Source of the DNA: an uncultured Clostridia bacterium | GTDB taxonomy: Bacteria > Bacillota > Clostridia > Oscillospirales > Oscillospiraceae | Direction: 5' to 3' | NCBI GenBank assembly: GCA_947168005.1 | Contig: CAMVKI010000001.1 | Span: 1-57,196, forward strand | DNA length: 57,196 bases | Part shown: positions 1-57,196 of the stretch, piece by piece | Numbering within the stretch: position 1 is the stretch's first letter | Layout of the letters: the number at the start of each line of letters is the position of its first letter | The notes under the pieces: generated by a model | Told to the model about the DNA's origin: nothing | Databases searched by the model: none | The model's input: only the letters and a program-made list of their open reading frames with translations | Translations under genes and position numbers: made by a program

Positions 1-1
1 C

Positions 2-1033
2 AAACGGCGCAGCCCCGATTTGCTGTTTCACGATCATTTGCTGGAGCGCTATGGGGAAACCCTCACAGCAGCGGAGCTTCCTCGCCTTGCCGCTGAGCGG
101 GAGCAATTGCTGAACCAGATCACCGCCGCGGCCGCCCAGGACCCCATTGCTCTGCGATATGGATTGGAGTTCCATCCGGAAACGGAAACATTCACATCCT
201 CGATTGACAAGGCTTTCGCCGGAGAACTGTCGCAGGAAGATTGGGACTATATCGGTTCCTACGAAGGAGGGACAGTGCGGCTGCAGGGAACGGATCATCC
301 CATCGTCTTTCTCTCCCAATACCAAACTGTGATCGACTGGATCGAAGCGAAGGGCGTCTACCATGTCATGAGTTACGATCTCATCGGGATGCTGGAGGAC
401 AATTTCCTGATCGTGATCGTCTTCTCCTGCGGCGCCCTGCTGCTGACGGTGCCCTACGGCGTCCTGGAGGCCAAGAGCCGCACCGAGGGCCTGTCCGCCT
501 CCACAAAAACCGGCAGAGCCCATTACGGCAGAAAGCTCGCCGGCGCGGCCCTTGCGTCCGGGCTTGTGATCGGTCTCGGGGTCCTGCTGGCGATCCTGGC
601 CTTTTCCCAATGGAAGGTCTCCCGGTACTACGGCTGCGACATCGGTGACGCGATGAACATTGGCTGGGATGAGGACTCCTATCTTCACTTTTGCTCCTAT
701 CGTCGTTTTTATCATACCAACTCCTTGTATGGCGTGGGCTTCGGCGCGTTTTACGGGCTCAGACTGCTGCTCCTCTTTCTGCTGGGCCTGTCCGTAAACC
801 TGCTGGCGGCGATTCTGTCTCTTCGGATCAAAAACGCCGTCACGGCCATCGCCTGCACCCTGCCCTTGGCACTGCTCTTACTGGTCTATCATCTGGCCTA
901 TAACGCGCCTGACGGCGGCTTAATTCACACACCCGGGCATCCGTGCGAGCTTGTTGCAGTCCTGTTCCTCCTGACAATTGTTATCACCGCCGCAAAGGTC
1001 TGGACCGCCAAAAGAAAAGACGTTTATACGTGA
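2..1033 (+). CDS. hypothetical polytopic membrane protein (5' end probably outside the window)
   Basis: The frame is open from nt 2 (track ORF 20..1033 starts at TTG). A soluble N-terminal part is followed by several hydrophobic helices (LVIGLGVLLAILAF, LLLLFLLGLSVNLLAAILSL, LPLALLLLVY). No catalytic motif recognised. Confidence 0.5.
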   Translation, partial: KRRSPDLLFHDHLLERYGETLTAAELPRLAAEREQLLNQITAAAAQDPIALRYGLEFHPETETFTSSIDKAFAGELSQEDWDYIGSYEGGTVRLQGTDHPIVFLSQYQTVIDWIEAKGVYHVMSYDLIGMLEDNFLIVIVFSCGALLLTVPYGVLEAKSRTEGLSASTKTGRAHYGRKLAGAALASGLVIGLGVLLAILAFSQWKVSRYYGCDIGDAMNIGWDEDSYLHFCSYRRFYHTNSLYGVGFGAFYGLRLLLLFLLGLSVNLLAAILSLRIKNAVTAIACTLPLALLLLVYHLAYNAPDGGLIHTPGHPCELVAVLFLLTIVITAAKVWTAKRKDVYT

Positions 1034-1140
1034 TTGATTTTTCAGCTTACCGTTGTGGAAATCGACAAAGTATGTCGGGATTACCAGGTCTCCGTCAAAT
1101 GGTTTGATATCTTCTGTTGTAGTTCATGCTTGCCGCCTCC

Positions 1141-2022
1141 TTAAAACGCTCGCGTGATGTACTCCCGGTACTGCCGAAGCTGCTTCTCGTCGTGCTCCTC
1201 CATGAACTTCCGGATATAGGCCAGCAGCTCCTCCTTCTGCTCCGGGATCCGGCACTGCACGTGGAAGAGGTTCGAGGCGTGTTCATTCATAAAGATCGTA
1301 TCGTTGGTCAGACAGCGCACCAGCTCACAGATCTCTTCCAGCTTTTCCATCTCGGTGGATTCCGTATAGAGCCCCTTCTCCATCGCGCGGTACAACGGCG
1401 TTCCCGGCACTACCGTCAGCATGGAGGTGTTGACCATCGTTGGGTGCAGCCCGTCGTAGAGTTTTGCCGTCAGCTGCGCGTTGGTCAGACCGTAACCGTG
1501 CCCGCCGGCGCCGTTCAGAAAGTTGACGATGAACGGGAGCCCTGCGGCGTCGATCTTCTCCAGCTGCTCCCGGGCCTGGTCGGCGGTGTAGCCCTTGTTG
1601 ATTCGCTTCAGCACCACATCGTCGCCGGACTCCACACCGATGTAGGGATTGGCAAAGCCCACCGCCGCCATGTTCCGCAGCTGTTCTTCCGTCTTGTCAT
1701 AGAAGTTGTCGATCCGGGCATAGCCGCCAATGGACTGCACGGAGGGAACGTACTTGTGCAGCAGCTCCGCCGTCTTCATCAGCACGTCGTAGTCCGCCGC
1801 GAAGCCGTCGGCCCCTTGCAGAAAGATCCGCTTCGGCGCGCCAAAGGTCGCCGGGATCTCCCTGATATCTTCTTCGATCTCCTCGATGGTGGATTTTCTG
1901 AATTTCTGATCCTTGAAATAGGTGCAGAACAGACAGGTGTTGTGGGAGCAGCCCTCCGTTGTCTGCAGGTATCCGTCCGCGGTCTCATAGGGCGGGCGGT
2001 TGATTCCTCCTGAAAAATGCAT
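1141..2022 (-). CDS. radical SAM domain protein (paralogue 1)
   Basis: 293-aa ORF with an N-terminal Cys triad GC25SHNTC30LFC33 in the position of a radical-SAM cluster. It shares the blocks MHF.G, IGVESGDD, FLNG and PGTPL with the adjacent ORF of identical length. Confidence 0.8.
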   Translation of the reverse strand: MHFSGGINRPPYETADGYLQTTEGCSHNTCLFCTYFKDQKFRKSTIEEIEEDIREIPATFGAPKRIFLQGADGFAADYDVLMKTAELLHKYVPSVQSIGGYARIDNFYDKTEEQLRNMAAVGFANPYIGVESGDDVVLKRINKGYTADQAREQLEKIDAAGLPFIVNFLNGAGGHGYGLTNAQLTAKLYDGLHPTMVNTSMLTVVPGTPLYRAMEKGLYTESTEMEKLEEICELVRCLTNDTIFMNEHASNLFHVQCRIPEQKEELLAYIRKFMEEHDEKQLRQYREYITRAF

Positions 2023-2034
2023 GGTTTGACCTCC

Positions 2035-2916
2035 TTACAAGGTTCGCTTGTTCCGGCGGAATGATGCCATCCGGTCCAGGTCGCCGTGATGGATCTGGTG
2101 GTCCAGGGCGCCGACGATCTTGTCCTTCCTGGCAAGGAAGCCCGGGCCGGAGAGGTTGACGCCGGAGATGGTGTGGTGGGTGATGAAGGCGCAGTCACAG
2201 GTCAGATTTTCCACAAAGAGCTTCAGCTCCTCCAGCATTTCCTTCTCCGTGAGCGGATCGAACTCTCCACGCTCGGCTTCATCTAAAAGCGGCGTTCCCG
2301 GGAAGAGCGTCAGTCCGCCGGTGCCCACCAGCATGGGCTTACACTGGCTGAAAACCTTCGCAGAGTTGATGGCATGTTCGCGGCTGTGAGACTTGCCCGC
2401 CACGCCGTTTAAGAAGGTCATCCAGTAATCGATACCCGCCTCCTCTAACTTGTGGCACTTCTCCAAAATATCCTCTGCGTGATAGCCCTTGTGGATGCGG
2501 TCCAGCGTCCAGTCGTCTCCCGATTCCACGCCGAGGGATATTTCCCGCATACCCAGCTCTTTCAGCTTTTTCAGCTCATCCACGGTCTTATTATTCAGAT
2601 CCGTGACCCGTCCCGCCAGATAGATGTACTCCATCTTAGGCAGATACTTATGGATCAGCTTGAAGACGCGCTCGAGCTTGTCGTAGGTCAGAACAAGCGG
2701 GTTGGCGGAGAGCAGCTGGATTGTCCGGGCATCCGGATCACACTCAGCAAGTTCCTTCAGATCTTCCTCGATCCATTCGATGGGAGACATACGGAAGGGC
2801 ACTTCCTTGTACATGGTGCAGAATTTGCACCTGTTATGCGTACAGCCCTGGGTGATCTCCAGCAGCGGCCAGGTGGGCCAGTATGGGTTTCGATATACAG
2901 TTCCTGTAAAATGCAT
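2035..2916 (-). CDS. radical SAM domain protein (paralogue 2)
   Basis: 293-aa ORF with GC25THNRC30KFC33 and the same conserved blocks as 1141..2022. Tandem, same strand, 12-nt gap. Confidence 0.8.
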   Translation of the reverse strand: MHFTGTVYRNPYWPTWPLLEITQGCTHNRCKFCTMYKEVPFRMSPIEWIEEDLKELAECDPDARTIQLLSANPLVLTYDKLERVFKLIHKYLPKMEYIYLAGRVTDLNNKTVDELKKLKELGMREISLGVESGDDWTLDRIHKGYHAEDILEKCHKLEEAGIDYWMTFLNGVAGKSHSREHAINSAKVFSQCKPMLVGTGGLTLFPGTPLLDEAERGEFDPLTEKEMLEELKLFVENLTCDCAFITHHTISGVNLSGPGFLARKDKIVGALDHQIHHGDLDRMASFRRNKRTL

Positions 2917-2918
2917 TG

Positions 2919-3458
2919 CTAAATCCCCCCTTCATAAAGTTCCGTCACGAAGTCTTCAACAGGCTCTCTGTCAAAGTGCGCCGGATGCGCCTTCGCCCGG
3001 TCGTTGGGATAACCAAGGCCGAGCATCATCACAGGGATCATATACTCCGGCAGGCCGAAGGCATCCACTACCGTTTTCGAATCGAAGCCTCTGATCCAGA
3101 TCGTATGAATGCCTTGCTCCTCCGCCTCATACATCATGGTGGTCGCGGCGATGCTTGCGTCCTGTTCGCCGGAATTGTAGTGCCTGTAATAGCGGTCGTT
3201 GTCTGTCTTCCAAACCTTCCGGGCATCGTAGCAGACGAGGATCATCATCGGAGCATTGTAATGGAAATACGTCACCTGTTTTAAGGTCGCCAGACCCTCT
3301 TTACTCCGGATCACGTAAAAGTGCTGCGGCTGATAGTTGCAGGCTGTGGGTACAACGCGCCCGGCCTCCAGAATCTTGTCCAGCTTTTCCTGCTCGATGG
3401 GGCGCGGATCAAAATACCGCTCGGAATAACGATTTTTGGCAAGTTCCAGAAAACTCAT
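2919..3458 (-). CDS. nitroreductase family protein
   Basis: 179 aa. N-terminal AKNRYSERYF and PTACNYQP motifs and a size typical of NAD(P)H-flavin nitroreductases. Its stop lies 2 nt upstream of the downstream radical-SAM start, so the genes probably form an operon. Confidence 0.8.
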   Translation of the reverse strand: MSFLELAKNRYSERYFDPRPIEQEKLDKILEAGRVVPTACNYQPQHFYVIRSKEGLATLKQVTYFHYNAPMMILVCYDARKVWKTDNDRYYRHYNSGEQDASIAATTMMYEAEEQGIHTIWIRGFDSKTVVDAFGLPEYMIPVMMLGLGYPNDRAKAHPAHFDREPVEDFVTELYEGGI

Positions 3459-3540
3459 ATTTGCTCATCCTTTCAAACCGAGGAGACCGATCAGGTCTGC
3501 CTCGTTCATGATTCTCTGGAACATATTTTACCGGAACACC

Positions 3541-3609
3541 TTGAAAAATGCTACATACAGAAGTATAATATTGATAGACATTCTTACGATATTGCTTTTC
3601 TGTAAGAAT
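3541..3609 (+). promoter_or_regulatory. sigma-70-type promoter plus inverted-repeat operator upstream of the TetR gene
   Basis: TTGAAA (3541-3546), a 17-nt spacer, then TATAAT (3564-3569). This is followed by the 8-bp inverted repeat ATTCTTAC (3580-3587) / GTAAGAAT (3602-3609), before the ATG at 3625. Confidence 0.45.
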
Positions 3610-3624
3610 TACAGAGGTACTTCT

Positions 3625-4155
3625 ATGGCCGAGATCACGAAAAAGTGGATTGCAGATAAGATGCGGGAGATCATGAAACACAAATCCATTGACAAGATCC
3701 GTGTCACTGAAATCTGCAAGGCAGCGGACATCGAGCGTCCCACGTTTTATTATCATTTCAAGGACAAGTATGATCTTGTTGCATGGATGTTCTGCACAGA
3801 TGCTTACGGTACAGACATCACCTCCGTTGCCTCCGCTGCAGCAGGGATGAACATGATGAAAAAGGAGATCCTCTTTTACAAACGGGCATACGAAGATTCC
3901 TCTCAGAATGCCCTCTGGCGTTATATGCTGGAATACTTTGTAAAGCGCTATACGGAGCTTGCAAAAGAAAAACTGCGCACCGATCTTCTCGATCCCCAGC
4001 TCTCCTACAGTATTCGATTCTACTGCATGGGAGCTGTCGGCATGACGCAGGAGTGGGTGCTAAATGACAATATCACATCCGCCGAAACCGTCGTGCAAAT
4101 GATGTTTGCTTCCATGCCTGAGAATATGCGCTCGGTCTTTTTTTCTGAACAATGA
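3625..4155 (+). CDS. TetR/AcrR family transcriptional regulator
   Basis: Start moved to the internal ATG at 3625 (MAEITKK...). N-terminal TetR helix-turn-helix IDKIRVTEICKAADIERPTFYYHFKDKYDL. 176 aa. Confidence 0.85.
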   Translation: MAEITKKWIADKMREIMKHKSIDKIRVTEICKAADIERPTFYYHFKDKYDLVAWMFCTDAYGTDITSVASAAAGMNMMKKEILFYKRAYEDSSQNALWRYMLEYFVKRYTELAKEKLRTDLLDPQLSYSIRFYCMGAVGMTQEWVLNDNITSAETVVQMMFASMPENMRSVFFSEQ

Positions 4156-4202
4156 ATGCATCTTTTTCACGGATTCTTGGTTCGAGTCCTGTAACTTCGT
4201 AA

Positions 4203-4242
4203 CTTTTTGCGTTTCTTTACAGGTGCAAAGAAACGCAAAAAG
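4203..4242. terminator. hairpin terminator after the TetR gene
   Basis: CTTTTTGCGTTTCTTT / AAAGAAACGCAAAAAG is a perfect inverted repeat with A/T runs on both sides. Confidence 0.5.
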
Positions 4243-4503
4243 CACACCAGCGTTTTCGGGCTGTTCCTGCCGCTGAAAACAAAAAATAGGGCTCCGGAGC
4301 AACCGATCGACCGCTCCGAAGCCCTGTTTTGCTTGATTTTGCCTGATTTTTTCCCAAAAAGCACGAAAAAACCTCTCTTGCCTTGATAGACAAAAGAGGT
4401 TTCTTTTATGGTCCGGGTTTTCTTACAGCATCTTTTAAACCCCACGCGAGCCCAGCGGAGCGGGTCGCGTGGGGAAAAGGAGGAGACCCGGAGCACAGCC
4501 GAA

Positions 4504-4536
4504 GAAAAGGCAGACGCATCAAGCGCCTGCCTTTTC
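4504..4536 (-). terminator. hairpin downstream of the tRNA-Leu 3' part
   Basis: GAAAAGGCAG (4504-4513) / CTGCCTTTTC (4527-4536) form a 10-bp stem. On the minus strand it is followed by a T-rich stretch about 27 nt after the tRNA CCA end. Confidence 0.35.
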
Positions 4537-4562
4537 TGAGCCGTGCGGAGGGATCTCCGACG

Positions 4563-4613
4563 TGGTGCGGGCAACAGGACTCGAACCTGCATGGTTTCCC
4601 ACTGGAACCTAAA
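4563..4613 (-). tRNA. 3' portion (51 nt) of a split tRNA-Leu(UAG)
   Basis: The minus strand reads TTTAGGTT-CCAG-TGGGAAACCAT-GCAGGTTCGAGTCCTGT-TGCCCGC-ACCA. That covers the anticodon loop and 3' stem, a long variable arm, a T-arm with GGTTCGAGTCC, and an acceptor 3' strand plus CCA. There is no D-arm or 5' acceptor strand upstream of it. Confidence 0.85.
4606..4613. repeat. left copy of the 8-bp direct repeat AACCTAAA (attL/attR core)
   Basis: Identical octamer at 54810..54817. It lies exactly where the tRNA sequence ends. Confidence 0.75.
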
Positions 4614-4678
4614 GGCTAAGTCAACTCCGTGTGGAATCGGGTTTTGCTCGGCTTTTGTATGAGAATAAGGGACGGTTT

Positions 4679-5974
4679 TTACCGATTTATAGTCTCTATT
4701 GCCCAGAGCGGCAGATTTAGCAGCCAACCCTCGTCCTTGTAATCAGACATGGAGGTACGGATCGATTGCCGCGGCTGGAATTTTTCATGATAAACCTTCA
4801 AACTCTTCGCCTGCAGATTTGTTTCCGCTTTCACTTCGACCGGGAGGATCTCTTCGCCGTTGTCAATGACAAAATCAACCTCTGCGGTTGCGCGTTCCGC
4901 CGTCCAATAATAGATCTGCAGGCTGCTCTGCGTTTTCAGTTCCTGTAATACATATTGTTCGGTCAATGCGCCTTTGAATTCCCGGAACAGATCGTTTCCA
5001 TCGAGCAGCACGCTCTGCCGAAGTCCGACCATACAAGACAATAACCCAATATCCACAAGAAACAGCTTAAACGCTTTCAGATCCTCGTAGGCTTTGAGCG
5101 GAAGCAGCGGGGCGGAAACCCGATGGACCTTATGGATGAGCCCGCAATCCGCCAGCCAAAGCATGGCGAGCTCGTATTCCTTTGCCCTTGCGCCTTCCCG
5201 CACCAGGCCGTATATAAACTTCTTGTTTTCCTTTGCGAGCTGGGCGGGGATGCTGTTGAACAGCATCCGGATCCGCAGGACGACCTCGTTCGGCGCATGC
5301 TTGGAAAAATCCTGCTCGTAGGCGTCCAGGATCCGGCGCTGGATCTGCCGGACTTCGTTGAAGTCCTTGTGATCGGCAAAGGCCTGCACAGCCTCCGGCA
5401 TGCCGCCGACATAATAGTACTGCTTCAGGCATTCCACAAAGTCTTCCTTAAAGTTGGAGGCCATGCATAGATCCCGATCGCGGATCAGCCCCGCATGGGG
5501 AGCCTTTCCGATCGCCGTCAAAAACTCGGTAAAGGAGAGGGGGAAAAGATCCAGAAACTCCACCTTCCCCACAGGGAAAGATGTGCCCTGGTGAAGCGCG
5601 ACACCCAGGAGGGAGCCGGCACAAATGATTTGATACTGCGGGGCTTCCTCCTGAAAGTACTTCAACGCTGTCAAGGCGCGGGGGACTTCCTGCACTTCAT
5701 CAAAAATGAGCAGGGTCGTCTCCGGATCAATTTTATGCCCGGCAAAAAGTTCGAGCCCGACAAGCAGGCGTTCAGTCTGCAGGCTTCCCTCAAACAACTG
5801 CCGCATGGGGATGTTGTTGTCGAAATTGATATAGACGCAGGAATCATAAGCTGTTTTCCCAAACTCCCGCATCAGCCAGGTTTTTCCCACCTGCCTGGCG
5901 CCGCGGATGATTAGCGGTTTTCTGCCTTTCTTTTCTTTCCATTTGATCAACTGTTCCATTGCGCATCGATACAT
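4679..5974 (-). CDS. AAA-family ATPase with DUF4143-type C-terminal domain
   Basis: Walker A GARQVGKTW and Walker B LLIFDEVQ. About 430 aa with the COG1373-like architecture common on mobile elements. ATG at 5974 is preferred (GGTGAGG upstream). Confidence 0.75.
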   Translation of the reverse strand: MYRCAMEQLIKWKEKKGRKPLIIRGARQVGKTWLMREFGKTAYDSCVYINFDNNIPMRQLFEGSLQTERLLVGLELFAGHKIDPETTLLIFDEVQEVPRALTALKYFQEEAPQYQIICAGSLLGVALHQGTSFPVGKVEFLDLFPLSFTEFLTAIGKAPHAGLIRDRDLCMASNFKEDFVECLKQYYYVGGMPEAVQAFADHKDFNEVRQIQRRILDAYEQDFSKHAPNEVVLRIRMLFNSIPAQLAKENKKFIYGLVREGARAKEYELAMLWLADCGLIHKVHRVSAPLLPLKAYEDLKAFKLFLVDIGLLSCMVGLRQSVLLDGNDLFREFKGALTEQYVLQELKTQSSLQIYYWTAERATAEVDFVIDNGEEILPVEVKAETNLQAKSLKVYHEKFQPRQSIRTSMSDYKDEGWLLNLPLWAIETINR

Positions 5975-6117
5975 GGACCTCACCCCTTCCCTTGTCCTGT
6001 TTTATAGTATACCGAGTTTTTACAAAAAATCAAGCGACTTTTGCTTGATTGCTCACATTTTATCAAACCACTTACGCAAATACATTGATGTATTCAGCCA
6101 ACACTTGCTGTATTTCC

Positions 6118-6981
6118 TTATATTTCCCGCAATGGAAGATTCAGGAAGGATGCCTGAACCGAATATCGACAGGGGTCCTGGCGTTTACGATCCCGCAGGA
6201 TAACATCCTCCGGCAGCTCGTTCAGCCAGCGGCGGCTGAAGCTGGTGCTTCCAAAATATGCGTCAAAGTTGACAACGGGCAGGACGACCCACTCGCTGCT
6301 CTCCTGCATATGTGCCAGATAGTACTGAACCAGCGTAGGAAGCACTGTCTCCGGCACACCCTTCGGCGTCAGCTCCCGCAGGCGGGAGAGCATATCGGCA
6401 GAGAGCGGGACATCATATTTCCGCAGCGGTCCCCGCTCTTTGGCGTCTGCCAGCACATCGTCGAAACGAAGGACCCAACCGCCCTTTGTATCCCTGTGGA
6501 ACAGGGGAACCTGCAGCTGTGTCAGCTTATCGCGCCAGGCCTTCTCAAAGCCTGTTTCCAAAAGCACGCAGTTCTTATATGCCGGCGATGATATCAAGTC
6601 CGAATGGGCTTTGACGAAAGCGCAGATCCCTTTTACATGGCGAAACAGCCAGCCCCGGCCTTTCCCATCCACCAGCTCCGGAAACGCCTCGTGAAGCTCC
6701 GGAAAACACGTTTGATACTGCCAGTCCTCTCGGGGACTGGCTTTTTTCTTTTGCGGAAGACTGCACCAGGCGCAGAGCGCACGCCTAGCGAGATCAACAT
6801 CAGGCTCTTCGGTCTGCCACATATATCCCCTTGCAAGGATGGTCAGGATCCGGCCCAGGCCGTGGAATTCCAAAAGGATATCATAGGTAAAGCGGCCGAG
6901 ATAGCTGTTGTCCCGCTTCCCCTTGGCAGCATAGACGGGCGGCGCTGTATAAGCCCGGAATTCCTCAAACTCATTCAACAT
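6118..6981 (-). CDS. hypothetical protein, translationally coupled partner of the RdRP-like polymerase
   Basis: 287-aa ORF whose start overlaps the stop of the upstream 998-aa gene by 11 nt. No motif recognised. Confidence 0.6.
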   Translation of the reverse strand: MLNEFEEFRAYTAPPVYAAKGKRDNSYLGRFTYDILLEFHGLGRILTILARGYMWQTEEPDVDLARRALCAWCSLPQKKKASPREDWQYQTCFPELHEAFPELVDGKGRGWLFRHVKGICAFVKAHSDLISSPAYKNCVLLETGFEKAWRDKLTQLQVPLFHRDTKGGWVLRFDDVLADAKERGPLRKYDVPLSADMLSRLRELTPKGVPETVLPTLVQYYLAHMQESSEWVVLPVVNFDAYFGSTSFSRRWLNELPEDVILRDRKRQDPCRYSVQASFLNLPLREI

Positions 6982-9967
6982 ACCGCTTCACCTCCCGCAA
7001 CGTCTCCTCCGGGACCAGCGTCCAAAGCAGGTCCCGCCTGCCGAGCGCAACCAGATACCGAATCGCTAACCGGGCCTTCACAAGTAAAAGCAGCTTCCTG
7101 CGGCAGACCTTGGTGGGCTCTTCACTGTAATCCTTTGCGAAAGGCTCATCCGCATAGGCCTTTATCATTTCCCGGAACAGTGGGGAATCTCCCTTCCGAT
7201 ACAGCTGTTTCTGCTGCGCCTCACGCAGCCGGTCATCGGTATCACAGACAAGATCTCCCAGCACGCGATATCCGCCGAAACGGAAATCAAGGAAAAGCAT
7301 AAACCATTCCTCCAGCTCCGGAAGCTGGGCGTAGAGGAAGGCGAGGCGTTCATCACGATCCATCAGATGCCATTGCTGCTCTGTCAGCGCCAGCCGCAGA
7401 GCTGCGATCCGCTCGGGATGCAGCTCGGAAAAAGCGGCGTAAAGCTCATCCGGATCGTACTGCTCCTCCTGACCCCTGCTGTATAGAATCCGGTCGATAT
7501 CATTTTTCTTTGGCTTGATGCGGCTCGGAGAACGGTAATAACGGATGCGCCGCAATACAGAATCGTAAGTCTTCACCAAATCGGAGACTGAGGAAAGGAT
7601 TGCCGGATCCAGAAGTTCTTTCCAGTCAGGCCGTTCCGCAAACGCAAATAGCTCACTGTCCGAAGCGGGCTCCGGCTTCAGCCTCGGCGTCTGATCTTTA
7701 AGCTGCTTTGCAAGATAGGGCAATCTCTCCACGTTAGAGGTAATACTCTTCCAGTCTGTGATTTCAAAAAACAACCGCTTGTCCTTTCGGCGTTTTGCAG
7801 CAGACCAGGCATTGTCGCCGTCTTCATCCAGGATCGTCTTATATTGAAGAAAGGAGCTTCGCGGCTGTTTCCCCGGTCCAAGGTATTGAGACAGGATCGG
7901 CTTGACGCCGCTCTTGGCCGAGTCGATCTCCAGGCCGGTCAAAATCGCAAGGGTTTCCGTTTCTTCCCGGCAGCGCTGCCGTTCCAAAGCAGTGGAGTTT
8001 TCGTCGTATGCGACCACGCTTCGGTTGAAGGCGGCGTTGCAGATCTGCCCGACCCGGGAGGAGAAGGTATCCCGTACAGTCAGAAAGCGATCGTGCCAAT
8101 CGTTGGCATCCCGGATCACCGGATCCTCAGAGGGGATATACAAGAGCGGAAGATTATTGCTGTTGTCCAAAGAATTAAACTCATAATTGCGTTTGACGCA
8201 TTCGTTCAACAGTGGATCGGAGATCGTTTTGACCATATCGCCGTCATAGTCCGCCCCGCCCAGGCGTTCGGCAGCCAGCATCGCCGCGTCCACCATGACG
8301 ACACCGTGCAGATGCTTCAGGTAGAATTTTCGCATATTCTCGGCCTTGCCGTAAGCGGCAAGCTGGATTTCTTCATTCCGTGCGATATGCGGATTTCGCA
8401 GCAGGGTGCATACTTCACCGCTCGTATAAACAGCGCCTGGCGCATAAAACCCATTTTTAACAAATCGCCGCGTCATTGCCACACCAAAGAATGTGCGTTG
8501 GTCTTTTTTCTTTATTTCTAAATGTTCCACGTCGATCAACAGGCTCAGCATCTCCAAAAGGTCGCCGGACAAATACCGGTTGTCCCCGGCCACCGTCAAA
8601 TGGCCGACCGCGTACTCCCTTACGGTTTGATCTGCCGCGTCTGTCAGCTCCTTCACACAGACGGGCTCGTTGACCAACAGGTGATTTTTCTTAACACTGC
8701 GGCCCAGGGGCGTATCTTGCTCTGCAAAATACCGAATCCTGCTCTCTCGATCTGCACACAGATCATAGTATCGCTGCTCGGTGGCCTTCGTGATCCAATT
8801 CCTTGGATCCTCCGCCGGGCTGTGATCCCAGCCGTCCGGCAGATCCCAGGGGCGAAATTCTTCTGCCGTCATGGACAGCGTATTCAGAAACTGATAGTTC
8901 AGCTGTGTAAATGCTTCCGGCTTTGGCTTATTGACGTTTGTGATATACAGGGCGTGGTCGTATTTCCGAAACGTCTCCAGATAGTCCTCCCAGGTCTTTC
9001 CGTTTTCCGTGAGCCAGCCGTATCCTTTGAACATGCTTTTTGTCAGGATCATATCCACCTCAGCGACAGGGTGACGGACGCCGAATATATCCGTGATATA
9101 ATTGCTGCCGCTGCTTTTCAGAAAATCCTTGAAATCCACCTTGTGGACCATGCCCTTCACAAAAGGCATCCGGATCTGGAAAGAAGAATGAATATGCTTT
9201 CCGCAGTACTGCTTGTCAATCTGCTTTGCCAGCTCTTTGGAAATCAAGCCCTCGCCGTCAAAACGGGTGACAGTGAAATCCTTCATCTTTTCGACCCGAC
9301 GGTACTCCCGCATTGCGCCTTTGGAAGCCGCCTCGACTGTAATGACTTTGGCATTTGCTCGGAATTCAGCGTTCTTTACGACAACGACTCTGTGCGGCAA
9401 AGTCAGATCCACAGCGTCGATCCGTGTTCCGCCGGACAGCATCAGTCCGTTATAGGCGTAGAGCTTGGAGAGCTGACATTCCCCGACCTGCAGATCCTGC
9501 ATGATCCTGCGGCGCACTTCTTCGCAGACGTCCGCTCGAAGAAACGACAGCTTCGCCTCCCGGCTCATGTTGCCGGATCGCTCAAAGGCAAAGTATCGGT
9601 GTGGACCGCCGCCAAAATCCAGCGTGATCCCCTCCGGCCGGAACATGGCCTCTGCTTTTTTCTGCCGTTCAAGTTGTCGCTTTGAATTCCCTGTTCCGAA
9701 AATGCCGGAGAAATCCATATAGAAGATTACGTCGGAGAGAGAGATGACGACAGCGTCGTCCTTCGGAAGCGAAGGTTTCCCGCCCTCTATGACAGACAGG
9801 ATCTGATAGAACAGTGCATTGTCCTCCTGGGTCTTGGAAGCTGCTTTCAGGATGCAGTATTCAGTTCCGTTCTTGCTCAAATTGTAAGTGTACCCCACAT
9901 CCGTCTTCCTGGCATATCCCAGCATGGCGGAAGCGGACAGCATATGAATCTGATAACGCAGCGGCAT
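6971..9967 (-). CDS. eukaryotic-type RdRP / YonO-like two-barrel (DPBB) nucleotide polymerase homologue
   Basis: 998 aa with three motifs in the order and spacing of cellular RdRPs: SSFQIRMPFVKG (aa 261-272), LLRNPHIARNEEI (aa 522-534) and GGADYDGDM (D573/D575/D577, nt 8237-8251; DxDGD metal-binding signature). Confidence 0.7.
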   Translation of the reverse strand: MPLRYQIHMLSASAMLGYARKTDVGYTYNLSKNGTEYCILKAASKTQEDNALFYQILSVIEGGKPSLPKDDAVVISLSDVIFYMDFSGIFGTGNSKRQLERQKKAEAMFRPEGITLDFGGGPHRYFAFERSGNMSREAKLSFLRADVCEEVRRRIMQDLQVGECQLSKLYAYNGLMLSGGTRIDAVDLTLPHRVVVVKNAEFRANAKVITVEAASKGAMREYRRVEKMKDFTVTRFDGEGLISKELAKQIDKQYCGKHIHSSFQIRMPFVKGMVHKVDFKDFLKSSGSNYITDIFGVRHPVAEVDMILTKSMFKGYGWLTENGKTWEDYLETFRKYDHALYITNVNKPKPEAFTQLNYQFLNTLSMTAEEFRPWDLPDGWDHSPAEDPRNWITKATEQRYYDLCADRESRIRYFAEQDTPLGRSVKKNHLLVNEPVCVKELTDAADQTVREYAVGHLTVAGDNRYLSGDLLEMLSLLIDVEHLEIKKKDQRTFFGVAMTRRFVKNGFYAPGAVYTSGEVCTLLRNPHIARNEEIQLAAYGKAENMRKFYLKHLHGVVMVDAAMLAAERLGGADYDGDMVKTISDPLLNECVKRNYEFNSLDNSNNLPLLYIPSEDPVIRDANDWHDRFLTVRDTFSSRVGQICNAAFNRSVVAYDENSTALERQRCREETETLAILTGLEIDSAKSGVKPILSQYLGPGKQPRSSFLQYKTILDEDGDNAWSAAKRRKDKRLFFEITDWKSITSNVERLPYLAKQLKDQTPRLKPEPASDSELFAFAERPDWKELLDPAILSSVSDLVKTYDSVLRRIRYYRSPSRIKPKKNDIDRILYSRGQEEQYDPDELYAAFSELHPERIAALRLALTEQQWHLMDRDERLAFLYAQLPELEEWFMLFLDFRFGGYRVLGDLVCDTDDRLREAQQKQLYRKGDSPLFREMIKAYADEPFAKDYSEEPTKVCRRKLLLLVKARLAIRYLVALGRRDLLWTLVPEETLREVKRYVE

Positions 9968-10087
9968 TTATATCACCCCTTTCTCTGGCATGATCATATC
10001 ACAAAAACCCTCAAAATGCAACATAGATACTGCTCCCGCATTTTTCATCCACGGGAGTAAATTTATATCTATGAGAGGATTTTTACC

Positions 10088-11851
10088 ATGGATGATTTCA
10101 ATCGTTACTCCCCGCGCTTCAAGCTTGTGGACGGCTGCCTGACCGAGATCCATATGACACGGTCCGGCCCTGCCGAAAGGAAGCTGTGCAACTTCGCGCC
10201 GTATCTGACTGAAGAGATCACGTTGGATGACGGTGTGGAAACCAGCTCCCGGATCAAGCTTCGGGGCACACATCAGAACGGCAGAGAACTGCCGGAAATC
10301 GAAATTGCCGGCAGCGATCTCCCGGCCTTCAACTGGCTGCCGGATCATTGGGGTATGGACTGTATTCTGGAAGTCGGCAAGAACATCAAAGAGCTTGTCC
10401 GCTACGCGATCCAGACCACCGCAGACCATGCCGAACGGAAAACGGTCTACACCGTGACCGGGTGGAAGAAGATCGAGGGGCAGTGGGAATTCCTGCTGCC
10501 GGGAGACGATGCCCACACGGTCAAGCTGCCCGGAAAGCTCCACGGCTTCCGGGCTGAGGCGAAAGCGTCTGCGGAAGAGCTGTCCCTTCTGCGAATGCTT
10601 TTGACAAACGGGCCGGCAGAAAAGGAGATCCTGCTTCCCCTGCTGGCGCTGACCTTCCTCTCGCCGCTCAATCACTTCCTTGCGCTGGCAGAATGCGAAC
10701 CGAAGTTCGTTCTGTTTCTGATCGGCAAGACCGGCTCCCGCAAGAGTACGTTGGCAGCTCTGATGCTGTCCTTCTTCGGAAGGTTTACGGCAACAGAGCT
10801 GCCCATGTCGTTTCAGGACACGGCGTACAGCATTCTATATCACGCGTTCTCCCTCAAGGACGTGCTGACCTGCGTCGATGACTTCCACCCCGCATCCCGG
10901 TTCGAAGAAGCGAAACTGACGGCGACGGCGCAAACCGTCTTGCGAGCCTTCGGCGACCGCGTCGGCAGAGGCAGACTGCGGCCGGATGTCACGCCGATGG
11001 AGGCAAGGCCGCCCCAGGGCAACGCGATTGTCACGGCGGAGTTTCCGCCCGACATCGGAGAGAGCGGAACCGCCAGATACTTCGCGTTGGAAATGAACGC
11101 CAAAAGCGTTGACCTGAACCGCCTCTCGTTTTTCCAGGCGCAGGCAGCGCAAGGCGTTCTCGCCCGATGCATGCGTTCCTATCTGGAATGGCTCCGGGGC
11201 GTCTTCCTTCGACGGGAAGAAAGTGAAAAGAGTTTTCTCTTTCTTCTGAAGGACAGCTTTCAAAGCTACCGGGATGAATTCCGGGCCAGCGGGATCGCCT
11301 GTCATGGAAGAGTCGAGGAGACTGTCGCCTGGCTTCGGATCGGTATGGATTATCTGCTGCGCTTCCTTTTGGATGCGAATGTCCTGGGGCAGGCTGAAGC
11401 GAAGCAGCTCGGGGACGAGCATGAAGCTCTGCTGTATCAGCTCGCAGCCAAACAGGCGGAGAGCATCGCGGAAGACCGGCCGACGCAAAAGTTCCTGCGC
11501 AAGCTCCATGCGCTGCTGGAAGCCGGACAGGTTTGTCTTCTGCCGAAGGACTCCTGTGAAGAGTATCCCCCAAGCAACTGTGTCGGCCGCGAGGACGATA
11601 CCTATTGGTATCTGTTCGGGGACATTGCGCACAAGGCGGTACGGGAATGGTGCGAGAGACAGGGAGAGTCCTTTTCCGTTTCCTGCAAGGGCCTGCTCAA
11701 AGCCTTGGCAGAGGAGGGATACCTGGAGCCCGCCCAGGGACAGAACACCCGCGCAGTCCGTCTCGGCGGGAAACCGAAACGTGTCGCCTGCCTGTGGAAG
11801 GATAAGATCCGTACCGTAACGGAGGCAGGCTTATTCACGGAAAACGTGTAA
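10088..11851 (+). CDS. P-loop NTPase, putative DUF927/Cch-like replicative helicase
   Basis: 587 aa. P-loop LIGKTGSRKSTLAAL and Walker B VLTCVDDF in the middle of the protein. Good RBS (GAGAGGA). The size and its position upstream of the serine recombinases match DUF927 helicases of integrative elements. Confidence 0.5.
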   Translation: MDDFNRYSPRFKLVDGCLTEIHMTRSGPAERKLCNFAPYLTEEITLDDGVETSSRIKLRGTHQNGRELPEIEIAGSDLPAFNWLPDHWGMDCILEVGKNIKELVRYAIQTTADHAERKTVYTVTGWKKIEGQWEFLLPGDDAHTVKLPGKLHGFRAEAKASAEELSLLRMLLTNGPAEKEILLPLLALTFLSPLNHFLALAECEPKFVLFLIGKTGSRKSTLAALMLSFFGRFTATELPMSFQDTAYSILYHAFSLKDVLTCVDDFHPASRFEEAKLTATAQTVLRAFGDRVGRGRLRPDVTPMEARPPQGNAIVTAEFPPDIGESGTARYFALEMNAKSVDLNRLSFFQAQAAQGVLARCMRSYLEWLRGVFLRREESEKSFLFLLKDSFQSYRDEFRASGIACHGRVEETVAWLRIGMDYLLRFLLDANVLGQAEAKQLGDEHEALLYQLAAKQAESIAEDRPTQKFLRKLHALLEAGQVCLLPKDSCEEYPPSNCVGREDDTYWYLFGDIAHKAVREWCERQGESFSVSCKGLLKALAEEGYLEPAQGQNTRAVRLGGKPKRVACLWKDKIRTVTEAGLFTENV

Positions 11852-12020
11852 CATCCGTTACAGGATCAAAAATCCCTTGCGCCGTCTCAAAAATCTCTGA
11901 TCCCCAACAGTGACGCAGACGATACGCAGGCGTTACGTGTAACTGCTCCGTATCGCCTGCGTTACTGAAATGCAGAAGCCGAAAACCCTTGCCCGGACTG
12001 GGTTTTCGGCTTCGTGTAAC
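11845..12020. repeat. cluster of GTAAC/GTTAC pentamers and inverted repeats (candidate origin or operator region)
   Basis: GTAAC-N4-GTTAC (11848-11861), GTTAC-GT-GTAAC (11932-11943), GTTAC (11961-11965) and GTAAC (12016-12020). CGTGTAAC occurs three times. ACGCAGGCG (11924-11932) pairs with CGCCTGCGT (11954-11962). Confidence 0.3.
11978..12010 (+). terminator. hairpin after the helicase-like gene
   Basis: GCCGAAAACCC / GGGTTTTCGGC form an 11-bp stem followed by TT. Confidence 0.4.
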
Positions 12021-12454
12021 TGATAAAACGCCAACTGAAACCCAACAGCGTCAAGGGCCGTGTCAGGCCCGTCGTGGCCCTGTGTGCGGTTTTCTTTCGC
12101 AGGACGGAAAAGTACTCGGCGGCAGAGGAAAAGACGGCTTGCGCCGAACACAGTGCGATTTGTCAGATTGTACAATTCGCCAATGGCCCGGGCCCTTTCG
12201 ACCGCCCAGGGACGGTCGAAAAGAAGCAGGAAAAAGCGGTGGGGTCGTTACACCCCCCGCGGTCCACAGCGGACGGCAACGCCGACCGCGGAACCCCCAT
12301 TTTTGCGAGGGTTTTGGCCTCGGCCTGTTGAGTTTGCACAAAGGCGTCAAACTTGTCAAGTCACACCGGTTCAGTGTGACGCAAGGCCCGGGAACAGCCC
12401 TGTTTCGGCGGTTTCTTGGGTATGATAATCAGAAAATGAAAGGAATTCATCTTT

Positions 12455-12910
12455 ATGAGCAGCAAAGCTAACAACCCAACAAACGCGATCCGCACCTCGA
12501 TCTATATCGACGAGGGGCTGATCAAGAAAGCGGAAATCCTCTACGGAGAAGCGGACGTCACGACCTTCTCCCAGTTCGTTCGCAAGGCTGTGGAGAGCTA
12601 CATCGACCAGCTGCTCCTTGGAAATCACAGTCCTGAGCTGACGAAATCCATTCGCAAGGCTCTGGCCGACGAGGTCAAGCCCATCGCAGTCCGGCTTTCG
12701 AAGGCGCTCTATCGCTACGCCATCGAGCTGGATATGCTGACGCAGGTGATGGCCTACGCGGAGATTCCCTACGACGCGATGGACGAGATCCGGCGGGAAG
12801 CCAACCAGCGTGTCGCCAGAATGCGCGGCGCCGTCGATCTCAATGTGCTCTTCCAGGAAGAGCGTTACAAACAGATCCTGCGTGATCTCGAGGAGGATGG
12901 AAACGGATGA
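12455..12910 (+). CDS. ribbon-helix-helix (CopG/Arc-like) DNA-binding protein
   Basis: 151 aa. The N-terminal segment IRTSIYIDEGLIKKAEILYGE...FSQFVRKAVESYI fits a beta-strand/helix/helix RHH pattern. RBS GAAAGGA. Confidence 0.55.
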   Translation: MSSKANNPTNAIRTSIYIDEGLIKKAEILYGEADVTTFSQFVRKAVESYIDQLLLGNHSPELTKSIRKALADEVKPIAVRLSKALYRYAIELDMLTQVMAYAEIPYDAMDEIRREANQRVARMRGAVDLNVLFQEERYKQILRDLEEDGNG

Positions 12911-12994
12911 ACACAACAAAACACATGCCTGCGGGCGGCTTCCGGATGCGGAGGCCGCCCATTTTGTATTTCCGGAGAAAGGAGCGGAAGGACT

Positions 12995-13165
12995 ATGGCG
13001 AAACGAAAGCAAAACATCACGAGCGTGACCTTCTCTTACGTCGGCACCGACGAAGAGTTTGAAAAATTCCTGGACGCTCTGCTCCGGGACTACCTCTCTG
13101 TAGATACTCTGCACAGCTTGCCGGATGAGCATTCTGTGCAATCCGTAGATTCCGGCGCGGCGTGA
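12995..13165 (+). CDS. small hypothetical protein (56 aa) directly upstream of the recombinases
   Basis: Hand-translated, because it is below the track's length cut-off: MAKRKQNITSVTFSYVGTDEEFEKFLDALLRDYLSVDTLHSLPDEHSVQSVDSGAA. GGAG lies about 9 nt upstream of the ATG. Confidence 0.35.
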   Translation: MAKRKQNITSVTFSYVGTDEEFEKFLDALLRDYLSVDTLHSLPDEHSVQSVDSGAA

Positions 13166-13236
13166 TTCTTTGCGCTCGCTATTCAGAAAACACTGTGATA
13201 TGGTTCGGTTGAAAACCGAACCGGAAAGGAAACGTT

Positions 13237-14853
13237 ATGAAAGTTTGGTTATACTATCGTCTCTCCAGAGATGAGGACGAGGAATTGAATTCGCTGAACA
13301 ACCAGCGGAAAATCATCTATGGCTACGCCGTATCCAACGGTCACGAAATCGTCGGCGAATCCTTCGACGACAATATCAGCGGGATGCATTTCAACCGTCC
13401 GGGCATTGATAAAATCTACGAAGCCGTGGAGGGAAAGCTGATTGAGGCGGTCATCGTCAAGGATCTCTCCCGGCTTGGGCGGCACCGGACGCAGACTGCG
13501 CTGTTCATTGACTACCTGCGGGAACACAATGTCCGGGTGCTTTCCGCCACGGAGAACATCGACACCTGCAACGAAAACGATGATCTGATCGTCGGCTTCA
13601 AGGGCCTCATCAACGATTTCTACGCCAGGGACATCGGCAAGAAGATCCGTTCCGGCTACCGGCAGAAGCAGAAGGAAGGCATTGTGATCACGCCGCCCTT
13701 CGGCTACTTCAAGGACAAAAACGCCGGGCAGATCATTATTGTACCGGAGGCGGCGGATACGGTCCGGGAGATCTTCACCGCCTATCTCTCCGGCGTGGGG
13801 CTTAAAACAATCGCCCGTCAGCTCAACGAAGAGGATCGAAAAACGCCTGCCAGGATGCAGCTCGAGCTGATGCAGAAGCACATGCCGGATCGTTTCGACC
13901 ATGTGATCAAAAAATATCTCTGGGACGCCACCATGGTCCGCCGCATCCTGCGCGACGAAAGCTATGTTGGAACGCTGATCTGTCACAAGTCTGAACGCAA
14001 CAAAATCAATCGAACCTTCCGTTATACGGAGCCCGACGAACAGTACCGTCACGAAAATTATCTTCCTGTCATCATTGCGCCGGAGCTTTGGTCCCAGGTC
14101 CAGGCGCTTATGACCCAACGGAAAGAGCAGAACGTCCGGGCCGCGCCGGGCCAGCCGATCCACCGTTACAGCGGTCTGCTTCGCTGCGCGGACTGCGGAC
14201 GGACCTTCATCGGCAAGCGCGTCAATCTGAAAAGCGGCCAGCGGATCGAGTATACCTGCGACAGCTATCACCGCTTCGGAAAGGAGCAGTGCTCCTCCCA
14301 TACGGTTTTGGAAGAGGAACTGGACCAGCTTCTCCGTGCGGAGCTGCTGCGCACGAAGGAAGAATACGCAAGGCTGTGGGCCGCGCTGGAACAGCGTATC
14401 GCCCAATGGACGCCGAAAGAAAGCGCAGCCCAGGGTCAAATCACTGCCTGTCAGGAAAAGATCCGACGTATCGAAGAAGAATTGGAGGCAATCCTTATGG
14501 AACGGATCCGCGACAAGGAAAACGAAGCCCGCTACGACCGCATGATCCAGAAGCGGGAGGCACAGCTCGTTCAGCTTCAGGCACAGATCACGGAGCTGGA
14601 AAATATCTCCACTGTGCTGCGCAAGCGGCAGGCTTCCCTCAGGAAAGACATCTCGATGATGGATAGTATCCTTGCCGACGGCGTCCTTGGAGAAGCCCAG
14701 CTGCGGATGCTGATCGAGAAGATCCTCGTGCACGAGGAGAACGGAGCGATCAGCCTTGAATTCCGGATCAGGGCTCCCTTCCAGGCGCATACGGAATATT
14801 TTGAGGGCGGGCTGACGCTGGAACGGATCCGTGAATTGCTGAGGGAGGCATAA
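13237..14853 (+). CDS. large serine recombinase (TnpX/TndX/CcrA-like, with DUF4368-type C-terminus)
   Basis: N-terminal resolvase domain with the catalytic Ser in YYRLSRDED, then KDLSRLGRH. Recombinase domain, Cys-rich zinc ribbon (CADCGRTF...YTCDSYHRFGKEQCSSH), a coiled coil and a C-terminal EKILVHEENGAISLEFRIRAPF block. Confidence 0.9.
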   Translation: MKVWLYYRLSRDEDEELNSLNNQRKIIYGYAVSNGHEIVGESFDDNISGMHFNRPGIDKIYEAVEGKLIEAVIVKDLSRLGRHRTQTALFIDYLREHNVRVLSATENIDTCNENDDLIVGFKGLINDFYARDIGKKIRSGYRQKQKEGIVITPPFGYFKDKNAGQIIIVPEAADTVREIFTAYLSGVGLKTIARQLNEEDRKTPARMQLELMQKHMPDRFDHVIKKYLWDATMVRRILRDESYVGTLICHKSERNKINRTFRYTEPDEQYRHENYLPVIIAPELWSQVQALMTQRKEQNVRAAPGQPIHRYSGLLRCADCGRTFIGKRVNLKSGQRIEYTCDSYHRFGKEQCSSHTVLEEELDQLLRAELLRTKEEYARLWAALEQRIAQWTPKESAAQGQITACQEKIRRIEEELEAILMERIRDKENEARYDRMIQKREAQLVQLQAQITELENISTVLRKRQASLRKDISMMDSILADGVLGEAQLRMLIEKILVHEENGAISLEFRIRAPFQAHTEYFEGGLTLERIRELLREA

Positions 14854-14857
14854 GGAA

Positions 14858-16147
14858 ATGCGAGTGTGGCTGTACGCGAGACTGTCCAATGACGATGACA
14901 TGGAGCGAAACTCTTTGGAGAATCAGCTTCAGATCACAAAAGACTTTGCGTTTGCTCACGGCCACGCCGTTGTCGGATCCTCCTTTGACGACAACCGCAG
15001 CGGGATGCGTTTCGACCGGGAAGGGCTTGATGCCCTGTCCCATGCTGCCGAGGCGGGAGAGCTTGACGGCGTGATCGTCAAGGACCTCTCCCGCCTCGGA
15101 CGTCATCGGGTCCAGACAGCGCTCTTCCTCGAGTACCTGCTCCAATGCGGTGTCCGGGTCCTCTCCGTTACAGAGGGCCTGGACACCGCCAACGATGAGG
15201 ACGATCTTATCATCGGAGCCCGCGCCCTCATGAACGACTACTACACAAAAGACATTGGCCGCAAAATCCGGACAGGCTATCGGCAGAAGCAGCAGGAAGG
15301 GATCGTGATCCGCCCGCCCTTTGGGTACGAGAAGGATCGGAACATCAAAAAGATTGTGTTGCACCCGGAGGCATCCGAAACGGTAAGAATGGTGTACCGG
15401 TGGTTTCTTTCCGGGCTCGGGCAAAAGGAAATCGCCAGACGGTTGAACGAGCTGGGACGGGAGACCCCGGCACAAGTTCAGGACGAGCGCTGCGGAAAAG
15501 CCGAGAGCCGGAATTATATTTGGAGCTATCCCAGTGTAAAGAATATCCTGCGGGAGGAAGCCTACACCGGCGTTCTGGTCAATCACAAGTCCTCCGAACA
15601 TCACGGGAAGAAGCTGCCCGTCCGAAAGGAAGAGCAGCTTCGACATGAAAACTATTATCCAGTCCTGATTGAACGCAGCGAATGGGAACAAGTGCAGCGG
15701 CGGCTTGAGGAGCAGACCGCCGACTTTTATGCCTCTCGCCCGTCCATGACCAACCGCGCCGTCCATCGCTACGCGGGGCTGTTGGAATGCGCCGACTGCG
15801 GCGCTCCCTTCGTCCCGATCATCCGCCGCTGGAACGGAACGGAGCGGATCGAATATGTCTGCAAGACCTATGGCCGTTTGGGAAAAGCCGTTTGCCCCTC
15901 CCACCGGATCCGCGAGGAAGCAATCGACGAAAAGCTCCGATCCTTCATCGCTGCGCTGCGCGACGCCATGCGATCCGAGCAGCTGAACGTTCACAGGCTT
16001 CAAAAGCTCAATACTTTCAAAGCCCCGGCACTCCGGGCCAGAAAGGAGGAACTGCAGCAGGCGCTTCTTCGCCTGGATCGTGAAGTAGACAGGCTTATCA
16101 TGGAAAAGATTTCCGAACGAAAAGATAGAAACTCCGATATTCTCTGA
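14858..16147 (+). CDS. large serine recombinase (second, shorter paralogue)
   Basis: YARLSNDDD catalytic Ser motif, KDLSRLGRH, zinc ribbon CADCGAPF...YVCKTYGRLGKAVCPSH. 429 aa and lacks the long C-terminal extension of the first copy. Separated from it by a 4-nt gap. Confidence 0.9.
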   Translation: MRVWLYARLSNDDDMERNSLENQLQITKDFAFAHGHAVVGSSFDDNRSGMRFDREGLDALSHAAEAGELDGVIVKDLSRLGRHRVQTALFLEYLLQCGVRVLSVTEGLDTANDEDDLIIGARALMNDYYTKDIGRKIRTGYRQKQQEGIVIRPPFGYEKDRNIKKIVLHPEASETVRMVYRWFLSGLGQKEIARRLNELGRETPAQVQDERCGKAESRNYIWSYPSVKNILREEAYTGVLVNHKSSEHHGKKLPVRKEEQLRHENYYPVLIERSEWEQVQRRLEEQTADFYASRPSMTNRAVHRYAGLLECADCGAPFVPIIRRWNGTERIEYVCKTYGRLGKAVCPSHRIREEAIDEKLRSFIAALRDAMRSEQLNVHRLQKLNTFKAPALRARKEELQQALLRLDREVDRLIMEKISERKDRNSDIL

Positions 16148-16300
16148 TGTGATAGATTATGAAGCGAACAGAACCGAGTAAAGTGGAATCACTGAGTATG
16201 CACCGGAGCGGAGAGAGTAACATGAAATAATAATCGCAAGAAAAGCGCATTTGTGTTTCGATAAACTATATGCTTGCAGAATGGCTTTGGAGTGGAAGCG

Positions 16301-17593
16301 CTACAGCCGTTCCTCCTCCAGCTTATGCAGCTTGGATCGCAGAATAACGCCTTGGAGGAGAAGGGCGGCGAGGAGGCAGCCGCAGACGGTGAGCAGGAGC
16401 CAGAGGGGGACGGTCCTGCCCTTATCCTCCTGCTCTGTCGTGGGGACTGGGATCGGAGCAGGCTCTTCCACTGTGACGTGCAGGGGCTCGGAAAAGAAGG
16501 CTTCATTGCGGGAGGCGTCTTCATAGACCACGGTCAGCGTACCCTCTGCCTGGCCAAGCGGCGCTGCGGTTGTGGAGAAGGCCAGCTTCCCGGTGACGCT
16601 CTCGCCGCCGGGCAGATTGCCCACCAGCATAGTCTGGCCGCGCACGAAGTCGCCCAGGTCCAGGGTCATGCGCAGATTTTTGACCTCGTTCGCGCCAAGA
16701 TTCATCAGCTCCACGCTGATCAAGGCGCTCTCGCCCTGGATCACGGTATCTGCCAGCGTCACGGGGCCGTGCTCCAGCCGGAGCGTCTGTACGACCGGAA
16801 CCGTCAGAAGGGCCTCGGCGCTGCCCTCCCCCCGCAGGGAGCGGTAGGAGAGGCAGACCTGGAGCTGGTGCGCTCCCGGCTGGGCCTCCGCCGAGACTGT
16901 GATCGGCAGGGTGACGGTCTGTTCCCGGCCCGGCAGGAGCTTTTCCAGGCGGAGGCTGTCCGTCTCGGTCGGAAGCAGTTCCCCGGCAGTCTCTGAATAA
17001 GACAGGGCAAGATCCGTAATCTCTGCCGTCTCAGATGCGTTCCGCACCCGGATCGTACAGCTTCCGGGCTCACCCTGGGTCAGCGCGGCGTCCAAAAGAC
17101 GGAGCTCCGCCGTCACGGGTGTGGGGTCGTCCAGCCCGCCCCGGATGCGGACCACCAGGGACAACTCCGTTTGGAGGGGGGTTCCCTCCGCGTCCTGTCC
17201 CTCCAGGTGCAGCTTGGCCGGATAGTCTCCGTTGATCCGGTCGTCGTAGAGCCGATAGCAGAGGCGCAGAGGCCAGAGACCGTCCGAGTTCGGACGCAGC
17301 TTCACTTGCATATTCTGGGGGAGGAAGGGGGAAAGACCCTCCCGTTCCGGCTCCAGCCAGGCCGTGAGCTCCCCCACGGCCTGGTCGCTTGCGATGGGGA
17401 AATATCCGATCCATTTTCCGTTGACCTCCTCCGGCGCGTATCCCCGCGCCCAGGAGCGGTTGCCCATGCCGTAGAGGATCGCGTCCTCGTCCAGGCGGAA
17501 GGCCTCCGTTGCTGCCAGGGCTGATCCGAACACCGGGACCATGCAAAGCATCAGGCTAAATATAAGAAGCAAAGCAAGCAGACGGCGCATCAT
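16301..17593 (-). CDS. secreted, membrane-anchored surface protein with repeated Ig-like (CARDB/DUF11-type) domains
   Basis: Signal peptide MMRRLLALLLIFSLMLCMVPVFGSALA and a C-terminal TM helix (PLWLLLTVCGCLLAALLLQGVIL). Beta-rich repeats in between. A 4-nt ATGA-type overlap joins it to the upstream permease gene. Confidence 0.6.
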   Translation of the reverse strand: MMRRLLALLLIFSLMLCMVPVFGSALAATEAFRLDEDAILYGMGNRSWARGYAPEEVNGKWIGYFPIASDQAVGELTAWLEPEREGLSPFLPQNMQVKLRPNSDGLWPLRLCYRLYDDRINGDYPAKLHLEGQDAEGTPLQTELSLVVRIRGGLDDPTPVTAELRLLDAALTQGEPGSCTIRVRNASETAEITDLALSYSETAGELLPTETDSLRLEKLLPGREQTVTLPITVSAEAQPGAHQLQVCLSYRSLRGEGSAEALLTVPVVQTLRLEHGPVTLADTVIQGESALISVELMNLGANEVKNLRMTLDLGDFVRGQTMLVGNLPGGESVTGKLAFSTTAAPLGQAEGTLTVVYEDASRNEAFFSEPLHVTVEEPAPIPVPTTEQEDKGRTVPLWLLLTVCGCLLAALLLQGVILRSKLHKLEEERL

Positions 17594-20274
17594 CCCACCT
17601 CCCGGATATTCTCGATCACGCTCCGCCGCAGCAGGCGGCGGCTCCGGCGGGCGATGGACGCCCAGCAGAGCAGAGCCGTCAGCAGGGCGACCAAAAGCTG
17701 GGCCAGGAACGCAAGGGGGAGCGTTTCCCGCACGGTATTCTCCACGATTCGCATACTCACCAGCAGACAGACCACCGCGGCCAGGAGCCAGCCGACGCCC
17801 ACCTGGACGGCGCTCTGCAGGCCGTATCCGGCGCGCAGGACGCTGCCGCTCATGCCCACAGCCCGGAGGGTGCCGATGGTCCGCCGCTCAGCCTCCATCT
17901 GCCGGATGCCGGTCCCGGCGACGACCCGGACCGAGAACCAGATCAGGAGCCCGACCACCGCCGCAATGGCGATGAGTCCGGCCTGCCCCTTCTGGCGGTT
18001 TTCCGCCCGAGCCTCGATCCGGTTATAGACGTGCAGCGTCCCGACCCGGGCCGCGATCCGCTCCAGCCGGCCGAAGTCATAGGCGCAGGTCGCCTCGTCT
18101 GTGCCGGGCTCCAGGAACACGTTGAGATCGGAGAGCTTTCCCAGTCGGAGCCCCATGGCCCGGAAGCCCGCCGGGGTCGTAATGAGCTGCGGCTCCTGAA
18201 TGCCGTAGATCCGTTCGACGTCCACAAACTGAGAGCTGATCAGCCCCCCCACCTTCACCGTGGCCTGACAGCGCTCCGCCTGCCGATACAGGGCCAGATA
18301 CTCCGCCTTGGAGCGCGAGACCGGCGCACCGTCCTCCGCTTCGGCGCAGAGCTGACAGAGGGAGAGCGATTGCCCGGGCAGGAAGGAATCGTTGGAGATA
18401 TGGAGCCAGCCTTCGTCAGCAGGCTGCGGCATCATAGAGATCGCATTGCCGTACTCGTTTTTCCCCAAGTAGTAGTCGGGCAGGCAGAGCAGGACCTCCT
18501 GTCCGGCGTCCAGGGCCGCCCGGTCGATGGCCCCGTCGGTCAGATTGGGGGCATAGCGCTCCGGCTCGTCGGTCAGCAGAACGGGCAGGGTAAAGGGCGG
18601 CGTCTCCAGCTCCAGCAGTTCCATGGCCGCCCGGACCCCCGGCGCATCTGCGCCGCTTTGGTTGGAGGTGTAGAAGATCCAGTTTTTCGCGCACTGTCCC
18701 AGGTAGTCGCCCTCCGGCTGCTCCGTCAGCAGGACGGCGGTCCGATACAGTGTTTGCAGGGCGGTCACGCCGGGTAGGGCACGGATCTGGGCCAGATCCG
18801 CGTCCGAGAGGGAGATCAGAGGGAGCGCCGTGCGCAGATCATCCGGCAAGACGAAGCCGGTCTCGTTATCCCCGTTCGTTGCAGAGAAATCCGGCTCATT
18901 CTCCCGGGGCAGGATGGCGCGGATCGCCTCCCCGCCCAGGAGCACGCCCGCAAAGGACATCAGGCAGAGCAGTCCCGTGAGCAGGCAGATCCCGAGCTGG
19001 CGAACAGGATGCAGGCGCAGTCTGCGCAGGGCCATCAACCGCGCAGGGCGGAAAACGGCTTTTGGCCGGAAGCGCCTTGCCTTGCGAAGGGTCTCCGTGT
19101 CCCGGATGAGGCTCATGGGCCGGGTGCGGGAGGCCCGGAGCAGGGGCAGGAAGGATGCCAGCAGGATGAAGAGGAAGCTCAGAGCCAGCATCGGGATCAG
19201 GGCGAGAGGAGGCAGCCAGAAGCGCAGACTGTCCGGTACCAGCGTACAGAGCCCGCGCACAGCCAGCACCGCCGCACCGACGCCCAGGGGCGAGAGCAGC
19301 AGGGCCAGCAGCAGGCTCTCTCGCCCGAAGATGCGGCGGATCTGCCGCCGGGTGGCGCCCACGGCTCGCAGCATGGCGATCTCCTCCCGCTTGCGGCTGA
19401 GCTGGCTGCCCAGGGCAGCGGTGACGCCCAGCATGGAAAAGAGCAGCAGGCTCCCGCCCAGCAGCAGGATCAGGATTCCAAAGCCTTCATAGTTGGCCAG
19501 GTATTCCAGGATCCCCATATCCTCCATGTGCTCGGCAGGTCCGAAATAGAACCAGCCCCAGAGGCTGATCCGGAAGACCGGAAGGCCCCCTGCGGCGGCG
19601 GTCACCTCGTTCAGCCCCACGCCGTTTGCAAAGCGCAGGAGCAGGATGCGGACGGTGCGGCCTGTGGCAAAGGGCGGCTCCGACGCGCTCACAAAGAGCT
19701 GGGGCAGGCCGACGTTCTCCCGCTTGGAGAGGCTGGCGCGGAGCGACTCGTCGCTGAGCTCGCCCTGGCTCAGCACCACGCCCACCAGGGTATAGGTCCG
19801 GGTCTCCTTCGCCCCGTCGATGGGCTGGATCTCCAGGCTCACGCTGTCGCCCGGCTCAGCCTCGGGAAAGAGCTTGTCCAAAAGCTCCATCTCCACGGCA
19901 AGCTCTCCCGGGGCCTCCGGCATCCGGCCGGACCAGAGCTGCCGGTTGGACAGGGAGGCTCCGCCCGCGTCGTAATACCCCACGGCGCAGTCGCCGCTGC
20001 GGCCCAGATAGTACAGCGTTCCGGTTTCGGCAGCGAGGCCCTGCCGCAGCAGCTCTTCCCCAGTCTCCGGCCCGGCGTCGTAGACGAAGGCGTCCTGCCT
20101 GCCGTATTTCCGGTCCAGTTCGGCCTTGCGGCCGGCATAGACGGCCAGCAGGGTCAGTACCACCGTGCAGGTCAGAAAGATCGCCGACAAAATGCCCGCG
20201 CTGAGACCCAAGTATTCCCGCAGATTGGCCCGGATGCCCGCTCCGGCCACCCGGTTCACGGTCAGTTGTTTCAT
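17590..20274 (-). CDS. ABC transporter permease, FtsX/MacB-BceB type (double FtsX)
   Basis: 894 aa. N-terminal TM helix after MKQLTVNRVAGAGIRAN, then several TM clusters separated by large extracytoplasmic domains. Overlaps the ATPase gene stop by 4 nt. Confidence 0.8.
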   Translation of the reverse strand: MKQLTVNRVAGAGIRANLREYLGLSAGILSAIFLTCTVVLTLLAVYAGRKAELDRKYGRQDAFVYDAGPETGEELLRQGLAAETGTLYYLGRSGDCAVGYYDAGGASLSNRQLWSGRMPEAPGELAVEMELLDKLFPEAEPGDSVSLEIQPIDGAKETRTYTLVGVVLSQGELSDESLRASLSKRENVGLPQLFVSASEPPFATGRTVRILLLRFANGVGLNEVTAAAGGLPVFRISLWGWFYFGPAEHMEDMGILEYLANYEGFGILILLLGGSLLLFSMLGVTAALGSQLSRKREEIAMLRAVGATRRQIRRIFGRESLLLALLLSPLGVGAAVLAVRGLCTLVPDSLRFWLPPLALIPMLALSFLFILLASFLPLLRASRTRPMSLIRDTETLRKARRFRPKAVFRPARLMALRRLRLHPVRQLGICLLTGLLCLMSFAGVLLGGEAIRAILPRENEPDFSATNGDNETGFVLPDDLRTALPLISLSDADLAQIRALPGVTALQTLYRTAVLLTEQPEGDYLGQCAKNWIFYTSNQSGADAPGVRAAMELLELETPPFTLPVLLTDEPERYAPNLTDGAIDRAALDAGQEVLLCLPDYYLGKNEYGNAISMMPQPADEGWLHISNDSFLPGQSLSLCQLCAEAEDGAPVSRSKAEYLALYRQAERCQATVKVGGLISSQFVDVERIYGIQEPQLITTPAGFRAMGLRLGKLSDLNVFLEPGTDEATCAYDFGRLERIAARVGTLHVYNRIEARAENRQKGQAGLIAIAAVVGLLIWFSVRVVAGTGIRQMEAERRTIGTLRAVGMSGSVLRAGYGLQSAVQVGVGWLLAAVVCLLVSMRIVENTVRETLPLAFLAQLLVALLTALLCWASIARRSRRLLRRSVIENIREVG

Positions 20275-20957
20275 CGCAGGCTCCCTCCGCTGTCGTGCTC
20301 GATACGGCCGTCCACGATGTGGACGATGCGCTCGGCCTGCTCTGCGACGCCCAGGTCGTGGGTGACCAGCAGCAGGGTGACGCCCAGCTCCCGGTTGATC
20401 TGCCGCAGCAGGGCCATGACCTCCCTGCCGGTCTGCCCGTCCAGATTCCCCGTGGGCTCATCCGCGAACATGATGGCGGGCTTGTTCGCCAGGGCCCGGG
20501 CGATGCAGACCCGCTGCTGCTGGCCGCCGGACATGGCGGCGGGCAGATGGGAGAGGCGGTCATCCAGCTTCAACATTTCGATCAATCGGCGCAGATAAGC
20601 CTCGTCCGGCTTGCGCTTGTCCAGCATGACCGGAAGCAGAATGTTCTCCTGGGCCGTCAGCTCCTTGACCAAATGATAGCTCTGGAACACGAAGCCAAAG
20701 CGCCTGCGGCGCAGGACGGAGAGCTGGTTGTCGGAGTAGTCCGCAAGGGCCTTGTCCTGATAGACCACCTTGCCCGCTGTTGGCTGATCCAGCCCGCCGA
20801 AGAGCTGCAGGAGCGTGGATTTGCCGGAGCCGCTGGGCCCGGTGATGGCGGTAAAGGAGCCCTGGGGAATGGACAGGGTGACCCCGTCCAGGGCCTTAAC
20901 CTGCTCTTCACCGCTGCCGTAGTATTTGCACAAATTTTCGCTGCGAATGATCTCCAT
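20271..20957 (-). CDS. ABC transporter ATP-binding protein (MacB/LolD/BceA type)
   Basis: Walker A GPSGSGKST, signature LSGGQQQRV, Walker B IMFADEPT, H-loop VTHD. Confidence 0.9.
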   Translation of the reverse strand: MEIIRSENLCKYYGSGEEQVKALDGVTLSIPQGSFTAITGPSGSGKSTLLQLFGGLDQPTAGKVVYQDKALADYSDNQLSVLRRRRFGFVFQSYHLVKELTAQENILLPVMLDKRKPDEAYLRRLIEMLKLDDRLSHLPAAMSGGQQQRVCIARALANKPAIMFADEPTGNLDGQTGREVMALLRQINRELGVTLLLVTHDLGVAEQAERIVHIVDGRIEHDSGGSLR

Positions 20958-21020
20958 ACGAGATCCCTCCTTTCTGCCTCTATTCTCTCACAGGAAACTT
21001 ACTTCCGCGTGACGCCCGGC

Positions 21021-21896
21021 TTACGTTTTCGCAAGATTCTGCTCCAGCCGGGGAAAATAGAGGGTGAAGCGCAGGCCCTCGTCACTGTTTTCCGGGATGA
21101 TAGTCCCGTGGTGACGGCTCACGATCTCCCGGACGATGTTCAGTCCGATGCCGGAGCCCGTCTGGGCTTGGCCCTTTGCCTGGTAGAAGCGCTCAAAGAG
21201 ACGCGGAAGCTCCTCCGGGGCCACGCCGCCCCCATCGTCCGAAAACGTGAGCCTCACTTCCCGCTCCGTCTGTGTGATGGCGACGGATATACTGCCGCTG
21301 GGCTCCGTATGCTCGCAGGCATTTTTCAGCAGATTGGAGAAGGCCTCGCCCAGCCAGCCCGGGTCACAGCGGAATACTGCATCCCCCGTCAGGGAAAAAC
21401 GCTTCTCTGGGAAGCGGACCCGAAGCCCGTCCCAGGCCTCCTGCACCAGCGGCGCCAGCTGCCGCGCCTCCAAGCGGAAGGCGTAGCCGTCATTGCTCAT
21501 GCGCTCCAGCCGGAGCAGGGCATAGATCAGCGCCTCCATCCGATCCGCCTGCGCCAGAGCTTCTTCCTTGTGCGCACCGTCGTCCAGTTCCAAAAACAAC
21601 CGCAGAGCGGCAAGCGGCGTTTTGAGCTGATGGGAGATGTCCGTCAAAAGCTCTGTGCTTCGACGGGCCTCCCGGGCGGTTTCGTCACGGGAGAACTCCA
21701 GCGCGCCTTCGATGGCCTCAAAGTCGTTTTGCAAAGCTGCAAGACAGCCGTCCCGCAGCGAAAGGGGCGTCCGCGTCCCACCGGAGAGAAAGCGTCCGGT
21801 CTGGGTCCGGAGCCTGCCAAGCTCGATCCGCTGGCGGAAGAAGAGCAGGGCGAAGATCGCTGCCAGCACGGCAAAGAGAATCGTCAGTCCTTCCAT
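21021..21896 (-). CDS. sensor histidine kinase (intramembrane-sensing type)
   Basis: One N-terminal TM helix, H-box SHQLKTPLAAL, N-box LLKNACEHT, G-boxes DDGGGV and GSGIGLNIV. 291 aa with no extracellular domain. Confidence 0.85.
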   Translation of the reverse strand: MEGLTILFAVLAAIFALLFFRQRIELGRLRTQTGRFLSGGTRTPLSLRDGCLAALQNDFEAIEGALEFSRDETAREARRSTELLTDISHQLKTPLAALRLFLELDDGAHKEEALAQADRMEALIYALLRLERMSNDGYAFRLEARQLAPLVQEAWDGLRVRFPEKRFSLTGDAVFRCDPGWLGEAFSNLLKNACEHTEPSGSISVAITQTEREVRLTFSDDGGGVAPEELPRLFERFYQAKGQAQTGSGIGLNIVREIVSRHHGTIIPENSDEGLRFTLYFPRLEQNLAKT

Positions 21897-22534
21897 CGAT
21901 ATCCCAACCCCCGTACAGTCTGAATATGCTCCGCGCCAATTTTTTCCCGAAGCCTGCTGACGTGGACAGAAAGGGTGTTGTCATCCACAAAGCGTCCGTC
22001 GCAGTCCCAAAGCACGTCCAGCAGCATCGCCCGCGGCGCGATGCCGCGACACCGAACAATCACCGATAGCAGTCGGAACTCCATGGGCGTCAGGTTCAGA
22101 GGCACGCCGTTCCATACGGCGCTCATGCGTTCCGGGTCCAGGCGCAGGGCCCCGAGGCTCAGGCTGCCCGTTGGCTGCCGACGCAGCAGAACCCGGATGC
22201 GGCTCAAAAGCTCCTGAACCCGGAAGGGTTTGGCTACGTAGTCGTTTCCGCCCGCGTCCAGGCCCCGCACCACATCGTATTCCTCGTCCCGCGCCGTCAG
22301 AAACAGAATCGGCGCGGCAAAGCCCTCCTGCCGCAGCGCGGCGCAAAAGGAAACCCCATCCCCGTCGGGCAGAACAACGTCCAGAATGACCAGCGAGAAG
22401 GCTCCGACCGACAGGGCCTCCCGGGCAGCGCCCAGACTGTCCGCCGCCTGCACGGCGTAGCCGTTTTTCTCCAGGAGTTCCCGCAGTCCCATGCTGAGAT
22501 AGCGGTCGTCCTCTATGAGTAATATTTGATCCAT
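21884..22534 (-). CDS. OmpR/PhoB-family response regulator
   Basis: Receiver domain (ILLIEDD, LVILDVVLPDGDG, KPF) plus a winged-helix output (LTPMEFRLL...VRGLGYRW). Overlaps the kinase start. Confidence 0.9.
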   Translation of the reverse strand: MDQILLIEDDRYLSMGLRELLEKNGYAVQAADSLGAAREALSVGAFSLVILDVVLPDGDGVSFCAALRQEGFAAPILFLTARDEEYDVVRGLDAGGNDYVAKPFRVQELLSRIRVLLRRQPTGSLSLGALRLDPERMSAVWNGVPLNLTPMEFRLLSVIVRCRGIAPRAMLLDVLWDCDGRFVDDNTLSVHVSRLREKIGAEHIQTVRGLGYRWKD

Positions 22535-22700
22535 TGTATCATTACCTCCGTGTATCTCCGATTATATCACATTCTTGCGGGATTTACATTGCGTTTTTGT
22601 AAGGATATGCCAAGCTCCAAGCATTCACTGCCGATGATAGCCTCCGCCGCCGCACATAAATGAATAAATGAAAAGGCATTAAATTATTATTGATTTGTCA

Positions 22701-22747
22701 TTGACAATCCCAGACTATTGTGATAGTATAGACTATAGAAATAGTCT
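22701..22747 (+). promoter_or_regulatory. promoter with two adjacent 18-bp palindromic operators upstream of the BlaI-family gene
   Basis: TTGACA (22701-22706), 17 nt, then TAGTAT (22724-22729). AGACTAT-tgtg-ATAGTAT (22712-22729) is immediately followed by AGACTAT-agaa-ATAGTCT (22730-22747). The ATG is at 22760. Confidence 0.5.
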
Positions 22748-22759
22748 GCGGAGGGTGCC

Positions 22760-23110
22760 ATGAAAGTATTTGACAGTGAAATCAAATTGATGGAGATTAT
22801 CTGGCGGGACGAACCTGTCAGCGCGAAGGCCGTCAGCCTGGCTGCCGAGAAGGAGATCGGCTGGAATAAAAACACCACCTACACCGTGCTTAAGAAGCTG
22901 ATCGACAAGGGTTACGTGCGCCGCGACGAACCGGGCTTTGTCTGTTCCTCCCTCATAACGAGAGGCGAGATCCAGAAAAGCGAGGCGAGAGGGCTGCTCG
23001 ACCGCTTCTTTTCCGGCTCCAGAAAAGCGCTCTTTTCCGCGCTGCTGGAGGATGAAGACCTGTCGGAGGACGAGCTTGCCGAGCTGCGGGATCTGATCGA
23101 ACGCAGGTGA
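22760..23110 (+). CDS. BlaI/MecI/CopY family transcriptional repressor
   Basis: 116 aa. N-terminal winged helix (EIKLMEIIWRDEPVSAKAV...NTTYTVLKKLIDKGYV) and a C-terminal dimerisation helix. Confidence 0.85.
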   Translation: MKVFDSEIKLMEIIWRDEPVSAKAVSLAAEKEIGWNKNTTYTVLKKLIDKGYVRRDEPGFVCSSLITRGEIQKSEARGLLDRFFSGSRKALFSALLEDEDLSEDELAELRDLIERR

Positions 23111-23114
23111 GCCT

Positions 23115-24029
23115 ATGGGAGATTTGTTTTACTGGCTGTTCAACATGAGCATCGTCGGGGCGGTGACCGGACTTGCCGTCGTGTTGATCCGGCTGATTAA
23201 GCGCATTCCGCGCCGGTGGATCGTGCTCCTGTGGGCGATTCCCTTTCTGCGCTTTCTGATCCCGCTCGGCGTCGGCGGGAAATACAGCTTGATGTCGTTG
23301 CTGTCCCGCTTTGCGACGAAGACCGTCGTGGTCTATGAGGGCGATCTGACGGAGTACACCGCTACGAATGTCATCCAGGCCGCAAAGAACTATTTCCCCA
23401 TTACGTACAAGGTCGATCTGCTGGCTGACGTCTTTCGCTATGCTGCCCTTGTGTGGATCATCGTTGCGGCAGCCCTGATCCTTGCGATGGGGATCCTGTA
23501 CGCGGTGACCCTCTCCGAGCTCAGGGACGCCGAGCAGCTGCGCGGCAGTATCTATTGTTCGCCGAAGATCACCACGCCTGCCGTGTATGGCATCCTCCGC
23601 CCGAGGATCATCCTCCCGGAATTCTGCCGGGATTCGGAGAAACTGGATCTGATCGTTCTGCATGAGCGGCGGCATATTCGCAGGCTGGACAATCTCTGGC
23701 GGATACTCGCGTTTCTGACCGCCGCGATCCACTGGTTCAACCCTGCGGCCTGGCTGTTTCTGAAGCTGTATCTGGCGGACGCGGAGCTTGCCTGCGACGA
23801 GTCAGTGCTTTCCAAGCTGCCCGCAGGCGAACACAAGCGCTACGCCCACGCGCTGCTGAACGCCCGGGAGGGCAAGGTGGTGTTCGCCTCCGCCTTTGGC
23901 GGCGCCAAGGTCCGCACGCGGATCGAGCGGATCCTGTCCTACAAAAAGATGACCGTCGCGTCGGGGATCGCCTTTGCGGCTTTGATCGGGGCCATCGCTT
24001 ATTTCCTGCTGACAAATGCTGCTGTATGA
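23115..24029 (+). CDS. M56 (BlaR1-like) membrane metalloprotease without a C-terminal sensor domain
   Basis: Multi-TM N-terminus and an HEXXH motif in LIVLHERRHIRRLDNLW. Only 304 aa. Sits directly after the BlaI-family gene. Confidence 0.8.
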   Translation: MGDLFYWLFNMSIVGAVTGLAVVLIRLIKRIPRRWIVLLWAIPFLRFLIPLGVGGKYSLMSLLSRFATKTVVVYEGDLTEYTATNVIQAAKNYFPITYKVDLLADVFRYAALVWIIVAAALILAMGILYAVTLSELRDAEQLRGSIYCSPKITTPAVYGILRPRIILPEFCRDSEKLDLIVLHERRHIRRLDNLWRILAFLTAAIHWFNPAAWLFLKLYLADAELACDESVLSKLPAGEHKRYAHALLNAREGKVVFASAFGGAKVRTRIERILSYKKMTVASGIAFAALIGAIAYFLLTNAAV

Positions 24030-24113
24030 ATTGTTCGGTTTTTCTATATCAATCACTGAAGTGAAATCGTATTTTTTGCTGTAACAATACTATAAATGCA
24101 GGGAGGAGCACCG

Positions 24114-24869
24114 GTGAGAAAAATGATTTCTGTGCTGCTTTGCATGTTTGTGATCCTTCTGATCCCGGCGTGCAAGGAAAATGTGGAGGAGAACATGACA
24201 ACAGCGTTTTGGACAAAGCCTCTGATTCCGGCGTGCAGGGAAAACGTCAATGAGGCAGAAAAAAACATGGGATACTATTCGATTGAAGACTTTCAAACAA
24301 TTGTCGTTGGCAAAACAACGTTTCAGGATGTTTATAAACTCTTTCCAGCAGAAGGAATGATAGTAACCTCATACGGAGGGCTTTGCAATTATGCAACAGA
24401 AAGCGGAAGCATTTGCATTCAGTTTTATGGGAGCGATTTAGTCGTTGGCGCGATAAAGTTCAATCCGAAGGACGACGCCGAAGCAGACGATCAAATTGAC
24501 ATGAGCCAGGCACAGGCGGAGCTCAAGCAATGCTTCCCGGAATACTTCGGGCTGGACCCGGTAAACGGGCTGGACGTGATTGTCTGGCAGATGGCGCCTT
24601 CCAGTTACTCCTTCGGCTTGCTGGAGCATTCCGATACGGAACGGGATTGGATCAGCAGGGAGCTGATGGATTTGAAAGGCGTCAGCGCGGAGCAACTGCG
24701 GGAGATCCTGGCGACCTATGCCGTTTCCGAGGACGGAATCCATATCATTCCGTGGCAGAATCCGATTTCCAGCTATCTTCCCTCGTATTGCATCAACCTC
24801 GGCGGCGAGGATATGGACGCGAAACGCGAAGCGTACATCGCTGAGATCCGCGGGATGCTGTTTGGATGA
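24114..24869 (+). CDS. hypothetical lipoprotein
   Basis: A GTG at 24114 lies 5 nt after GGAGGAG. Signal peptide with lipobox (M)RKMISVLLCMFVILLIPAC. The lipobox-containing segment is duplicated 21 codons downstream. Confidence 0.6.
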   Translation: MRKMISVLLCMFVILLIPACKENVEENMTTAFWTKPLIPACRENVNEAEKNMGYYSIEDFQTIVVGKTTFQDVYKLFPAEGMIVTSYGGLCNYATESGSICIQFYGSDLVVGAIKFNPKDDAEADDQIDMSQAQAELKQCFPEYFGLDPVNGLDVIVWQMAPSSYSFGLLEHSDTERDWISRELMDLKGVSAEQLREILATYAVSEDGIHIIPWQNPISSYLPSYCINLGGEDMDAKREAYIAEIRGMLFG

Positions 24870-24898
24870 ACGGAACGCTGCAGAATACAGAGGTGATC

Positions 24899-25888
24899 AT
24901 GATGAAAGCAAAGTTTACGCGCTTCTGGCTGTGTTCTCTCGCTGCCGTGCTTGCGGCGTCCTTCTATCCGCTGCTCATGGGCGTGCGAGTCGTTTCCGAC
25001 ATGCTCCGGGACGGCACGGTCCTCAAGGAGAACTATCCGAAGTACATCATTCCCTATACGCCCATTGCGGTCGCGGTCATTCTGGGCGTGCTCCTGCTGC
25101 CGGTTTTTGTCAGGCTGCTGAAACGCTTTGCGGTGCTGGGCAGCTCGGTGCTGTCGGTCGGCGCGTTTTTCGGGCTGGAATATCTGTTTGAAAAGAACGT
25201 CGTGGTCACGACCGCGGAAACGGTCACAAAGCTGGAAGACTGGCAGATGTACATGTGCTATCAGCCGCCGGGCGGCTGGGAGACGACGGTCACGGAGTAC
25301 AAGACGCATACTGCGGTCGAGATCCTCATGGGCAAATACGATCCGGCGTTCAAACTGCACTTCTATCTGATCTCCGTCGTGCTGATCCTTGCGATCCTGA
25401 ACTGCGTTTACGGCTTCGCGCAGATGATCCGGACGGGAGACCGGCGCAGAAAAAAGGCGCTGATCCTGCAATCGGTTTCCGCGGCGCTCTTTTTAGGGCT
25501 CTGCATTCTTGCCTGCTTCACGGCCTTCTGGCGGGACGGCAGCATCCTGGTTTCGCAGCTGTCCGCGTTCCTGATGTCGGTGTTCTTCATTCTGCTGGGC
25601 GTGACAGTCGGCTTGTTTTTCGGTTCGCTCCTGCTTGATCGAAGCCGGGCAGTCGGACTTTGGCTCTCGGCCGCGGTCTCGGCAGCAACGACGCTTGTCA
25701 TGTACATCGGTGAAATGATCCTACTGCACGGTCATCTCTACCGCTTCGGCACAGGCTTCTTCTTTGACGGCCTGCCCGCCATCGTTCTCGCCCCGGTCGA
25801 TATTCTCGTAATTCTGGCGTCTGGTTTGATTGCCTTTTTGCTGATGTTGTTTGCCAGGAGAAACGGGGCTCAAGCGGAGAAAGCATAA
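24899..25888 (+). CDS. hypothetical polytopic membrane protein
   Basis: Start placed at MMKAKFTRFW (RBS GAGGTG); the track ORF starts at 24866. At least 8 hydrophobic helices. No motif recognised. Confidence 0.6.
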   Translation: MMKAKFTRFWLCSLAAVLAASFYPLLMGVRVVSDMLRDGTVLKENYPKYIIPYTPIAVAVILGVLLLPVFVRLLKRFAVLGSSVLSVGAFFGLEYLFEKNVVVTTAETVTKLEDWQMYMCYQPPGGWETTVTEYKTHTAVEILMGKYDPAFKLHFYLISVVLILAILNCVYGFAQMIRTGDRRRKKALILQSVSAALFLGLCILACFTAFWRDGSILVSQLSAFLMSVFFILLGVTVGLFFGSLLLDRSRAVGLWLSAAVSAATTLVMYIGEMILLHGHLYRFGTGFFFDGLPAIVLAPVDILVILASGLIAFLLMLFARRNGAQAEKA

Positions 25889-25900
25889 TATGCCGCAAAG

Positions 25901-25942
25901 AGCAGAGCGCATTGCGAATGGGATATCGCAATGCGCTCTGCT
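25901..25942. terminator. bidirectional hairpin between convergent genes
   Basis: AGCAGAGCGCATTGCGA / TCGCAATGCGCTCTGCT form a perfect 17-bp stem. Confidence 0.55.
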
Positions 25943-25968
25943 GTTTGCTTGGGGATGATCGTGTGCGT

Positions 25969-27306
25969 TTATTCTGCCGGGTCAAGCATTGTGCCGATGA
26001 AGAACGGGATCCCGGTCTGGCAGTCGATCAGCATATAGACGAAGGGGCGGTCCAGATAGACCTGCTTCGGGTTCTCGACGGCGGCCTCGTCGCTCGCCTC
26101 TACCAACGTAGCCGCGCCGGCGCGGGTACCGTCCTCGGCGACGGAGATGAAGGTCTTGTGGATAACGCGGCTGATGTAAATATTTCCCGCAGTTGAGATG
26201 CCGAGGCCGGAGAAATCTGCCTGGAAGCCGTCGAAGGCGGCGGTCATGCCCATGGACTCCAGCAGCTCGTTCAGCTCGGCAGACCACTCCGCCTCAAACT
26301 TGGGAAGGGAGGTATAGACCGTTTCATACCGAGGCGCAGCCAGCATCGCCTGCAGCGCCTCACCGCTCAGCGAGGCCAGATAGTCTTCCACGCTGACGCC
26401 TTCCTTGGGCAGCAAGGCCGCAAATGCATAGCGTCCGCCCTGATAATACTTGACAAAGCCTTTGGCCTTCGCGTCTTCGAGATAGGCATGCTCCTCTGAA
26501 TGCATGAAGTCTACCGTCCGGGCAGCGCCGTCTGCCGTGGTGAACTTGCCGGACTGCACCGAGTACTCGGTATAGGGATGCTCCCACTTGGCGTCGAAGG
26601 CCAGCGCGTTGACCAGATACATCACCGCTTCCGGCGGGATCTCGTCCAGGATCTCAGGGATCATCCCGTTGGTCTCATTGTTGACCCAATCGTTGATTTC
26701 CTTCAAGGTCGTGTCGTCAAAAGGCGCGCTGTAGGCGTCCGCGCCGTAATAGTCCGCATTGGTCTGCAGGAAGTCCCGGTTTACCGTAAAGCGCGAGTCG
26801 TTGGTGAACCAGATGGCATTTGCCAAATGCAGCACACCCTTTTCGTCCTCCGCCAGCGCCGCCAGGTAACTGCGGAAAAACTCGTTCCAGAGCTCCCGGC
26901 GCAGGCCGAGGGTGCTTTCCATCTGGGTCAGCGTGATCCCGTCCGCACCGTTGGCCGTCATGGCCAGCGCACTGAGTACGGACAGAGGCGAGATCAGGGT
27001 ATTCTTCTCCGGATCACAGCCTGCCCGGAACAGGCGCAGCGCGAAATCCGCCGCAGCGGCAGACGCCTCCGTCGAAATGGCGCCGGGGCCATTATCGGTC
27101 TGGGAGGGCTTGACGTCCGCCATCAGATTAACAGACGCCATCTTCACCACCGGTGCGTTCGGTGTGTTTGACGTACCGGGCTCGGTTTGCGCATTCGTTC
27201 CGCCGGACGTCGCGGGCGGGGCTGTCGCTGCGCAGCCGCCAAAATTCAGCAGCATCGCGGCAATCAGCAACAGACTGAGCGCACACCACAGTTTTTTCTG
27301 TTTCAT
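25969..27306 (-). CDS. serpin family protease inhibitor, lipoprotein
   Basis: Signal peptide and lipobox LLNFGGC. Serpin-length body (445 aa) with the C-terminal signature VYLDRPFVYMLIDCQTGIPFFIGTMLDP. Confidence 0.8.
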   Translation of the reverse strand: MKQKKLWCALSLLLIAAMLLNFGGCAATAPPATSGGTNAQTEPGTSNTPNAPVVKMASVNLMADVKPSQTDNGPGAISTEASAAAADFALRLFRAGCDPEKNTLISPLSVLSALAMTANGADGITLTQMESTLGLRRELWNEFFRSYLAALAEDEKGVLHLANAIWFTNDSRFTVNRDFLQTNADYYGADAYSAPFDDTTLKEINDWVNNETNGMIPEILDEIPPEAVMYLVNALAFDAKWEHPYTEYSVQSGKFTTADGAARTVDFMHSEEHAYLEDAKAKGFVKYYQGGRYAFAALLPKEGVSVEDYLASLSGEALQAMLAAPRYETVYTSLPKFEAEWSAELNELLESMGMTAAFDGFQADFSGLGISTAGNIYISRVIHKTFISVAEDGTRAGAATLVEASDEAAVENPKQVYLDRPFVYMLIDCQTGIPFFIGTMLDPAE

Positions 27307-27321
27307 ACTGGAAATCTCCTT

Positions 27322-27966
27322 TCATTGGTCACCGCCGAACAGCAGCGCATTCAGCTCCGCGATCTGTTCGTCGGTCAGCGGGATCTGTTGGTTTTCTGAA
27401 AGCTTGATCAGCTCCGTGCCATTATAGATATATTCCGCCTGTGCGCCGGAAGCGTCTGTGAGCACGATCCGGATCGGCTCCTGCTCGGAGGCCGTCTCTG
27501 CCAAATCATCCATCCCGAAGCCTTCCATGCTTTCAAAGGCAAAAGGATCCACAGTGAGGATCCAAGCGGTCACGCTGTCGGGATCTTTGGGCTGTACACC
27601 CGATTTTATCCACTGCCCATCCTGTGCCAGACGCCACAGCTCTGCGCTGCAAAGGCTGATCGGCAGCGTTTCCTCGTCCTGCGGGACTTCCTCTGTTTGC
27701 TGTCCACTCTCCAGACGCTCAGTTCCCGTCCATTCGTCCTCCGTTCGCCGGTCGCTCTCCAGAAATTGAGTTCCCGTCCACGCATCCGGCGTCTGTTCTG
27801 CGGCCCTCTGAAGAATTCCGGGAAGGAACACCGCGGTTCCAATCACCAGGATCAGTGCCAGCGAGGTGACGCCGGTCAGGACCCGTCTGCGGTTTTGTCG
27901 CTGCGCTTCCTTTTTCTGCGCGATGATCTGACGCACCTCAGCGGTGTATTCGTATATCTCTCTCAT
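27322..27966 (-). CDS. putative anti-sigma factor (single-pass membrane protein)
   Basis: Its start overlaps the stop of the sigma gene. Cytoplasmic N-terminus, TM helix VLTGVTSLALILVIGTAVFL, then an extracytoplasmic domain with the internal repeat WTGT(Q/E)(F/R)LES. Confidence 0.5.
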   Translation of the reverse strand: MREIYEYTAEVRQIIAQKKEAQRQNRRRVLTGVTSLALILVIGTAVFLPGILQRAAEQTPDAWTGTQFLESDRRTEDEWTGTERLESGQQTEEVPQDEETLPISLCSAELWRLAQDGQWIKSGVQPKDPDSVTAWILTVDPFAFESMEGFGMDDLAETASEQEPIRIVLTDASGAQAEYIYNGTELIKLSENQQIPLTDEQIAELNALLFGGDQ

Positions 27967-28508
27967 AACAGCTGCCTGCCCTCCTCTCCGAGAATACTGC
28001 GAAGCTTTTTCTTCGCCAGGCAGAGAAGGTTGTCAACCTGCTTGCGGCTCTTCTTCATCACCCGAGCGGCTTCTTCGTAGGATAAATCCTCAAAAAAGAC
28101 CAGGTGGACCGCCGTGCGCATATCCGCCGGAAGCTGCGCCAGGGCAGCATTGACCTTCCGCTTTCGCTCATCGCGCAAAACCTTCTGCTCCAGATCTTCC
28201 TGTTCCACAGGGATCGCCTCTGACAGCGCTTCCATGGGTACGATTCGGCGGCGTTTGCAATAGTTCAACGCCCGGCTCTTTCCCAGCATGAACAGATATG
28301 TTTTCAGAGAGGTTTTGAAGTTGTAGCGGCGCGGATATACGAACAATTCCGAGACGGCGTCCATCGCGAGATCCTCCGCAGCATGGACATCCTGCACATA
28401 GCGGTTGATGAAAAAGACCAGCGGGAAGAACAACTCCTCCATGATCTCGTCGATGGCGTGTTCGTCGCCATCCAGGAAACGGCGGTAGCTACTTGCACCG
28501 TTGTCCAT
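27963..28508 (-). CDS. ECF-type sigma-70 family RNA polymerase sigma factor
   Basis: Start set at MDNGASSYRRF (AGGAGGA 6 nt upstream). Region 2 AEDLAMDAVSELF and region 4 HTH LSYEEAARVMKKSRKQVDNLL. Confidence 0.8.
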   Translation of the reverse strand: MDNGASSYRRFLDGDEHAIDEIMEELFFPLVFFINRYVQDVHAAEDLAMDAVSELFVYPRRYNFKTSLKTYLFMLGKSRALNYCKRRRIVPMEALSEAIPVEQEDLEQKVLRDERKRKVNAALAQLPADMRTAVHLVFFEDLSYEEAARVMKKSRKQVDNLLCLAKKKLRSILGEEGRQLL

Positions 28509-28590
28509 AGGATTCCTCCTGTAAGCTGCGGTCACGTCTGACCGTTCATCCATTATACAATCAGACGGCAAAAAATCCTAATGGTTCTGA

Positions 28591-28641
28591 AAAAAATATA
28601 AAAAATGCCCTGTGAATCCGGGATCGCTTGGATTCACAGGG
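28591..28641 (-). terminator. intrinsic terminator between two minus-strand operons
   Basis: CCCTGTGAATCC / GGATTCACAGGG form a 12-bp stem, followed on the minus strand by TTTTTTATATTTTTTT. Confidence 0.6.
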
Positions 28642-28797
28642 AAATTGAGTCAGAGCATATTTGAGAAGATGTCCTCTACAGGAAAAAAGATTATTCCAGA
28701 ATCTCGGTTAAACAAGCTGATTGCTATACACAGCCTAACCCCTTTACTTGTTTCTACCGTCACAATCTTCCTCTTTTTCATATTTTTGTTCTCCAGA

Positions 28798-29163
28798 TTA
28801 TCGGCAAATAAGCGCAACAAAAAGGCAAGCAATTCCGAGCGTGATAAAGATCGCGGGAACACCATAAGCGTCACTTTTGCGGACCTTTCCCCAGTCAACC
28901 ATATCGGGCATCATATCCTGATGGTACGAGTTTTGATAAGCACAGTAAAAGTGTTTCCATTTCAGCAGATAGCCAAGCAGCTCATACAAACCGAGAATCA
29001 GGCATCCCGCACCAAGTGCGGCCATCGTTGCCCGGCGAGAGCCAGTAACCTTTCCGACAATCAGTGTAAGAACAAGAACACCAATAGGAAATCCGTATCG
29101 CAGAAGCCCAGCAAGAATCATAACACGCTTTGAACGTCTTTTTGCGCTGGTGTGGTTGCTCAT
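28798..29163 (-). CDS. small hypothetical membrane protein
   Basis: 121 aa with 3 hydrophobic helices. Overlaps the upstream gene stop by 4 nt. Confidence 0.5.
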   Translation of the reverse strand: MSNHTSAKRRSKRVMILAGLLRYGFPIGVLVLTLIVGKVTGSRRATMAALGAGCLILGLYELLGYLLKWKHFYCAYQNSYHQDMMPDMVDWGKVRKSDAYGVPAIFITLGIACLFVALICR

Positions 29164-30023
29164 GGTTCAGCCTCCTCCGGGAACAGCGGGTCAGTTACCG
29201 CGTCCTTGGGATATTCGATCTTTCCGCCATACCCCGCCCATCTTCCTACCAGCTTTTGCAGAAACTGACTGTGCCGCTCCGGGTGGCGGAGGACTGCCAG
29301 CACAAAGATCGCCCAAGCCAGGGAAAAGAGGGCCAGGCTTCCGAACAGCCACAGAACAAAAGTCAAATCTTCCTTGTTGCTGTAACCCAGGTGAAAGCGG
29401 ATCACCTCAAACACGATTGGCCCAGCAAAGATCACGGGCAGCAGGAAGGTAAGAATCACCTGACGCCAGCCGTTGGCAATGTGATGGTTGCTGGGGTCCG
29501 GCTTGCGGAGATCCAGCCGTTTCCATCTTTCACGCGGCACCTTCTGGGCAAGCAGGCACAGCAGCTCCCGGTAGTGCTTTTGGCTCGGCGATACGGTAAA
29601 ATGGGCTTTCCCGCACCGAATGACGACCTCATAACCCCGCGGTGCGTACTTGCTGTTCTGATAGGCACCTCGGCAGATCTCCGAGATCTCCTCATAGCGG
29701 AAGCTGCGGGTCTTCCCCCAAAGCGTCCTTTGCGTGAAGCTCTCGTCATCATAACGGACCCAAAGATTCAGATACGCAAGCTGCACGAACCAGCCTGGCA
29801 ACAGGAAAAGCAAAAACAGCAGGGCCTTCTCGCCCGATCTCGTCCAGAAATACGCGGTTCCAGCGATCCAGAGCAGATCATAAACGATCAAAATGACAAC
29901 AAGGGTGAACGGCAGGGTCAATGCCTTTTCCCAGTCCGGGGTCTTGCGCTTTTTCCATTCCGCCAGACAGGCGAGCGTCAACAGCAGGGAGATCGCGCAC
30001 AAAAGGACCGCAAAATATATCAT
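29160..30023 (-). CDS. hypothetical polytopic membrane protein
   Basis: Start moved to MIYFAVLL (AAGGAG 6 nt upstream, ATGA overlap with the upstream stop). Multiple TM helices. Confidence 0.6.
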   Translation of the reverse strand: MIYFAVLLCAISLLLTLACLAEWKKRKTPDWEKALTLPFTLVVILIVYDLLWIAGTAYFWTRSGEKALLFLLFLLPGWFVQLAYLNLWVRYDDESFTQRTLWGKTRSFRYEEISEICRGAYQNSKYAPRGYEVVIRCGKAHFTVSPSQKHYRELLCLLAQKVPRERWKRLDLRKPDPSNHHIANGWRQVILTFLLPVIFAGPIVFEVIRFHLGYSNKEDLTFVLWLFGSLALFSLAWAIFVLAVLRHPERHSQFLQKLVGRWAGYGGKIEYPKDAVTDPLFPEEAEP

Positions 30024-30598
30024 AGGCTGCTCCTTTCCGTCGGTTTGCTGAAATATTGATTCCATCTTCTTTTCAGAAAGCACCACCCGAACGTGTGATA
30101 CACCAGAGAAAACGCCGAAAGTACCGCACAGATCACAAGCCACCATACCTGGTTTGATGTAGCGTCCCCGCCGAACAGTAAATACGCAGCGGACGGGAGA
30201 AAGAAGAATGCGCCAAGCAGAATCGACTGGATCGCCGAGTGTCGAAGGTAAGCATTCCGTAGCTGCCGGAAATCCAGCCATGCCTCCTGATCAATCGGGT
30301 GAGAAAGCCGGTAAATGTATGACAACAGCAGGGAGCCACAATAGCCGGGCGTCAGCTCGTCCGCTTTATGAGTATACTTCAATTGGAAACCGAGATCCAA
30401 AAGACCGGCTTCTTTCAAAAAGGCATAGGTTGAAAAGTATCGGACTTCCTTCGCTTTTGTCTCCCGGAAGACGAAGCGGCGGAAGAAACCGACCCGTTCC
30501 AGTCTCCAGCCAGCGGCCTCCTGGGCGGCAAACCATTCGTCCATCTCGTCAGCCCGCCAGTAGGGACGGAGCCAGTGCTTTGTCATCTGCGAGTTCAT
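30020..30598 (-). CDS. DUF2812-like membrane protein
   Basis: An N-terminal soluble domain (EMDEWFAAQEAAGWRLERV...) followed by two C-terminal TM helices, which is the usual DUF2812 layout. Confidence 0.5.
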   Translation of the reverse strand: MNSQMTKHWLRPYWRADEMDEWFAAQEAAGWRLERVGFFRRFVFRETKAKEVRYFSTYAFLKEAGLLDLGFQLKYTHKADELTPGYCGSLLLSYIYRLSHPIDQEAWLDFRQLRNAYLRHSAIQSILLGAFFFLPSAAYLLFGGDATSNQVWWLVICAVLSAFSLVYHTFGWCFLKRRWNQYFSKPTERSSL

Positions 30599-31179
30599 GC
30601 TTGTTTTTCCTCTCTCAGCCGTTCATTATATTTGCGCCGCAGCCTGCAGGCCTCGGCCAGCTCACGACGATGCAGGAGATAACTCGCGCCGCTCCCCAGC
30701 GCACCAAAGCCGAGCGCGATCCCGCAGATCGTTAGACGGAGGCGGATATCCGCCGCGCGGCTCGCCTCAAAATCAGTGGCGTCGGCATAGACCCGATCTC
30801 CTGTGCGGAGCGTAGCAATCTTGTCGTAGATCGGCCAATTGCAACTAGCGATAATCAGTGTATCACCAGGAATGATCCGGCCTGCCTTGACATCCTCCCA
30901 AAAGGGCCTCCCGACATATACCTGCGCAAGAAAACGCTGCCCGTCTTCTGCTTCGATGAGGATATGTTTTCGCATGAACCATTCGGCCTCCGCGAATTTG
31001 ATCTCAACGGGTTCGGAGGGCTCCGCGCTTCGGAGCATGATCATATACACATAAAGGGGAGCGCAAAGAAGCTGGAGAAACAGCACCGGCAGCAGAACGC
31101 GAACGATCAGTTTGCGCAAGCGCCGGTTCTGCTTTTTTATGTGCAGATTATCTTTTTCTTGCTGGGTCAAAAAGCTCAC
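30595..31179 (-). CDS. hypothetical membrane protein
   Basis: 194 aa with TM helices near both ends. Overlaps the downstream gene start by 4 nt. Confidence 0.5.
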   Translation of the reverse strand: MSFLTQQEKDNLHIKKQNRRLRKLIVRVLLPVLFLQLLCAPLYVYMIMLRSAEPSEPVEIKFAEAEWFMRKHILIEAEDGQRFLAQVYVGRPFWEDVKAGRIIPGDTLIIASCNWPIYDKIATLRTGDRVYADATDFEASRAADIRLRLTICGIALGFGALGSGASYLLHRRELAEACRLRRKYNERLREEKQA

Positions 31180-31185
31180 CTCTCA

Positions 31186-32289
31186 TTATTGACGCTCATA
31201 TTCATACCGTCCATTCAGATAGAGGTCAAATACGCCCCGCAGGGCTTTCTTCATCTGTTTTTCTTCGCCTTTTCTCAGATAAGGAACAACGGACAACAGG
31301 AAGCCCGTTTGGGGGAGAAAGGTAATTTGAATCTTCTGACCGACCACAAAGACCCCTTCTCCGCCGGAGCCTGCACAGACGAAACGATATGTGTTCCCGG
31401 CGTCGTCTTTCAAAAGGCGCTTCCTCTCGTCCTCATAGCGGAGCAGGCGCATTTTGTGGTCAGTTTCGATGGAGCGAACGCGGATGTTATGGGTCTGGGG
31501 CTTGCCTGCCCGCAGCTCCCACCAGACCCGAATTCGATAGTTCAGGACGCGCAGGGTCATGATGCAGAAGACCAGTACGATCAGCAGCGACGGCCAGATC
31601 ACATCCCACCCTCGTCTTCCGGTCAACAGCAGGATTGCCGGAACGATCACGGCAAATCCGGCGCCGGCCAGCAGCAGCTGCCGCAGGGGCTTGAAATAGA
31701 TGCGGAGGATTTGGCGGAGCGCTTCGGATTGGGCTTTTCCTTTGGGAAGTCCCACGTTTCGGAACACCCGAAGGCTCTGCTTGGCGCTTTTCGGGAGAAT
31801 AAGGGCAACGGCAAAGCAAAGTCCGATCAGGTAGAGAAGAATCCCCAGTACCGTAAATCCGGCGACCTCCCGACGGAGCGCCTCGGCGGCATGCTCGAAG
31901 TCCAGAATGACCGTATCTCCCACGCGAAACTCCAAAATGATTGCGCTGTTGGGGTGCAGGAGCAGGGAGACCTTCGTCCCGGGCTTCAGGGCATTGATCG
32001 CCTCAAAGAGAGCTTCCGAGGCATAGGCGCTGTCCATAGCCTGCTGCTCCAGATCGGAGAACTGGACCAGGATCTCCGCAAGGCTGCTGCGGCCATATTT
32101 TTCCTTGCAGGACTGGTAAGTAGCCTCCGCAGGGACAGACTCCGCCCGGGAAATATCTTTTTCCCAGTGGTGCATGCCGAAGGTCATAACCGTACCAAGG
32201 AAAAAGCAGACAAGCACCAGCACCCATCCGAAGATGCGATTTCTGCGCTCATATCGCCGCAAGAATTCTTGTGCGTTTTCTGAAGACAT
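31186..32289 (-). CDS. hypothetical polytopic membrane protein
   Basis: 367 aa with several TM helices. Same strand and close spacing with its neighbours. Confidence 0.55.
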   Translation of the reverse strand: MSSENAQEFLRRYERRNRIFGWVLVLVCFFLGTVMTFGMHHWEKDISRAESVPAEATYQSCKEKYGRSSLAEILVQFSDLEQQAMDSAYASEALFEAINALKPGTKVSLLLHPNSAIILEFRVGDTVILDFEHAAEALRREVAGFTVLGILLYLIGLCFAVALILPKSAKQSLRVFRNVGLPKGKAQSEALRQILRIYFKPLRQLLLAGAGFAVIVPAILLLTGRRGWDVIWPSLLIVLVFCIMTLRVLNYRIRVWWELRAGKPQTHNIRVRSIETDHKMRLLRYEDERKRLLKDDAGNTYRFVCAGSGGEGVFVVGQKIQITFLPQTGFLLSVVPYLRKGEEKQMKKALRGVFDLYLNGRYEYERQ

Positions 32290-32307
32290 TGCATCACCTC
32301 CGACAGG

Positions 32308-32781
32308 CTACTTTCCAAAGTATCGATGCCGTTCAGACGGCAGGCAGATCAGGTCCGGGATAAACTTCAACGCAGTACTCAACATAAACGAACCCAGGGG
32401 CAGAAACAGGAGCAGAATGATCTGCCAGCCTTTTGCAGGAAGAATGAGGAAGGAGAAGAACCCGATCACCGTCAGAACTGCACAAAGCAGGCTGAAAAGG
32501 TGCAAGTACCAACACAGATGCAAATAGCCCCCACGGTTTTTGGCGTGCTTCCAATGGCTGTATAAAAGCACTTTATCCGGAAGCGAATAAGTTTTGAACA
32601 AACGACGCTTTCGTTTTCCGGACCATTTCGGGTATCCATATTCCGCAATTTCTTCCTTTGCCAGATACCAGTTCACAAGGTATATTGCTGCGCCAAAGAA
32701 CAGGCACATCAGCCCGATTCCGAGTTTTTGCAGAAAAGTGAAATCTACTGTTTCGTTCCAGAGTTCAATCAGACGTTCCAT
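32308..32781 (-). CDS. hypothetical membrane protein
   Basis: 157 aa with 4 hydrophobic helices. GGAGGA RBS. First gene after a long leader. Confidence 0.55.
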   Translation of the reverse strand: MERLIELWNETVDFTFLQKLGIGLMCLFFGAAIYLVNWYLAKEEIAEYGYPKWSGKRKRRLFKTYSLPDKVLLYSHWKHAKNRGGYLHLCWYLHLFSLLCAVLTVIGFFSFLILPAKGWQIILLLFLPLGSFMLSTALKFIPDLICLPSERHRYFGK

Positions 32782-32965
32782 TGTTCCTCCATATCATGGC
32801 GCACACTGTGCTCCGCTACCGTTTGGAAAAAGAAAAACCCACACACGCATTCGTGCATGAGTCTCGTTTTTCAGGGCGCACCGGCAGCGAAGCTGCGGGA
32901 TGACGGCAGGCCCCCGTCCTGGAGGACGGAACTACTCCCTCGTGGGTATTCAAGATTGCACGCAT

Positions 32966-32993
32966 ATTATACCACGCCCCGGCCCTTTGTCAA
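32966..32993 (-). promoter_or_regulatory. strong extended -10 promoter
   Basis: On the minus strand: TTGACA (32993->32988), 16 nt, then TGgTATAAT (32974->32966). The next start codon is about 180 nt downstream. Confidence 0.5.
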
Positions 32994-33039
32994 GAGGGCC
33001 GGGGAGAATTTTATCAGAACAACTGAACTAACAACTGAA

Positions 33040-34053
33040 CTATGGGGAAAAAGCTCCCGCGATCGCTGCCGCAGGGAGTACGGAGAAAGCAGCCAGAACA
33101 AAGGACCCCCAGAAGAAGGCGCTCCATTGCTCCACCTGGGCCCGTTCCGCGCTGTCGCAGACCAGCCGGTCTTTTTTGTTGGAGAGGACCCAGCCGGAGA
33201 CGATAAAGTGGACCGCCAGCACGAACAGGCCGGCATTCATCCAGTCGACAAAAAAGGCGGCGACGATGTTGACAATAACAAATCCGATCTGGACAAAAGA
33301 TGCCGCCCGGTAATAATCTCTCAGGAAGCGGGCCTCGGCGCTTTGAAACACCAGCCTCTTTTCAGATGGCGCTTGCCGCGCCTCGGTATCCCGGCGTACA
33401 TTTTGGCCTTCCTCGCGCCGCAAGACCGCGGCGGCTTTGGCATCCCTGCGCTTCTCCAGCAGCAGAGAGATTCCCAGGCCGATCGCTGCCAGGAAAGCGA
33501 GCAATAGCCACATAGCGCTGATGAACAGGCAGTGCCACCAGGGCCTAGATACAACGGCGGTGCGTTCTCCGTTTTCTCCCTCACGGAACACTTCATTCGC
33601 GTCAAAAAGGAAGGGCCCCGCACGACGGCCGTCGGCGGTCTGCGTATCCCAGTTGGAGTGGGCCACGGGCAACTCCTCCGCCCTGGCCATGCCAAGAAAG
33701 CTTCCATCGACGGCGTCATAGCGGTAGGCATCGTCCTGGAAGATCACAAGCTCTCCGTTCAGAAGTTCGAACTCGGAATTGCGCATCCAGGGCGTGCCCA
33801 CGGACCACAGGAAGGTTCCCGCCCCATCATAGACGTTGACGCGGTTGGCGTCGTTGTAGCAGACATAGAGCCGGTTCATATCCTCATCCCAGAGGACTGT
33901 TTCAATGACATCCGGGATGTAGGATTCCGGGCGCAGCTTCTCATAGTCCATATAGCTCCGGGTACAGAGGAGCCGCCCCAGCAGGGCCAGGGCAACGGAA
34001 CCCATAAAGAGGAGCCCCAGCAGCGTATTCCATTTGGAATTGCGAAGACGCAT
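33040..34053 (-). CDS. hypothetical membrane protein with an extracytoplasmic beta-rich domain
   Basis: 337 aa. N-terminal TM helix, a soluble domain of about 170 aa, then 3-4 C-terminal TM helices. Confidence 0.55.
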   Translation of the reverse strand: MRLRNSKWNTLLGLLFMGSVALALLGRLLCTRSYMDYEKLRPESYIPDVIETVLWDEDMNRLYVCYNDANRVNVYDGAGTFLWSVGTPWMRNSEFELLNGELVIFQDDAYRYDAVDGSFLGMARAEELPVAHSNWDTQTADGRRAGPFLFDANEVFREGENGERTAVVSRPWWHCLFISAMWLLLAFLAAIGLGISLLLEKRRDAKAAAVLRREEGQNVRRDTEARQAPSEKRLVFQSAEARFLRDYYRAASFVQIGFVIVNIVAAFFVDWMNAGLFVLAVHFIVSGWVLSNKKDRLVCDSAERAQVEQWSAFFWGSFVLAAFSVLPAAAIAGAFSP

Positions 34054-34073
34054 GACGGTCTCCTTTCATCCGA

Positions 34074-34958
34074 TCAGTTCTTTTGCTGAAAACGCTCCTG
34101 GAAGCGTAGCCGGTCATAGGGATAGACCAGAAACGGCAAAACGTCGCTCTGCGCAGCGCAGAAATCCATGAGGGGAGCTACGTAACGGTCCAGGAGTGTG
34201 CCTTGCAGATCAATAGAGACTGCAGAGCGTGGGATTTTCTTGCGGCCCATGTCGTCGGATTTCAACTCCGTGTCGGCAAAATAGAGGGTGTAAAGGACAT
34301 GATCCCGGTCGTGTGCAAAATAGGCCACGCCGTAATCCTGGATCTGGTCCCAGGACAGCCGCTTTGTGCGAAGCAGATTTCGCAGCATGATTCCATCCCG
34401 ATTCAAAGTCAGCCTGCGGGGCCGCACAAAGATCGCGGAGAATACGAAGAACAGCGAGAGGACAAACCACGCCGAAAGGATAATCAGCTCCCCGACCGTC
34501 GCAAAGTCCCAGTGCCATTCCGACCATCTCGGCAGCGCTTCCACGATCATACTGCCGGAAAGAAAGATCAGCCACAGCGAGATGATGGCTGCGATGATAT
34601 ACCAAACGCCCCAGCGGATCACAATACGGTCCCCCTGAATCTCGACCCGGCTCTCCTCAAACAGCCCCCGTTTGGGGGAGGGCTGTCCCGCCGTGCGGCA
34701 TAAGGCCTTCATGTTTTCTTCTGCGGCGGCGGGGGCTTCCTCCGGGCTCAGGCGTTTGCCGCTGAGCAGCTCGTTGATCGTGCAGCCCAACGCTTCCGCC
34801 AGGGCAGGCAGCAGGCTGATATCCGGGTAGCCCTTGCCGGTCTCCCATCGGGAAACGGCCTTATCCGTAACGCACAGCCGCTCAGCCAGTTCCTTTTGGG
34901 TCAAGCCCATTTCCTTGCGCAAGGCGGCGATCCACGCGCCGGTTTGAGTGGGGTCCAT
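34074..34958 (-). CDS. XRE-family HTH regulator fused to a membrane domain
   Basis: N-terminal HTH MGLTQKELAERLCVTDKAVSRWETGKGYP, followed by TM helices. Confidence 0.75.
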   Translation of the reverse strand: MDPTQTGAWIAALRKEMGLTQKELAERLCVTDKAVSRWETGKGYPDISLLPALAEALGCTINELLSGKRLSPEEAPAAAEENMKALCRTAGQPSPKRGLFEESRVEIQGDRIVIRWGVWYIIAAIISLWLIFLSGSMIVEALPRWSEWHWDFATVGELIILSAWFVLSLFFVFSAIFVRPRRLTLNRDGIMLRNLLRTKRLSWDQIQDYGVAYFAHDRDHVLYTLYFADTELKSDDMGRKKIPRSAVSIDLQGTLLDRYVAPLMDFCAAQSDVLPFLVYPYDRLRFQERFQQKN

Positions 34959-35032
34959 AGATTGCCCTCCTCGTTCTTGATAGCTCCATGTTACTGCGAA
35001 AGGGCAAGGATGTCACCCTATGAATCGTAGAA

Positions 35033-36379
35033 TCAGAAAGGCGCGGGCTTATTTCGGATGATCCGCAGGAAGCGGTCTACGTATTGCTGATCCAATTCGC
35101 AGTACTCCCAGTTTGTATCCGAGGCGGTCTTGGGGATCCCCAGCTCCATCAGGGCGGCGTCAAACTCTTCCAGCTCTAAGTAGGTCGCGTCTGCTTCTCC
35201 GAAACGAACGACGTCGTTGTTGGGCTGTGGTGCGTGGAAGACGGCTTCGGCGCCGTCGTTCAGTATGATCCGATAAGAGAACTGCCCCCGCCGTCTGTAT
35301 TCCGCCGGAGAAAACCAGGCGCTGCCGAAGTCGGTCTCCACCCGGGCTACGTCGGTATAGGCATATTCCACACCCGCGGGTCGGAGGGGCGTGTGGCGCA
35401 GAATCGTCGTCTCAGTCACATAGGTCCCGCTGGTAAAGCAGCAGTAGACCAGAAGCAACAGGACGGGAATCGAGATCCGCCATGTCCGGCGGACAAAGCG
35501 AAGAAATGAGGCTGTGTCCTTGATATCCTCTGCCGCCAGCTGACGGCGGCTGACAAGGACGCCCACGGCGGAGAGAACCAGCAAAACGCTCAGAAGGATC
35601 AAGCCCAGGTCCGCCCACCAGGGAGCCTCGTAGAAAAGCCAGCCCACTGGGGCAAACAGCCGCTCCCGGGTCAGAAAAAGGCCGACAGCCAGACCAATAC
35701 TTCCCAAAACGGTCAGCAGAACCAGCGGAAGTAAGGCACGGTTTCGGCGGTTGGCCTCCCGGCTCAGGTTCTGCCGCCGCCGGTTCACACGGAAATAGCT
35801 CTCCCATTGCAGGGTCAGGGCCGCCGCGGAAAACAATGCCGCCGCAGCTGTGACGGGCAGGCTCTCCCAGCGTCGGGTAAAGACCCGGAAGAAGAGCCAG
35901 CCGATGGGCCCAAGCCAGACAAAGGAGGAGAGAATCATGGTTGGGAGGCTCACGCACATGGTTTGCTCCAAAACACCGAGCATGCCCCGCCCTTCGTCGC
36001 TTTCGATGAAGGATACCGTCTCGACATATTCGGCAATGACAGCGGACCGACCCTCAGATTTCCAGTCCTCGGCCAGCTTTTCACAGAGCCGCTGCCGGCC
36101 CAAGGCGTGCTGACTTTCCTCCTCCAGCCTGCGGGACAGTCCGTTCAGCGTCTCGGGCAGCTCTCCCCAGTTCTTCTCCGCCTCGGCGGCGATCTCCTCT
36201 ACGGACAGACCCAGCCAGCGGAGCAGCTTGATCAGCTTCAGCCGCTCGATGTCTTCGTCTGTATACTGCCGGTAGGCGTTCTCCGGGCCGCGTTCCACCC
36301 GGAGCAGTCCCTTACTCTCATAATAGCGGATGCTTTTCTGTGAAAGTCCTGTGCGCTCAGCGGCGTCCTTGATGGTCAT
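35033..36379 (-). CDS. MerR-family HTH regulator fused to a polytopic membrane domain
   Basis: Start at MTIKDAAERTGLSQKSIRYYESKGLL (AAAGGAG upstream). At least 5 C-terminal TM helices. Confidence 0.75.
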   Translation of the reverse strand: MTIKDAAERTGLSQKSIRYYESKGLLRVERGPENAYRQYTDEDIERLKLIKLLRWLGLSVEEIAAEAEKNWGELPETLNGLSRRLEEESQHALGRQRLCEKLAEDWKSEGRSAVIAEYVETVSFIESDEGRGMLGVLEQTMCVSLPTMILSSFVWLGPIGWLFFRVFTRRWESLPVTAAAALFSAAALTLQWESYFRVNRRRQNLSREANRRNRALLPLVLLTVLGSIGLAVGLFLTRERLFAPVGWLFYEAPWWADLGLILLSVLLVLSAVGVLVSRRQLAAEDIKDTASFLRFVRRTWRISIPVLLLLVYCCFTSGTYVTETTILRHTPLRPAGVEYAYTDVARVETDFGSAWFSPAEYRRRGQFSYRIILNDGAEAVFHAPQPNNDVVRFGEADATYLELEEFDAALMELGIPKTASDTNWEYCELDQQYVDRFLRIIRNKPAPF

Positions 36380-36479
36380 GCTCGTATCTCCTTTCGGGTT
36401 TGTTTCTACCCGAAGCATACACCCTCCCCCAAGGGGAAGGTCAAGAGTCTTAATCAAAAAAACGCTTTATTTTGAACAT

Positions 36480-37312
36480 TTAATCTGTCGGAAAGTCCCA
36501 ATTTCTGGTCTTCGGGTCTGCCAGCAGTTCTCGCAGGGCTTCTTCCTCGGTGCCGAACAGGGATGGTCCGAAGCCCAGGTCCGGCTGCCACATGGCGGGC
36601 TTGGGGTGCTTGTCCGCGCGGCTGAGGTAGATCCAGTCCTCTTCCGACACGATTTCCAGGCGTTCCAGATGGTAGGTAAACAGCTTGTCCTTTCGCTGCA
36701 GTACCACGGCCCGCTGCAGCTTGTCCGGGCTGTAGAAGACCCGGAGCGTTTTGCAAAGAGGGTAGTCCGGGGCTTGCCGGGACATTTCTGCCGCCAGGGT
36801 TGCGTTGTCCGGGATCGGAGGGATCGTGCTCGCCGCATTTTTTGTTTTGCGCCGGAAGACGTCTCGGAGAAAGTCAGGAAAGCGCCGCTTGCCGGCAGGC
36901 GCGGCGGCCCAGGCGCAGGGGATTTTCACGCCCCAGACCGTGATGTAGAAATAGGGCTCATCCTGCTCGTTTGGGTAATAAGCCTCCGCGTCTTTTCCGC
37001 CCGGCTCAAAGCTCAGCCGCAGCTCGTCGGTGTCCTCCAATCCCGTTTCCTCTACGCTGCCTGCAAGGATGGACCCGCTCACGGTGTAGTGGACCGCCGC
37101 GTACTCGATCACGCCGCCCTGCTCATAGGGCTCCGTCTCGTCCGGTCTGGCCGGGTCCACACCGAAGCGCTCCAGCAGCTCTGTCAGCTTCGGACACCGC
37201 TGCCTGACGTTCTCCCGATAGTAACGGCAGTAAGCAGCGTATTGGATTGGTAGTAGGTCCTGGTGCGCTCCAGATCCGCGTCAAAGACGCTTCCGTCTAG
37301 CTTCAGTTCCAT
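36480..37312 (-). pseudogene. frameshifted paralogue of 39276..40115
   Basis: Nucleotide-level homologue of the gene 2.8 kb away. Compared with the intact copy it lacks about 10 nt near 37225-37235, so the ATG at 37312 reads into a stop and the Cys cluster (CTCTYCRHY) is lost. The track ORF 36480..37160 is the remaining open part. Confidence 0.55.
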
Positions 37313-37374
37313 GTCAGCCTCCAACCGCTTCCCGAAAAGGGACGAACTTATCCTTCAGGGCTTTTCGGTATATA

Positions 37375-37593
37375 TCAGAACCAATAGCCTCTGAATATAT
37401 AACTGCAAAGACCGGTCAATCCGAAAAAAAGAAGGATCGATATGGTCATAATCAGTATTTTGACCGTAACGCGCAGAGCCTTGTTCTCAATGCCATTCAG
37501 TTTTGATTTGATCCGTTCCAGTTTCGATCGAAACGGAAGAAAAATAATAGTAAGAAGGAGTTCCAAAATATCGTCCATATCAAAAATAGTCAA
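37375..37593 (-). CDS. small hypothetical membrane protein
   Basis: 72 aa with two hydrophobic helices. 4-nt overlap with the upstream stop. Confidence 0.4.
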   Translation of the reverse strand: MTIFDMDDILELLLTIIFLPFRSKLERIKSKLNGIENKALRVTVKILIMTISILLFFGLTGLCSYIFRGYWF

Positions 37594-37985
37594 TCCATCG
37601 GCTCATAAGCAATGGCTGATAAACGAGCGGGGAGCTCGCTTGCTTCCACCAAGGATATGTCGCCATAAGGTGAAGAAAGAGGTTTTTCCAGGGATTCCAA
37701 GTACATGTAGTATACGACTCTTGTAGTATTGCCGGGCAGCGCCTTGTGATCGAAAAAGTCTCCAATGACTGTTTCCCCATTTTTATCGAGATAGCGTTCG
37801 TCATATGGGGCTTGCCAATCGCGCTTGTCCTTCGCTTCGTCCTTCTGAAGAATGCTGCTAATGTCAACAAGCGCCGGGGGCTGATTGATGATAAGCTCGA
37901 TCATGTAGGTATCTTCTTTGCCCGGAACGTGATATACGCCTACTAACTTTACCGTTTCGTCTTTCATGTGCTTTTTATTCCTCAT
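37590..37985 (-). CDS. hypothetical small cytoplasmic protein (immunity-protein-like)
   Basis: 131 aa, acidic, no TM helix. Lies in the AT-richer cluster of small genes. Confidence 0.45.
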   Translation of the reverse strand: MRNKKHMKDETVKLVGVYHVPGKEDTYMIELIINQPPALVDISSILQKDEAKDKRDWQAPYDERYLDKNGETVIGDFFDHKALPGNTTRVVYYMYLESLEKPLSSPYGDISLVEASELPARLSAIAYEPMD

Positions 37986-38016
37986 TTTATTTCTGGTTCA
38001 TTCTTCGCTTCAACCG

Positions 38017-38532
38017 CTAAACAGTAACAATGTAATGCTTAAATTTTCCGTCTGAGAAAGCGACGGTGGTCGAACGGCTTTCTGCTGGGGTATCATTAAC
38101 CTGCGCGGTACTTGTAAAAGTGACTGTTTCTGCAGCATGATCAATGGAAATATCCAAAGTGAATTTGGAAATATTCCACCAGTTATATTGATAAATCACA
38201 GCTTCTAATGGTGCGTTCAATCCATCTACGTTGATCATCAGCGAATATGGGCCGTATTCGCCGCCATGAATGGAAATCCTGGCCCCGTCTGTGCCATTAC
38301 GAACTCCAACTTCGACTTCGTTCATAAAGTCTTGTTGTCCGGTCACATCACTTCTTTGCAAATCATACTCTTCACCGTCTATTGTAATATGAACGGTTCC
38401 GGAGATTCTGTCTCCGAAATAGAAAAACCGATAATACAAAGGCTTCATAAATAAATATGAAATCCCTGCAAACAGCAAAATGACAGCAAGAATGACTGTT
38501 ATGATTTTGGTTGCTTTTTTGACAGCGCTCAT
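38017..38532 (-). CDS. hypothetical membrane-anchored protein
   Basis: 171 aa. N-terminal TM helix IITVILAVILLFAGISYLF and a beta-rich ectodomain. Confidence 0.5.
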   Translation of the reverse strand: MSAVKKATKIITVILAVILLFAGISYLFMKPLYYRFFYFGDRISGTVHITIDGEEYDLQRSDVTGQQDFMNEVEVGVRNGTDGARISIHGGEYGPYSLMINVDGLNAPLEAVIYQYNWWNISKFTLDISIDHAAETVTFTSTAQVNDTPAESRSTTVAFSDGKFKHYIVTV

Positions 38533-38628
38533 AATGATCCTCCCCGACTGACTATGTCAATTCTTGATTTGAGCCTACAGTGCGAACCCTGGTATCCTCT
38601 TTTGTTCCCAGCGAAAAAGATGCCGGAT

Positions 38629-39243
38629 TCAACCGTACCCGTGGTCTACATGGCGCCAGGGGCCGCCCTCAGAGCGAACCAGAATCCACTTCCAACCGGT
38701 ATAGCTTCGGTTGGGCTCAAAGGAACCGTCTCCGCCGGTTTCATCCACATCCAAAGTCGAAGTCAGAATGATAACCTGATTGAAATCTCCCCAGGTTTCA
38801 AAATGTCCCTGCTCCCGCTCGCTCAAATAGTATTTCATCTCTTTTTCTGTCACTTCGTCGCCCGCGTACTCGATTTCGCGCAGTGTGCAGCCGGACCAGC
38901 TGTCATCCTTAGCCCAGTAGGGGTCAAACTCCTTTTTGATCACCGCAATGGCATTGTTAATTTCTGACACATGATACAGCTTGGACACCTCGGAAAAGCT
39001 CTCCTCCTCATCCGCAACAATTTGCGTCCCGTCATAGACGGGAATAAAGCCCAGGAGTGTTACCTGCGGTCCAATACGCCACCCTTCATCAACTCCCAAC
39101 ATTTCATGGTATTTGGTATACTGCCAAAGGATCGCGTACCAGCCTTCACTGCCCCCGTCTGACATATAGACGTGCATCGGTGTGCAGGCCAGGACAAGCA
39201 GAACGATGAGAACGATGATTCTGACGCGAACATGTTTTTTCAT
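38629..39243 (-). CDS. hypothetical lipoprotein
   Basis: Start at MKKHVRVRIIVLIVLLVLAC (lipobox LVLAC). 204 aa. Confidence 0.5.
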   Translation of the reverse strand: MKKHVRVRIIVLIVLLVLACTPMHVYMSDGGSEGWYAILWQYTKYHEMLGVDEGWRIGPQVTLLGFIPVYDGTQIVADEEESFSEVSKLYHVSEINNAIAVIKKEFDPYWAKDDSWSGCTLREIEYAGDEVTEKEMKYYLSEREQGHFETWGDFNQVIILTSTLDVDETGGDGSFEPNRSYTGWKWILVRSEGGPWRHVDHGYG

Positions 39244-39275
39244 AAAAGACACCTCTAAACCTTCATAAAGAATGG

Positions 39276-40115
39276 TCACGCATCAATCGTCCAGCCTTGG
39301 GTCTTCGGATCGGCCCGCAGCTCCCGCAGGGCTTCTTCCTCGGTGCCGAACAGAGACGGTCCGAAGGCCAGATCCGGCTGCCAAATGGCGGGCTTGGGAT
39401 GCTTGTCCGCGCGGCTGAGGTAGATCCAGTCCTCTTCCGACACGATTTCCAGGCGTTCCAGATGGTAGGTAAACAGCTTGTCCTTTCGCTGCAGTACCAC
39501 GGCCCGCTGCAGCTTGTCCGGGCTGTAGAAGACCCGGAGCGTTTTGCAAAGAGGGTAGTCCGGAGCCTGCCTGGACATTTCCTCCGCCAGGGTTGCGTCG
39601 TCCGGGATCGGGGGGATCGCGCGAGACGCATCTTTCGTTTTGCGGCGGAAGACGTCTCGGAGCAAGGCACGAAAGCTCCGCTTTCTGGCAGGCGCGGCTG
39701 CCCAGGCACAGGGAATTTTCACGCCCCAGACCGTGATGTAGAAATAGGGCTCTTCCTGCTCGTTCGGGTAGTAAGCCTCCGCGCCTTTTCCGCCCGGCTC
39801 GAAGTTCAGCCGCAGCGCTTCCGTGTCCTCCAATCGCGTTTCCTTCTTGCTGCCCGCAAGGATGGACCCGCTCACGGTGTAGTGGACCGCCGCATACTCG
39901 ATCACGCCGTCCTGCTCATAGGACTCCGTCTCGTCCGGTCTGGTTGCGTCCACACCGAAGCGTTCCAGCAGCTCTTCCAGCTTCGGATACCGCTGCCGGA
40001 CGATCTCCCGATAGTGGCGGCAATAGGTGCAGGTGCAAAGCGTGTTCGATTGGTAATAGGCTCGGGTGCGCTCCAGGTCTACGTCAAAAACGCAGCCATC
40101 TATTTTGACATCCAT
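39276..40115 (-). CDS. hypothetical Cys-cluster protein (intact paralogue)
   Basis: Start at MDVKIDGCVF (GGAGGGAGG upstream). Contains CTCTYCRHY. Homologous over about 830 bp to 36480..37312. Confidence 0.6.
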   Translation of the reverse strand: MDVKIDGCVFDVDLERTRAYYQSNTLCTCTYCRHYREIVRQRYPKLEELLERFGVDATRPDETESYEQDGVIEYAAVHYTVSGSILAGSKKETRLEDTEALRLNFEPGGKGAEAYYPNEQEEPYFYITVWGVKIPCAWAAAPARKRSFRALLRDVFRRKTKDASRAIPPIPDDATLAEEMSRQAPDYPLCKTLRVFYSPDKLQRAVVLQRKDKLFTYHLERLEIVSEEDWIYLSRADKHPKPAIWQPDLAFGPSLFGTEEEALRELRADPKTQGWTIDA

Positions 40116-40135
40116 GGAATTGCCTCCCTCCACAT

Positions 40136-40597
40136 TCATAGCTTCTTTCTGGAAGTCCAAATCGCATATCCAATGCACGCGCCCGCCATGTTGAGGGAAA
40201 TATCTTCAATATCAAAGCTGCCGAGCATCGTGAGAATTTGGATGGTTTCCACCGCAATGAGCGTTACGAGCGTCAGGATCGCAAAGCGCCGGAAGAACCG
40301 CATCCGCTCGAAGCAGGCAGGCAGCAAGACGCCCCACGGGATAAAAAGAAGGATGTTTCCAAAGAAGTTCAATGCAAAGCGGAAAACAACTGACACAGGC
40401 AGCACCGGCGCTGTAAACAAATCATACACGCTCTTAAAAGGGATAAAGTTGTGCATTGCGTTCAGGTATTCCGGATAGGTCCAGGGATAATCAACTCCGA
40501 TTCTGCGGAAAAACAGGACATAGAGAAGAACGATCCCATAGATAGCAAGTATGGCGAGTATGATTTTGTTCTTATTTGCTTTCATAACCTTACTCAT
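40136..40597 (-). CDS. VanZ-like family membrane protein
   Basis: Start at MSKVMKANK (ATGA overlap with the upstream stop). Four TM helices and an NILLFIPWGVLLP motif typical of VanZ. Confidence 0.65.
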   Translation of the reverse strand: MSKVMKANKNKIILAILAIYGIVLLYVLFFRRIGVDYPWTYPEYLNAMHNFIPFKSVYDLFTAPVLPVSVVFRFALNFFGNILLFIPWGVLLPACFERMRFFRRFAILTLVTLIAVETIQILTMLGSFDIEDISLNMAGACIGYAIWTSRKKL

Positions 40598-41028
40598 ATA
40601 TTTTGTTCCATATCTGTCGTTGGGCCGTAGTTGATTTCCCAATTCAGAAAAGACCCTAAAGTTCCGCAGTTCACGCAACGGTCGCCCTCGTACACCCATC
40701 GGACATCACCGTTCTCACGCCGTTCAAACCCGATTCGAACATTGAACTGTTTGCAGGTCTTGCACACGCTGCATTTACGCAATCTGGGAGAGGCATCTTC
40801 CCAGTATTCCTCACAGTCGAGCAGGATCTTTTTTGTCCCGCACAGCGGACATTTTATCTGGATTACGCTTTCGTTCTGATCGACGCGCAATTCCAACGCA
40901 TCATTGCCGCACACATGACACACGACCGCTCGATAATCCAGATGTTCATTCTCTGAATATTCCCGAAGATACTCTTCAATATCTTCCGAAGAATCACCGG
41001 TCCAGTACTTTTTCGTCCGATCAATCAT
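40594..41028 (-). CDS. hypothetical zinc-ribbon protein
   Basis: 144 aa with four CxxC pairs: CHVCG, CPLCG, CSVCKTC, CVNCG. Confidence 0.5.
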   Translation of the reverse strand: MIDRTKKYWTGDSSEDIEEYLREYSENEHLDYRAVVCHVCGNDALELRVDQNESVIQIKCPLCGTKKILLDCEEYWEDASPRLRKCSVCKTCKQFNVRIGFERRENGDVRWVYEGDRCVNCGTLGSFLNWEINYGPTTDMEQNI

Positions 41029-41141
41029 TCTTCTTTTCTCCGATCTATTATCTTTGGTTCGACAGCAGAGCTTTTGGAAGGGTTGTGCAAAAAAGATGCC
41101 AGAGAATTATCAATGATACAGCCTGATTTGCGATGATGCAA

Positions 41142-41603
41142 TTAAATATCGTCGATTGTAAGCGTAAACTGTTCGATATGTTTTTTGATATAGGAGGCAT
41201 TCAAAAATTCCAGGTCTTCTTCGTACGCGAAAAAAGCATCGTCGCATTCTTCCAATACAGATGCAACGGAATCAGGTACGCTATCGAGAAATGTTCTTCT
41301 CTCATCCCAGTCAACGGGGATGTCATGACCAAAAGCGGCAACCGCTTTTTTGCAGATTTCTGCTGTTTTATGTGCACCGATTTTCATGAAGGCTTCCGCA
41401 ATCTCATTGGCAAATTGTCCGCTGGAATTATCAAAGAATTGCCAAAACCCGCCATTATTCACTTCCATTTCCAGTTCCTGTGTTATAAAGATAGTACGTT
41501 CATACGGGTTTAGTAGGTCGGGTTGCTGACCGTAATCGCAAATGCTGCAGAGACCCATGTAAATATCGTTAACCGATTCACCGTTAAGCATGTTGTCCAT
41601 CAT
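41142..41603 (-). CDS. DUF4375 / DMP19-like protein (immunity or DNA-mimic family)
   Basis: 153 aa. The E.EVNNGGF.QFF motif (ELEMEVNNGGFWQFFDN) is characteristic of the DMP19 C-terminal domain family. Confidence 0.6.
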   Translation of the reverse strand: MMDNMLNGESVNDIYMGLCSICDYGQQPDLLNPYERTIFITQELEMEVNNGGFWQFFDNSSGQFANEIAEAFMKIGAHKTAEICKKAVAAFGHDIPVDWDERRTFLDSVPDSVASVLEECDDAFFAYEEDLEFLNASYIKKHIEQFTLTIDDI

Positions 41604-41749
41604 AATCCTCCGTTTTCCTTCATGTTTTTATTGACGATATCCTTTGTAGGTTTGTTAGTATTATTTTACCACAACCGCAGATGAATGGCAAGAGGCGCGA
41701 AAGCGGAGCTCTGTCCGCTTTCGTGCCATCGCATTTCAGTATGGTTCAT

Positions 41750-42820
41750 TCACGGATATACTGTGACAATAAAGCCGTCCGCATTGTTGCCAGAAATCGT
41801 ATAACTGCCGGTCGTAGGGACGACGACCTGATTTCCGGCACAGAAGTACAGCTCATAGCTGACTCCAAGGCAGGTCACATGGAGGTGCTCACCGGAAAAG
41901 CTGTAATTTCGCAGATAGTCGATGTATTCCTCCAGACAAAGGTTTTCTGTCTGCATGATATAAGCGTGCGGAAGGCCGACGTAGCGGAAGTGCCAGGATT
42001 CATAATTGATGCCGGTGATGTCGCTCTTCTGGGGCGGATAGCGTTGAATGAAACCATACTCCCAGGCGTGGGCAACGGCCCAGGCATATTCCCCGTCCCC
42101 GTCAAAGCCGCCGCTGGTCCCATCTTCGATGTTGTAGGTGTCCAGATCGACGGCCAGTCCTGTATGATGCTCGCTGTGACCGGGCAGGGCAAGGTAAGCG
42201 TCCGCGTATTCCTGACCCTTGTTGTTCACGGCGTTTTGGTACAGGCGGACCTGATCGTCATAGCTGCGCCAGCCTGCGACGATATTGACGTCTGTTCTTC
42301 CGCTTTCCGCCGCGAAGGAGTCCATCCACTGATTGAGTGCGTCCGCTGCGTCCTCGCGCAGACTGAGGATCTTGTCCTTCACGAAGTAGCTTCGCGTCTT
42401 TTTATCGTAGACGCTCACCGTTTGCGGCAGCCCGGGGTCGTAAGCGTGATCCCGATTGACCAGGATCAGCGTTCCCTGCGACAGATCTGCCTCCGTCATC
42501 TGCTGCCATTTCCAGCCTTCGGGCAGCTCCAGCAGCGAAGCGGCATGGTTGGCGTCTGTCCTTGTCGGCGTACCATCTTCGTCAGTTTTTCTTATGCAGA
42601 GAACAATGAGAAACACCAACGTCAGCACAAGGCAAACCACGATTCCGGACAGAATGATCTTTCTGCGTTTCCGTTGTTTTCTCTGCCGTTCTCTTGCTCT
42701 TGCCCTGCGAAGCCGCTCCGCGTCAGCGCTTGCTACCGTGATATAGTCGGTATTCCGGCTGTCTCTGACCCGTTGCTTTTTTGGCGTCTCAGAGGAACGA
42801 GTATGTTTGTCTGTTTTCAA
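41750..42820 (-). CDS. M15-family D-alanyl-D-alanine carboxypeptidase (VanY-like), membrane-anchored
   Basis: Basic N-terminus plus a TM helix. Motifs LVNRDH, GWRSYDDQ, PGHSEHHTGLAVDL and ESWHFRYVG are typical of VanY/LAS peptidases. Confidence 0.8.
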   Translation of the reverse strand: MKTDKHTRSSETPKKQRVRDSRNTDYITVASADAERLRRARARERQRKQRKRRKIILSGIVVCLVLTLVFLIVLCIRKTDEDGTPTRTDANHAASLLELPEGWKWQQMTEADLSQGTLILVNRDHAYDPGLPQTVSVYDKKTRSYFVKDKILSLREDAADALNQWMDSFAAESGRTDVNIVAGWRSYDDQVRLYQNAVNNKGQEYADAYLALPGHSEHHTGLAVDLDTYNIEDGTSGGFDGDGEYAWAVAHAWEYGFIQRYPPQKSDITGINYESWHFRYVGLPHAYIMQTENLCLEEYIDYLRNYSFSGEHLHVTCLGVSYELYFCAGNQVVVPTTGSYTISGNNADGFIVTVYP

Positions 42821-42846
42821 GGAAAAATGCCTCCTGAGAGATTGTT

Positions 42847-43800
42847 TTACAGCCGTTTCTTACCGAACAATAATTGGCTCAAATGACATATCAAAAGCAC
42901 AGAAGCAATAACAAGGACGCACCACCGGGCGCAGAGCTTTCGCTCTGCGAGGCGGGCGGCCTGCTCCCAGGGCGGGAGAGACGGCGTTTGCTCCGGCGGG
43001 CTGCGGAAAAAGTCCTTGGCCTGCTCCCAGAGCCGGGACAGGCGAAAGCGGCCCGTGGAGCTCGTGACGGTCCGGCCCGTCGCGTTTTGCAGGCTTTGGG
43101 CCGCGTAACCGTCGTAATACTCCGGCAGGATCGCCTCATAGAAGGTCACGTCTGCATCGTCCTGTATGGGCAGAAAGATCCTCGGTGCGATGCCGAAGGC
43201 GGCCTCGTTGGCCGCGCCGTCCGGCTCCCGGATCACGGCGATCACACGCCAGCCCAGGCCGCCAAGCTGGATGTCCTCTCCGATACAATCGGAAGATCCG
43301 AATAACGCGAAAGCTGCTGCTTCGTTCAGGACCGCCTCGCTGCCGGTGTCTGCGAAGGTCCCGGGGCCGCCCTCCGCCATAGAGAAGGCGTGCAGCGTAA
43401 AGAAATCCCTGGAGACCGACCAAAGCTCCGCCTCCGCCCTGCGATGCGCATAGACGGCGAGGCCGGAGCTTTTTGCGCCGTAGGCTGTGACAAAGGGCGG
43501 GATCTCCTCGGTTGGAAAGGAGGCTTGGAGCTCCTCTGCAAGCGTCTTAGCTTGTCCGGCGTCCATTTCCCCCTCGTTCCAGAAAACCGACACTTGGGAG
43601 TATGTCTGCTCCGATGGGCCCTTCCAGCGTTCAGCCTCGTATTGAAGCGTTTGGCTTGATGGGATGGCGCGAATGGAAAGGATGGACCAAAGGAGAATGC
43701 CCGCGAGCAAAAGCGTAACGACAATGGAAATACTCCGCATTCCTGCGGCTGGTTCCTTGGGCGGGCAGCCAATGGCCGCCCCTACATTGCTGTTGCTCAT
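42847..43800 (-). CDS. MacB-type periplasmic-core-domain protein lacking the FtsX transmembrane bundle
   Basis: 317 aa. N-terminal TM helix, a soluble domain of about 230 aa, and a single C-terminal TM helix. It sits where an FtsX permease usually follows a HlyD adaptor. Confidence 0.45.
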   Translation of the reverse strand: MSNSNVGAAIGCPPKEPAAGMRSISIVVTLLLAGILLWSILSIRAIPSSQTLQYEAERWKGPSEQTYSQVSVFWNEGEMDAGQAKTLAEELQASFPTEEIPPFVTAYGAKSSGLAVYAHRRAEAELWSVSRDFFTLHAFSMAEGGPGTFADTGSEAVLNEAAAFALFGSSDCIGEDIQLGGLGWRVIAVIREPDGAANEAAFGIAPRIFLPIQDDADVTFYEAILPEYYDGYAAQSLQNATGRTVTSSTGRFRLSRLWEQAKDFFRSPPEQTPSLPPWEQAARLAERKLCARWCVLVIASVLLICHLSQLLFGKKRL

Positions 43801-43803
43801 GGC

Positions 43804-45420
43804 TCAATCTCCGAAGCGCACGGCCTGGCCGTCGGACAGAGGCGCGCTGGACAGGATCACCACGTAATTCCGGCTGGTCAGTTCCCCCTTGACGGCGGTG
43901 TAGGCGTCGTCCCGGCGGAGCTCCTCCACGTCCACCCGACGCACTTTTGATCGGGACCCCAAAGGAGAGGATGTCGTCTCCACAACGTAGACGAAGGAGC
44001 CGACAGAATCCTTGTAGACCGCCGCGTTGGGGACCACGGTATCGTGCTTGCTGGTCTCCAGGGCAATTGCCAGAGACAGATATTGATCCGGAGCGGCGTT
44101 GTCCCCGGTGACGGTGAAGGTCAGCTCCTTCCGGTTCGTGGGGTCCGCCTTGTCGGGCTCGATGGCTGTCAGCACGACTCTGCTCCCCCCGCCGCTCTGA
44201 TTGGTGATCCGGGCCTCAGCCCCTAACTTCAGCATAGCGGCGTCCGCCAGGGAAACGGAGCAGCGCAGGGTGAAGGCGTCCGTGCTCTGCAGGGTGATCA
44301 TGACCTGCTCCGCTTCAAACTGCTCCTTTTCAAACAGGCTGTCGACGATGCCCTCCGCCTCAGCGCAGATCTCGGCTTCTCCGAGCTTCGCTTCCAGCTC
44401 CTGGATCTCCTGTTTTGTCTGCTCGATTTGGCCCTCCATCTCCGCCAGACGGGCGGCGGTGCGCTCGTCCTGAGCCTGGGAGTTCTTCTGCCGGTCGTAA
44501 TAGGAGGAAAGGGAGCTTTTCGCGGAGAGGACGGCGTTTTCACAGGCTTTTTCATCGGTGCAGCCGGCGTAATCCCGTTCCAGGGCAGAGATCTGCCCGT
44601 TGATAGAATCCACGGTTTCCTGGGCCGCGTCCACCGGGGGCTGATACTGAGCCCGGAGGCTCTGGAGGGCGGTGTCAGCCGTATAGCAGCGGTTCTGGCA
44701 TTCCAAAACCGCCGCGTTTGCCTCGTCCAGCGCCGTCTTTGCTGCGAGGCTGTCCTCCGACTCCGGATCGATCCCCGCGTAATAGTCGTAATTCGTCTGG
44801 GCGTTCTGCTGGCGCTGCTGGGCGGCAGTCAAGGCCTGGTGCGCCGCCTCCGCCTCCTCCGCCGCCGCGTCTACGCCGGCGCGGTAGGCGGTCTGCGCCT
44901 GAGACAGATCTTTTTCCGCAGAGGAAAGCTGGCTGTCAAGGGTCTTCCGCTTTCCGACGTACTCTTTGCAGCGGTTCTGTCGTTCCTGGGCTTCCTCCAA
45001 GTTGTTTTTCAAAATCTGATACTCCGCCCAGGCGCCGGAATCCGAGGGCAGAGAGGCGTTGAGCTGTTCCTCCGCGTAGGCCTTTTCCTGCTGTTCCAGC
45101 TCCGCCTGCTTGGCCGTAAGGGTCCCGTCGTCCAGGTATTCCACCTTCAGGAGGACGTCTCCGGCCTGCACCTTGTCGCCCGGCTCTACAAGCCGTTCCA
45201 GGATCCCGCCTTTTCGTTCCGCGGCCAGCTCCGTCACAGCCCCGGCCTCCGTCATACCGGCTCCGCTCACCACCGGGGTGATGGTCCCGGAGGTGACGGG
45301 CTTTGTGGTGACCTGTGGCAGAGTCAGATTCCGGATCGTCCCGGAAAAGAAGGTCAAGAGGGCCATGACTGCGAAAAACGCGATCAACGCCCATTTGACC
45401 CACGTTCTTTGTTTCTTCAT
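43804..45420 (-). CDS. HlyD-family membrane fusion (periplasmic adaptor) protein
   Basis: Start at MKKQRTWVKW (ATGA overlap with the upstream stop). TM helix, lipoyl-like hairpin GDKVQAGDVLLKVE, a long A/E/Q-rich coiled coil and a beta-barrel C-terminus. Confidence 0.75.
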   Translation of the reverse strand: MKKQRTWVKWALIAFFAVMALLTFFSGTIRNLTLPQVTTKPVTSGTITPVVSGAGMTEAGAVTELAAERKGGILERLVEPGDKVQAGDVLLKVEYLDDGTLTAKQAELEQQEKAYAEEQLNASLPSDSGAWAEYQILKNNLEEAQERQNRCKEYVGKRKTLDSQLSSAEKDLSQAQTAYRAGVDAAAEEAEAAHQALTAAQQRQQNAQTNYDYYAGIDPESEDSLAAKTALDEANAAVLECQNRCYTADTALQSLRAQYQPPVDAAQETVDSINGQISALERDYAGCTDEKACENAVLSAKSSLSSYYDRQKNSQAQDERTAARLAEMEGQIEQTKQEIQELEAKLGEAEICAEAEGIVDSLFEKEQFEAEQVMITLQSTDAFTLRCSVSLADAAMLKLGAEARITNQSGGGSRVVLTAIEPDKADPTNRKELTFTVTGDNAAPDQYLSLAIALETSKHDTVVPNAAVYKDSVGSFVYVVETTSSPLGSRSKVRRVDVEELRRDDAYTAVKGELTSRNYVVILSSAPLSDGQAVRFGD

Positions 45421-46277
45421 TTCATACCTCCGGTCACGATCCCTTCCTCTAAATGCCGTTCCCCTCCAAGGAAGAGCAGCAGGCAGGGGATCATGTAAAT
45501 CACAGCCGCGGCGAAAGCCAAGCCCAGCTCGCCCTGGTTGATTTTGCTCAGGTAGAGGGAGAGGGGCTGCAGCTCTTCGCTTTCCAGCAGCACCATGGGC
45601 TGCTCCACCATGTTCCAGTAGTCGAAAAAGATCAGCATCCCTACGGCAAACAAGGCGCTTTTGCACTGGGGCAGGAAGATCCTGCGGAAGATCTGCCATT
45701 CGTTGGCTCCATCCAGCTGGGCCGCCTCCAAATACACCTTGGGGATCCGCTGCATGTACTTTGTCAGCAGGAAGACGGCGAAGGGAGAGAAGATCCCCGG
45801 CAGCAGGATCGCCCAGATCGTGTCATAGGTGCCGAGCTGCTTGCTGATCAGATAGTTCGGCACCAAAGTCACCTGATAAGGCATCAGGGTCAGCACCAGG
45901 TAGCCGAAGAAGATCGCCCTGCGGAGGCGGCTCGGTTTCCGGCAGAAGCCGTAGGCCGCCAGCGCGGAAACGGCAGTCTGCAGGATCGTGATGGGAGCCG
46001 TGTACAGCACGGAGTTCCAGAACTTTTGCAGGTACTCCGGGCTCTGCAGCAGGAAGGTCTTGTACTGTTCCCCCGTGGCGATATCCGGCACCAGCTTCAG
46101 GATGATCCGTTCCTTCATATACCCGCCGCTGCCGAGAGCAGCCCCGTAGCTCCGCTCGATCTCCGATGCGGAAAGGAAGGAATTGACGACGGTCAGCACC
46201 GTTGGAAGGATAAAAAGCAGGGCCAGGATCATAAGGGCCAGCCAGAGGCAGCCATCTTTCACTCGTCGTTTTTTCAT
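45417..46277 (-). CDS. carbohydrate-type ABC transporter permease (MalG-like)
   Basis: Six TM helices. EAA loop YLEAAQLDGANEWQIFRRIFLP. Confidence 0.85.
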   Translation of the reverse strand: MKKRRVKDGCLWLALMILALLFILPTVLTVVNSFLSASEIERSYGAALGSGGYMKERIILKLVPDIATGEQYKTFLLQSPEYLQKFWNSVLYTAPITILQTAVSALAAYGFCRKPSRLRRAIFFGYLVLTLMPYQVTLVPNYLISKQLGTYDTIWAILLPGIFSPFAVFLLTKYMQRIPKVYLEAAQLDGANEWQIFRRIFLPQCKSALFAVGMLIFFDYWNMVEQPMVLLESEELQPLSLYLSKINQGELGLAFAAAVIYMIPCLLLFLGGERHLEEGIVTGGMK

Positions 46278-46293
46278 AGGTTACCTATCTGTA

Positions 46294-46421
46294 GCGGCGC
46301 ACACTGTGCGCCGCTTCCCATGCGTTATTTGTTTTCGGTATCGGCGTCCGTAGGGGCCGATGACCACATCGGCCCTTCTCGTTGTTGAAACGGCGGGCGG
46401 ATGTGGGCATCCGCCCCTACG
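46294..46421. repeat. REP-like cluster of GC-rich palindromes
   Basis: GCGGCGCACA-C-TGTGCGCCGC (46294-46314), GGGGCCGATG-accac-ATCGGCCC (46353-46375) and GGGCGGATG-tggg-CATCCGCCC (46396-46417), bracketed by CCGTAGGGG / CCCCTACGG. A related GGCGCACACTGTGC sits at 32798-32811. Confidence 0.6.
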
Positions 46422-46423
46422 GT

Positions 46424-47284
46424 TTATTCGTTCTCTGTGTCCTGGTCCAGGCGGCGCTCTATGCTCAACAGGACGGCGATCAATGCTCCCATGACCACCG
46501 CCAGCATCAGGGCCGCGGCGCTAAGCTTCTGGTAGTCCATGGTGCGGAAGGTGTTGTTCATGAAGTGCTGGAGCAGATACAGGCTCTCATAGGGATAAGA
46601 ACCCGTCAGCAGCCAGACCTCCCGGAAGATCTTCATGGAGGCGATCAGGCTCATGAGCACGACGAAAAAGACCGTCGGGGCCAGGAAGTGGATCTTGACG
46701 GAAAAGAACTGCCGGGTCCGGCCCGCGCCGTCCAGGTTGGCCATGTCCACATAAGTCCGGGGAATGGCCGCCAGGGCCGCGGTAAAGAGGATGGTGTGGT
46801 AGCCGATGTTTTTCCAGAGGTAGAGCAGCAGCACCATCAAAATGCTCCAGGGGGAGTGGAACCAGTCCACATGGGTCTCCAAAAAGGCGTTCAGCGTGCC
46901 GTTCTGGTGAAAAAGCACCTGCCAGACCAGGACCACCGAGGCGATGGGCACCAGCATGGGGCTGAGGAAGGCCGTGCGAAGCTGGCTCTTCATTGGTATC
47001 GCACGTTCCAGCCAGAGAGCCAGCTTCAGGGGCAGCAGCACCGCCAGGGGCACCGAAAGGCCGATCAGGATGGCGGTGTTCTTCGCCCCCAGCAGAAAGG
47101 CGCTGTTGTGCAGCAGGGCCTTGAAATTGTCCAGTCCCACAAACTCCCCGTTCACCGGCCGATTCACCAGGCTGTAGTAAATCACCATCCCAAATGGCAC
47201 CACAAAGAACAGCGCCACCCCAAGCAGGCTGGGGACCAGGAATAAAAACGTGTGGGATCGTTTTGGGTGCAGCCGTCGTTTCAT
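46424..47284 (-). CDS. carbohydrate-type ABC transporter permease (MalF-like)
   Basis: Six TM helices. EAA loop VDMANLDGAGRTRQFFSVKIHFLAP. Confidence 0.85.
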   Translation of the reverse strand: MKRRLHPKRSHTFLFLVPSLLGVALFFVVPFGMVIYYSLVNRPVNGEFVGLDNFKALLHNSAFLLGAKNTAILIGLSVPLAVLLPLKLALWLERAIPMKSQLRTAFLSPMLVPIASVVLVWQVLFHQNGTLNAFLETHVDWFHSPWSILMVLLLYLWKNIGYHTILFTAALAAIPRTYVDMANLDGAGRTRQFFSVKIHFLAPTVFFVVLMSLIASMKIFREVWLLTGSYPYESLYLLQHFMNNTFRTMDYQKLSAAALMLAVVMGALIAVLLSIERRLDQDTENE

Positions 47285-47285
47285 G

Positions 47286-49346
47286 TCAGCCTCGCTCAGA
47301 TAAGTAGATTTCGATCCGGTTCTGGATTCGTCGGGCGCATTCCTCTGCGGTAACGTCGCCGTTGAAATAAGCTTCCGCCTCTTCCAAAATGATCTGCTCC
47401 GGCTCGCCCAGGAGCGGGTCCATCAGGTGATCCGCATTCAGAAGCAATTCGCGCAGCTCTCTGGCGTCCTGTTCGAATTCATCGGTCGGATTCTGGGAAA
47501 CCCGTCGCTGAAGGAACTCGTCCAAGTGTGAAAGGTTGACCGGGAATTCGGATCCAAAGTCTGCGGGCACCTGCGGTTCGTCGAACCACTCCTCGTCGGC
47601 AAACAGGAAATCCATAAAAGCCTGGCCGCCCGAAGTATTGGAGCCGTTTACGATAGCGTAGAAGCCCATGCTATTCAGACCCAAGCCGGTGTAAGAGCCC
47701 ACGGGGAAGGGGAACAGCGTGCGGGCCTGCGTTTTCTTCAGGGGATCGTCATGGACCTTATAGTAATAATTTCCCAGCCAGAGCTCTTCGTAGATCTGGA
47801 ACCACTCTTTTCCGGCGTTGTAGTAGGCGCCGCCGTTGATGGAGGCAGTGTATTCGTCGTCCTCGAAGCGGTTGCAGAATTCCAGCGCCCCGCGGAAGGA
47901 ATCGGTGTTGAAGCGGGCGGTGCGGGTCTGCCAGTCGATCCAGCCGCTGCCGCATTGGTTCAGAATATTTTGCAGGACGATGTATTTTGCGTTGCTTTCA
48001 AAGGTCTCCGGGCAGTTGGCCTCGATCCGGGAGATCAAACGCTCCAGATCGGCGACGTCGCCCGCGCTGACGTAGGACGCCGGGATGCTGCAGCACACCA
48101 GCTCCACCTCCCGGGGCAGATAGACGCAGGCGCCGTCCACCGTGCAGAGGGGGACCAGGTTGGGCAGGACCCGGGCCGTGGTCGTCTCGTCGATGGGGGC
48201 CAACAGCCCCTTGACCGCGTAGTTGTTCAGCGCGTCCAGATCCGAGGAACAGATCAGGTCCAGCTCGCCGTTCAGCATGGCCAGGTTCATGCTTTCCAGA
48301 TCCTCAAAGGTCCTGGTCGTCACCTGCCAGCCGGTATCGGCCAGGTTGAAGGCCGCGATCGCCTGGCTGCAGTGATAATCCGGGTGATAGAGTCCGATGG
48401 TCAGTGTATCGCCTTTGTTTTCGCTTGGGTCCACGTGTACCAGACGGTCCCAGTCCATCACCAGGAAGGTCCCGTCCTCGAGGGCAAGGATGGTCGAAAA
48501 CTTTTCAAAATCGAGGCCCCAGGCGGCCAGATCGCAGAGCTCGGTCACGTTGGTCCCGTCCGTCTCATACAGCTTCGATCCGGAGAGCACCCAGGTCCCG
48601 GCGTCGTTCCAACAGGCGCGATCTACCAAGATGGGGAATTCCGACTCCGGCAAGCTCAGTTGGGTGGTGGTTCCGTCGATGGGACACAGCCATCTGCCCA
48701 CAGACGTGCGCTCATCCGTCCCTTGTACCTCTGTCCAGGCCGTCACCATCGCAAAGGTTTGACCGTTGATCTGGAGGACGCAACGCACCCAGAAATTCGC
48801 GCCCGGCTGGTCCGGCATCTCGACCTCGTTTTTTCCGCACCAGAGCCGAAGAAAATGAACTGTATAGAGGGTGTCGTCCGCCCATGCAAGCTGCATCAAG
48901 GCAGGATCACGCTCTGTCTGCATCATGAACTCACCGTCACAGTAAACGCCGCAGCCGTAGTTCGCACTCTCCATATCCCCATCATTCTCCAAGGTCCAGC
49001 GGTGGCCGCCGGCCTCCAAAATGCGGTACGGAGAAGGGTCTTCCTTTGACAGGTCGACGGTCTCGCCGACGGTCAGGTTTTCATCCAGCGTCGTCAGATG
49101 CCACCCCCATATATCGACAGAAAGCAGCAGATACCCCCCTTCGGTGGGACAGATATCCAGCAATCTATGTCCGCTCAGCCGGACTTCCTTCGGCAGCTCG
49201 AGCTTGTCAGAGGCGGGGGGCTCCGCAGCGTCGGGCATCGTGACAGTCTCTCCGGGAGCTGCGGGCTGATCCGGGTTTCCGCAGCCGCTCAACAGCAGCA
49301 GAAGGGTCAGAAGAAGTGCTGTCATTCTGATCAATCGTTTTTTCAT
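47286..49346 (-). CDS. lipoprotein: N-terminal beta-rich domain fused to an extracellular solute-binding domain
   Basis: Lipobox LLLSGCG. 686 aa. The C-terminal half has an SBP-like pattern (LNGELDLICSSD...NYAVKGLLAPID). Paralogue of 50539..52644, with near-identical C-termini (DVTAEECARRIQNR.EIYL.ERG). Confidence 0.65.
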   Translation of the reverse strand: MKKRLIRMTALLLTLLLLLSGCGNPDQPAAPGETVTMPDAAEPPASDKLELPKEVRLSGHRLLDICPTEGGYLLLSVDIWGWHLTTLDENLTVGETVDLSKEDPSPYRILEAGGHRWTLENDGDMESANYGCGVYCDGEFMMQTERDPALMQLAWADDTLYTVHFLRLWCGKNEVEMPDQPGANFWVRCVLQINGQTFAMVTAWTEVQGTDERTSVGRWLCPIDGTTTQLSLPESEFPILVDRACWNDAGTWVLSGSKLYETDGTNVTELCDLAAWGLDFEKFSTILALEDGTFLVMDWDRLVHVDPSENKGDTLTIGLYHPDYHCSQAIAAFNLADTGWQVTTRTFEDLESMNLAMLNGELDLICSSDLDALNNYAVKGLLAPIDETTTARVLPNLVPLCTVDGACVYLPREVELVCCSIPASYVSAGDVADLERLISRIEANCPETFESNAKYIVLQNILNQCGSGWIDWQTRTARFNTDSFRGALEFCNRFEDDEYTASINGGAYYNAGKEWFQIYEELWLGNYYYKVHDDPLKKTQARTLFPFPVGSYTGLGLNSMGFYAIVNGSNTSGGQAFMDFLFADEEWFDEPQVPADFGSEFPVNLSHLDEFLQRRVSQNPTDEFEQDARELRELLLNADHLMDPLLGEPEQIILEEAEAYFNGDVTAEECARRIQNRIEIYLSERG

Positions 49347-49376
49347 AGATAATTCCTCTTATGCGCGTGATTTGGC

Positions 49377-50522
49377 TCAACCCTCGGCAAAGCCGGCGAA
49401 AATCGTGGGTTCTCCTCGGAGCACGTCTATGGAGACCAATTCCACCTGAAGCGCCAGCTCTTCCAGGAGCGCTTCTACCTCCGCGCCGCTGCGATCAGCG
49501 GAAAGGAAGAGCATGGGCCCGTCTTCATACAGGCAAATCAAACAGGCCTCATCGCGCACAGTGTACCAACGGGCCTCCCGGCCGTTCAGGGTCCCGGTGC
49601 GGATCAGCTGAAACCCGCTCGTTCGTTCAAAGTCAACGAAGGAGGCATATACGTAGAGCGAAATCCACAGTCCGTCCGTCGGACGGATCAGAGCAAGCTG
49701 GCTGTACAGCCCGCTCAGATCCGTCTCCGGGGCCTTCAGCTGGTTGCCATACATAGTGTCTTCCTGAAGCCCTGTGAAATCCCAGTAGATCTCAAAACCC
49801 TCCGGCAGCTCCGGCAGCCGCAGAGGGTAGAAGGTCGTCACTTCCCGCCGGATCGGCACCCCGGAGTCCACCAGCGTCAGGTGGGAGAGGGCCTCCTCGC
49901 AGCGCTCGAAGCTCCGGTTGGAGCTGACCACAAGCGTGCAGCGCAGCGCCTCGCTGTGACAGAAGAGGTGGTAGGTGTCTTCCGAAACGCCGAATGATTG
50001 ACTGACGACCGTAACCCAAACAGTTTCCAGGTCCTGCAGCGTGCCCTCCTTCACCATCTCCGGCTCATAGAGGACGAAATAATCCCGATAACTCAGCCCG
50101 TCCCGATCCAGGATATTGACGGAGAGCTTCTCACCATCCGGCGTAATTGGGAAGTACTGCGTGTAGACCTCCCCAAGGGCTTCTGGGTTCAACACAGTCT
50201 GGGAATCGGCCTGTCGGTTTGCCGCGAGTCTCTTCAGCATTTTGTTGTACATGCCGCCATTCCGGTCCGGCAAGGACCATCCGTCCAAGGTGAAGCCGAT
50301 ATAGTTGCCCTCTCCCGTGTCCACAAACATCGTTTCGTTCTGCCGAGCAGGGCCGGAGCTTGCTCCGCTTTCCAATTGATTTGGATCTGTAACGTCCGCG
50401 ACAGATCCAACCGGGTCTTGTTCCGTTGTCACCGGAGTCTCCGGCGTACCGCAGCCGCTCAACAGCAGCAGGGCTACAAACAGAAGTGCAAGAAAAGCGT
50501 GATATTCAGAGTGATATTTCAT
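49377..50522 (-). CDS. hypothetical lipoprotein, paralogue of the anti-sigma ectodomain
   Basis: Lipobox LLLSGCG. Shares blocks with 52668..53930 (T.HLFC..AL.CTLVVSS.R.F.RCEEA..HL.LVD.GVPIRR; ARWY). Confidence 0.6.
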   Translation of the reverse strand: MKYHSEYHAFLALLFVALLLLSGCGTPETPVTTEQDPVGSVADVTDPNQLESGASSGPARQNETMFVDTGEGNYIGFTLDGWSLPDRNGGMYNKMLKRLAANRQADSQTVLNPEALGEVYTQYFPITPDGEKLSVNILDRDGLSYRDYFVLYEPEMVKEGTLQDLETVWVTVVSQSFGVSEDTYHLFCHSEALRCTLVVSSNRSFERCEEALSHLTLVDSGVPIRREVTTFYPLRLPELPEGFEIYWDFTGLQEDTMYGNQLKAPETDLSGLYSQLALIRPTDGLWISLYVYASFVDFERTSGFQLIRTGTLNGREARWYTVRDEACLICLYEDGPMLFLSADRSGAEVEALLEELALQVELVSIDVLRGEPTIFAGFAEG

Positions 50523-50538
50523 AAGCTGTTCCTCCGTG

Positions 50539-52644
50539 TCAGCCGCGTTCTGCCAGATAGATCTCCACCCGGTTCTGGATGCGGCGGGCGCATTCCTCGG
50601 CGGTGACGTCGCCGTTGAAATAGGGCTGGGCCTCTTCCAGGATGACGGATTCGAGTTCGGTGGTGGTCGCGGAAAGGAAATGATCGGCCTGCTCCAACAG
50701 GGTCATCCAATCGGAAAGGTCCCGGGAGATATTCGGATCCGTCATGGCGTCCCCGTAGAGGGAAAGGTGCTTCTCGATCAAGGCGCGGCAGTGGTCCTCC
50801 TGGACCGGCCACCGAGCGTCGTAGATCTCCCGGTTGGTCACGGGCTCGTCATACCATTCAGTCTCGGAGAACAGGAATTCAAAGAAGGCCTTCGCGCCGG
50901 ACAGCCCGTCTCCGTCCACCATGGCGTAGAAGCTGCCCACATGCATGGACAGGCCGCTGTGATCCGCCGACGGGAAGGGGAAGAGGACCTTGGCCTTCTT
51001 TCCGGTCTCGGGATCGTCCCGGACCTTCATGCCGTAGGTGTTTTCCTGGACTTGGTCATTGACCGTAAAATAGCCGATCCCGGCGTTGTAGTATCCGTTA
51101 CGGTTGGCGTTAGCCTCGTCCTGACTGTCCTCGAAGCGATCCGCGAAACGAAGCAGGGTCAGGAAGGAGGCGTCGGTAAAGTACGCGGTGCGATTTTCCC
51201 AGTCGATCCAGCTGTCGGAACACTGGGACACGGCCCAGCGGAAGATGTTTTCCTTGGTGTCGCATTCCCAGCTCTCGGGGCAGGCCCGGTCGATCAGGGC
51301 GGCGAGCCGATCCAGATCGCGCAGGTCCGCCGGGTCCGTCACGGCTGCGGCAGGAATGGAGCAGCAGCTCAGGTACCGGATCTCCCGGGGCAGACAATAG
51401 CAGACGCCCCTGTCCGAACAGGCGGCGACCACCTTGGGCAGGATCCGGTCCGTGACGGCGCTGTCGATGGGGGCCAGCAGACCCTTGGAGGCGTAGTTGT
51501 GCAGGAGCTCCGCATCCTTGAGATAGAGAAGGTCCAGCTCCCCGTTCAGCAGGGCGAGGTTCAGGGTCTCCGGGTCGGAGAAGCTGCGGGTGTTGATCCG
51601 CCATCCGGTCCCGGCCCGGTTGAAGGCCGTGATATCCTCGGTGCAGCGATAGTCCTCTAAGAGATAGCCCATGGTCAGGGTCTGACCTCCGGCGCGGCGG
51701 GGGTCCACGTGGAGCACGCAGTCCGGCTCCACCGCCAGGAAGCTCCCGTCCGGGCAGGCCAGCAGCCGCTTCAGAACGGAGAAGGAGCAGTCCACTCCCA
51801 GGGCTCCTAGGTCGCAGACCTCCTCGCAGCTCAGGCCGTCGGTCTTGAATAGCTTGGAGCCGGCAAGCAGCCAGGCCCCGTCCCCGTACCAGCAGGCTTG
51901 GAAGGCGTCTGCGGGGAGGGCGACGGTCTGTTCCGGCAGGCTCAGCTTCTCCGTGTCAGGATCAACGGGACAGAGCCAGCGTCCGGCGGAGCCGCCGTCG
52001 CCCCAGCCCGAGAGCAGGGCATACATCTGATCCCCGGCCCGGACGACGCAGTTCACGTTGTAGCGGACGCCGCCGGTCTGGGGCAGCTCGATCTCCCGCT
52101 GGCCGATCCAGAGCCGGAAGTCGTGGACGGTGTAGAGGGTCCCGTCCTCCCATGCCAGCTGGCCGAGGCTCAGCATCTCTCCCACCCGTACCCAGGGTTC
52201 GCCGTCCCGGAAAACCCAGACTCCCTGGGGCTCCGAACTGTCGCTGAGGACCCAGAGGCTGCCGTCGGCCCGGAGGACGGCAGTGGGATCATAATCGTCC
52301 ACGCGCTCGGAGTTTACGGGCTCCAGCTTTTCGTTGAGCGCGGTCAGGAAGGTCCCGTAGCGCTCTCCCTCGGCGGGTTCCAACGGATCGCCCTCCCAGG
52401 CCAGCAGCCAGCCCTCCTCCGTGGAGCAGAGATCCAGCATCGTCCGGCCCTCCAGCTCGAACACGTCGGGCAGCCCGCTCTCCGGGGCCTGGGTCTCGCT
52501 GCTCTGGCCCCCCATGGTCACCACGGGGCCGGAGCCGTCGGCAGGGGCGGTACTGCGTTCGCTTTCTTTCGTCTCGCCGCCGCAGCCTGTCAGAAGCAGC
52601 AAAGCGGCGAGGAGGAACGCAAAGAATCTGGTCTGATTTTTCAT
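50539..52644 (-). CDS. lipoprotein: N-terminal beta-rich domain fused to an extracellular solute-binding domain (paralogue 2)
   Basis: Lipobox LLLTGCG. 701 aa. Collinear with 47286..49346. Confidence 0.65.
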   Translation of the reverse strand: MKNQTRFFAFLLAALLLLTGCGGETKESERSTAPADGSGPVVTMGGQSSETQAPESGLPDVFELEGRTMLDLCSTEEGWLLAWEGDPLEPAEGERYGTFLTALNEKLEPVNSERVDDYDPTAVLRADGSLWVLSDSSEPQGVWVFRDGEPWVRVGEMLSLGQLAWEDGTLYTVHDFRLWIGQREIELPQTGGVRYNVNCVVRAGDQMYALLSGWGDGGSAGRWLCPVDPDTEKLSLPEQTVALPADAFQACWYGDGAWLLAGSKLFKTDGLSCEEVCDLGALGVDCSFSVLKRLLACPDGSFLAVEPDCVLHVDPRRAGGQTLTMGYLLEDYRCTEDITAFNRAGTGWRINTRSFSDPETLNLALLNGELDLLYLKDAELLHNYASKGLLAPIDSAVTDRILPKVVAACSDRGVCYCLPREIRYLSCCSIPAAAVTDPADLRDLDRLAALIDRACPESWECDTKENIFRWAVSQCSDSWIDWENRTAYFTDASFLTLLRFADRFEDSQDEANANRNGYYNAGIGYFTVNDQVQENTYGMKVRDDPETGKKAKVLFPFPSADHSGLSMHVGSFYAMVDGDGLSGAKAFFEFLFSETEWYDEPVTNREIYDARWPVQEDHCRALIEKHLSLYGDAMTDPNISRDLSDWMTLLEQADHFLSATTTELESVILEEAQPYFNGDVTAEECARRIQNRVEIYLAERG

Positions 52645-52667
52645 AATGTCTCCTCTCGGTTCTTGTA

Positions 52668-53930
52668 TCAGCCCATGGCCAGGCCGTGAAATTCGATTGG
52701 CGCATCCTGGATCACGACAACAGGCACGGGCTCAAGCAGGGCCGCGATCTGCTCCAGCTCGCCGGGGTGCAGCTCCGTTTCTTTTTGACTTGCCCGGATC
52801 TCCACCTCGCAGCCCAGGTCCTCGTACCAGATCACCAGGATCGTGCTGGGCGGGCCCTGGGTCTTCAGGTTGTAGTCGATATAGTTGATATTCCGATACC
52901 AGCGGGCTTCATGGCCGTCGATCTCCCCGGTTTTGATCAGGGTCGCGCTCTGGGATCGGGTGTAATCGAAGCGTTCTCCCCGGACGGAAATGTTCAGGCT
53001 GGAGCCGTCGGTTCTGGAGAGGATCTGGTCCGCCCAGAGCCCTGTCAGGTCCTGGGTTGGGTCAGCCAGGGTCGCGTTCAGCAGATCCTCGGAGAGGGGC
53101 ACACTGTCCCAATAGCGGAGGCCCTCCGGCAGCTCCACCCTGCCCAGACCGAAAACGGTTTTCGTGTCGCTCCGCCGGATGGGGACGCCGGTGTCCACCA
53201 GGCGCAGATGGGCGGCGGCCTCCTCGCAGCGGGCGAAGTCCCGGCTGGAGCTGACGACCAGGGTGCAGCCCAGGGCGGCGTCCCGGCAGAACAGGTGCCA
53301 GGTGTCCCCCAGGCCCGGCTCCACAATCCGCAGCCAGGCCACGTCCAGCCCGTTCAGGCTCCCCTCCTTGACCAGCTCTGTCTCGTAGCGGGTGAAATAG
53401 CTCCGGTAGCCGACGCCCGTGCGGTCCAGCATTTCCACGCAGAGCAGTTCCCCGTCGGGCGCGGCGGCAAAGTAGCGCTGATACACGGCCTCCGCGTTGT
53501 CCGAAAGCGCTGCGTTCTGCGCGAGGCCGTGGTAATCCAGCCAGCTTTGCATGGAATTGGTGCCGCGGGTGTCCGCGCCGGGGATGGAAAAATCGTCCAT
53601 GGTAAAGCCAACGTAGGTCCCCTGACCCGGATCGTCGATTTCAATTCCGGCCTGTGGCTTCGGCGGATCGGTGGGCTGGACCGGTCCGTCCACCTCTTTT
53701 TGGGGGCGCTCCGTGAGGGTCGGCTCTTGGGTCAGGCGGAACCAGTGCGAGACCGCGTAAACCGTACCGCCCAGCAACAGAATGACCACGGCGGCTACGG
53801 CGATCAGCGCACTGAGCCGGATCGATACTCTGCGCTTTGGGTGCTCTTTTGGGATCTCCAATAAACGATCGACAGCCTCTTTGGAAGGCTGGATCTTGGA
53901 AAATGCTGCGCGATATTGTTCTTTTGTCAT
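52668..53930 (-). CDS. putative anti-sigma factor with a large extracytoplasmic domain
   Basis: Lies directly after the ECF sigma gene (1-nt gap). Short cytoplasmic N-terminus, TM helix LSALIAVAAVVILLLGGTVYAV, and an ectodomain of about 350 aa. Confidence 0.55.
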   Translation of the reverse strand: MTKEQYRAAFSKIQPSKEAVDRLLEIPKEHPKRRVSIRLSALIAVAAVVILLLGGTVYAVSHWFRLTQEPTLTERPQKEVDGPVQPTDPPKPQAGIEIDDPGQGTYVGFTMDDFSIPGADTRGTNSMQSWLDYHGLAQNAALSDNAEAVYQRYFAAAPDGELLCVEMLDRTGVGYRSYFTRYETELVKEGSLNGLDVAWLRIVEPGLGDTWHLFCRDAALGCTLVVSSSRDFARCEEAAAHLRLVDTGVPIRRSDTKTVFGLGRVELPEGLRYWDSVPLSEDLLNATLADPTQDLTGLWADQILSRTDGSSLNISVRGERFDYTRSQSATLIKTGEIDGHEARWYRNINYIDYNLKTQGPPSTILVIWYEDLGCEVEIRASQKETELHPGELEQIAALLEPVPVVVIQDAPIEFHGLAMG

Positions 53931-53931
53931 G

Positions 53932-54411
53932 TTACTCGCCCTCCGTTAACTCAGATTTCAAGCGTTTTCGTCCCCGGACCAGCCGCATCTTGACCGACGC
54001 CTGGCTAATGTTCAGCAAATCTGCAATTTCTTTGACTGGCAGATCTTCGTAGTAGTACAAATGGATGACGGCGCGCAGGGGTTCGGGTAGACGCAAAACG
54101 GCGGAGATCAGATCAAGGTCCTCCGGTTCCGTGGCTGTTGTGCCAAGGGCCTCCAACTCCTCAATGGAGAGGGGCTCCCGAGCCCGGGCCCGCAGCAGGC
54201 TGCGACTCTCATTCACCGTCACCTTGGTCAGCCATTTGTCCAAGTGGGTCTCGTCAGTGAAGACTACAGGATGCTTCCACAGCTTGAGAAAAACCGTCTG
54301 CATCACGTCTTCCGCGTCCTGCCGCTGCCGTGTGAAGGACAGGGCCAGCAGGAAGACCCGTTGGCTGTTCCGCTTGACCGCCTCCGTATAGATTTGTTGA
54401 TCCAAAATCAC
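53932..54411 (-). CDS. ECF-type sigma-70 family RNA polymerase sigma factor
   Basis: 159 aa (GTG start). Region 2 AEDVMQTVFLKLW and region 4 HTH LPVKEIADLLNISQASVKMRLVRGRKRL. Confidence 0.8.
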   Translation of the reverse strand: MILDQQIYTEAVKRNSQRVFLLALSFTRQRQDAEDVMQTVFLKLWKHPVVFTDETHLDKWLTKVTVNESRSLLRARAREPLSIEELEALGTTATEPEDLDLISAVLRLPEPLRAVIHLYYYEDLPVKEIADLLNISQASVKMRLVRGRKRLKSELTEGE

Positions 54412-54604
54412 ACCACCTGCCTTAATATGAAAAACGACTTTGAACGACTTTGAAAAGTCCTTTCACTTATTTAACGCTTGAGCAACGAAAAAGGTAACAT
54501 CATAAAAATAGTTTTTCAGGAAATATAATAACACAACCAGGGCGGATGTAAAACCCCGCCCTGGTTAGATGATAAGCATGTTTAGTTAGTCGAATATTTG
54601 CAAA

Positions 54605-54639
54605 CAGAAAAGCCAGCCGCAATGCAACTGGCTTTTCTG
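54605..54639 (-). terminator. hairpin downstream of the island-borne tRNA-Leu
   Basis: CAGAAAAGCCAG / CTGGCTTTTCTG form a 12-bp stem. On the minus strand it is followed by TTTG, 25 nt after the tRNA CCA end. Confidence 0.45.
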
Positions 54640-54663
54640 TTGCTCTGGGGCAGCCCAGGCCAA

Positions 54664-54746
54664 TGGTGCGCCCGAGGGGACTCGAACCCCTACGCCAAGG
54701 CAATGGCTCCTAAGACCATCGTGTCTACCAATTCCACCACAGGCGC
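54664..54746 (-). tRNA. tRNA-Leu(UAG), complete, carried inside the island
   Basis: The minus strand reads GCGCCTG-TG-GTGGAATTGGTAGACAC-G-ATGGT-CTTAGGA-GCCAT-(variable arm)-AGGGGTTCGAGTCCCCT-CGGGCGC-ACCA. 83 nt, with acceptor, D, anticodon and T stems all pairing, and the anticodon loop CT-TAG-GA. Confidence 0.9.
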
Positions 54747-54809
54747 ATATTCACTCTTTCAGGGGGAATGGTGGAATAGAGAAAGGAAAAACCTTCCCGG
54801 AGGTGACAC

Positions 54810-54817
54810 AACCTAAA
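54810..54817. repeat. right copy of the 8-bp direct repeat AACCTAAA (attL/attR core)
   Basis: Identical to 4606..4613. Confidence 0.75.
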
Positions 54818-54849
54818 TCCAGCGTGTCTGCCAATTCCACCATGCCCGC
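54810..54849 (-). tRNA. 5' portion (40 nt) of the split tRNA-Leu(UAG)
   Basis: The minus strand reads GCGGGCA-TG-GTGGAATTGGCAGACAC-G-CTGGA-TTTAGGTT and then diverges (GTGTCACC...). GCGGGCA is the exact complement of TGCCCGC in the 3' part at 4563..4613. Confidence 0.85.
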
Positions 54850-54860
54850 GGGTGTGGATT

Positions 54861-54889
54861 ATCATAACACGGAAACAGGGATTTGTCAA
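54861..54889 (-). promoter_or_regulatory. promoter of the (now split) host tRNA-Leu gene
   Basis: On the minus strand: TTGACA (54889->54884), 17 nt, TATGAT (54866->54861), then 11 nt to tRNA position 1 at 54849. Confidence 0.6.
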
Positions 54890-54894
54890 TCTGG

Positions 54895-54978
54895 TTCTCT
54901 GCTGAGGCCGACGGGCAAACATTTCTCTGCTGAGGCCGACGGGCAAACATTTCTCTGCTGAGGCCGACGGGCAAAAAA
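54895..54978. repeat. tandem direct repeat, 28 bp x 3
   Basis: TTCTCTGCTGAGGCCGACGGGCAAACAT at 54895-54922 and 54923-54950 (identical). The third copy (54951-54978) ends in AAA and runs into the fruA terminator. Confidence 0.9.
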
Positions 54979-55006
54979 CTCCGCGCCGCGGGGAGGCGGC
55001 GCGGAG
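54973..55006 (-). terminator. intrinsic terminator of fruA
   Basis: On the minus strand: CTCCGCGCCGCC-tccc-CGCGGCGCGGAG followed by TTTTTT, 36 nt after the fruA stop. Confidence 0.8.
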
Positions 55007-55041
55007 TGGGGCTGTTGGGATGCTGCGAAGCGGTCAGGCGA

Positions 55042-57024
55042 TCAGCGCTTGTTCTTCTTCAGCAGGCTCAGCAGGAGGGCGCCGACCACGGAGCCGATCA
55101 GCAGAGCCACGATGTACATCAGCGGCTTGCCCACAGTGGGGAAGACGAAGACGCCGCCGTGAGGCGCACGGAGGGTGCAGCCGAAGGCCATGGACAGCGC
55201 GCCGGCCACGCCGGAGCCCACGATGCAGGAGGGGATCACGCGGATGGGGTCCGCTGCGGCGTAGGGAATGGCGCCTTCGGAGATGAAGCACAGGCCCATG
55301 ATGTAGTTCACGAAGCCGTTGTTCCGCTCCTCCTTAGTCCACTTCTTGGGGAAGAAGGTGGTGGACAGGGCGATGACGATGGGAGGCACCATGCCGCCGA
55401 CCATGACGGCCGCCATGATCATCCAGCCGGTGGGATCCTCGTTGGTAGCGGTGGACAGGGCGCCGGTGCCGAAGAGATAGGCCGCCTTGTTGATGGGGCC
55501 GCCCATATCCACGGACATCATGCCGCCTACGACGATGCCCAGCAGGATCTTGGAAGCGCCGCCCATGGAGTTCAGCAGGTTGGTAATCCAGGTGTTGAGC
55601 GCACCCATAATCGGGTTAATCAACAGCATGAACAGGCCCACAAGCAGGGAACCACAGAGGGGATAAATCAACATCGGACGGATGCCGTCGATGGCTCTCG
55701 GGAACTTCGAGGTGATCTTCTTCAACAGCAAAACCAGATAGCCTGCCACAAAGCCGGCCAGCAGAGCCGCCAGGAAGCCGCCGGAGACGGAGAGCTTGGC
55801 CATTTCCGCGGCGCCTGCGTCAGGATCGCCCTGCTGGATGAGCGTGACCAGAGCTTTAATCGCCTTGAAGGACAGGCCGGAGGAGGCCAGCGCGCCGCCG
55901 ACGAAGCCGGGGGCCAGGCCCGGACGGTCCGCGATGGACATGGCGATATAGCCGGCCAGCACAGGAAGCATAAAGCCAAAGGCAGCTTCGCCGATCTTCT
56001 TCAGAACCGCCGCCAGCATGGTGTTGGTGCCGAAGGTGCTGGCACTGATGGCGTAGTCGTCGAAGAGGAAGGCCAGGGCGATCAGGATGCCGCCGCCCAC
56101 CACAAAGGGAAGCATGTGGGAGACGCCGTTCATCAGGTGCTTATAGATGGAGCTGCCGAAGCTCTGATTGCCCAGAGAGCCCTCGGGAGCGCCGCCGGCG
56201 TTCTTGGAGTGGAAGACGGGAGCTTTGCCCTCGGTGACCTTCTTGATCAGCTCCTCGGGCTTGTGGATGCCGTCGGCGACCCGGGTGATGACCACGGGCT
56301 TGCCGTCGAAGCGGTCCATCTCCACGTTCTTGTCCGCCGCGATGATGATGCCGTCACAGGCGGCAATCTCTTCCTTGGTCAGGACGTTCTTGGCGCCGTC
56401 GGAGCCGTTGGTCTCGACCTTGATGGGAATGCCCAGGTTCAGGCCGGCCTTCTGGAGGTTCTCGGCGGCCATATAGGTGTGGGCGATGCCGGTGGGGCAG
56501 GCGGTGACCGCCAGAACCTTAAAGCCGTTGGCGCCGATCTTCTCCTCGGTGAAGCTCTTGTTGCCGAAGTTGGCCTGCTCGGCCTGGTCGATGAGGGCCA
56601 GCAGCTCCTCCTCGGATTTGGCCTTGCGGAGCTTCTCCACAAAGTCCTCGTCGGCCAGCAGGGTCATCATGCGGGCCAGGATGTCCACGTGGAGGCTGCC
56701 GTTCATGGGGGCCGCGATCATGACGAAGAGGTCGGACTTGTCGTCGTCGTCCTCATTGTACAGAATGGGCTCCGCAGTGCGGACCAGGGCCAGGCTGGGC
56801 CGGGTGACCACGTCGGTCTTGGCGTGGGGGACGACGATGCCGTTGCCGACGTAGGTGGAGAATTCCTCCTCGCGGGCGTAGATCGCCTTCTTATAGGCGG
56901 CCTTGTCGGTGATGTTGCCGTGGGTGACCTGGAGATCGACCAGCTTGTCGATGACCTGGGCCTTGTTCGCGGCCTTCACATTGACGGCAGTCGCCTGTCT
57001 GGAAAACAGTTCGATGAGTCTCAT
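55042..57024 (-). CDS. fruA: PTS fructose-family transporter, fused EIIA-EIIB-EIIC
   Basis: 660 aa. N-terminal EIIA type 2 (GNGIVVPHAKTD), EIIB with KVLAVTACPTGIAHTYMAAE, and a C-terminal polytopic EIIC. Followed upstream by a pfkB-type gene end. Confidence 0.85.
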   Translation of the reverse strand: MRLIELFSRQATAVNVKAANKAQVIDKLVDLQVTHGNITDKAAYKKAIYAREEEFSTYVGNGIVVPHAKTDVVTRPSLALVRTAEPILYNEDDDDKSDLFVMIAAPMNGSLHVDILARMMTLLADEDFVEKLRKAKSEEELLALIDQAEQANFGNKSFTEEKIGANGFKVLAVTACPTGIAHTYMAAENLQKAGLNLGIPIKVETNGSDGAKNVLTKEEIAACDGIIIAADKNVEMDRFDGKPVVITRVADGIHKPEELIKKVTEGKAPVFHSKNAGGAPEGSLGNQSFGSSIYKHLMNGVSHMLPFVVGGGILIALAFLFDDYAISASTFGTNTMLAAVLKKIGEAAFGFMLPVLAGYIAMSIADRPGLAPGFVGGALASSGLSFKAIKALVTLIQQGDPDAGAAEMAKLSVSGGFLAALLAGFVAGYLVLLLKKITSKFPRAIDGIRPMLIYPLCGSLLVGLFMLLINPIMGALNTWITNLLNSMGGASKILLGIVVGGMMSVDMGGPINKAAYLFGTGALSTATNEDPTGWMIMAAVMVGGMVPPIVIALSTTFFPKKWTKEERNNGFVNYIMGLCFISEGAIPYAAADPIRVIPSCIVGSGVAGALSMAFGCTLRAPHGGVFVFPTVGKPLMYIVALLIGSVVGALLLSLLKKNKR

Positions 57025-57101
57025 TTGCTCTCTCCTTTCGGAAAATATTACAGATCATGCAGAAGCATAAAGTGTACGGAATAAGGGATCAGGGTTCTGC
57101 G

Positions 57102-57196
57102 CTACAGAGTGGACAAAAGCTGCTCGATCAGGGGCTTCTCGGCCAGGCCGATGGAGAAGGCCGTGGCGGAGCCCGTGGCGGTGCCGAGCTTCAGGG
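57102..57196 (-). CDS. fruK: 3' end of a 1-phosphofructokinase (pfkB family), truncated by the window edge
   Basis: Minus-strand translation ...LKLGTATGSATAFSIGLAEKPLIEQLLSTL*, a typical C-terminus of PfkB/FruK kinases located upstream of fruA. Confidence 0.55.
   Translation of the reverse strand, partial: LKLGTATGSATAFSIGLAEKPLIEQLLSTL

Follow-up and report, generated by a model that had tools for sequence, protein, structure and literature searches.

The closest known system to the island described here is the tRNA-dependent lysogeny of actinobacteriophages (Fionnbharth/K4, cluster L, and Gaia), alongside which the Lj965 prophage of Lactobacillus johnsonii is also mentioned (Guerrero-Bustamante and Hatfull 2024, PMC10865867). 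In these systems a host tRNA gene contains attB, often within its anticodon loop; attP and attB are identical over about 8-10 bp, and the tRNA is not rebuilt (PMC10865867). The elements are temperate phages that use lambda-like tyrosine integrases and arm-type sites, and their tRNA gene is located elsewhere, with its own demonstrated promoter (PMC10865867). In classical tRNA islands (PMC4383910), attP contains the 3′ part of the tRNA, so that the gene is regenerated, and the enzymes are tyrosine integrases.

We analyzed a window of 57,196 nucleotides (the whole stretch of DNA under study). We conclude, with a probability of roughly 0.85, that 50.2 kb of it is an integrative island of the large serine recombinase (LSR) type, located in the anticodon stem-loop of a host tRNA-Leu(UAG) gene and bringing a substitute tRNA behind the host promoter. 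Integrative elements driven by LSRs include phiC31, Bxb1, SPbeta, and skin, Tn5397 (TndX) and Tn4451 (TnpX), and SCCmec with its CcrA/CcrB pair. They use short att sites with dyad symmetry about a central dinucleotide, and attP and attB share little identity; the target gene is left split and unrepaired, and the LSR genes usually adjoin attP. To our knowledge, no described LSR element combines a target in a tRNA anticodon loop with a substitute tRNA of its own. A literature search likewise returned no serine-recombinase precedent for this combination, which is no proof of absence.

The host tRNA-Leu(UAG) gene is found on the minus strand in two parts. The 5′ part (54810..54849; minus strand 54849->54810, GCGGGCATGGTGGAATTGGCAGACACGCTGGATTTAGGTT) comprises the acceptor strand, the D-arm, and the 5′ anticodon stem and loop, and the 3′ part (4563..4613; minus strand 4613->4563, TTTAGGTTCCAGTGGGAAACCATGCAGGTTCGAGTCCTGTTGCCCGCACCA) comprises the 3′ anticodon stem, variable arm, T-arm, 3′ acceptor strand, and CCA. 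Both include an 8-bp core, TTTAGGTT, at 54810-54817 in the 5′ part and at 4606-4613 in the 3′ part. The first-pass annotation had claimed that two tRNA pieces 50,204 bp apart share the same 8 bp, that they form an 83-nt tRNA-Leu(UAG), and that neither folds alone. The coordinates and the core are confirmed; in silico removal of 4614..54817 (50,204 bp) leaves a single 83-nt tRNA-Leu(tag) detected by ARAGORN, whose acceptor stem has 7 bp and which includes a long variable arm and CCA; and the 5′ and 3′ fragments each score below the Rfam tRNA gathering score, neither junction piece being recognized as a tRNA by ARAGORN or Rfam. Locus L015 has an intact gene with the identical 83-nt sequence, which scores 55.3 bits against the Rfam tRNA model (gathering score 29). 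That a 40-nt and a 51-nt piece complete one perfect class-II cloverleaf cannot be chance.

The claim that the pieces delimit an island in the anticodon loop to the base is also upheld, by the dyad symmetry of attP, by 53 other junction contigs, by the related locus L155, and by the observation that the tRNA is intact in 117 of the 120 species-level genomes carrying the window's 5′ half. The annotation had set this site against the usual tRNA 3′ end: the anticodon loop stands, but the contrast is valid only for tyrosine-integrase islands. It was right about the split tRNA and the integrated island, and missed the substitute tRNA, the LSR-type attP, and the wider family to which the island belongs.

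The host tRNA promoter (54861..54889, minus strand) reads TTGACA-17 nt-TATGAT with a TG extension (11/12 consensus matches), and 12 nt separate it from the orphaned 5′ half downstream. In L015 and L114 the same tRNA has a similar promoter, TTGACAAAT...TATGAT, in front of it. The native terminator hairpin (4503..4537, minus strand; -33.7 kcal/mol, z = -7.2, followed by a U run) is now 50 kb away from this promoter.

The insertion does more than remove the host tRNA: at the junction, the island supplies a complete substitute. An intact tRNA-Leu(UAG) at 54664..54746 (minus strand; detected by ARAGORN, Rfam tRNA 56.2 bits) lies 63 bp downstream of the orphaned 5′ half, in the same orientation and on the element side of the crossover, and the sole promoter-like site upstream of it is the host promoter. 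It differs from the host tRNA in its acceptor stem (GCGCCTG), its variable arm, and its anticodon stem-loop (ATGGT-CTTAGGA-GCCAT); with the stem-loop altered, the GATTTAGGTTC target is therefore gone. The 5′ half and spacer together fold no more stably than shuffled sequences (z = -0.8), and we make no claim of a structured leader there.

On the element side, the P′ half-site of attL (54786..54809, minus strand; GTGTCACCTCCGGGAAGGTTTTTC) is a predicted recombinase-binding arm that is conserved across the family, and the P half-site of attR (4614..4633, minus strand; ACACGGAGTTGACTTAGCC...) is an inverted repeat of the P′ arm around a central TT. The attB-derived side of attL is the host 5′ part at 54810..54849. 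Beyond the 8-bp core, neither junction continues into tRNA sequence on its element side. The reconstructed attP reads ...TTGACTTAGCC-TTTAGGTT-GTGTCACCTCC..., and its best dyad is centered on the TT in the core, with 14/20 arm matches, a value reached by 3 of 20,000 shuffles. This TT corresponds to U33-U34 of the anticodon loop, and in the mini-element L135 the arms match at 20 of 22 positions around the same TT. Since attP is of the LSR type, with dyad arms around a central TT, the 8 bp are the core shared by attB and attP; and since attP-attB identity is limited to TTTAGGT(T), integration splits the host tRNA without rebuilding it.

The P′ arm is unique in the window, where no second copy and no extra tRNA fragment is found at ≤3 mismatches; the window is a single unit. 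The same motif occurs at 112 junction-like units in 54 loci. An exact search for the P arm returned none among 171 fetched loci, and with looser criteria attR turned up in no sequence other than L135 and the window; in L155 it was found by alignment, the P arm there being that of the window with one mismatch. No free attP or circular junction is present among the fetched loci.

The body of the integrated element (4614..54809, about 50.2 kb) is a mosaic. The first-pass annotation had described heterogeneous GC content, recombinases, and replication-type genes between the tRNA pieces, and DNA resembling core genome outside them. GC content does range from 0.44 to 0.68, and by domain hits the recombinases are two LSRs. 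The replication-type genes come down to a weak Pfam RdRP match. For the flanks, core-genome status is unproven: relatives of FruA (90-95%) and TetR (about 90%) occur in other contexts with no tRNA-Leu beside them. There are no exact matches on record to the window's TetR and FruA proteins, and no empty site with the same flanks was reached through relatives of FruA (95%, 92%; L172-L174) or of TetR (91%; L175-L178), in all of which homology to the window ends at the gene ends.

Both recombinases have Resolvase, Recombinase, and Zn_ribbon_recom domains. LSR1 (538 aa; 13237..14853, plus strand) has the N-terminal motif YYRLSRD, and LSR2 (429 aa; 14858..16147, plus strand) has YARLSND, with the expected catalytic serine; the two genes are intact, full-length, and in tandem, with a YxRLS motif in each. 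The cargo includes ABC transporters, a two-component system, BlaI/BlaR1, a serpin, sigma factors, an AAA_14/DUF4143 ATPase, and an RdRP-like ORF, and many island ORFs have no annotation; an NCBIfam scan of ten of these gave nothing useful. Among the island ORFs scanned there is no relaxase, phage structural gene, or tyrosine integrase. Capsid, tail, terminase, and lysis domains are likewise missing from the scanned ORFs, a result that is not absolute given the many ORFs without annotation. No recombination directionality factor was identified for the window's element.

A degenerate junction pattern matched 51 metagenome contigs, which together with two MAG contigs of the same arrangement and the window make up the 54 loci. 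In all 53 loci with the full upstream 32 nt (the window among them), this stretch contains the 5′ half of a tRNA-Leu, of which 23 different sequences occur. At 47 of the 54 loci (window included), an intact tRNA-Leu(UAG) is present downstream with the same orientation, and five of the seven loci without one have <420 nt of downstream sequence. Scanning IMG/VR with the junction pattern gave zero matches. Homologues of LSR2 (52-56% identity) adjoin the substitute tRNA in L152, L137, L154, L134, L142, L147, L124, L131, and L170, and in the first five of these an LSR1 homologue (63-69% identity) comes after it, order and orientation being kept. At least 12 loci show the tRNA, then an LSR2-like gene, then an LSR1-like gene, both antisense to the tRNA, in the order and orientation seen in the window. 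From this association across loci, tandem LSR1 and LSR2 are the probable integrases of the island. We read the island as a member, swollen by cargo, of a family that is widespread among the Oscillospiraceae and related Clostridia of gut and rumen. A match to LSR1 at 54% identity, on a Subdoligranulum 'plasmid' contig, has no tRNA or junction nearby.

The distance from the window's LSR genes to attR is 8.6 kb and to attL 38.6 kb, so that no integrase gene is adjacent to attP; in L152, L137, L134, and L142 the pair is only 1-3 kb from attL. The window's LSR genes also fall within a 22-kb block that does not occur in L155; L155 is an 8.9-kb version of the island, 97% identical, with attL and attR in an unrelated host flank. 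Homology between L155 and the window stops exactly at the tRNA ends and the backbone blocks are collinear; L155 thus shares both ends and backbone and has no LSR at all. Distant from the ends and confined to a block that L155 lacks, the LSR genes could therefore belong to a nested module. These observations lend some weight to a reading that we consider unlikely on balance but the most serious of the alternatives: that the island is a dead composite relic, a past serine-recombinase integration that is now an immobile accretion, with a backbone as non-autonomous as that of L155 and an LSR pair that arrived in a nested module and no longer acts on the ends. The strong GC heterogeneity is in keeping with such a history, as are the lack of relaxase or transfer genes found in the island and the fact that many family members are now scars of about 200 bp. 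However, both att sites are intact with identical cores, both LSR genes are full-length with their catalytic motifs, and, with respect to the tRNA, the pair is ordered and oriented as in compact family members. Cargo between the tRNA and the LSR genes is also seen in L170, where it spans 13 kb.

Three further explanations fare much worse. The intact tRNA at 54664-54746 might belong to the host, as the second of two tandem tRNA-Leu genes, with the island having struck the first copy and brought no replacement. Its position on the element side of the crossover argues against this, as does its movement with the element: together with the P′ arm it is found at 93-97% identity in L114, L128, L155, and L168, all with unrelated host flanks. 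The arrangement moreover recurs in 47/54 loci with many different tRNA pairs, and it is the 5′ half, not this tRNA, that the host 3′ half, 50 kb off, matches. Firmicutes often have tRNA genes in tandem and the tRNA does sit at the extreme edge of the inserted DNA, but we regard a host tandem gene as very improbable.

Slightly less credible still is the idea that a tyrosine integrase built a classical tRNA island here, one of the anticodon-loop sublocation class, and that the island's attP has since decayed. No Phage_integrase domain (PF00589) is found in the about 60 ORFs scanned, attP is a simple dyad with a central dinucleotide as for serine integrases, and LSR pairs co-occur with the junction across the family. 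These points outweigh the precedents, namely that anticodon loops are a known tyrosine-integrase sublocation (Williams 2002, as cited in PMC12884075) and that tyrosine integrases drive tRNA-dependent lysogeny with a core of about 10 bp (PMC10865867). An assembly chimera, conceivable for a window that is a single metagenome-style contig, can be dismissed as next to impossible, since the same attL occurs in the independent assemblies L114, L128, L155, and L168 and the same attR in L155.

As an LSR-type integrative island, the element would have entered by recombination of its attP with attB, the anticodon stem-loop of the host tRNA-Leu(UAG) gene, with a crossover placed by the dyad symmetry at the central TT (U33-U34). 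The complete tRNA-Leu(UAG) that it carries 63 bp inside attL, in the same orientation, would provide the compensation. After integration, transcription of the substitute tRNA would most likely proceed from the host tRNA promoter, and the tRNA would presumably be freed by RNase P and 3′ processing. The cell would then be predicted to depend on the element's tRNA unless precise excision restored the original gene.

More broadly, we lean, by a small margin, toward the idea that this serine-recombinase family uses the tRNA-Leu(UAG) anticodon loop as a near-universal landing site. The junction cassette tRNA would create host dependence, newcomers would enter the tRNA of the previous element, and loss of the bodies would leave ordered dead 5′ halves upstream of one live gene. 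If this is true, the array of 5′ halves is a readable history of invasion, and an essential host tRNA gene is continually replaced by horizontally acquired copies, which is relevant to tRNA phylogeny and to island-finding software that expects a restored tRNA and a 3′ fragment. The altered anticodon stem-loop of the window's substitute tRNA (C32, A38, and a different stem) may protect it against being the next target. The strategy of disrupting a tRNA and bringing one's own would also extend from tyrosine-integrase actinophages to apparently non-phage, serine-recombinase islands of gut Clostridia, which would suggest independent evolution. Integration vectors could borrow this compact design, in which a tRNA at the junction probably takes over the host promoter. 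Since attB occupies 20-30 conserved bp of an essential tRNA common to many Oscillospiraceae and Lachnospiraceae, the predicted cognate LSR pair could serve as a landing-pad tool for genetically intractable gut anaerobes.

Set beside the known systems, the island combines features of several. With classical islands (the Islander/TIGER type and the sublocation classes of Williams 2002) it shares a tRNA target, a displaced tRNA fragment at the island end, and repeated use of the site leading to stacked fragments; here, however, the element restores no tRNA but brings an entire new gene, and what is stacked are relic 5′ halves. The family also resembles Firmicutes serine-recombinase IMEs, in that the LSR pair of L152 is followed by a MobA/VirD2 relaxase, a MobC/NikA protein, and an AAA_25 protein, a typical IME module; unlike IMEs, the window's island has no detectable relaxase or MobC, and comparison of the L152 relaxase, MobC, and AAA_25 with the window gave no match. 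Its likeness to LSR elements lies in the domain composition and N-terminal catalytic serine motif of its recombinases and in an attP with imperfect inverted arms, a central dinucleotide, and few base pairs in common with attB. The two-recombinase pair recalls CcrAB of SCCmec, whereas the distance of the LSR genes from both ends is unlike LSR elements.

As in tRNA-dependent lysogeny, a host tRNA gene overlaps attB, the core is short (8 bp), no functional tRNA remains at attL or attR, and the element carries its own tRNA-Leu(tag), on the element side and present with the element in other hosts. The differences lie in the enzymes and in the layout. The window has two large serine recombinases and no PF00589 match in the scanned ORFs; it is without phage signs (no phage genes found, no IMG/VR match, and LSR1 ≤32% identical to phage records); and, unlike the actinophage tRNA genes, its substitute tRNA lies 63 bp from the crossover, behind the host promoter.

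Re-reading the sequence confirms what the first-pass annotation had described, a tRNA-Leu(UAG) gene in two pieces: Both halves lie on the minus strand (54849->54810 and 4613->4563), and the same 8 bp, TTTAGGTT, are found at both junctions. In silico deletion of 4614..54817 (50,204 bp) leaves a single 83-nt tRNA-Leu(tag) in ARAGORN, with a perfect 7-bp acceptor stem, a long variable arm, discriminator A, and CCA. An intact gene with the identical 83-nt sequence is present in an Oscillospiraceae MAG (locus L015), where it scores 55.3 bits against the Rfam tRNA model (gathering score 29). By sequence match, a near-consensus promoter (TTGACA-17-TATGAT with a TG extension; 54889-54861) lies upstream of the orphaned 5′ half, and a strong terminator hairpin (4537-4503; -33.7 kcal/mol, z = -7.2) lies downstream of the 3′ half; the promoter and terminator of the original gene are thus now 50 kb apart. 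Directly upstream of the promoter, between it and the fruA terminator, is a perfect 28-bp tandem repeat, TTCTCTGCTGAGGCCGACGGGCAAACAT (2.9 copies, 54895-54975).

ARAGORN detects only one intact tRNA in the unedited window, a minus-strand tRNA-Leu(tag) (54664-54746; Rfam, 56.2 bits) that had gone unreported. A 63-bp spacer separates it from the orphaned 5′ half upstream; both point the same way, and the intact gene is on the island side of the junction. Since it differs from the split gene in acceptor stem (GCGCCTG), variable arm, and anticodon stem-loop (ATGGT-CTTAGGA-GCCAT), it is a separate gene and not a repaired copy. The host tRNA promoter now points at this incoming gene, and no other promoter-like site was found between the two. 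We lean toward the host promoter driving this substitute tRNA, which would be read as a precursor still holding the dead 5′ half and then processed. The host would then rely on the tRNA of the element; the UAG anticodon is needed for CUA codons. Within the 63-bp spacer, ATTCCACCAT (54769-54778) is the exact reverse complement of ATGGTGGAAT in the 5′ half (54834-54843, minus strand) and nearly complements the beginning of the substitute tRNA as well. Locus L168 has a G-U-compatible variant, ATTCCATCAT, and the motif is absent from L015; the fold of the 5′ half plus spacer was not more stable than shuffles.

We rebuilt attP by joining the element-side sequences of attR and attL. The best dyad in the window attP is centered within the 8-bp core, on its second and third T; the left arm, ACACGGAGTTGACTTAGCCT, and the reverse complement of the right arm, TCCCGGAGGTGACACAACCT, match at 14 of 20 positions, a value reached by 3 of 20,000 flank shuffles. 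This central TT corresponds to U33-U34 of the anticodon loop. L135, a 1.4-kb miniature relative that has both ends, gives a near-perfect palindrome, GGTGACATCACCT-TT-AGGTGATGTCACC, the arms of which match at 20 of 22 positions around the same TT. Such dyad arms around a central TT are the architecture of large serine recombinase (LSR) att sites. Two intact LSR genes stand in tandem in the island, LSR1 (13237-14853, plus strand; 538 aa) and LSR2 (14858-16147, plus strand; 429 aa), each with Resolvase, Recombinase, and Zn_ribbon_recom domains and an N-terminal YxRLS, and no Phage_integrase domain was found in the ~60 ORFs scanned. The 8 bp are therefore a short attP/attB identity around the crossover; given the LSR-type att sites and LSR genes, we reject both a target-site duplication and a decayed tRNA copy. 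LSR1 and/or LSR2 would catalyze attP x attB recombination at U33-U34 and are quite probably the acting integrases.

The arrangement recurs widely. When one genome per species was scanned with the tRNA 5′ half, at least 120 loci were recovered, and an ordinary intact tRNA accounts for 117 among the 120 matches listed; the split junction of the window recurs in L114, and in L015 a related junction precedes an intact tRNA with an LSR adjoining it. Searching with TTTAGGTNNTGTCNCCTCNGNGAAGGTTTTTC, a degenerate pattern of the attL sequence on the element side, gave 51 metagenome contigs, many labeled human gut, and nothing in IMG/VR. The resulting 54 loci include the window, L015, and L114. A tRNA-Leu 5′ half ending in GA is present in all 53 loci with the full upstream 32 nt (53/54, window included), and these halves comprise 23 distinct sequences. 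In 47 of the 54 loci, an intact tRNA-Leu(tag) in the same orientation lies 64-2,700 nt past the junction; five of the other seven have <420 nt of downstream sequence. After the tRNA and antisense to it, at least 12 loci carry an LSR2 homolog (52%-56% identity) and then an LSR1 homolog (63%-69%), in the order and orientation of the window. Behind the pair in L152 come a MobA/VirD2 relaxase, a MobC/NikA protein, and an AAA_25 protein, an arrangement typical of an integrative mobilizable element module; in L170 and L125 what looks, from its sequence, like a type I restriction-modification system lies between tRNA and LSR. The LSR of L015 (2158-3870, minus strand; 570 aa) is a third, distinct one, with 27%-29% identity to LSR1 and LSR2, located 50 bp downstream of a substitute tRNA identical to the disrupted host tRNA of the window; a 39% homolog lies upstream of the junction in L140.

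Among ten substitute-tRNA types, the GATTTAGGTTC target is lost only in the window type, which occurs in five loci (the window, L114, L128, L155, and L168); in this type the loop is CTTAGGA, with C32 and A38, and the anticodon stem differs. We hypothesize that this loss may act as immunity, blocking both self-targeting and re-targeting.

Half of the loci (27/54; L154, L148, L122, L145, and 23 others) contain more than one unit of 5′ half, P′ arm, and spacer, and there are 112 units in all 54. The spacers are 100-180 bp long, and up to eight units precede a single intact tRNA-Leu(tag): L148 has eight, L154 has seven at ~216-bp spacing before one intact tRNA (relative positions 0 to +1284), and in L145 two exact junctions are separated by 267 bp. 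Destroyed 5′ halves of one locus recur in another as its intact substitute tRNAs. These arrays suggest serial "leapfrog" integration, each element entering the tRNA of the previous one, with loss of the element bodies; the tRNA-proximal stub would be kept because it holds the sole live gene. Nested intact elements would be expected to produce the same left-hand picture, and the fetched loci are too short to separate nesting from body loss.

L155, together with L128 and L114, shares the attL, substitute tRNA, and attR of the window at 97% identity. Its element is merely 8.9 kb (relative positions -32 to +8959), its homology to the window ends exactly at both tRNA ends, and its host 5′ half differs from that of the window at position 7. 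Collinear window blocks are 54850-54595, 38605-38017, 35034-34608, 33002-32824, 29795-28548, and 6113-4563; absent from L155 are 38606-54594 and 6114-28547, the latter holding the LSR pair. On a backbone common to both, the window island is thus a mosaic rich in cargo. For L155 there are two readings: a deletion derivative that has to be moved in trans, or a backbone predating gain of the LSR-bearing module. The choice between them is the main uncertainty over which protein moves the window element. Both L155 and L135 are without LSR genes and retain both att sites and the substitute tRNA; they may be nonautonomous elements moved in trans.

The 16-kb block at 38606-54594 that is missing from L155 includes four consecutive large ORFs (47286-53930, minus strand; 686, 381, 701, and 420 aa; GC 0.57-0.65) for which Pfam and NCBIfam gave no family; they are flanked upstream by a sigma-70/ECF-like gene (53932-54411) and downstream by ABC-permease genes. 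Elsewhere in the island are a full-length serpin (25969-27306, minus strand; Pfam E = 8e-87) and a BlaI/BlaR1-type pair of repressor and sensor protease (22760-24029, plus strand). A 998-aa ORF (6971-9967, minus strand), with no NCBIfam match, has a hit to Pfam family PF05183, the eukaryotic-type RNA-dependent RNA polymerases (E = 1.9e-14), in two stretches, the better at residues 164-364; it neighbors unannotated ORFs and an AAA_14/DUF4143 ATPase (4679-5983) and could be a defense module.

Two radical-SAM genes, a nitroreductase gene, and a TetR gene lie in one flank of the island, and the fructose PTS gene fruA lies in the other. To judge by how its FruA homologs are named, the host belongs to the Oscillospiraceae. 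The first-pass annotation took the flanks for core genome, which is not established for either: Relatives with 90%-95% FruA or ~90% TetR identity sit in other neighborhoods, and window homology stops at the gene borders. Among these relatives we found no tRNA-Leu near the FruA or TetR genes and no unoccupied site with the flanks of the window. Homologs of the TetR gene (3436-4155) at ~85%-97% protein identity occur in very many contigs from Oscillospiraceae and in some from Lachnospiraceae; in the relatives looked up it adjoins radical-SAM and nitroreductase genes, as at 2035-3458 of the window, in differing genomic contexts. The TetR operon (2035-4155) may be horizontally mobile and not core genome.

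The reading of the interval as an inserted island is borne out by the split tRNA, the LSR-type att sites, and recurrence in many hosts. Our interpretation goes further: With a probability of roughly 0.85, a serine-recombinase island has split the tRNA at U33-U34 and supplied a tRNA-Leu(UAG) of its own at the junction, and it belongs to a family widespread in gut and rumen. Direct observation covers the split host tRNA, the LSR-type att sites, an element tRNA of the same anticodon at its junction, the intact LSR genes, and the repetition of this arrangement across hosts. Our incomplete search of the full-text literature turned up no serine-recombinase element described as targeting the anticodon loop of a tRNA or as bringing a substitute tRNA along. 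Of the systems on record, tRNA-dependent lysogeny (PMC10865867) comes closest: The core is short, the tRNA is not rebuilt, and lysogens are viable only with a phage-encoded tRNA of matching isotype; its authors left prevalence beyond actinophages open, citing only the Lj965 prophage. That system, however, involves tyrosine integrases of temperate actinophages and a tRNA located elsewhere in the genome with its own demonstrated promoter, whereas the window island has an LSR pair and carries its tRNA at the junction.

Follow-up and report, generated by a model that had tools for sequence, protein, structure and literature searches.

YonO is the processive DNA-dependent RNA polymerase of the SPbeta late genes (PMC5467207). 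Related polymerases encoded on Firmicute chromosomes were termed 'enigmatic' in 2010 (PMC2919709), and in 2017 their transcription of special gene sets was merely a guess (PMC5467207). The active site comprises eight invariant residues: an Asp, an Arg and a Lys in the first barrel, and the R-x-P and DxDGD motifs in the second (PMC2919709). The ccr locus of the staphylococcal SCCmec cassettes is known in two patterns, LP1413-Cch-CcrAB (pattern 1) and CCPol-MP-Cch2-CcrC (pattern 2), and for both Cch2 and SaPI Rep the origin comes right after the helicase gene (PMC7581432). SCC-like replicative islands with A-family Pol-SSB pairs have already been published from outside the staphylococci, some of them in Clostridioides and Clostridium and inserted in ssrA (Rice 2023, PMC10061031).

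Here we analyzed a window, a stretch of 57,196 nucleotides from an uncultured Clostridia bacterium, in which a YonO-like polymerase gene lies beside a helicase gene and two recombinase genes (Table 1). The best joint explanation combines an integrative island, a replicating circle, an element-specific transcriptase and a mobilizable family, and the evidence inclines us towards this combination. The locus and its 79 related loci place YonO-like polymerases in a defined setting, the non-phage integrative elements of gut Clostridia, and make the old question of their role testable, with a constant partner protein and a control box that is recognisable in about 60 loci.

Table 1. Features of the island and its borders (positions in the window).
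Feature	Position	Strand	Basis or remark
Whole island	4606-54817		50,204 bp (50.2 kb); 8-bp direct repeats at both ends
attL, 3' half of split tRNA-Leu(UAG)	4563..4613	-	8-bp core AACCTAAA at 4606-4613
AAA_14/DUF4143 ATPase, candidate defence gene	4679..5983	-	AAA_14 2.4e-29, DUF4143 1.5e-38; PADLOC PDC-S01 2.8e-186
Polymerase partner, 287 aa, orphan fold	6118..6981	-	Overlaps polymerase ORF by 11 nt
YonO-like single-chain two-barrel RNA polymerase, 998 aa	6971..9967	-	Pfam, PHROGs, tblastn
Divergent intergenic region	9968-10087		120 bp, 37.5% GC vs ~55% around
Control region	9993..10058	-	Putative promoter and conserved box
Cch/SaPI-Rep-type (DUF927-like) initiator helicase, 587 aa, no fused primase	10088..11851	+	AF2 and Foldseek
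Candidate replication origin	11812..12025		7 GTWAC repeats
Non-coding stretch (probable)	11852-12454		603 bp
Putative RHH DNA-binding protein, 151 aa	12455..12910	+	RHH-like N-terminus by eye
Conserved ORF upstream of recombinases, 56 aa	12995..13165	+	71% aa identity in L001
Large serine recombinase 1, 538 aa	13237..14853	+	Resolvase 6.7e-26, Recombinase 2.7e-20, Zn_ribbon_recom 3.9e-13
Large serine recombinase 2, 429 aa	14858..16147	+	Resolvase, Recombinase and Zn_ribbon_recom domains
Mosaic cargo	16148..54663		GC 44 to 68%
Island-borne intact tRNA-Leu(UAG), just inside attR	54664..54746	-	ARAGORN; Rfam tRNA 56.2 bits
attR, 5' half of split tRNA-Leu(UAG)	54810..54849	-	Core AACCTAAA at 54810-54817

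An island in the anticodon loop of tRNA-Leu(UAG)

The host is a gut Clostridia bacterium of Oscillospiraceae type, and the element is an integrative genomic island that interrupts a tRNA-Leu(UAG) gene in the anticodon loop, at the 8-bp core. When the two tRNA halves are joined, ARAGORN finds a perfect 83-nt tRNA-Leu(tag), and two metagenome contigs (L140 and L184) carry intact tRNA genes that are identical to the joined halves across the aligned tRNA segments. Chromosomal radical SAM, nitroreductase and TetR genes lie outside the island on the left and a chromosomal PTS gene on the right; a relative, L001, has the same attL junction and chromosomal flank. The attP site rebuilt from the island ends reads CGGAGGTGAC-ACAACCTAAAGGCTAA-GTCAACTCCG, and the inverted arms on either side of the core agree at 9 of 10 positions, a dyad symmetry of the kind used by large serine recombinases. 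The intact tRNA-Leu(UAG) gene that the island carries is identical to the disrupted gene at only 57 of 83 positions and is the replacement for the gene broken by insertion. That a serine-recombinase island ruins a tRNA gene at its anticodon loop and supplies a substitute is a neat integration strategy. The tRNA was the sole match in an Rfam search.

None of the 120 contigs carrying an intact tRNA gene is an empty site with the flanks of the window, and the excised-circle junction is absent from the fetched related loci and from IMG/VR; excision and replication are for this reason what we infer rather than what we observe. An 11.7-kb element with breakpoints at 4409 and 16115 was dropped as the main model because the tRNA halves lie 50 kb apart; the 4409 breakpoint corresponds to a 148-bp insertion plus strain differences.

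The left 11.5 kb of the island forms a conserved backbone of polymerase, partner, helicase, repeats, RHH protein, 56-aa ORF and recombinases. The ATPase gene next to attL lies inside the island yet is missing from L001, and is therefore accessory. Judged by sequence comparison, all island DNA to the right of the recombinases is exchangeable cargo: L001 carries cargo unlike that of the window, and the match with L080, whose core is 95.8% identical, ends at 16115. The cargo genes encode ABC/FtsX and MacB/HlyD efflux systems, a two-component system, BlaI/BlaR1, a serpin, ECF sigma factors, MerR and XRE regulators, and duplicated lipoprotein units.

Recombinases, helicase and candidate origin compared with staphylococcal elements

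A sequence-only reading had likened the backbone to the ccr gene complex of the SCC elements, an analogy that proved half right. The gene order that it gave is correct, with every feature in its place, and so are the AT-richer divergent region, the short direct repeats at the borders, the variable cargo, the non-coding stretch of about 600 bp, the two large serine recombinases (8.6-11.5 kb from the left end of the island) and the prediction that the 587-aa P-loop protein would match helicase families. Two of its points stand in part: the protein called RHH has an RHH-like N-terminus by eye and no Pfam match, and transfer genes are absent from the window but a relaxase is encoded by 34 of the 40 relatives with enough flank. 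The likeness does not extend to the polymerase, to the recombinases as counterparts of CcrA and CcrB, or to the insertion site.

What the locus shares with SCCmec is a Cch-fold helicase with a repeat cluster directly downstream of its gene, a polymerase and a small obligatory partner beside the helicase, adjacent large serine recombinases, a single chromosomal target, short direct repeats, and variable cargo with no transfer genes. In SCCmec, however, the polymerase is an A-family DNA polymerase encoded upstream of the helicase in the same operon, whereas the two-barrel RNA polymerase of the window belongs to an operon divergent from the helicase, and its partner, unlike MP, has no OB-fold resemblance. 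The target is likewise different, the tRNA-Leu anticodon loop instead of the 3' end of rlmH (orfX), as are the gut Clostridia host and the relaxases found in most members of the family. The SCC accessory ORFs DUF950 (SaUGI), DUF960 and DUF1643 have no counterpart among the small ORFs of the window scanned with Pfam. The Pol-SSB primase islands of Bacillota resemble the island in being inserted in an RNA gene, but they pair A-family polymerases with OB-fold proteins (PMC10061031), to which the polymerase of the window is unrelated, and its partner has an orphan fold.

By their domains and the symmetry of the att site, both recombinases are generic large serine recombinases, and they are the only recombinases detected in the island. 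Each has a YxRLS motif at residues 6-10, and recombinase 1 matches the phrog_95 integrases (1.4e-97). Recombinase 2 is a paralogue (45% identical, E 4e-128) that lacks the last ~110 residues of recombinase 1; it is frameshifted in L080 and may therefore be dispensable. Recombinases 1 and 2 score only about 10% of the NCBIfam Ccr cutoffs, with 87.4 and 75.5 bits for CcrB (cutoff 900), 74.2 and 68.8 for CcrA (cutoff 700) and 73.1 and 31.3 for CcrC (cutoff 900), and the XisF model scores as well as or better than the Ccr models on both. Neither of the two small ORFs upstream belongs to a Pfam family. The 151-aa protein resembles a small protein of sister elements whose gene separates those of the MobL relaxase and the polymerase (BLASTP E 2e-6); the gene of the 151-aa protein is deleted in L001 and is followed in the window by a terminator hairpin (12933-12960). 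The 56-aa ORF, called as a gene in L080 and L085, is possibly a directionality factor.

The P-loop protein is a Cch/SaPI-Rep-type helicase by its predicted fold, an assignment made through longer homologues and the predicted structure. It contains Walker A (GKTGSRKST) and Walker B (VLTCVDDF) motifs, and has no Pfam match of its own. The AF2 model (pLDDT 85.5) finds SaPIbov1 Rep first in Foldseek (8tch, E 5e-16, TM 0.57/0.67), together with SCCmec Cch (5dgk_A, E 5.6e-15, TM 0.53/0.59) and, further, 7ola, SV40 large T antigen, PriRep1 and D5; the C-terminal ~117 residues match the winged-helix protein 5vfy/5vfx with a probability of 1.00. In the model an N-terminal beta domain, a P-loop ATPase core and a C-terminal winged helix are arranged as in Cch and SaPIbov1 Rep. 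Longer homologues give weak DUF927 matches (E 4e-7 to 6e-3, four above the Pfam cutoff), and DnaG/Toprim, Prim-Pol/PriCT or NrS-1 domains are found at the N-terminus of homologues that are 33-40% identical.

The stretch after the helicase gene is probably non-coding, since its ORFs keep only 40% protein identity to L001, against 75% identity of the DNA. Its best conserved portion between the window and L001 is the candidate origin, where 7 of the 42 GTWAC sites of the window fall inside 200 bp (0.15 expected), with a 29-nt inverted repeat (11908-11967) and a perfect 14-bp hairpin (11975-12013). Repeats of the YGTNACA type also follow the helicase stop codon in six relatives (L001, L005, L006, L007, L018 and L029). 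The repeats could instead be an oriT; in relaxase-bearing relatives the NikA and relaxase genes follow the equivalent spacer. A Cch-type helicase with an adjacent origin-like repeat cluster is used far outside the staphylococci. The arrangement parallels the Pri-Rep-ori module of SaPI/PICI elements, both in the candidate iterons right after the helicase gene and in the self-loading type of helicase with a C-terminal winged-helix domain. It differs from that module in the lack of an AEP primase, a tyrosine integrase and phage-interference or packaging genes from the window, in the size of the island (50 kb against about 15 kb) and in integration by large serine recombinases.

The YonO-like polymerase, its partner and their proposed role

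The polymerase belongs, by its sequence, to the YonO-like two-barrel RNA polymerases (the PF05183 clade). It matches Pfam RdRP PF05183 (1.9e-14, 53.7 bits, cutoff 23.8), phrog_8308 (5e-53) and yonO of SPbeta (SPBc2; tblastn E 6e-10), and all eight active-site residues (D237, R266, K271, R524, P526, D573, D575 and D577) are invariant in an alignment with YonO and four relatives. By this assignment it is neither a DNA polymerase nor a primase-polymerase. Both YonO and the polymerase of the window are encoded on mobile elements that integrate by means of a large serine recombinase, which is SprA in SPbeta. The two differ in that they are only 21% identical, the polymerase of the window is ~160 residues longer, and it is paired with the 287-aa partner, of which no homologue is annotated beside yonO. 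It is also found in non-phage islands near mobilization, partition or replication genes, and has no late structural genes to transcribe.

In 62 of 62 relatives the next gene after that of the polymerase encodes the partner, whose translation is coupled to that of the polymerase in the island, and none of the partner's 1892 homologues is named. With the AF2 model (pLDDT 88), fold searches of PDB and BFVD returned no match with E <0.7, no OB-fold, SSB or SCCmec MP resemblance and no significant match to sigma factors; hhalign found no match to the sigma-like protein of L209. A sub-threshold winged-helix resemblance extends over ~90 residues, and on this basis the partner would provide DNA recognition. 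The partner and the helicase have no direct match in Pfam, NCBIfam, PHROGs, PADLOC or PDB sequences, and a reading of polymerase, partner and helicase as a defence system found no support in PADLOC.

Upstream of the polymerase gene, a putative sigma-A-type promoter (-35 TTGCAT at 10021-10016, a 17-nt spacer, and the -10 TGnTATGAT at 9998-9993) is accompanied by a conserved box, CGGGAGCAGTATCTAT, with an inverted-repeat arm (CTCCCG at 10057-10052, CGGGAG at 10038-10033). Promoter and box keep their position and sequence in ~60 relatives. The promoter call comes from this cross-locus conservation; a simple promoter scan of 9800-13300 gave no sigma-70 site. Variants of the box covary with their inverted-repeat partner when each sequence is tested for inverted repeats in place of alignment folding (p<0.05 against shuffles at 44% of the loci). 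RNAalifold gave no structure on the box alignment, because loop lengths vary and MAFFT inserted no gaps. The box occurs once in the window, not ahead of several operons, and also in L210, an element that has no YonO-like polymerase; it may serve as an operator, or as a promoter for the host, and not as the polymerase's own promoter.

We propose that the recombinase pair would excise the island as a circle, and that the winged-helix domain of the helicase would bind the repeats downstream of its gene, so that the origin would be opened and the circle replicated, a mechanism demonstrated for SaPI Rep and SCCmec Cch2. Host RNA polymerase would read the polymerase gene from the conserved promoter, and the polymerase-partner complex, with the partner recognising DNA, would serve as a transcriptase specific to the element, in the way that YonO transcribes the SPbeta late genes, and would probably drive the divergent replication and recombination operon. 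We give such a transcription module about an even chance and favour it over a role as primase because of the constant adjacency of the partner and because sister elements fill the same slot otherwise: those with a 59%-identical helicase encode a sigma-70-like protein and a DUF6076 protein in the polymerase-partner position, which indicates a transcription role for that position. If the system is self-contained, it is a possible orthogonal expression tool for Clostridia.

The strongest competitor, which we consider rather unlikely, makes the pair the primase of the element, a counterpart of SCCmec CCPol-MP or SaPI Pri, laying RNA primers at the Cch-opened origin or on the single strands left by rolling-circle or conjugative transfer. 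It would account for the unfused helicase of the window, which belongs to a family whose members mostly carry a fused primase of one of three unrelated types; the window has no further primase gene. QDE-1, a eukaryotic member of the polymerase family, initiates de novo on single-stranded DNA. The set of polymerase, small partner and helicase with downstream repeats also parallels CCPol-MP-Cch2, and RNA polymerases serve as primases in other systems (PMC7581432); the pair occurs, moreover, in relaxase-only elements, which likewise need complementary-strand priming. Against a primase, polymerase and this helicase occur together in only 8 of 40 relatives, and close helicase homologues go with the sigma-like protein and DUF6076 and no polymerase. 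The missing OB-fold or SSB resemblance sets the partner apart from MP (PMC10061031), and YonO, the sole characterised family member, is a processive transcriptase (PMC5467207). In its more specific form, as a dedicated primase or replication initiator working with the Cch-type helicase and relaxase-driven single-strand intermediates, this reading is unlikely. Were it true, the pair would replace the fused primases of the DnaG, AEP and NrS-1 types and add a new class of mobile-element primase, with an RNA-polymerase/RdRP fold.

Extent and relatives of the element

Less probable still is that mobility is confined to the 11.5-kb backbone (~4.6-16.1 kb), the 38-kb cargo being either one older island in its own right or several tandem ones in the same tRNA gene; the 50-kb structure would then be composite like composite SCC elements. 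The abrupt end of the L080 homology in the last codons of recombinase 2, the heterogeneous GC content of the cargo and the terminal position of the recombinase gene, beside a tRNA gene, in many relatives would fit such a unit. But no further att-like, attB-like or core-like site exists at ~16.1 kb or elsewhere in the window, the sole matching tRNA half lies at 54.8 kb, and the scanned cargo ORFs include no second integrase.

A prophage remnant or SaPI/PICI-type satellite, in which the polymerase would be a phage late-gene transcriptase, is very improbable. YonO is a prophage enzyme (PMC5467207), and SaPIbov1 Rep tops the structural matches of the helicase, but capsid, terminase, tail, lysis and packaging-interference genes (terS, cpm, ppi) were not found in the window, and relatives carry relaxase and NikA mobilization modules. 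A single relative among the 2.9 million viral contigs of IMG/VR, against 97 matching stretches in bacterial genomes, indicates that the elements are not phages. That the locus is a true SCC member, a homologue of the ccr gene complex outside the staphylococci, is hardly tenable: in its favour are the Cch-fold helicase, the adjacent pair of large serine recombinases beside it, the repeats at the island ends and the variable cargo, but the recombinases are recent paralogues that score no better on Ccr models than on XisF, the target is a tRNA anticodon loop instead of rlmH, the small ORFs match none of the SCC accessory families, and relatives encode relaxases, ParM/ParB or tyrosine integrases.

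The 97 bacterial stretches yielded 79 related loci, in which the polymerase module adjoins mobilization, partition or Cch-type replication genes. Given the frequency of relaxase genes, most members of the family are integrative mobilizable elements. Like the IMEs of Bacillota, the relatives combine a large serine or tyrosine integrase with a MobA/VirD2-like or MobL relaxase, a NikA-like accessory protein, a maintenance module and a frequent tRNA-gene neighbourhood; the IME descriptions in the literature searched do not mention a YonO-like polymerase-partner module. The element of the window differs in having, like L001, no relaxase, and so falls outside the IME definition (own relaxase and/or oriT plus integrase); a relaxase acting in trans, other transfer routes or vertical inheritance must therefore serve it. 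No relaxase or other transfer gene was found in the window by a Pfam scan covering the ORFs other than a few small cargo ones at ~37.4-42.9 kb and the paralogue at 50539-52644. Exact-protein look-ups with the proteins of the window gave no record; cultured carriers of the family are Intestinimonas massiliensis, Pseudoflavonifractor gallinarum, Lawsonibacter hominis and Owariibacterium komagatae.

A YonO-like polymerase, its partner and an upstream box

The 998-aa polymerase matches Pfam RdRP (PF05183) at 1.9e-14, over the curated cutoff, and phrog_8308 at 5e-53, and a tblastn search of phage genomes reaches the 'RdRP' genes of Thomasclavelia phages (4e-37) as well as SPbeta yonO (E 6e-10, 21% identity, residues 118-594). 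When aligned with YonO and four relatives, D237, R266, K271, R524, P526, D573, D575 and D577 are invariant; all two-barrel RNA polymerases have an active site defined by the equivalent residues (PMC2919709). In SPbeta the late operon is transcribed by YonO, a processive DNA-dependent RNA polymerase (PMC5467207). As judged by its sequence, the 998-aa protein is predicted to be a YonO-like RNA polymerase, and the three matches together with the active-site residues rule out a DNA polymerase or primase-polymerase.

The partner gene lies 3' of the polymerase gene in 62 of the 62 related loci that extend far enough downstream (median gap 16 nt), and none of the 1892 partner homologues is named. The AlphaFold model of the partner is confident (pLDDT 88). 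Compared with PDB and BFVD, it gave no match with E below 0.7, and about 90 residues resemble winged-helix repressors at a sub-threshold level; no OB-fold or SSB likeness was found in these databases, so the partner does not look like SCCmec MP, the small partner of CCPol.

About 60 loci share (arm)-AAAAAGT-GTGGGAGCAGTATCTATATTGC-N17-TGnTAnAAT upstream of the polymerase, and the box, of which the window holds one copy, is kept in elements that share only 43-60% protein identity. The TTGCAT-17-TATGAT part of the region is plausibly a sigma-A promoter for the polymerase; a simple promoter scan misses it at its threshold. An upstream inverted repeat with an A-rich loop is often paired with the box and covaries with box variants, the pairing reaching p<0.05 against shuffles in 44% of loci. 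The related locus L210, which carries a sigma-like protein and DUF6076 instead of a YonO-like polymerase, also has the box.

Features of the island, its borders and compared loci (window coordinates unless a locus is named)
Feature	Coordinates	Strand	Remarks
148-bp insert	within 4409-4562		between tRNA 3' end and chromosomal flank
tRNA-Leu(UAG) 3' half	4563-4613	-	attL side
AAA_14/DUF4143 ATPase	4679-5983		left end of island
Partner, 287 aa	6118-6981	-
Polymerase, 998 aa	6971-9967	-	overlaps partner gene by 11 nt
Intergenic region, 120 bp	9968-10087		37.5% GC vs ~55% nearby
Box (G/C)GGGAGCAGTATCTAT	10016-10058; L210 ~9950		upstream of polymerase in L001-L077
P-loop protein, 587 aa	10088-11851	+	GKTGSRKST and VLTCVDDF
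GTWAC cluster	11816-12016		across helicase stop codon
Spacer, 603 bp	11852-12454
Putative RHH protein, 151 aa	12455-12910	+
ORF, 56 aa	12995-13165	+
Large serine recombinase 1	13237-14853	+	Resolvase, Recombinase, zinc-ribbon domains
Large serine recombinase 2	14858-16147	+	Resolvase, Recombinase, zinc-ribbon domains
BlaI/BlaR1-type pair	22760-24029
Serpin	25969-27306
300-nt direct repeats	36507-36806; 39300-39599		94% identity
Two-gene unit, ~3.3 kb, tandem duplicate	47271-50645; 50524-53930		71-78% nucleotide identity
ECF sigma factor	53932-54411		after the duplicated units
Intact tRNA-Leu(UAG)	54664-54746		63 bp inside attR
tRNA-Leu(UAG) 5' half	54810-54849	-	attR side
28-nt unit, three in tandem	54895-54978		just outside attR
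DUF6076 (410-429 aa) and sigma-70-like protein	L209 7636-9758; L210 7763-9810		replacing polymerase and partner
Split recombinase 2	L080 8076-9341		221 + 143 aa
IS110-family transposase	L082 8000-9178		at position matching window ~12442

A predicted Cch-type helicase and a candidate origin

Profile searches gave no direct family match for the 587-aa P-loop protein. A full HMMER scan with it returned 5817 cluster representatives, and many homologues are longer (850-1100 aa, 33-40% identical) and carry an N-terminal primase of the DnaG zinc-ribbon plus Toprim, Prim-Pol plus PriCT, or NrS-1 type. Weak DUF927 matches lie across the P-loop region in seven of ten longer homologues scanned, four of them over Pfam's cutoff. 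The AlphaFold model (pLDDT 85.5) is best matched by SaPIbov1 Rep (8tch; E 5e-16, TM 0.57/0.67), with SCCmec type IV Cch at E 5.6e-15 (5dgk) and weaker matches to SaPI5 primase-helicase, SV40 large T antigen, PriRep1 and D5. The sequence-only reading had placed every ORF of the module, in order, exactly where we find it and had guessed a Cch-type helicase; the structural and DUF927 matches bear out the guess, and the modelled fold points to a Cch/SaPI-Rep-type helicase.

Seven of the window's 42 GTWAC sites fall within the 200 bp across the helicase stop codon, where 0.15 would be expected, the first of them still within the final codons of the helicase gene. The cluster is accompanied by a 29-nt inverted repeat and a perfect 14-bp hairpin and, when the window is compared with the related locus L001, is the most conserved portion of the spacer. 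YGTNACA-like repeats occur 3' of the helicase stop in L001 and in five further loci (L005, L006, L007, L018 and L029). By analogy with SaPI Rep and SCCmec Cch2, which recognise iterons directly 3' of their own genes (PMC7581432), the cluster is a candidate origin. The spacer may also be an oriT: relatives that have a relaxase carry it ahead of their NikA and relaxase genes. Homology to five near-identical relatives (L081-L084 and L087) is lost at window ~12442, where the spacer approaches the RHH gene; L082 has an IS110-family transposase at this point, so an IS insertion into the spacer circulates in the population.

Recombinases, integration site and cargo

The two recombinases are 45% identical paralogues that both keep the catalytic serine motif. 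Recombinases 1 and 2 score 87 and 75 bits against the CcrB model (cutoff 900) and 74 and 69 bits against CcrA (cutoff 700), no better than against XisF, which does not sustain the earlier suggestion that they are Ccr-like; from these scores both would be generic large serine recombinases. In L080, a 95.8% identical relative, recombinase 2 is split by a frameshift, and it may be dispensable or decaying.

The halves of the split tRNA gene share a core, AACCTAAA, which is the anticodon loop, and when joined give a perfect 83-nt tRNA-Leu(tag); other metagenome contigs (e.g. L140) have intact genes that match both halves at 100% identity over the aligned tRNA segments. In L001, whose polymerase is 79% identical, the partner gene runs straight into the same attL junction, beyond which the chromosomal flank is also the same. 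Together, the split halves, shared core and L001 junction define an island of 50,204 bp. The attP rebuilt from its ends has inverted arms, CGGAGGTGAC-ACAACCTAAAGGCTAA-GTCAACTCCG, which is the layout that large serine recombinases use, and the junction expected of the excised circle (joining 54809 to 4614) is ...CGGAGGTGACAC-AACCTAAA-GGCTAAGTCAACTCCG...; the dyad symmetry of attB is supplied by the anticodon stem. No integrase other than these two was found in the cargo ORFs that were scanned. The intact tRNA-Leu(UAG) that the island carries is identical to the disrupted gene at 57 of 83 positions and is presumably its replacement.

In PADLOC, the ATPase at the left end of the island matches PDC-S01, a candidate defence family (E 2.8e-186); L001 lacks it, so the gene is an accessory one that was inserted between attL and the partner gene. 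The 148-bp insert, absent in L001 and common to L081-L084, is hairpin-rich (e.g. GAAAAGGCAGGCGCTTGATGCGTCTGCCTTTTC) and could be a miniature repeat element or terminator cassette. The tandem 28-nt unit (TTCTCTGCTGAGGCCGACGGGCAAACAT) lies upstream of the disrupted tRNA 5' end. Among related loci, an intact tRNA gene lies close to the integrase gene, on its far side from the polymerase: tRNA-Ala cgc in L045, L057, L060, L061 and L071 (in L045 the large serine recombinase gene is ~50 bp away), and tRNA-Pro ggg in L012, L020 and L024 (in L012 and L020 the tyrosine integrase gene is ~170-180 bp away). Targeting or carriage of tRNAs may be general in this family of elements.

The cargo (16.1-54.7 kb, 44 to 68% GC) encodes efflux and ABC systems, a two-component system, BlaI/BlaR1, a serpin, ECF sigma factors and regulators; no phage or transfer genes were found there in the ORFs scanned against Pfam. 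L080 matches the window at 95.8% identity from 6895 to 16115, a point within the last codons of recombinase 2, beyond which divergence is complete. The L001 cargo differs again from both, so the cargo swapping anticipated from the sequence is real, cassette-like variation. The serpin is a full-length bacterial one (Pfam Serpin 8.3e-87), and the BlaI/BlaR1-type genes form a sensor-repressor pair. Each duplicated unit encodes putative lipoproteins of 686/701 and 381/420 aa. The 300-nt repeats flank a 2.8-kb segment of 45-49% GC that may be a recent duplication or insertion.

The element family and the role of the polymerase

Relatives of the polymerase occur in 97 stretches of GTDB species genomes, mostly of Oscillospiraceae and other gut Clostridia; in IMG/VR only one was found. 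Carriers in culture are Intestinimonas massiliensis Marseille-P3064 (L062), Pseudoflavonifractor gallinarum DSM 107456 (L021), Lawsonibacter hominis NSJ-51 (L011) and Owariibacterium komagatae 13GAM1G (L069). The modules upstream of the polymerase are interchangeable and always divergent, and combine (i) a large serine recombinase, relaxase, NikA and helicase, (ii) a large serine recombinase, ParB, relaxase, NikA, RHH and ParM, or (iii) a tyrosine integrase, MobL and RHH. Of the 40 loci whose upstream sequence extends for 6 kb or more, a relaxase is present in 34, which makes the family mainly one of integrative mobilizable elements; 23 have a large serine recombinase, and a tyrosine integrase, the helicase and ParM are each found in eight. 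The window and L001 are relaxase-less variants, and the reported absence of transfer genes holds for the window but not for the family.

The window module works like the replication-recombination cores of both SCCmec and SaPI, but falls outside SCC when tested for membership. Of the proposed resemblance to the ccr gene complex, the Cch-type helicase and cargo variation stand, whereas the recombinases are not Ccr orthologues. SCC-like replicative islands with serine recombinases and A-family Pol-SSB pairs have already been described outside the staphylococci (PMC10061031), and 'transposon relatives' of YonO are mentioned in passing (PMC7824862). In the literature searched, we found no description of the obligatory partner, the conserved box, the pairing of the polymerase with a Cch-type helicase, or tRNA-splitting integration with a replacement tRNA.

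We give transcription an even chance of being the function of the polymerase, because YonO, its sole characterised relative, is a transcriptase, and because in L209 and L210, where the helicase is 59% identical, the position divergent from the helicase is taken by DUF6076 and a sigma-70-like protein (Sigma70_r4 at 2.8e-6 in L210, over cutoff). In SPbeta, YonO activity showed itself in transcripts specific to the element that resisted rifampicin. A part in priming appears rather unlikely; it would fit a helicase that does not have the primase carried by its homologues, in a window that encodes no other primase. Roles other than these two take up the remaining probability. The uncharacterised DUF6076 may merit study as a functional alternative to the polymerase and its partner.

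Follow-up and report, generated by a model that had tools for sequence, protein, structure and literature searches.

An island encoding large serine recombinases in a split tRNA-Leu(UAG) gene of an uncultured Clostridia bacterium, with a complete tRNA-Leu(UAG) behind the host tRNA promoter

A split host tRNA gene and the island between its halves

The window analysed here, that is the whole stretch of 57,196 nucleotides from an uncultured Clostridia bacterium, contains a single tRNA according to an ARAGORN search over its full 57 kb: a tRNA-Leu with anticodon tag (UAG) on the minus strand, at 54664-54746 (Table 1). Its score against Rfam RF00005 was 56.2 bits, for a gathering score of 29, and the traits of a type II tRNA-Leu were all present (cloverleaf, long variable arm, U33, G37, A73 and encoded CCA), with CT-TAG-GA as the anticodon loop. 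The original prediction, made from the sequence letters, had placed a complete tRNA-Leu(UAG) at this position, and both programs agreed on a canonical call, with neither a pseudogene nor another anticodon proposed. The hairpin predicted downstream of it (54605-54639) proved to be contained in the longer stem and U-rich tract found at 54643-54600.

This tRNA belongs to a series of features which, in minus-strand order, comprises the terminator of an upstream PTS gene, a 28-nt unit repeated 2.9 times, a promoter, 11 nt, the 5' half of another tRNA-Leu, 63 nt, the complete tRNA and its hairpin. The promoter had been read as TTGACA-17-TATGAT, 11 nt before the tRNA start, and was recovered as such at 54889-54861 (minus strand), the 11 nt separating the end of its -10 box from the first base of the truncated host tRNA (54849). 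The orphan 5' half (GCGGGCATGGTGGAATTGGCAGACACGCTGGATTTAGGT, about 39-40 nt) stops within the anticodon loop, its last letters being ...CTGGATTTAGGT (54811), and the distance of 63 nt from this break to the island tRNA (54809-54747), on the same strand, was also as first measured. The missing 3' half (TTTAGGTTCCAGTGGGAAACCATGCAGGTTCGAGTCCTGTTGCCCGCACCA) was located 50 kb away on the strand of the 5' half. Once rejoined, the two halves (54849-54810 and 4613-4563) gave a clean 83-nt tRNA-Leu(tag) with perfect acceptor and anticodon stems (ARAGORN), which upholds the view that integration broke a host tRNA-Leu(UAG) gene. Both halves are undecayed.

Table 1. Features of the split tRNA gene and of the island in the window
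Feature	Position	Strand	Evidence or remark
3' half of host tRNA-Leu(UAG), from core TTTAGGTT (4613-4606) to CCA; attR junction	4563..4613	-	T-arm motif search
Left attP arm, island side (CACGGAGTTGACTTAGCC), at attR junction	4614..4640	-	Imperfect inverted repeat with right arm (CGGAGTTGAC / GTCACCTCCG)
Inserted island, ~50.2 kb	4614..54809		Between the two junctions
Conserved core beside LSR pair: 287-aa protein, 998-aa protein (RdRP-like PF05183 match), 587-aa protein	6118..11851		Same gene order in L008
Large serine recombinase 1 (LSR1), 538 aa, Resolvase + Recombinase + Zn_ribbon_recom	13237..14853	+	Domain scan; R8 and S10 present
Large serine recombinase 2 (LSR2), 429 aa, in tandem with LSR1	14858..16147	+	Resolvase, Recombinase and zinc-ribbon domains
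Terminator-like hairpin 3' of island tRNA: 20-bp stem, loop AUU, then U-rich tract	54600..54643	-	Predicted fold; kept in L001
Island-borne complete tRNA-Leu(UAG), 83 nt	54664..54746	-	ARAGORN + Rfam; compensatory changes preserve cloverleaf
Right attP arm, island side (GTGTCACCTCC...GGTTTTTCC), and 63-nt spacer ahead of island tRNA	54747..54809	-	Conserved in L001, L002, L006; related arms in L013, L015, L023, L027
Orphan 5' half of host tRNA-Leu(UAG), about nt 1-40, ending in core TTTAGGTT (54817-54810); attL junction	54810..54849	-	Rejoining with 4613-4563
Host tRNA promoter TTGACA-17-TATGAT, TG before -10, 11/12 matches	54861..54889	-	Consensus promoter scan

Comparison of the island tRNA with the rejoined host tRNA revealed differences in the acceptor, anticodon, variable and T stems. 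The island therefore carries a distinct gene and no duplicate of the host one, as the original prediction had held. An alignment of three element-borne and three host tRNAs (two rejoined, one intact) retained 98.6% of its base-pair cells, compared with 82% in shuffles, and 13 of its 23 pairs displayed changes on both sides, a signal that was lost when the partners were slid. Retention of the cloverleaf together with compensatory changes argues that the aligned host and element tRNAs are genes under selection and no relics.

The only stretch common to the two junctions is the 8-bp core TTTAGGTT, corresponding to tRNA positions 32-39. Outside this core, island arms and host tRNA do not match; at attL, the core continues into the attP arm and no tRNA 3' half follows. 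Since attP and attB are alike only in the core, the host gene is left unrebuilt. Serine recombinases distinguish attP from attB by differing arm sequences, and the earlier argument that such a recombinase cannot simply carry the 3' half of its target is a reasonable one. When the arms of two relatives presented below were joined (attR of L018 and attL of L013), a perfect 12-bp inverted repeat was obtained, GGTGACATCACC-TTTA-GGTGATGTCACC, centred on the TT of U33-U34; the attP arms of the window are an imperfect form of this repeat, CGGAGTTGAC-N16-GTCACCTCCG. As reconstructed from these sequences, attP is of the LSR type, with an inverted repeat round a central dinucleotide and few bases in common with attB. 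Dyad symmetry on the attB side is supplied by the anticodon stem-loop, and the crossover probably occurs within the 8-bp core, at the TT of U33-U34.

Both tandem LSRs possess the catalytic YxRLS motif, S10 included. Searches of about 60 island ORFs against Pfam and NCBIfam returned no tyrosine integrase (Phage_integrase) and no capsid, tail, terminase or portal families. Accessory cargo, which is regulatory, transport and resistance-like in character, consists of a two-component system with an ABC/FtsX exporter, two ECF-type sigma factors, an AAA_14/DUF4143 ATPase, sugar ABC permeases, BlaI/BlaR1, VanY/VanZ and a serpin. A relaxase was not detected in the core of the window by domain scans; relatives with 69% identity do have one (PF03432), along with a NikA-like protein. 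Exact-protein look-ups with three window proteins (sigma factor, PTS permease and flank gene) gave no match, and a PDB sequence search with the RdRP-like protein, which yielded spurious P-loop matches only, was set aside.

Relatives of the cassette and of the recombinases

Among 185,579 species representatives, only an Oscillospiraceae MAG (L001) contained the sequence extending from the anticodon stem to the variable arm of the island tRNA. A metagenome scan with the 19-nt arm added L002 and L006, both of them assemblies of the L001 lineage, while four of its six matches (L003, L004, L005 and L007) were rejected as chance matches; viral contigs contained no match to the island tRNA pattern. 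Window and L001 lineage share 97% identity over the junction arm, the 63-nt spacer, the tRNA and the hairpin. The host flanks of the L001 lineage do not align with those of the window, and its host 5' half is slightly different, with G7 in place of A7. As the arrangement recurs in independent genomes, it is no chance feature of this window.

In L006, the island measures only 8.9 kb and closes with a matching 3' half, without any recombinase. Two segments of the window are extra relative to it, 6113-28548 (22.4 kb, which holds the LSR block) and 39313-54595. Because the L006 cassette, the closest copy, sits in so short an island devoid of recombinase, part of the 50 kb of the window is considered to be accretion. 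From its sequence, L006 gives the impression of a decayed copy in a host that has come to rely on the element tRNA. This bears on the suggestion that integration could make the host dependent on keeping the island. Conservative excision would rebuild the host tRNA, so that such dependence would be confined to imprecise loss or to recombinase decay: the suggestion would stand for imprecise loss and for decayed copies lacking a recombinase, such as L006, but not for precise excision, which would restore the host gene.

Distances of 8.6 kb and 38.5 kb separate the LSR pair from the 3'-half junction and from the tRNA end, respectively. Owing to this remoteness, its link with the junctions was tested by comparison. 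L008 encodes an LSR (P0004) 78% identical to that of the window, within an LSR pair that has the same neighbours as in the window, namely proteins of 278 aa, 997 aa (RdRP-like) and 582 aa. Some 8.7 kb upstream, the tRNA 3' half of the window recurs, preceded by a related arm, GAGGTGAC-AACACC-ATTAGGTT followed by CCAG. A second group, the 552-aa LSR family, is 69% identical to the window LSR and has thousands of matches, mostly in ENA metagenome assemblies. Its elements are mobilisable, with the gene order DUF6076, AAA_25, NikA-like, relaxase, LSR, LSR, and a complete tRNA-Leu(tag) is present on the opposite strand, 1.6 to 3.8 kb past the LSR pair. This tRNA is preceded by at least one tRNA 5' half ending in TTTAGGT followed by G(A/C)TGTCACCTCA (also TTTAGGT followed by GATGTCACCTC). 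One pair of loci represents an empty and an occupied site: L020 and L018 are 100% identical over 12,555 bases and diverge inside the anticodon loop, L020 having an intact tRNA with promoter and L018 the arm AAGGTGACATCACC directly followed by TTTAGGTT, then the 3' half, with an element of the 552-aa family beyond. Excision would thus restore the target, given that the rejoined halves form a clean tRNA and that the L020/L018 pair differs exactly at the core. LSRs of this clade (68-78% identity) were always at this anticodon-loop site in the elements examined, which is an association only. A Subdoligranulum LSR with 54% identity (L022) had no tRNA or tRNA halves within 20 kb, so the tRNA-carrying behavior is limited to an LSR sub-family. 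The assignment to a serine-recombinase element, already made in the original prediction, is therefore supported by the tandem LSRs, by the LSR-type attP and by LSR relatives at the same site, the genes being inside the island and not at its end.

It may be objected that the 50-kb segment is a dead relic, its junctions having been made by another recombinase since lost and its LSR pair belonging to an unrelated, nested element. L006 does show the same junctions without a recombinase, and the LSR block of the window falls within the segment that L006 lacks. However, both L008 and the 552-aa family associate LSRs of this clade with the same site and with related arms, a nested-junction search of the island of the window found no further junctions of this family, and the tRNA halves have not decayed, all of which makes a relic of this kind very unlikely.

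The original prediction had proposed to compare related islands for a conserved terminal tRNA. Six independent contexts were available that show this end of the element (the window; L001/L002/L006; L013/L014/L016/L017; L015; L023/L024; L027-L029), and each of them has a complete tRNA-Leu(UAG) after the junction, on the same strand and 63 to ~190 nt away. This regularity weighs on the idea that the tRNA is ordinary cargo, serving codon supply or acting as an anticodon-nuclease decoy, and is unrelated to the damage caused by integration. tRNAs are indeed frequent on mobile elements, and an anti-defence role has been raised in the Hatfull paper (PMC10865867). Yet the tRNA is always the isoacceptor of the target, directly behind the junction and on the target strand (6/6), and the target is not rebuilt in any case; an ordinary-cargo origin of this arrangement seems extremely improbable.

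Some relatives display stacked insertions. In L013, the host half and arm A are separated by 70 nt from a second 5' half of different sequence and its arm B, after which ~190 nt lead to the complete tRNA. Two different halves with two different arms imply two integrations, the second one into the tRNA of the first element, and hence that the replacement tRNA regenerates a target. In L017, four 5' halves are arranged in an array. This array was not retained as proof of four serial integrations, since unequal crossover duplicating a 344-bp unit explains it equally well. The hypothesis that the island tRNA, with its loop CTTAGGA, is immune to re-targeting was likewise abandoned, because the targeted host half in L027 also has C32 (CTTAGGT).

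Expression of the island tRNA and proposed mechanism

On the minus strand, the host promoter was the sole promoter-like site detected upstream of the island tRNA by a consensus scan, a method that could miss weak promoters. The same scan found no promoter-like site in the 63-nt spacer, and the interval from the host promoter to the island tRNA lacks any predicted terminator. When the circular junction was reconstructed, the 300 nt upstream of the tRNA contained no site reaching 8/12 matches; on this ground, the cassette seems to stay silent in the free element until integration switches it on. We infer that the host promoter drives the island tRNA from their same-strand placement, from a spacer and a circular form that both lack a consensus promoter, and from the continuity of the region between promoter and tRNA, where no terminator intervenes.

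Another explanation would make the position behind the host promoter incidental, the island tRNA complementing the broken gene by means of an own, unrecognised promoter or of read-through from island genes. Several points speak for it: promoter scans were consensus-only, a perfect TATAAT occurs in the A-type spacer of L013, the B-type spacers of ~190 nt are conserved and could hide promoters, and a phage tRNA of a tyrosine-integrase system has its own promoter (PMC10865867). Against this, the spacer of the window is just 63 nt long and much of it is attP arm, the reconstructed attP form lacks any site at 8/12 matches, and tRNA and target share a strand in all six contexts. An independent promoter is accordingly regarded as unlikely.

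The reading that we consider likely is that the island was integrated by the LSR pair into the anticodon loop of the tRNA-Leu(UAG) gene, that a promoterless tRNA cassette was thereby fused to the host promoter, and that the mature island tRNA replaces the broken gene. The proposed sequence of events is as follows. The LSR pair would mobilise the island, LSR1 and LSR2 being the putative catalysts of its integration into the anticodon loop of the host gene. Directly behind the attP arm, the element would bring a promoterless cassette made of the 63-nt spacer, the complete tRNA-Leu(UAG) and the terminator, all on the strand of the target gene; owing to this position and orientation, integration would join the cassette to the promoter of the host tRNA. 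A single transcript is predicted, with a short leader, the orphan 5' half, the spacer, the island tRNA and the terminator in this order. RNase P would then release the mature island tRNA, which would take over the decoding of CUA (and other CUN) codons and would presumably be needed for viability. With the target sequence present once more in the new tRNA, this gene is open to insertion by other elements.

The spacer may have a function of its own. Its segment ATTCCACCATTCCC (54777-54764) is complementary to nt 3-16 of the orphan 5' half at 13 of 14 bases, which none of 2000 shuffles matched. When the fold of the precursor was predicted, this segment was paired with the orphan half, which made no contact with the island tRNA. 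Among relatives, spacers of ~190 nt have a shorter predicted pairing (CCATCAT opposite ATGATGG), which is not significant there, and one spacer type has no such pairing. It may be hypothesised only that the spacer pairing insulates the new tRNA from the orphan half and so from interference with its folding.

Extension of these observations to the whole group is more tentative, and we hold it as possible but somewhat doubtful. A widespread LSR clade of gut and rumen Clostridia may share a 'cut-and-replace' module: its attP would target the anticodon loop of tRNA-Leu(UAG), the promoterless tRNA behind attP would capture the host promoter, and the new tRNA would become a fresh target (stacking in L013 and L017). 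Decayed copies such as L006 would leave the host permanently on the acquired tRNA, and spacer pairing of the window type may protect folding.

Relation to known systems and significance

The closest precedent is the tRNA-dependent lysogeny of actinobacteriophages (Fionnbharth, Cluster L and Gaia) reported by Guerrero-Bustamante and Hatfull (mBio 2024, PMC10865867). In both systems, attB is part of a host tRNA gene, the common core is short (about 8-10 bp there, 8 bp here) and the tRNA is left unrebuilt, and in both the element brings a tRNA, in this case the tRNA-Leu(tag) at 54664-54746. They differ in that the phages use lambda-like tyrosine integrases whereas the island has two LSRs, in that the former are temperate phages whereas no phage genes were seen on the island, and in that the phage tRNA is elsewhere in the genome whereas the island tRNA abuts attP behind the host promoter. 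The Fionnbharth tRNA has its own demonstrated promoter (PMC10865867). A similar case, as cited in that paper, is prophage Lj965 of Lactobacillus johnsonii, which on integration leaves a tRNA unrebuilt and has a cognate tRNA of its own; according to this citation it is, unlike the island, a prophage with four tRNA genes.

Classical tRNA islands with the Islander signature (Williams 2002; Hudson et al. 2015, PMC4383910) are likewise bordered by a tRNA gene on one side and a displaced fragment on the other, and the anticodon loop is one of their known sites within the gene. They rely on tyrosine integrases, however, and a carried copy of the tRNA 3' part restores the gene (PMC4383910), while the island of the window restores none. 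Serine recombinases were not known to target tRNA genes according to the same paper (PMC4383910). The serine-recombinase integrative mobilizable elements of Firmicutes (PMC5704250) and gene-splitting LSR elements resemble the island by their LSRs, sometimes in tandem, by very short junction identity and by disruption of the target gene. The cases described split dispensable protein genes (PMC5704250), whereas the target in the window is a tRNA gene for which a substitute is brought. No serine-recombinase element that splits a tRNA gene while supplying a replacement tRNA was described in the open-access papers and preprints searched. The island may be regarded as a serine-recombinase, non-phage variant of the tRNA-dependent lysogeny logic, with probable capture of the host promoter.

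The strategy of breaking a tRNA and bringing one's own would hence extend from actinobacterial phages with tyrosine integrases to serine-recombinase islands and mobilisable elements of gut Clostridia, and the older statement that serine recombinases spare tRNA genes (PMC4383910) would be contradicted. The arrangement points to a way for a recombinase dependent on distinct attP and attB arms to exploit a target that is essential and highly conserved, namely by carrying a whole promoterless gene that is activated by integration. The attP and tRNA together make up a compact natural cassette with built-in selection for integrants, which could aid genetics in hard-to-engineer anaerobes. For the hosts of these elements, it would represent a route for the horizontal replacement, and then the fixation, of an essential tRNA gene.

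Sequences flanking the element tRNA

The element-encoded tRNA-Leu(UAG) is separated from the junction by a 63-nt spacer, one segment of which is largely complementary to the orphan host tRNA half, and these two sequences base-pair in the predicted fold of the precursor. This complementarity was weaker in the approximately 190-nt spacers found between attP arm and tRNA in relatives belonging to the 69%-identical large serine recombinase (LSR) family, and was missing from the A-type spacer. The approximately 190-nt spacer was itself well conserved over four host contexts (L013, L015, L023 and L027), and displayed, immediately 5' of the tRNA, a hairpin resembling a terminator of the opposite strand. 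Within it may lie a hidden promoter, a small RNA or a site bound by a directionality factor. Downstream of the element tRNA, a second GC-rich hairpin and a promoter-like site overlap between the tRNA terminator and the gene of an ECF sigma factor. On the host side, perfect 28-nt repeats lie between the host tRNA promoter and the terminator of a PTS gene; a regulator could bind the repeated unit, or the unit could act as an upstream element of the promoter.

Coordinates of features in the window and at related loci (dimensions and identities as indicated)
Locus	Feature	Position	Strand	Remarks
Window	T-arm copy GGTTCGAGTCCTGT	4179-4192	+	Identical to T-arm of host tRNA-Leu
Window	AAA_14/DUF4143 ATPase	4679-5983		97.7% identical to L006 protein
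Window	RdRP-like protein, 998 aa	6971-9967	-	PF05183 match, E 1.9e-14
Window	Cargo, LSR pair to tRNA	16301-54411
Window	Promoter-like site TTTACA-16-TATTAT	54552-54525	-
Window	Second GC-rich hairpin	54567-54534	-
Window	Spacer segment ATTCCACCATTCCC	54764-54777	-	13/14 bases complementary to nt 3-16 of orphan half
Window	Repeats of 28-nt unit TTCTCTGCTGAGGCCGACGGGCAAACAT	54895-54975	+	2.9 copies, 100% identity
L006	Island copy, 8.9 kb	143-9051		Both junctions and tRNA cassette same as window
L008	Insertion, ~1 kb	211-1226
L008	Reverse transcriptase gene (RVT_1)	1911-3053
L008	Counterpart of RdRP-like protein	4099-7092
L013	~190-nt spacer	15598-15776
L013	Array of two orphan 5' halves	15777-15941
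L015	~190-nt spacer	11368-11544
L017	Array of four orphan 5' halves	8695-9203
L020	Single LSR gene, 709 aa	10001-12587 region		66% identical to LSR1 of window
L023	~190-nt spacer	14616-14792
L027	~190-nt spacer	13089-13265

Stacked tRNA halves and possible older elements

At two loci of the same 69%-identical family, L013 and L017, orphan tRNA-Leu 5' halves were stacked in arrays, an attP arm following every 5' half and one complete tRNA following the array. Such an organization suggests either that later elements used the replacement tRNA of earlier ones as their insertion target, or that a 344-bp unit was duplicated by unequal crossover. At L020, the 'empty' site matching an occupied one, no orphan tRNA half was found, and a single LSR gene converges on the intact tRNA-Leu(UAG), as at occupied sites, stopping just 375 nt short of the tRNA 3' end; this may be an older element that has become fused or fixed, or the arrangement may be coincidental. 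The T-arm copy in the host flank of the window, oriented oppositely to the genuine 3' half at a distance of 400 nt and situated at the end of a TetR-family gene, may be what remains of an older tRNA fragment. At L008, which hosts a 78%-identical LSR pair, an insertion bounded by inverted repeats and containing a 213-aa ORF separates the CCA end of the host tRNA 3' half from its terminator, and the reverse transcriptase gene is located just within the element.

Gene content and the copy devoid of recombinase

The RdRP-like gene is conserved beside the LSR pair in both the window and L008. Its product matched PF05183, a eukaryote-type RdRP family, and a sequence search of the PDB returned no relative; in the 69%-identical relatives, its position corresponds to that of DUF6076, AAA_25 and relaxase genes. 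Among the cargo genes are those for a response regulator, a histidine kinase, an ABC/FtsX exporter, two ECF-type sigma factors, BlaI/BlaR1, a 445-aa serpin, VanY, VanZ, a DMP19-like protein, MacB/HlyD-like proteins and sugar ABC permeases with large lipoproteins. Its GC content ranges from 44 to 68%, and these swings suggest accretion from several sources.

A far smaller island copy was found at L006, from an Oscillospiraceae MAG lineage. It harbors genes for an HTH protein, an HExxH protein, membrane proteins and an ATPase (AAA_14/DUF4143) nearly identical to that of the window, and no recombinase was found within it. This copy looks like an immobilised remnant, with a host that would depend on the tRNA of the element.
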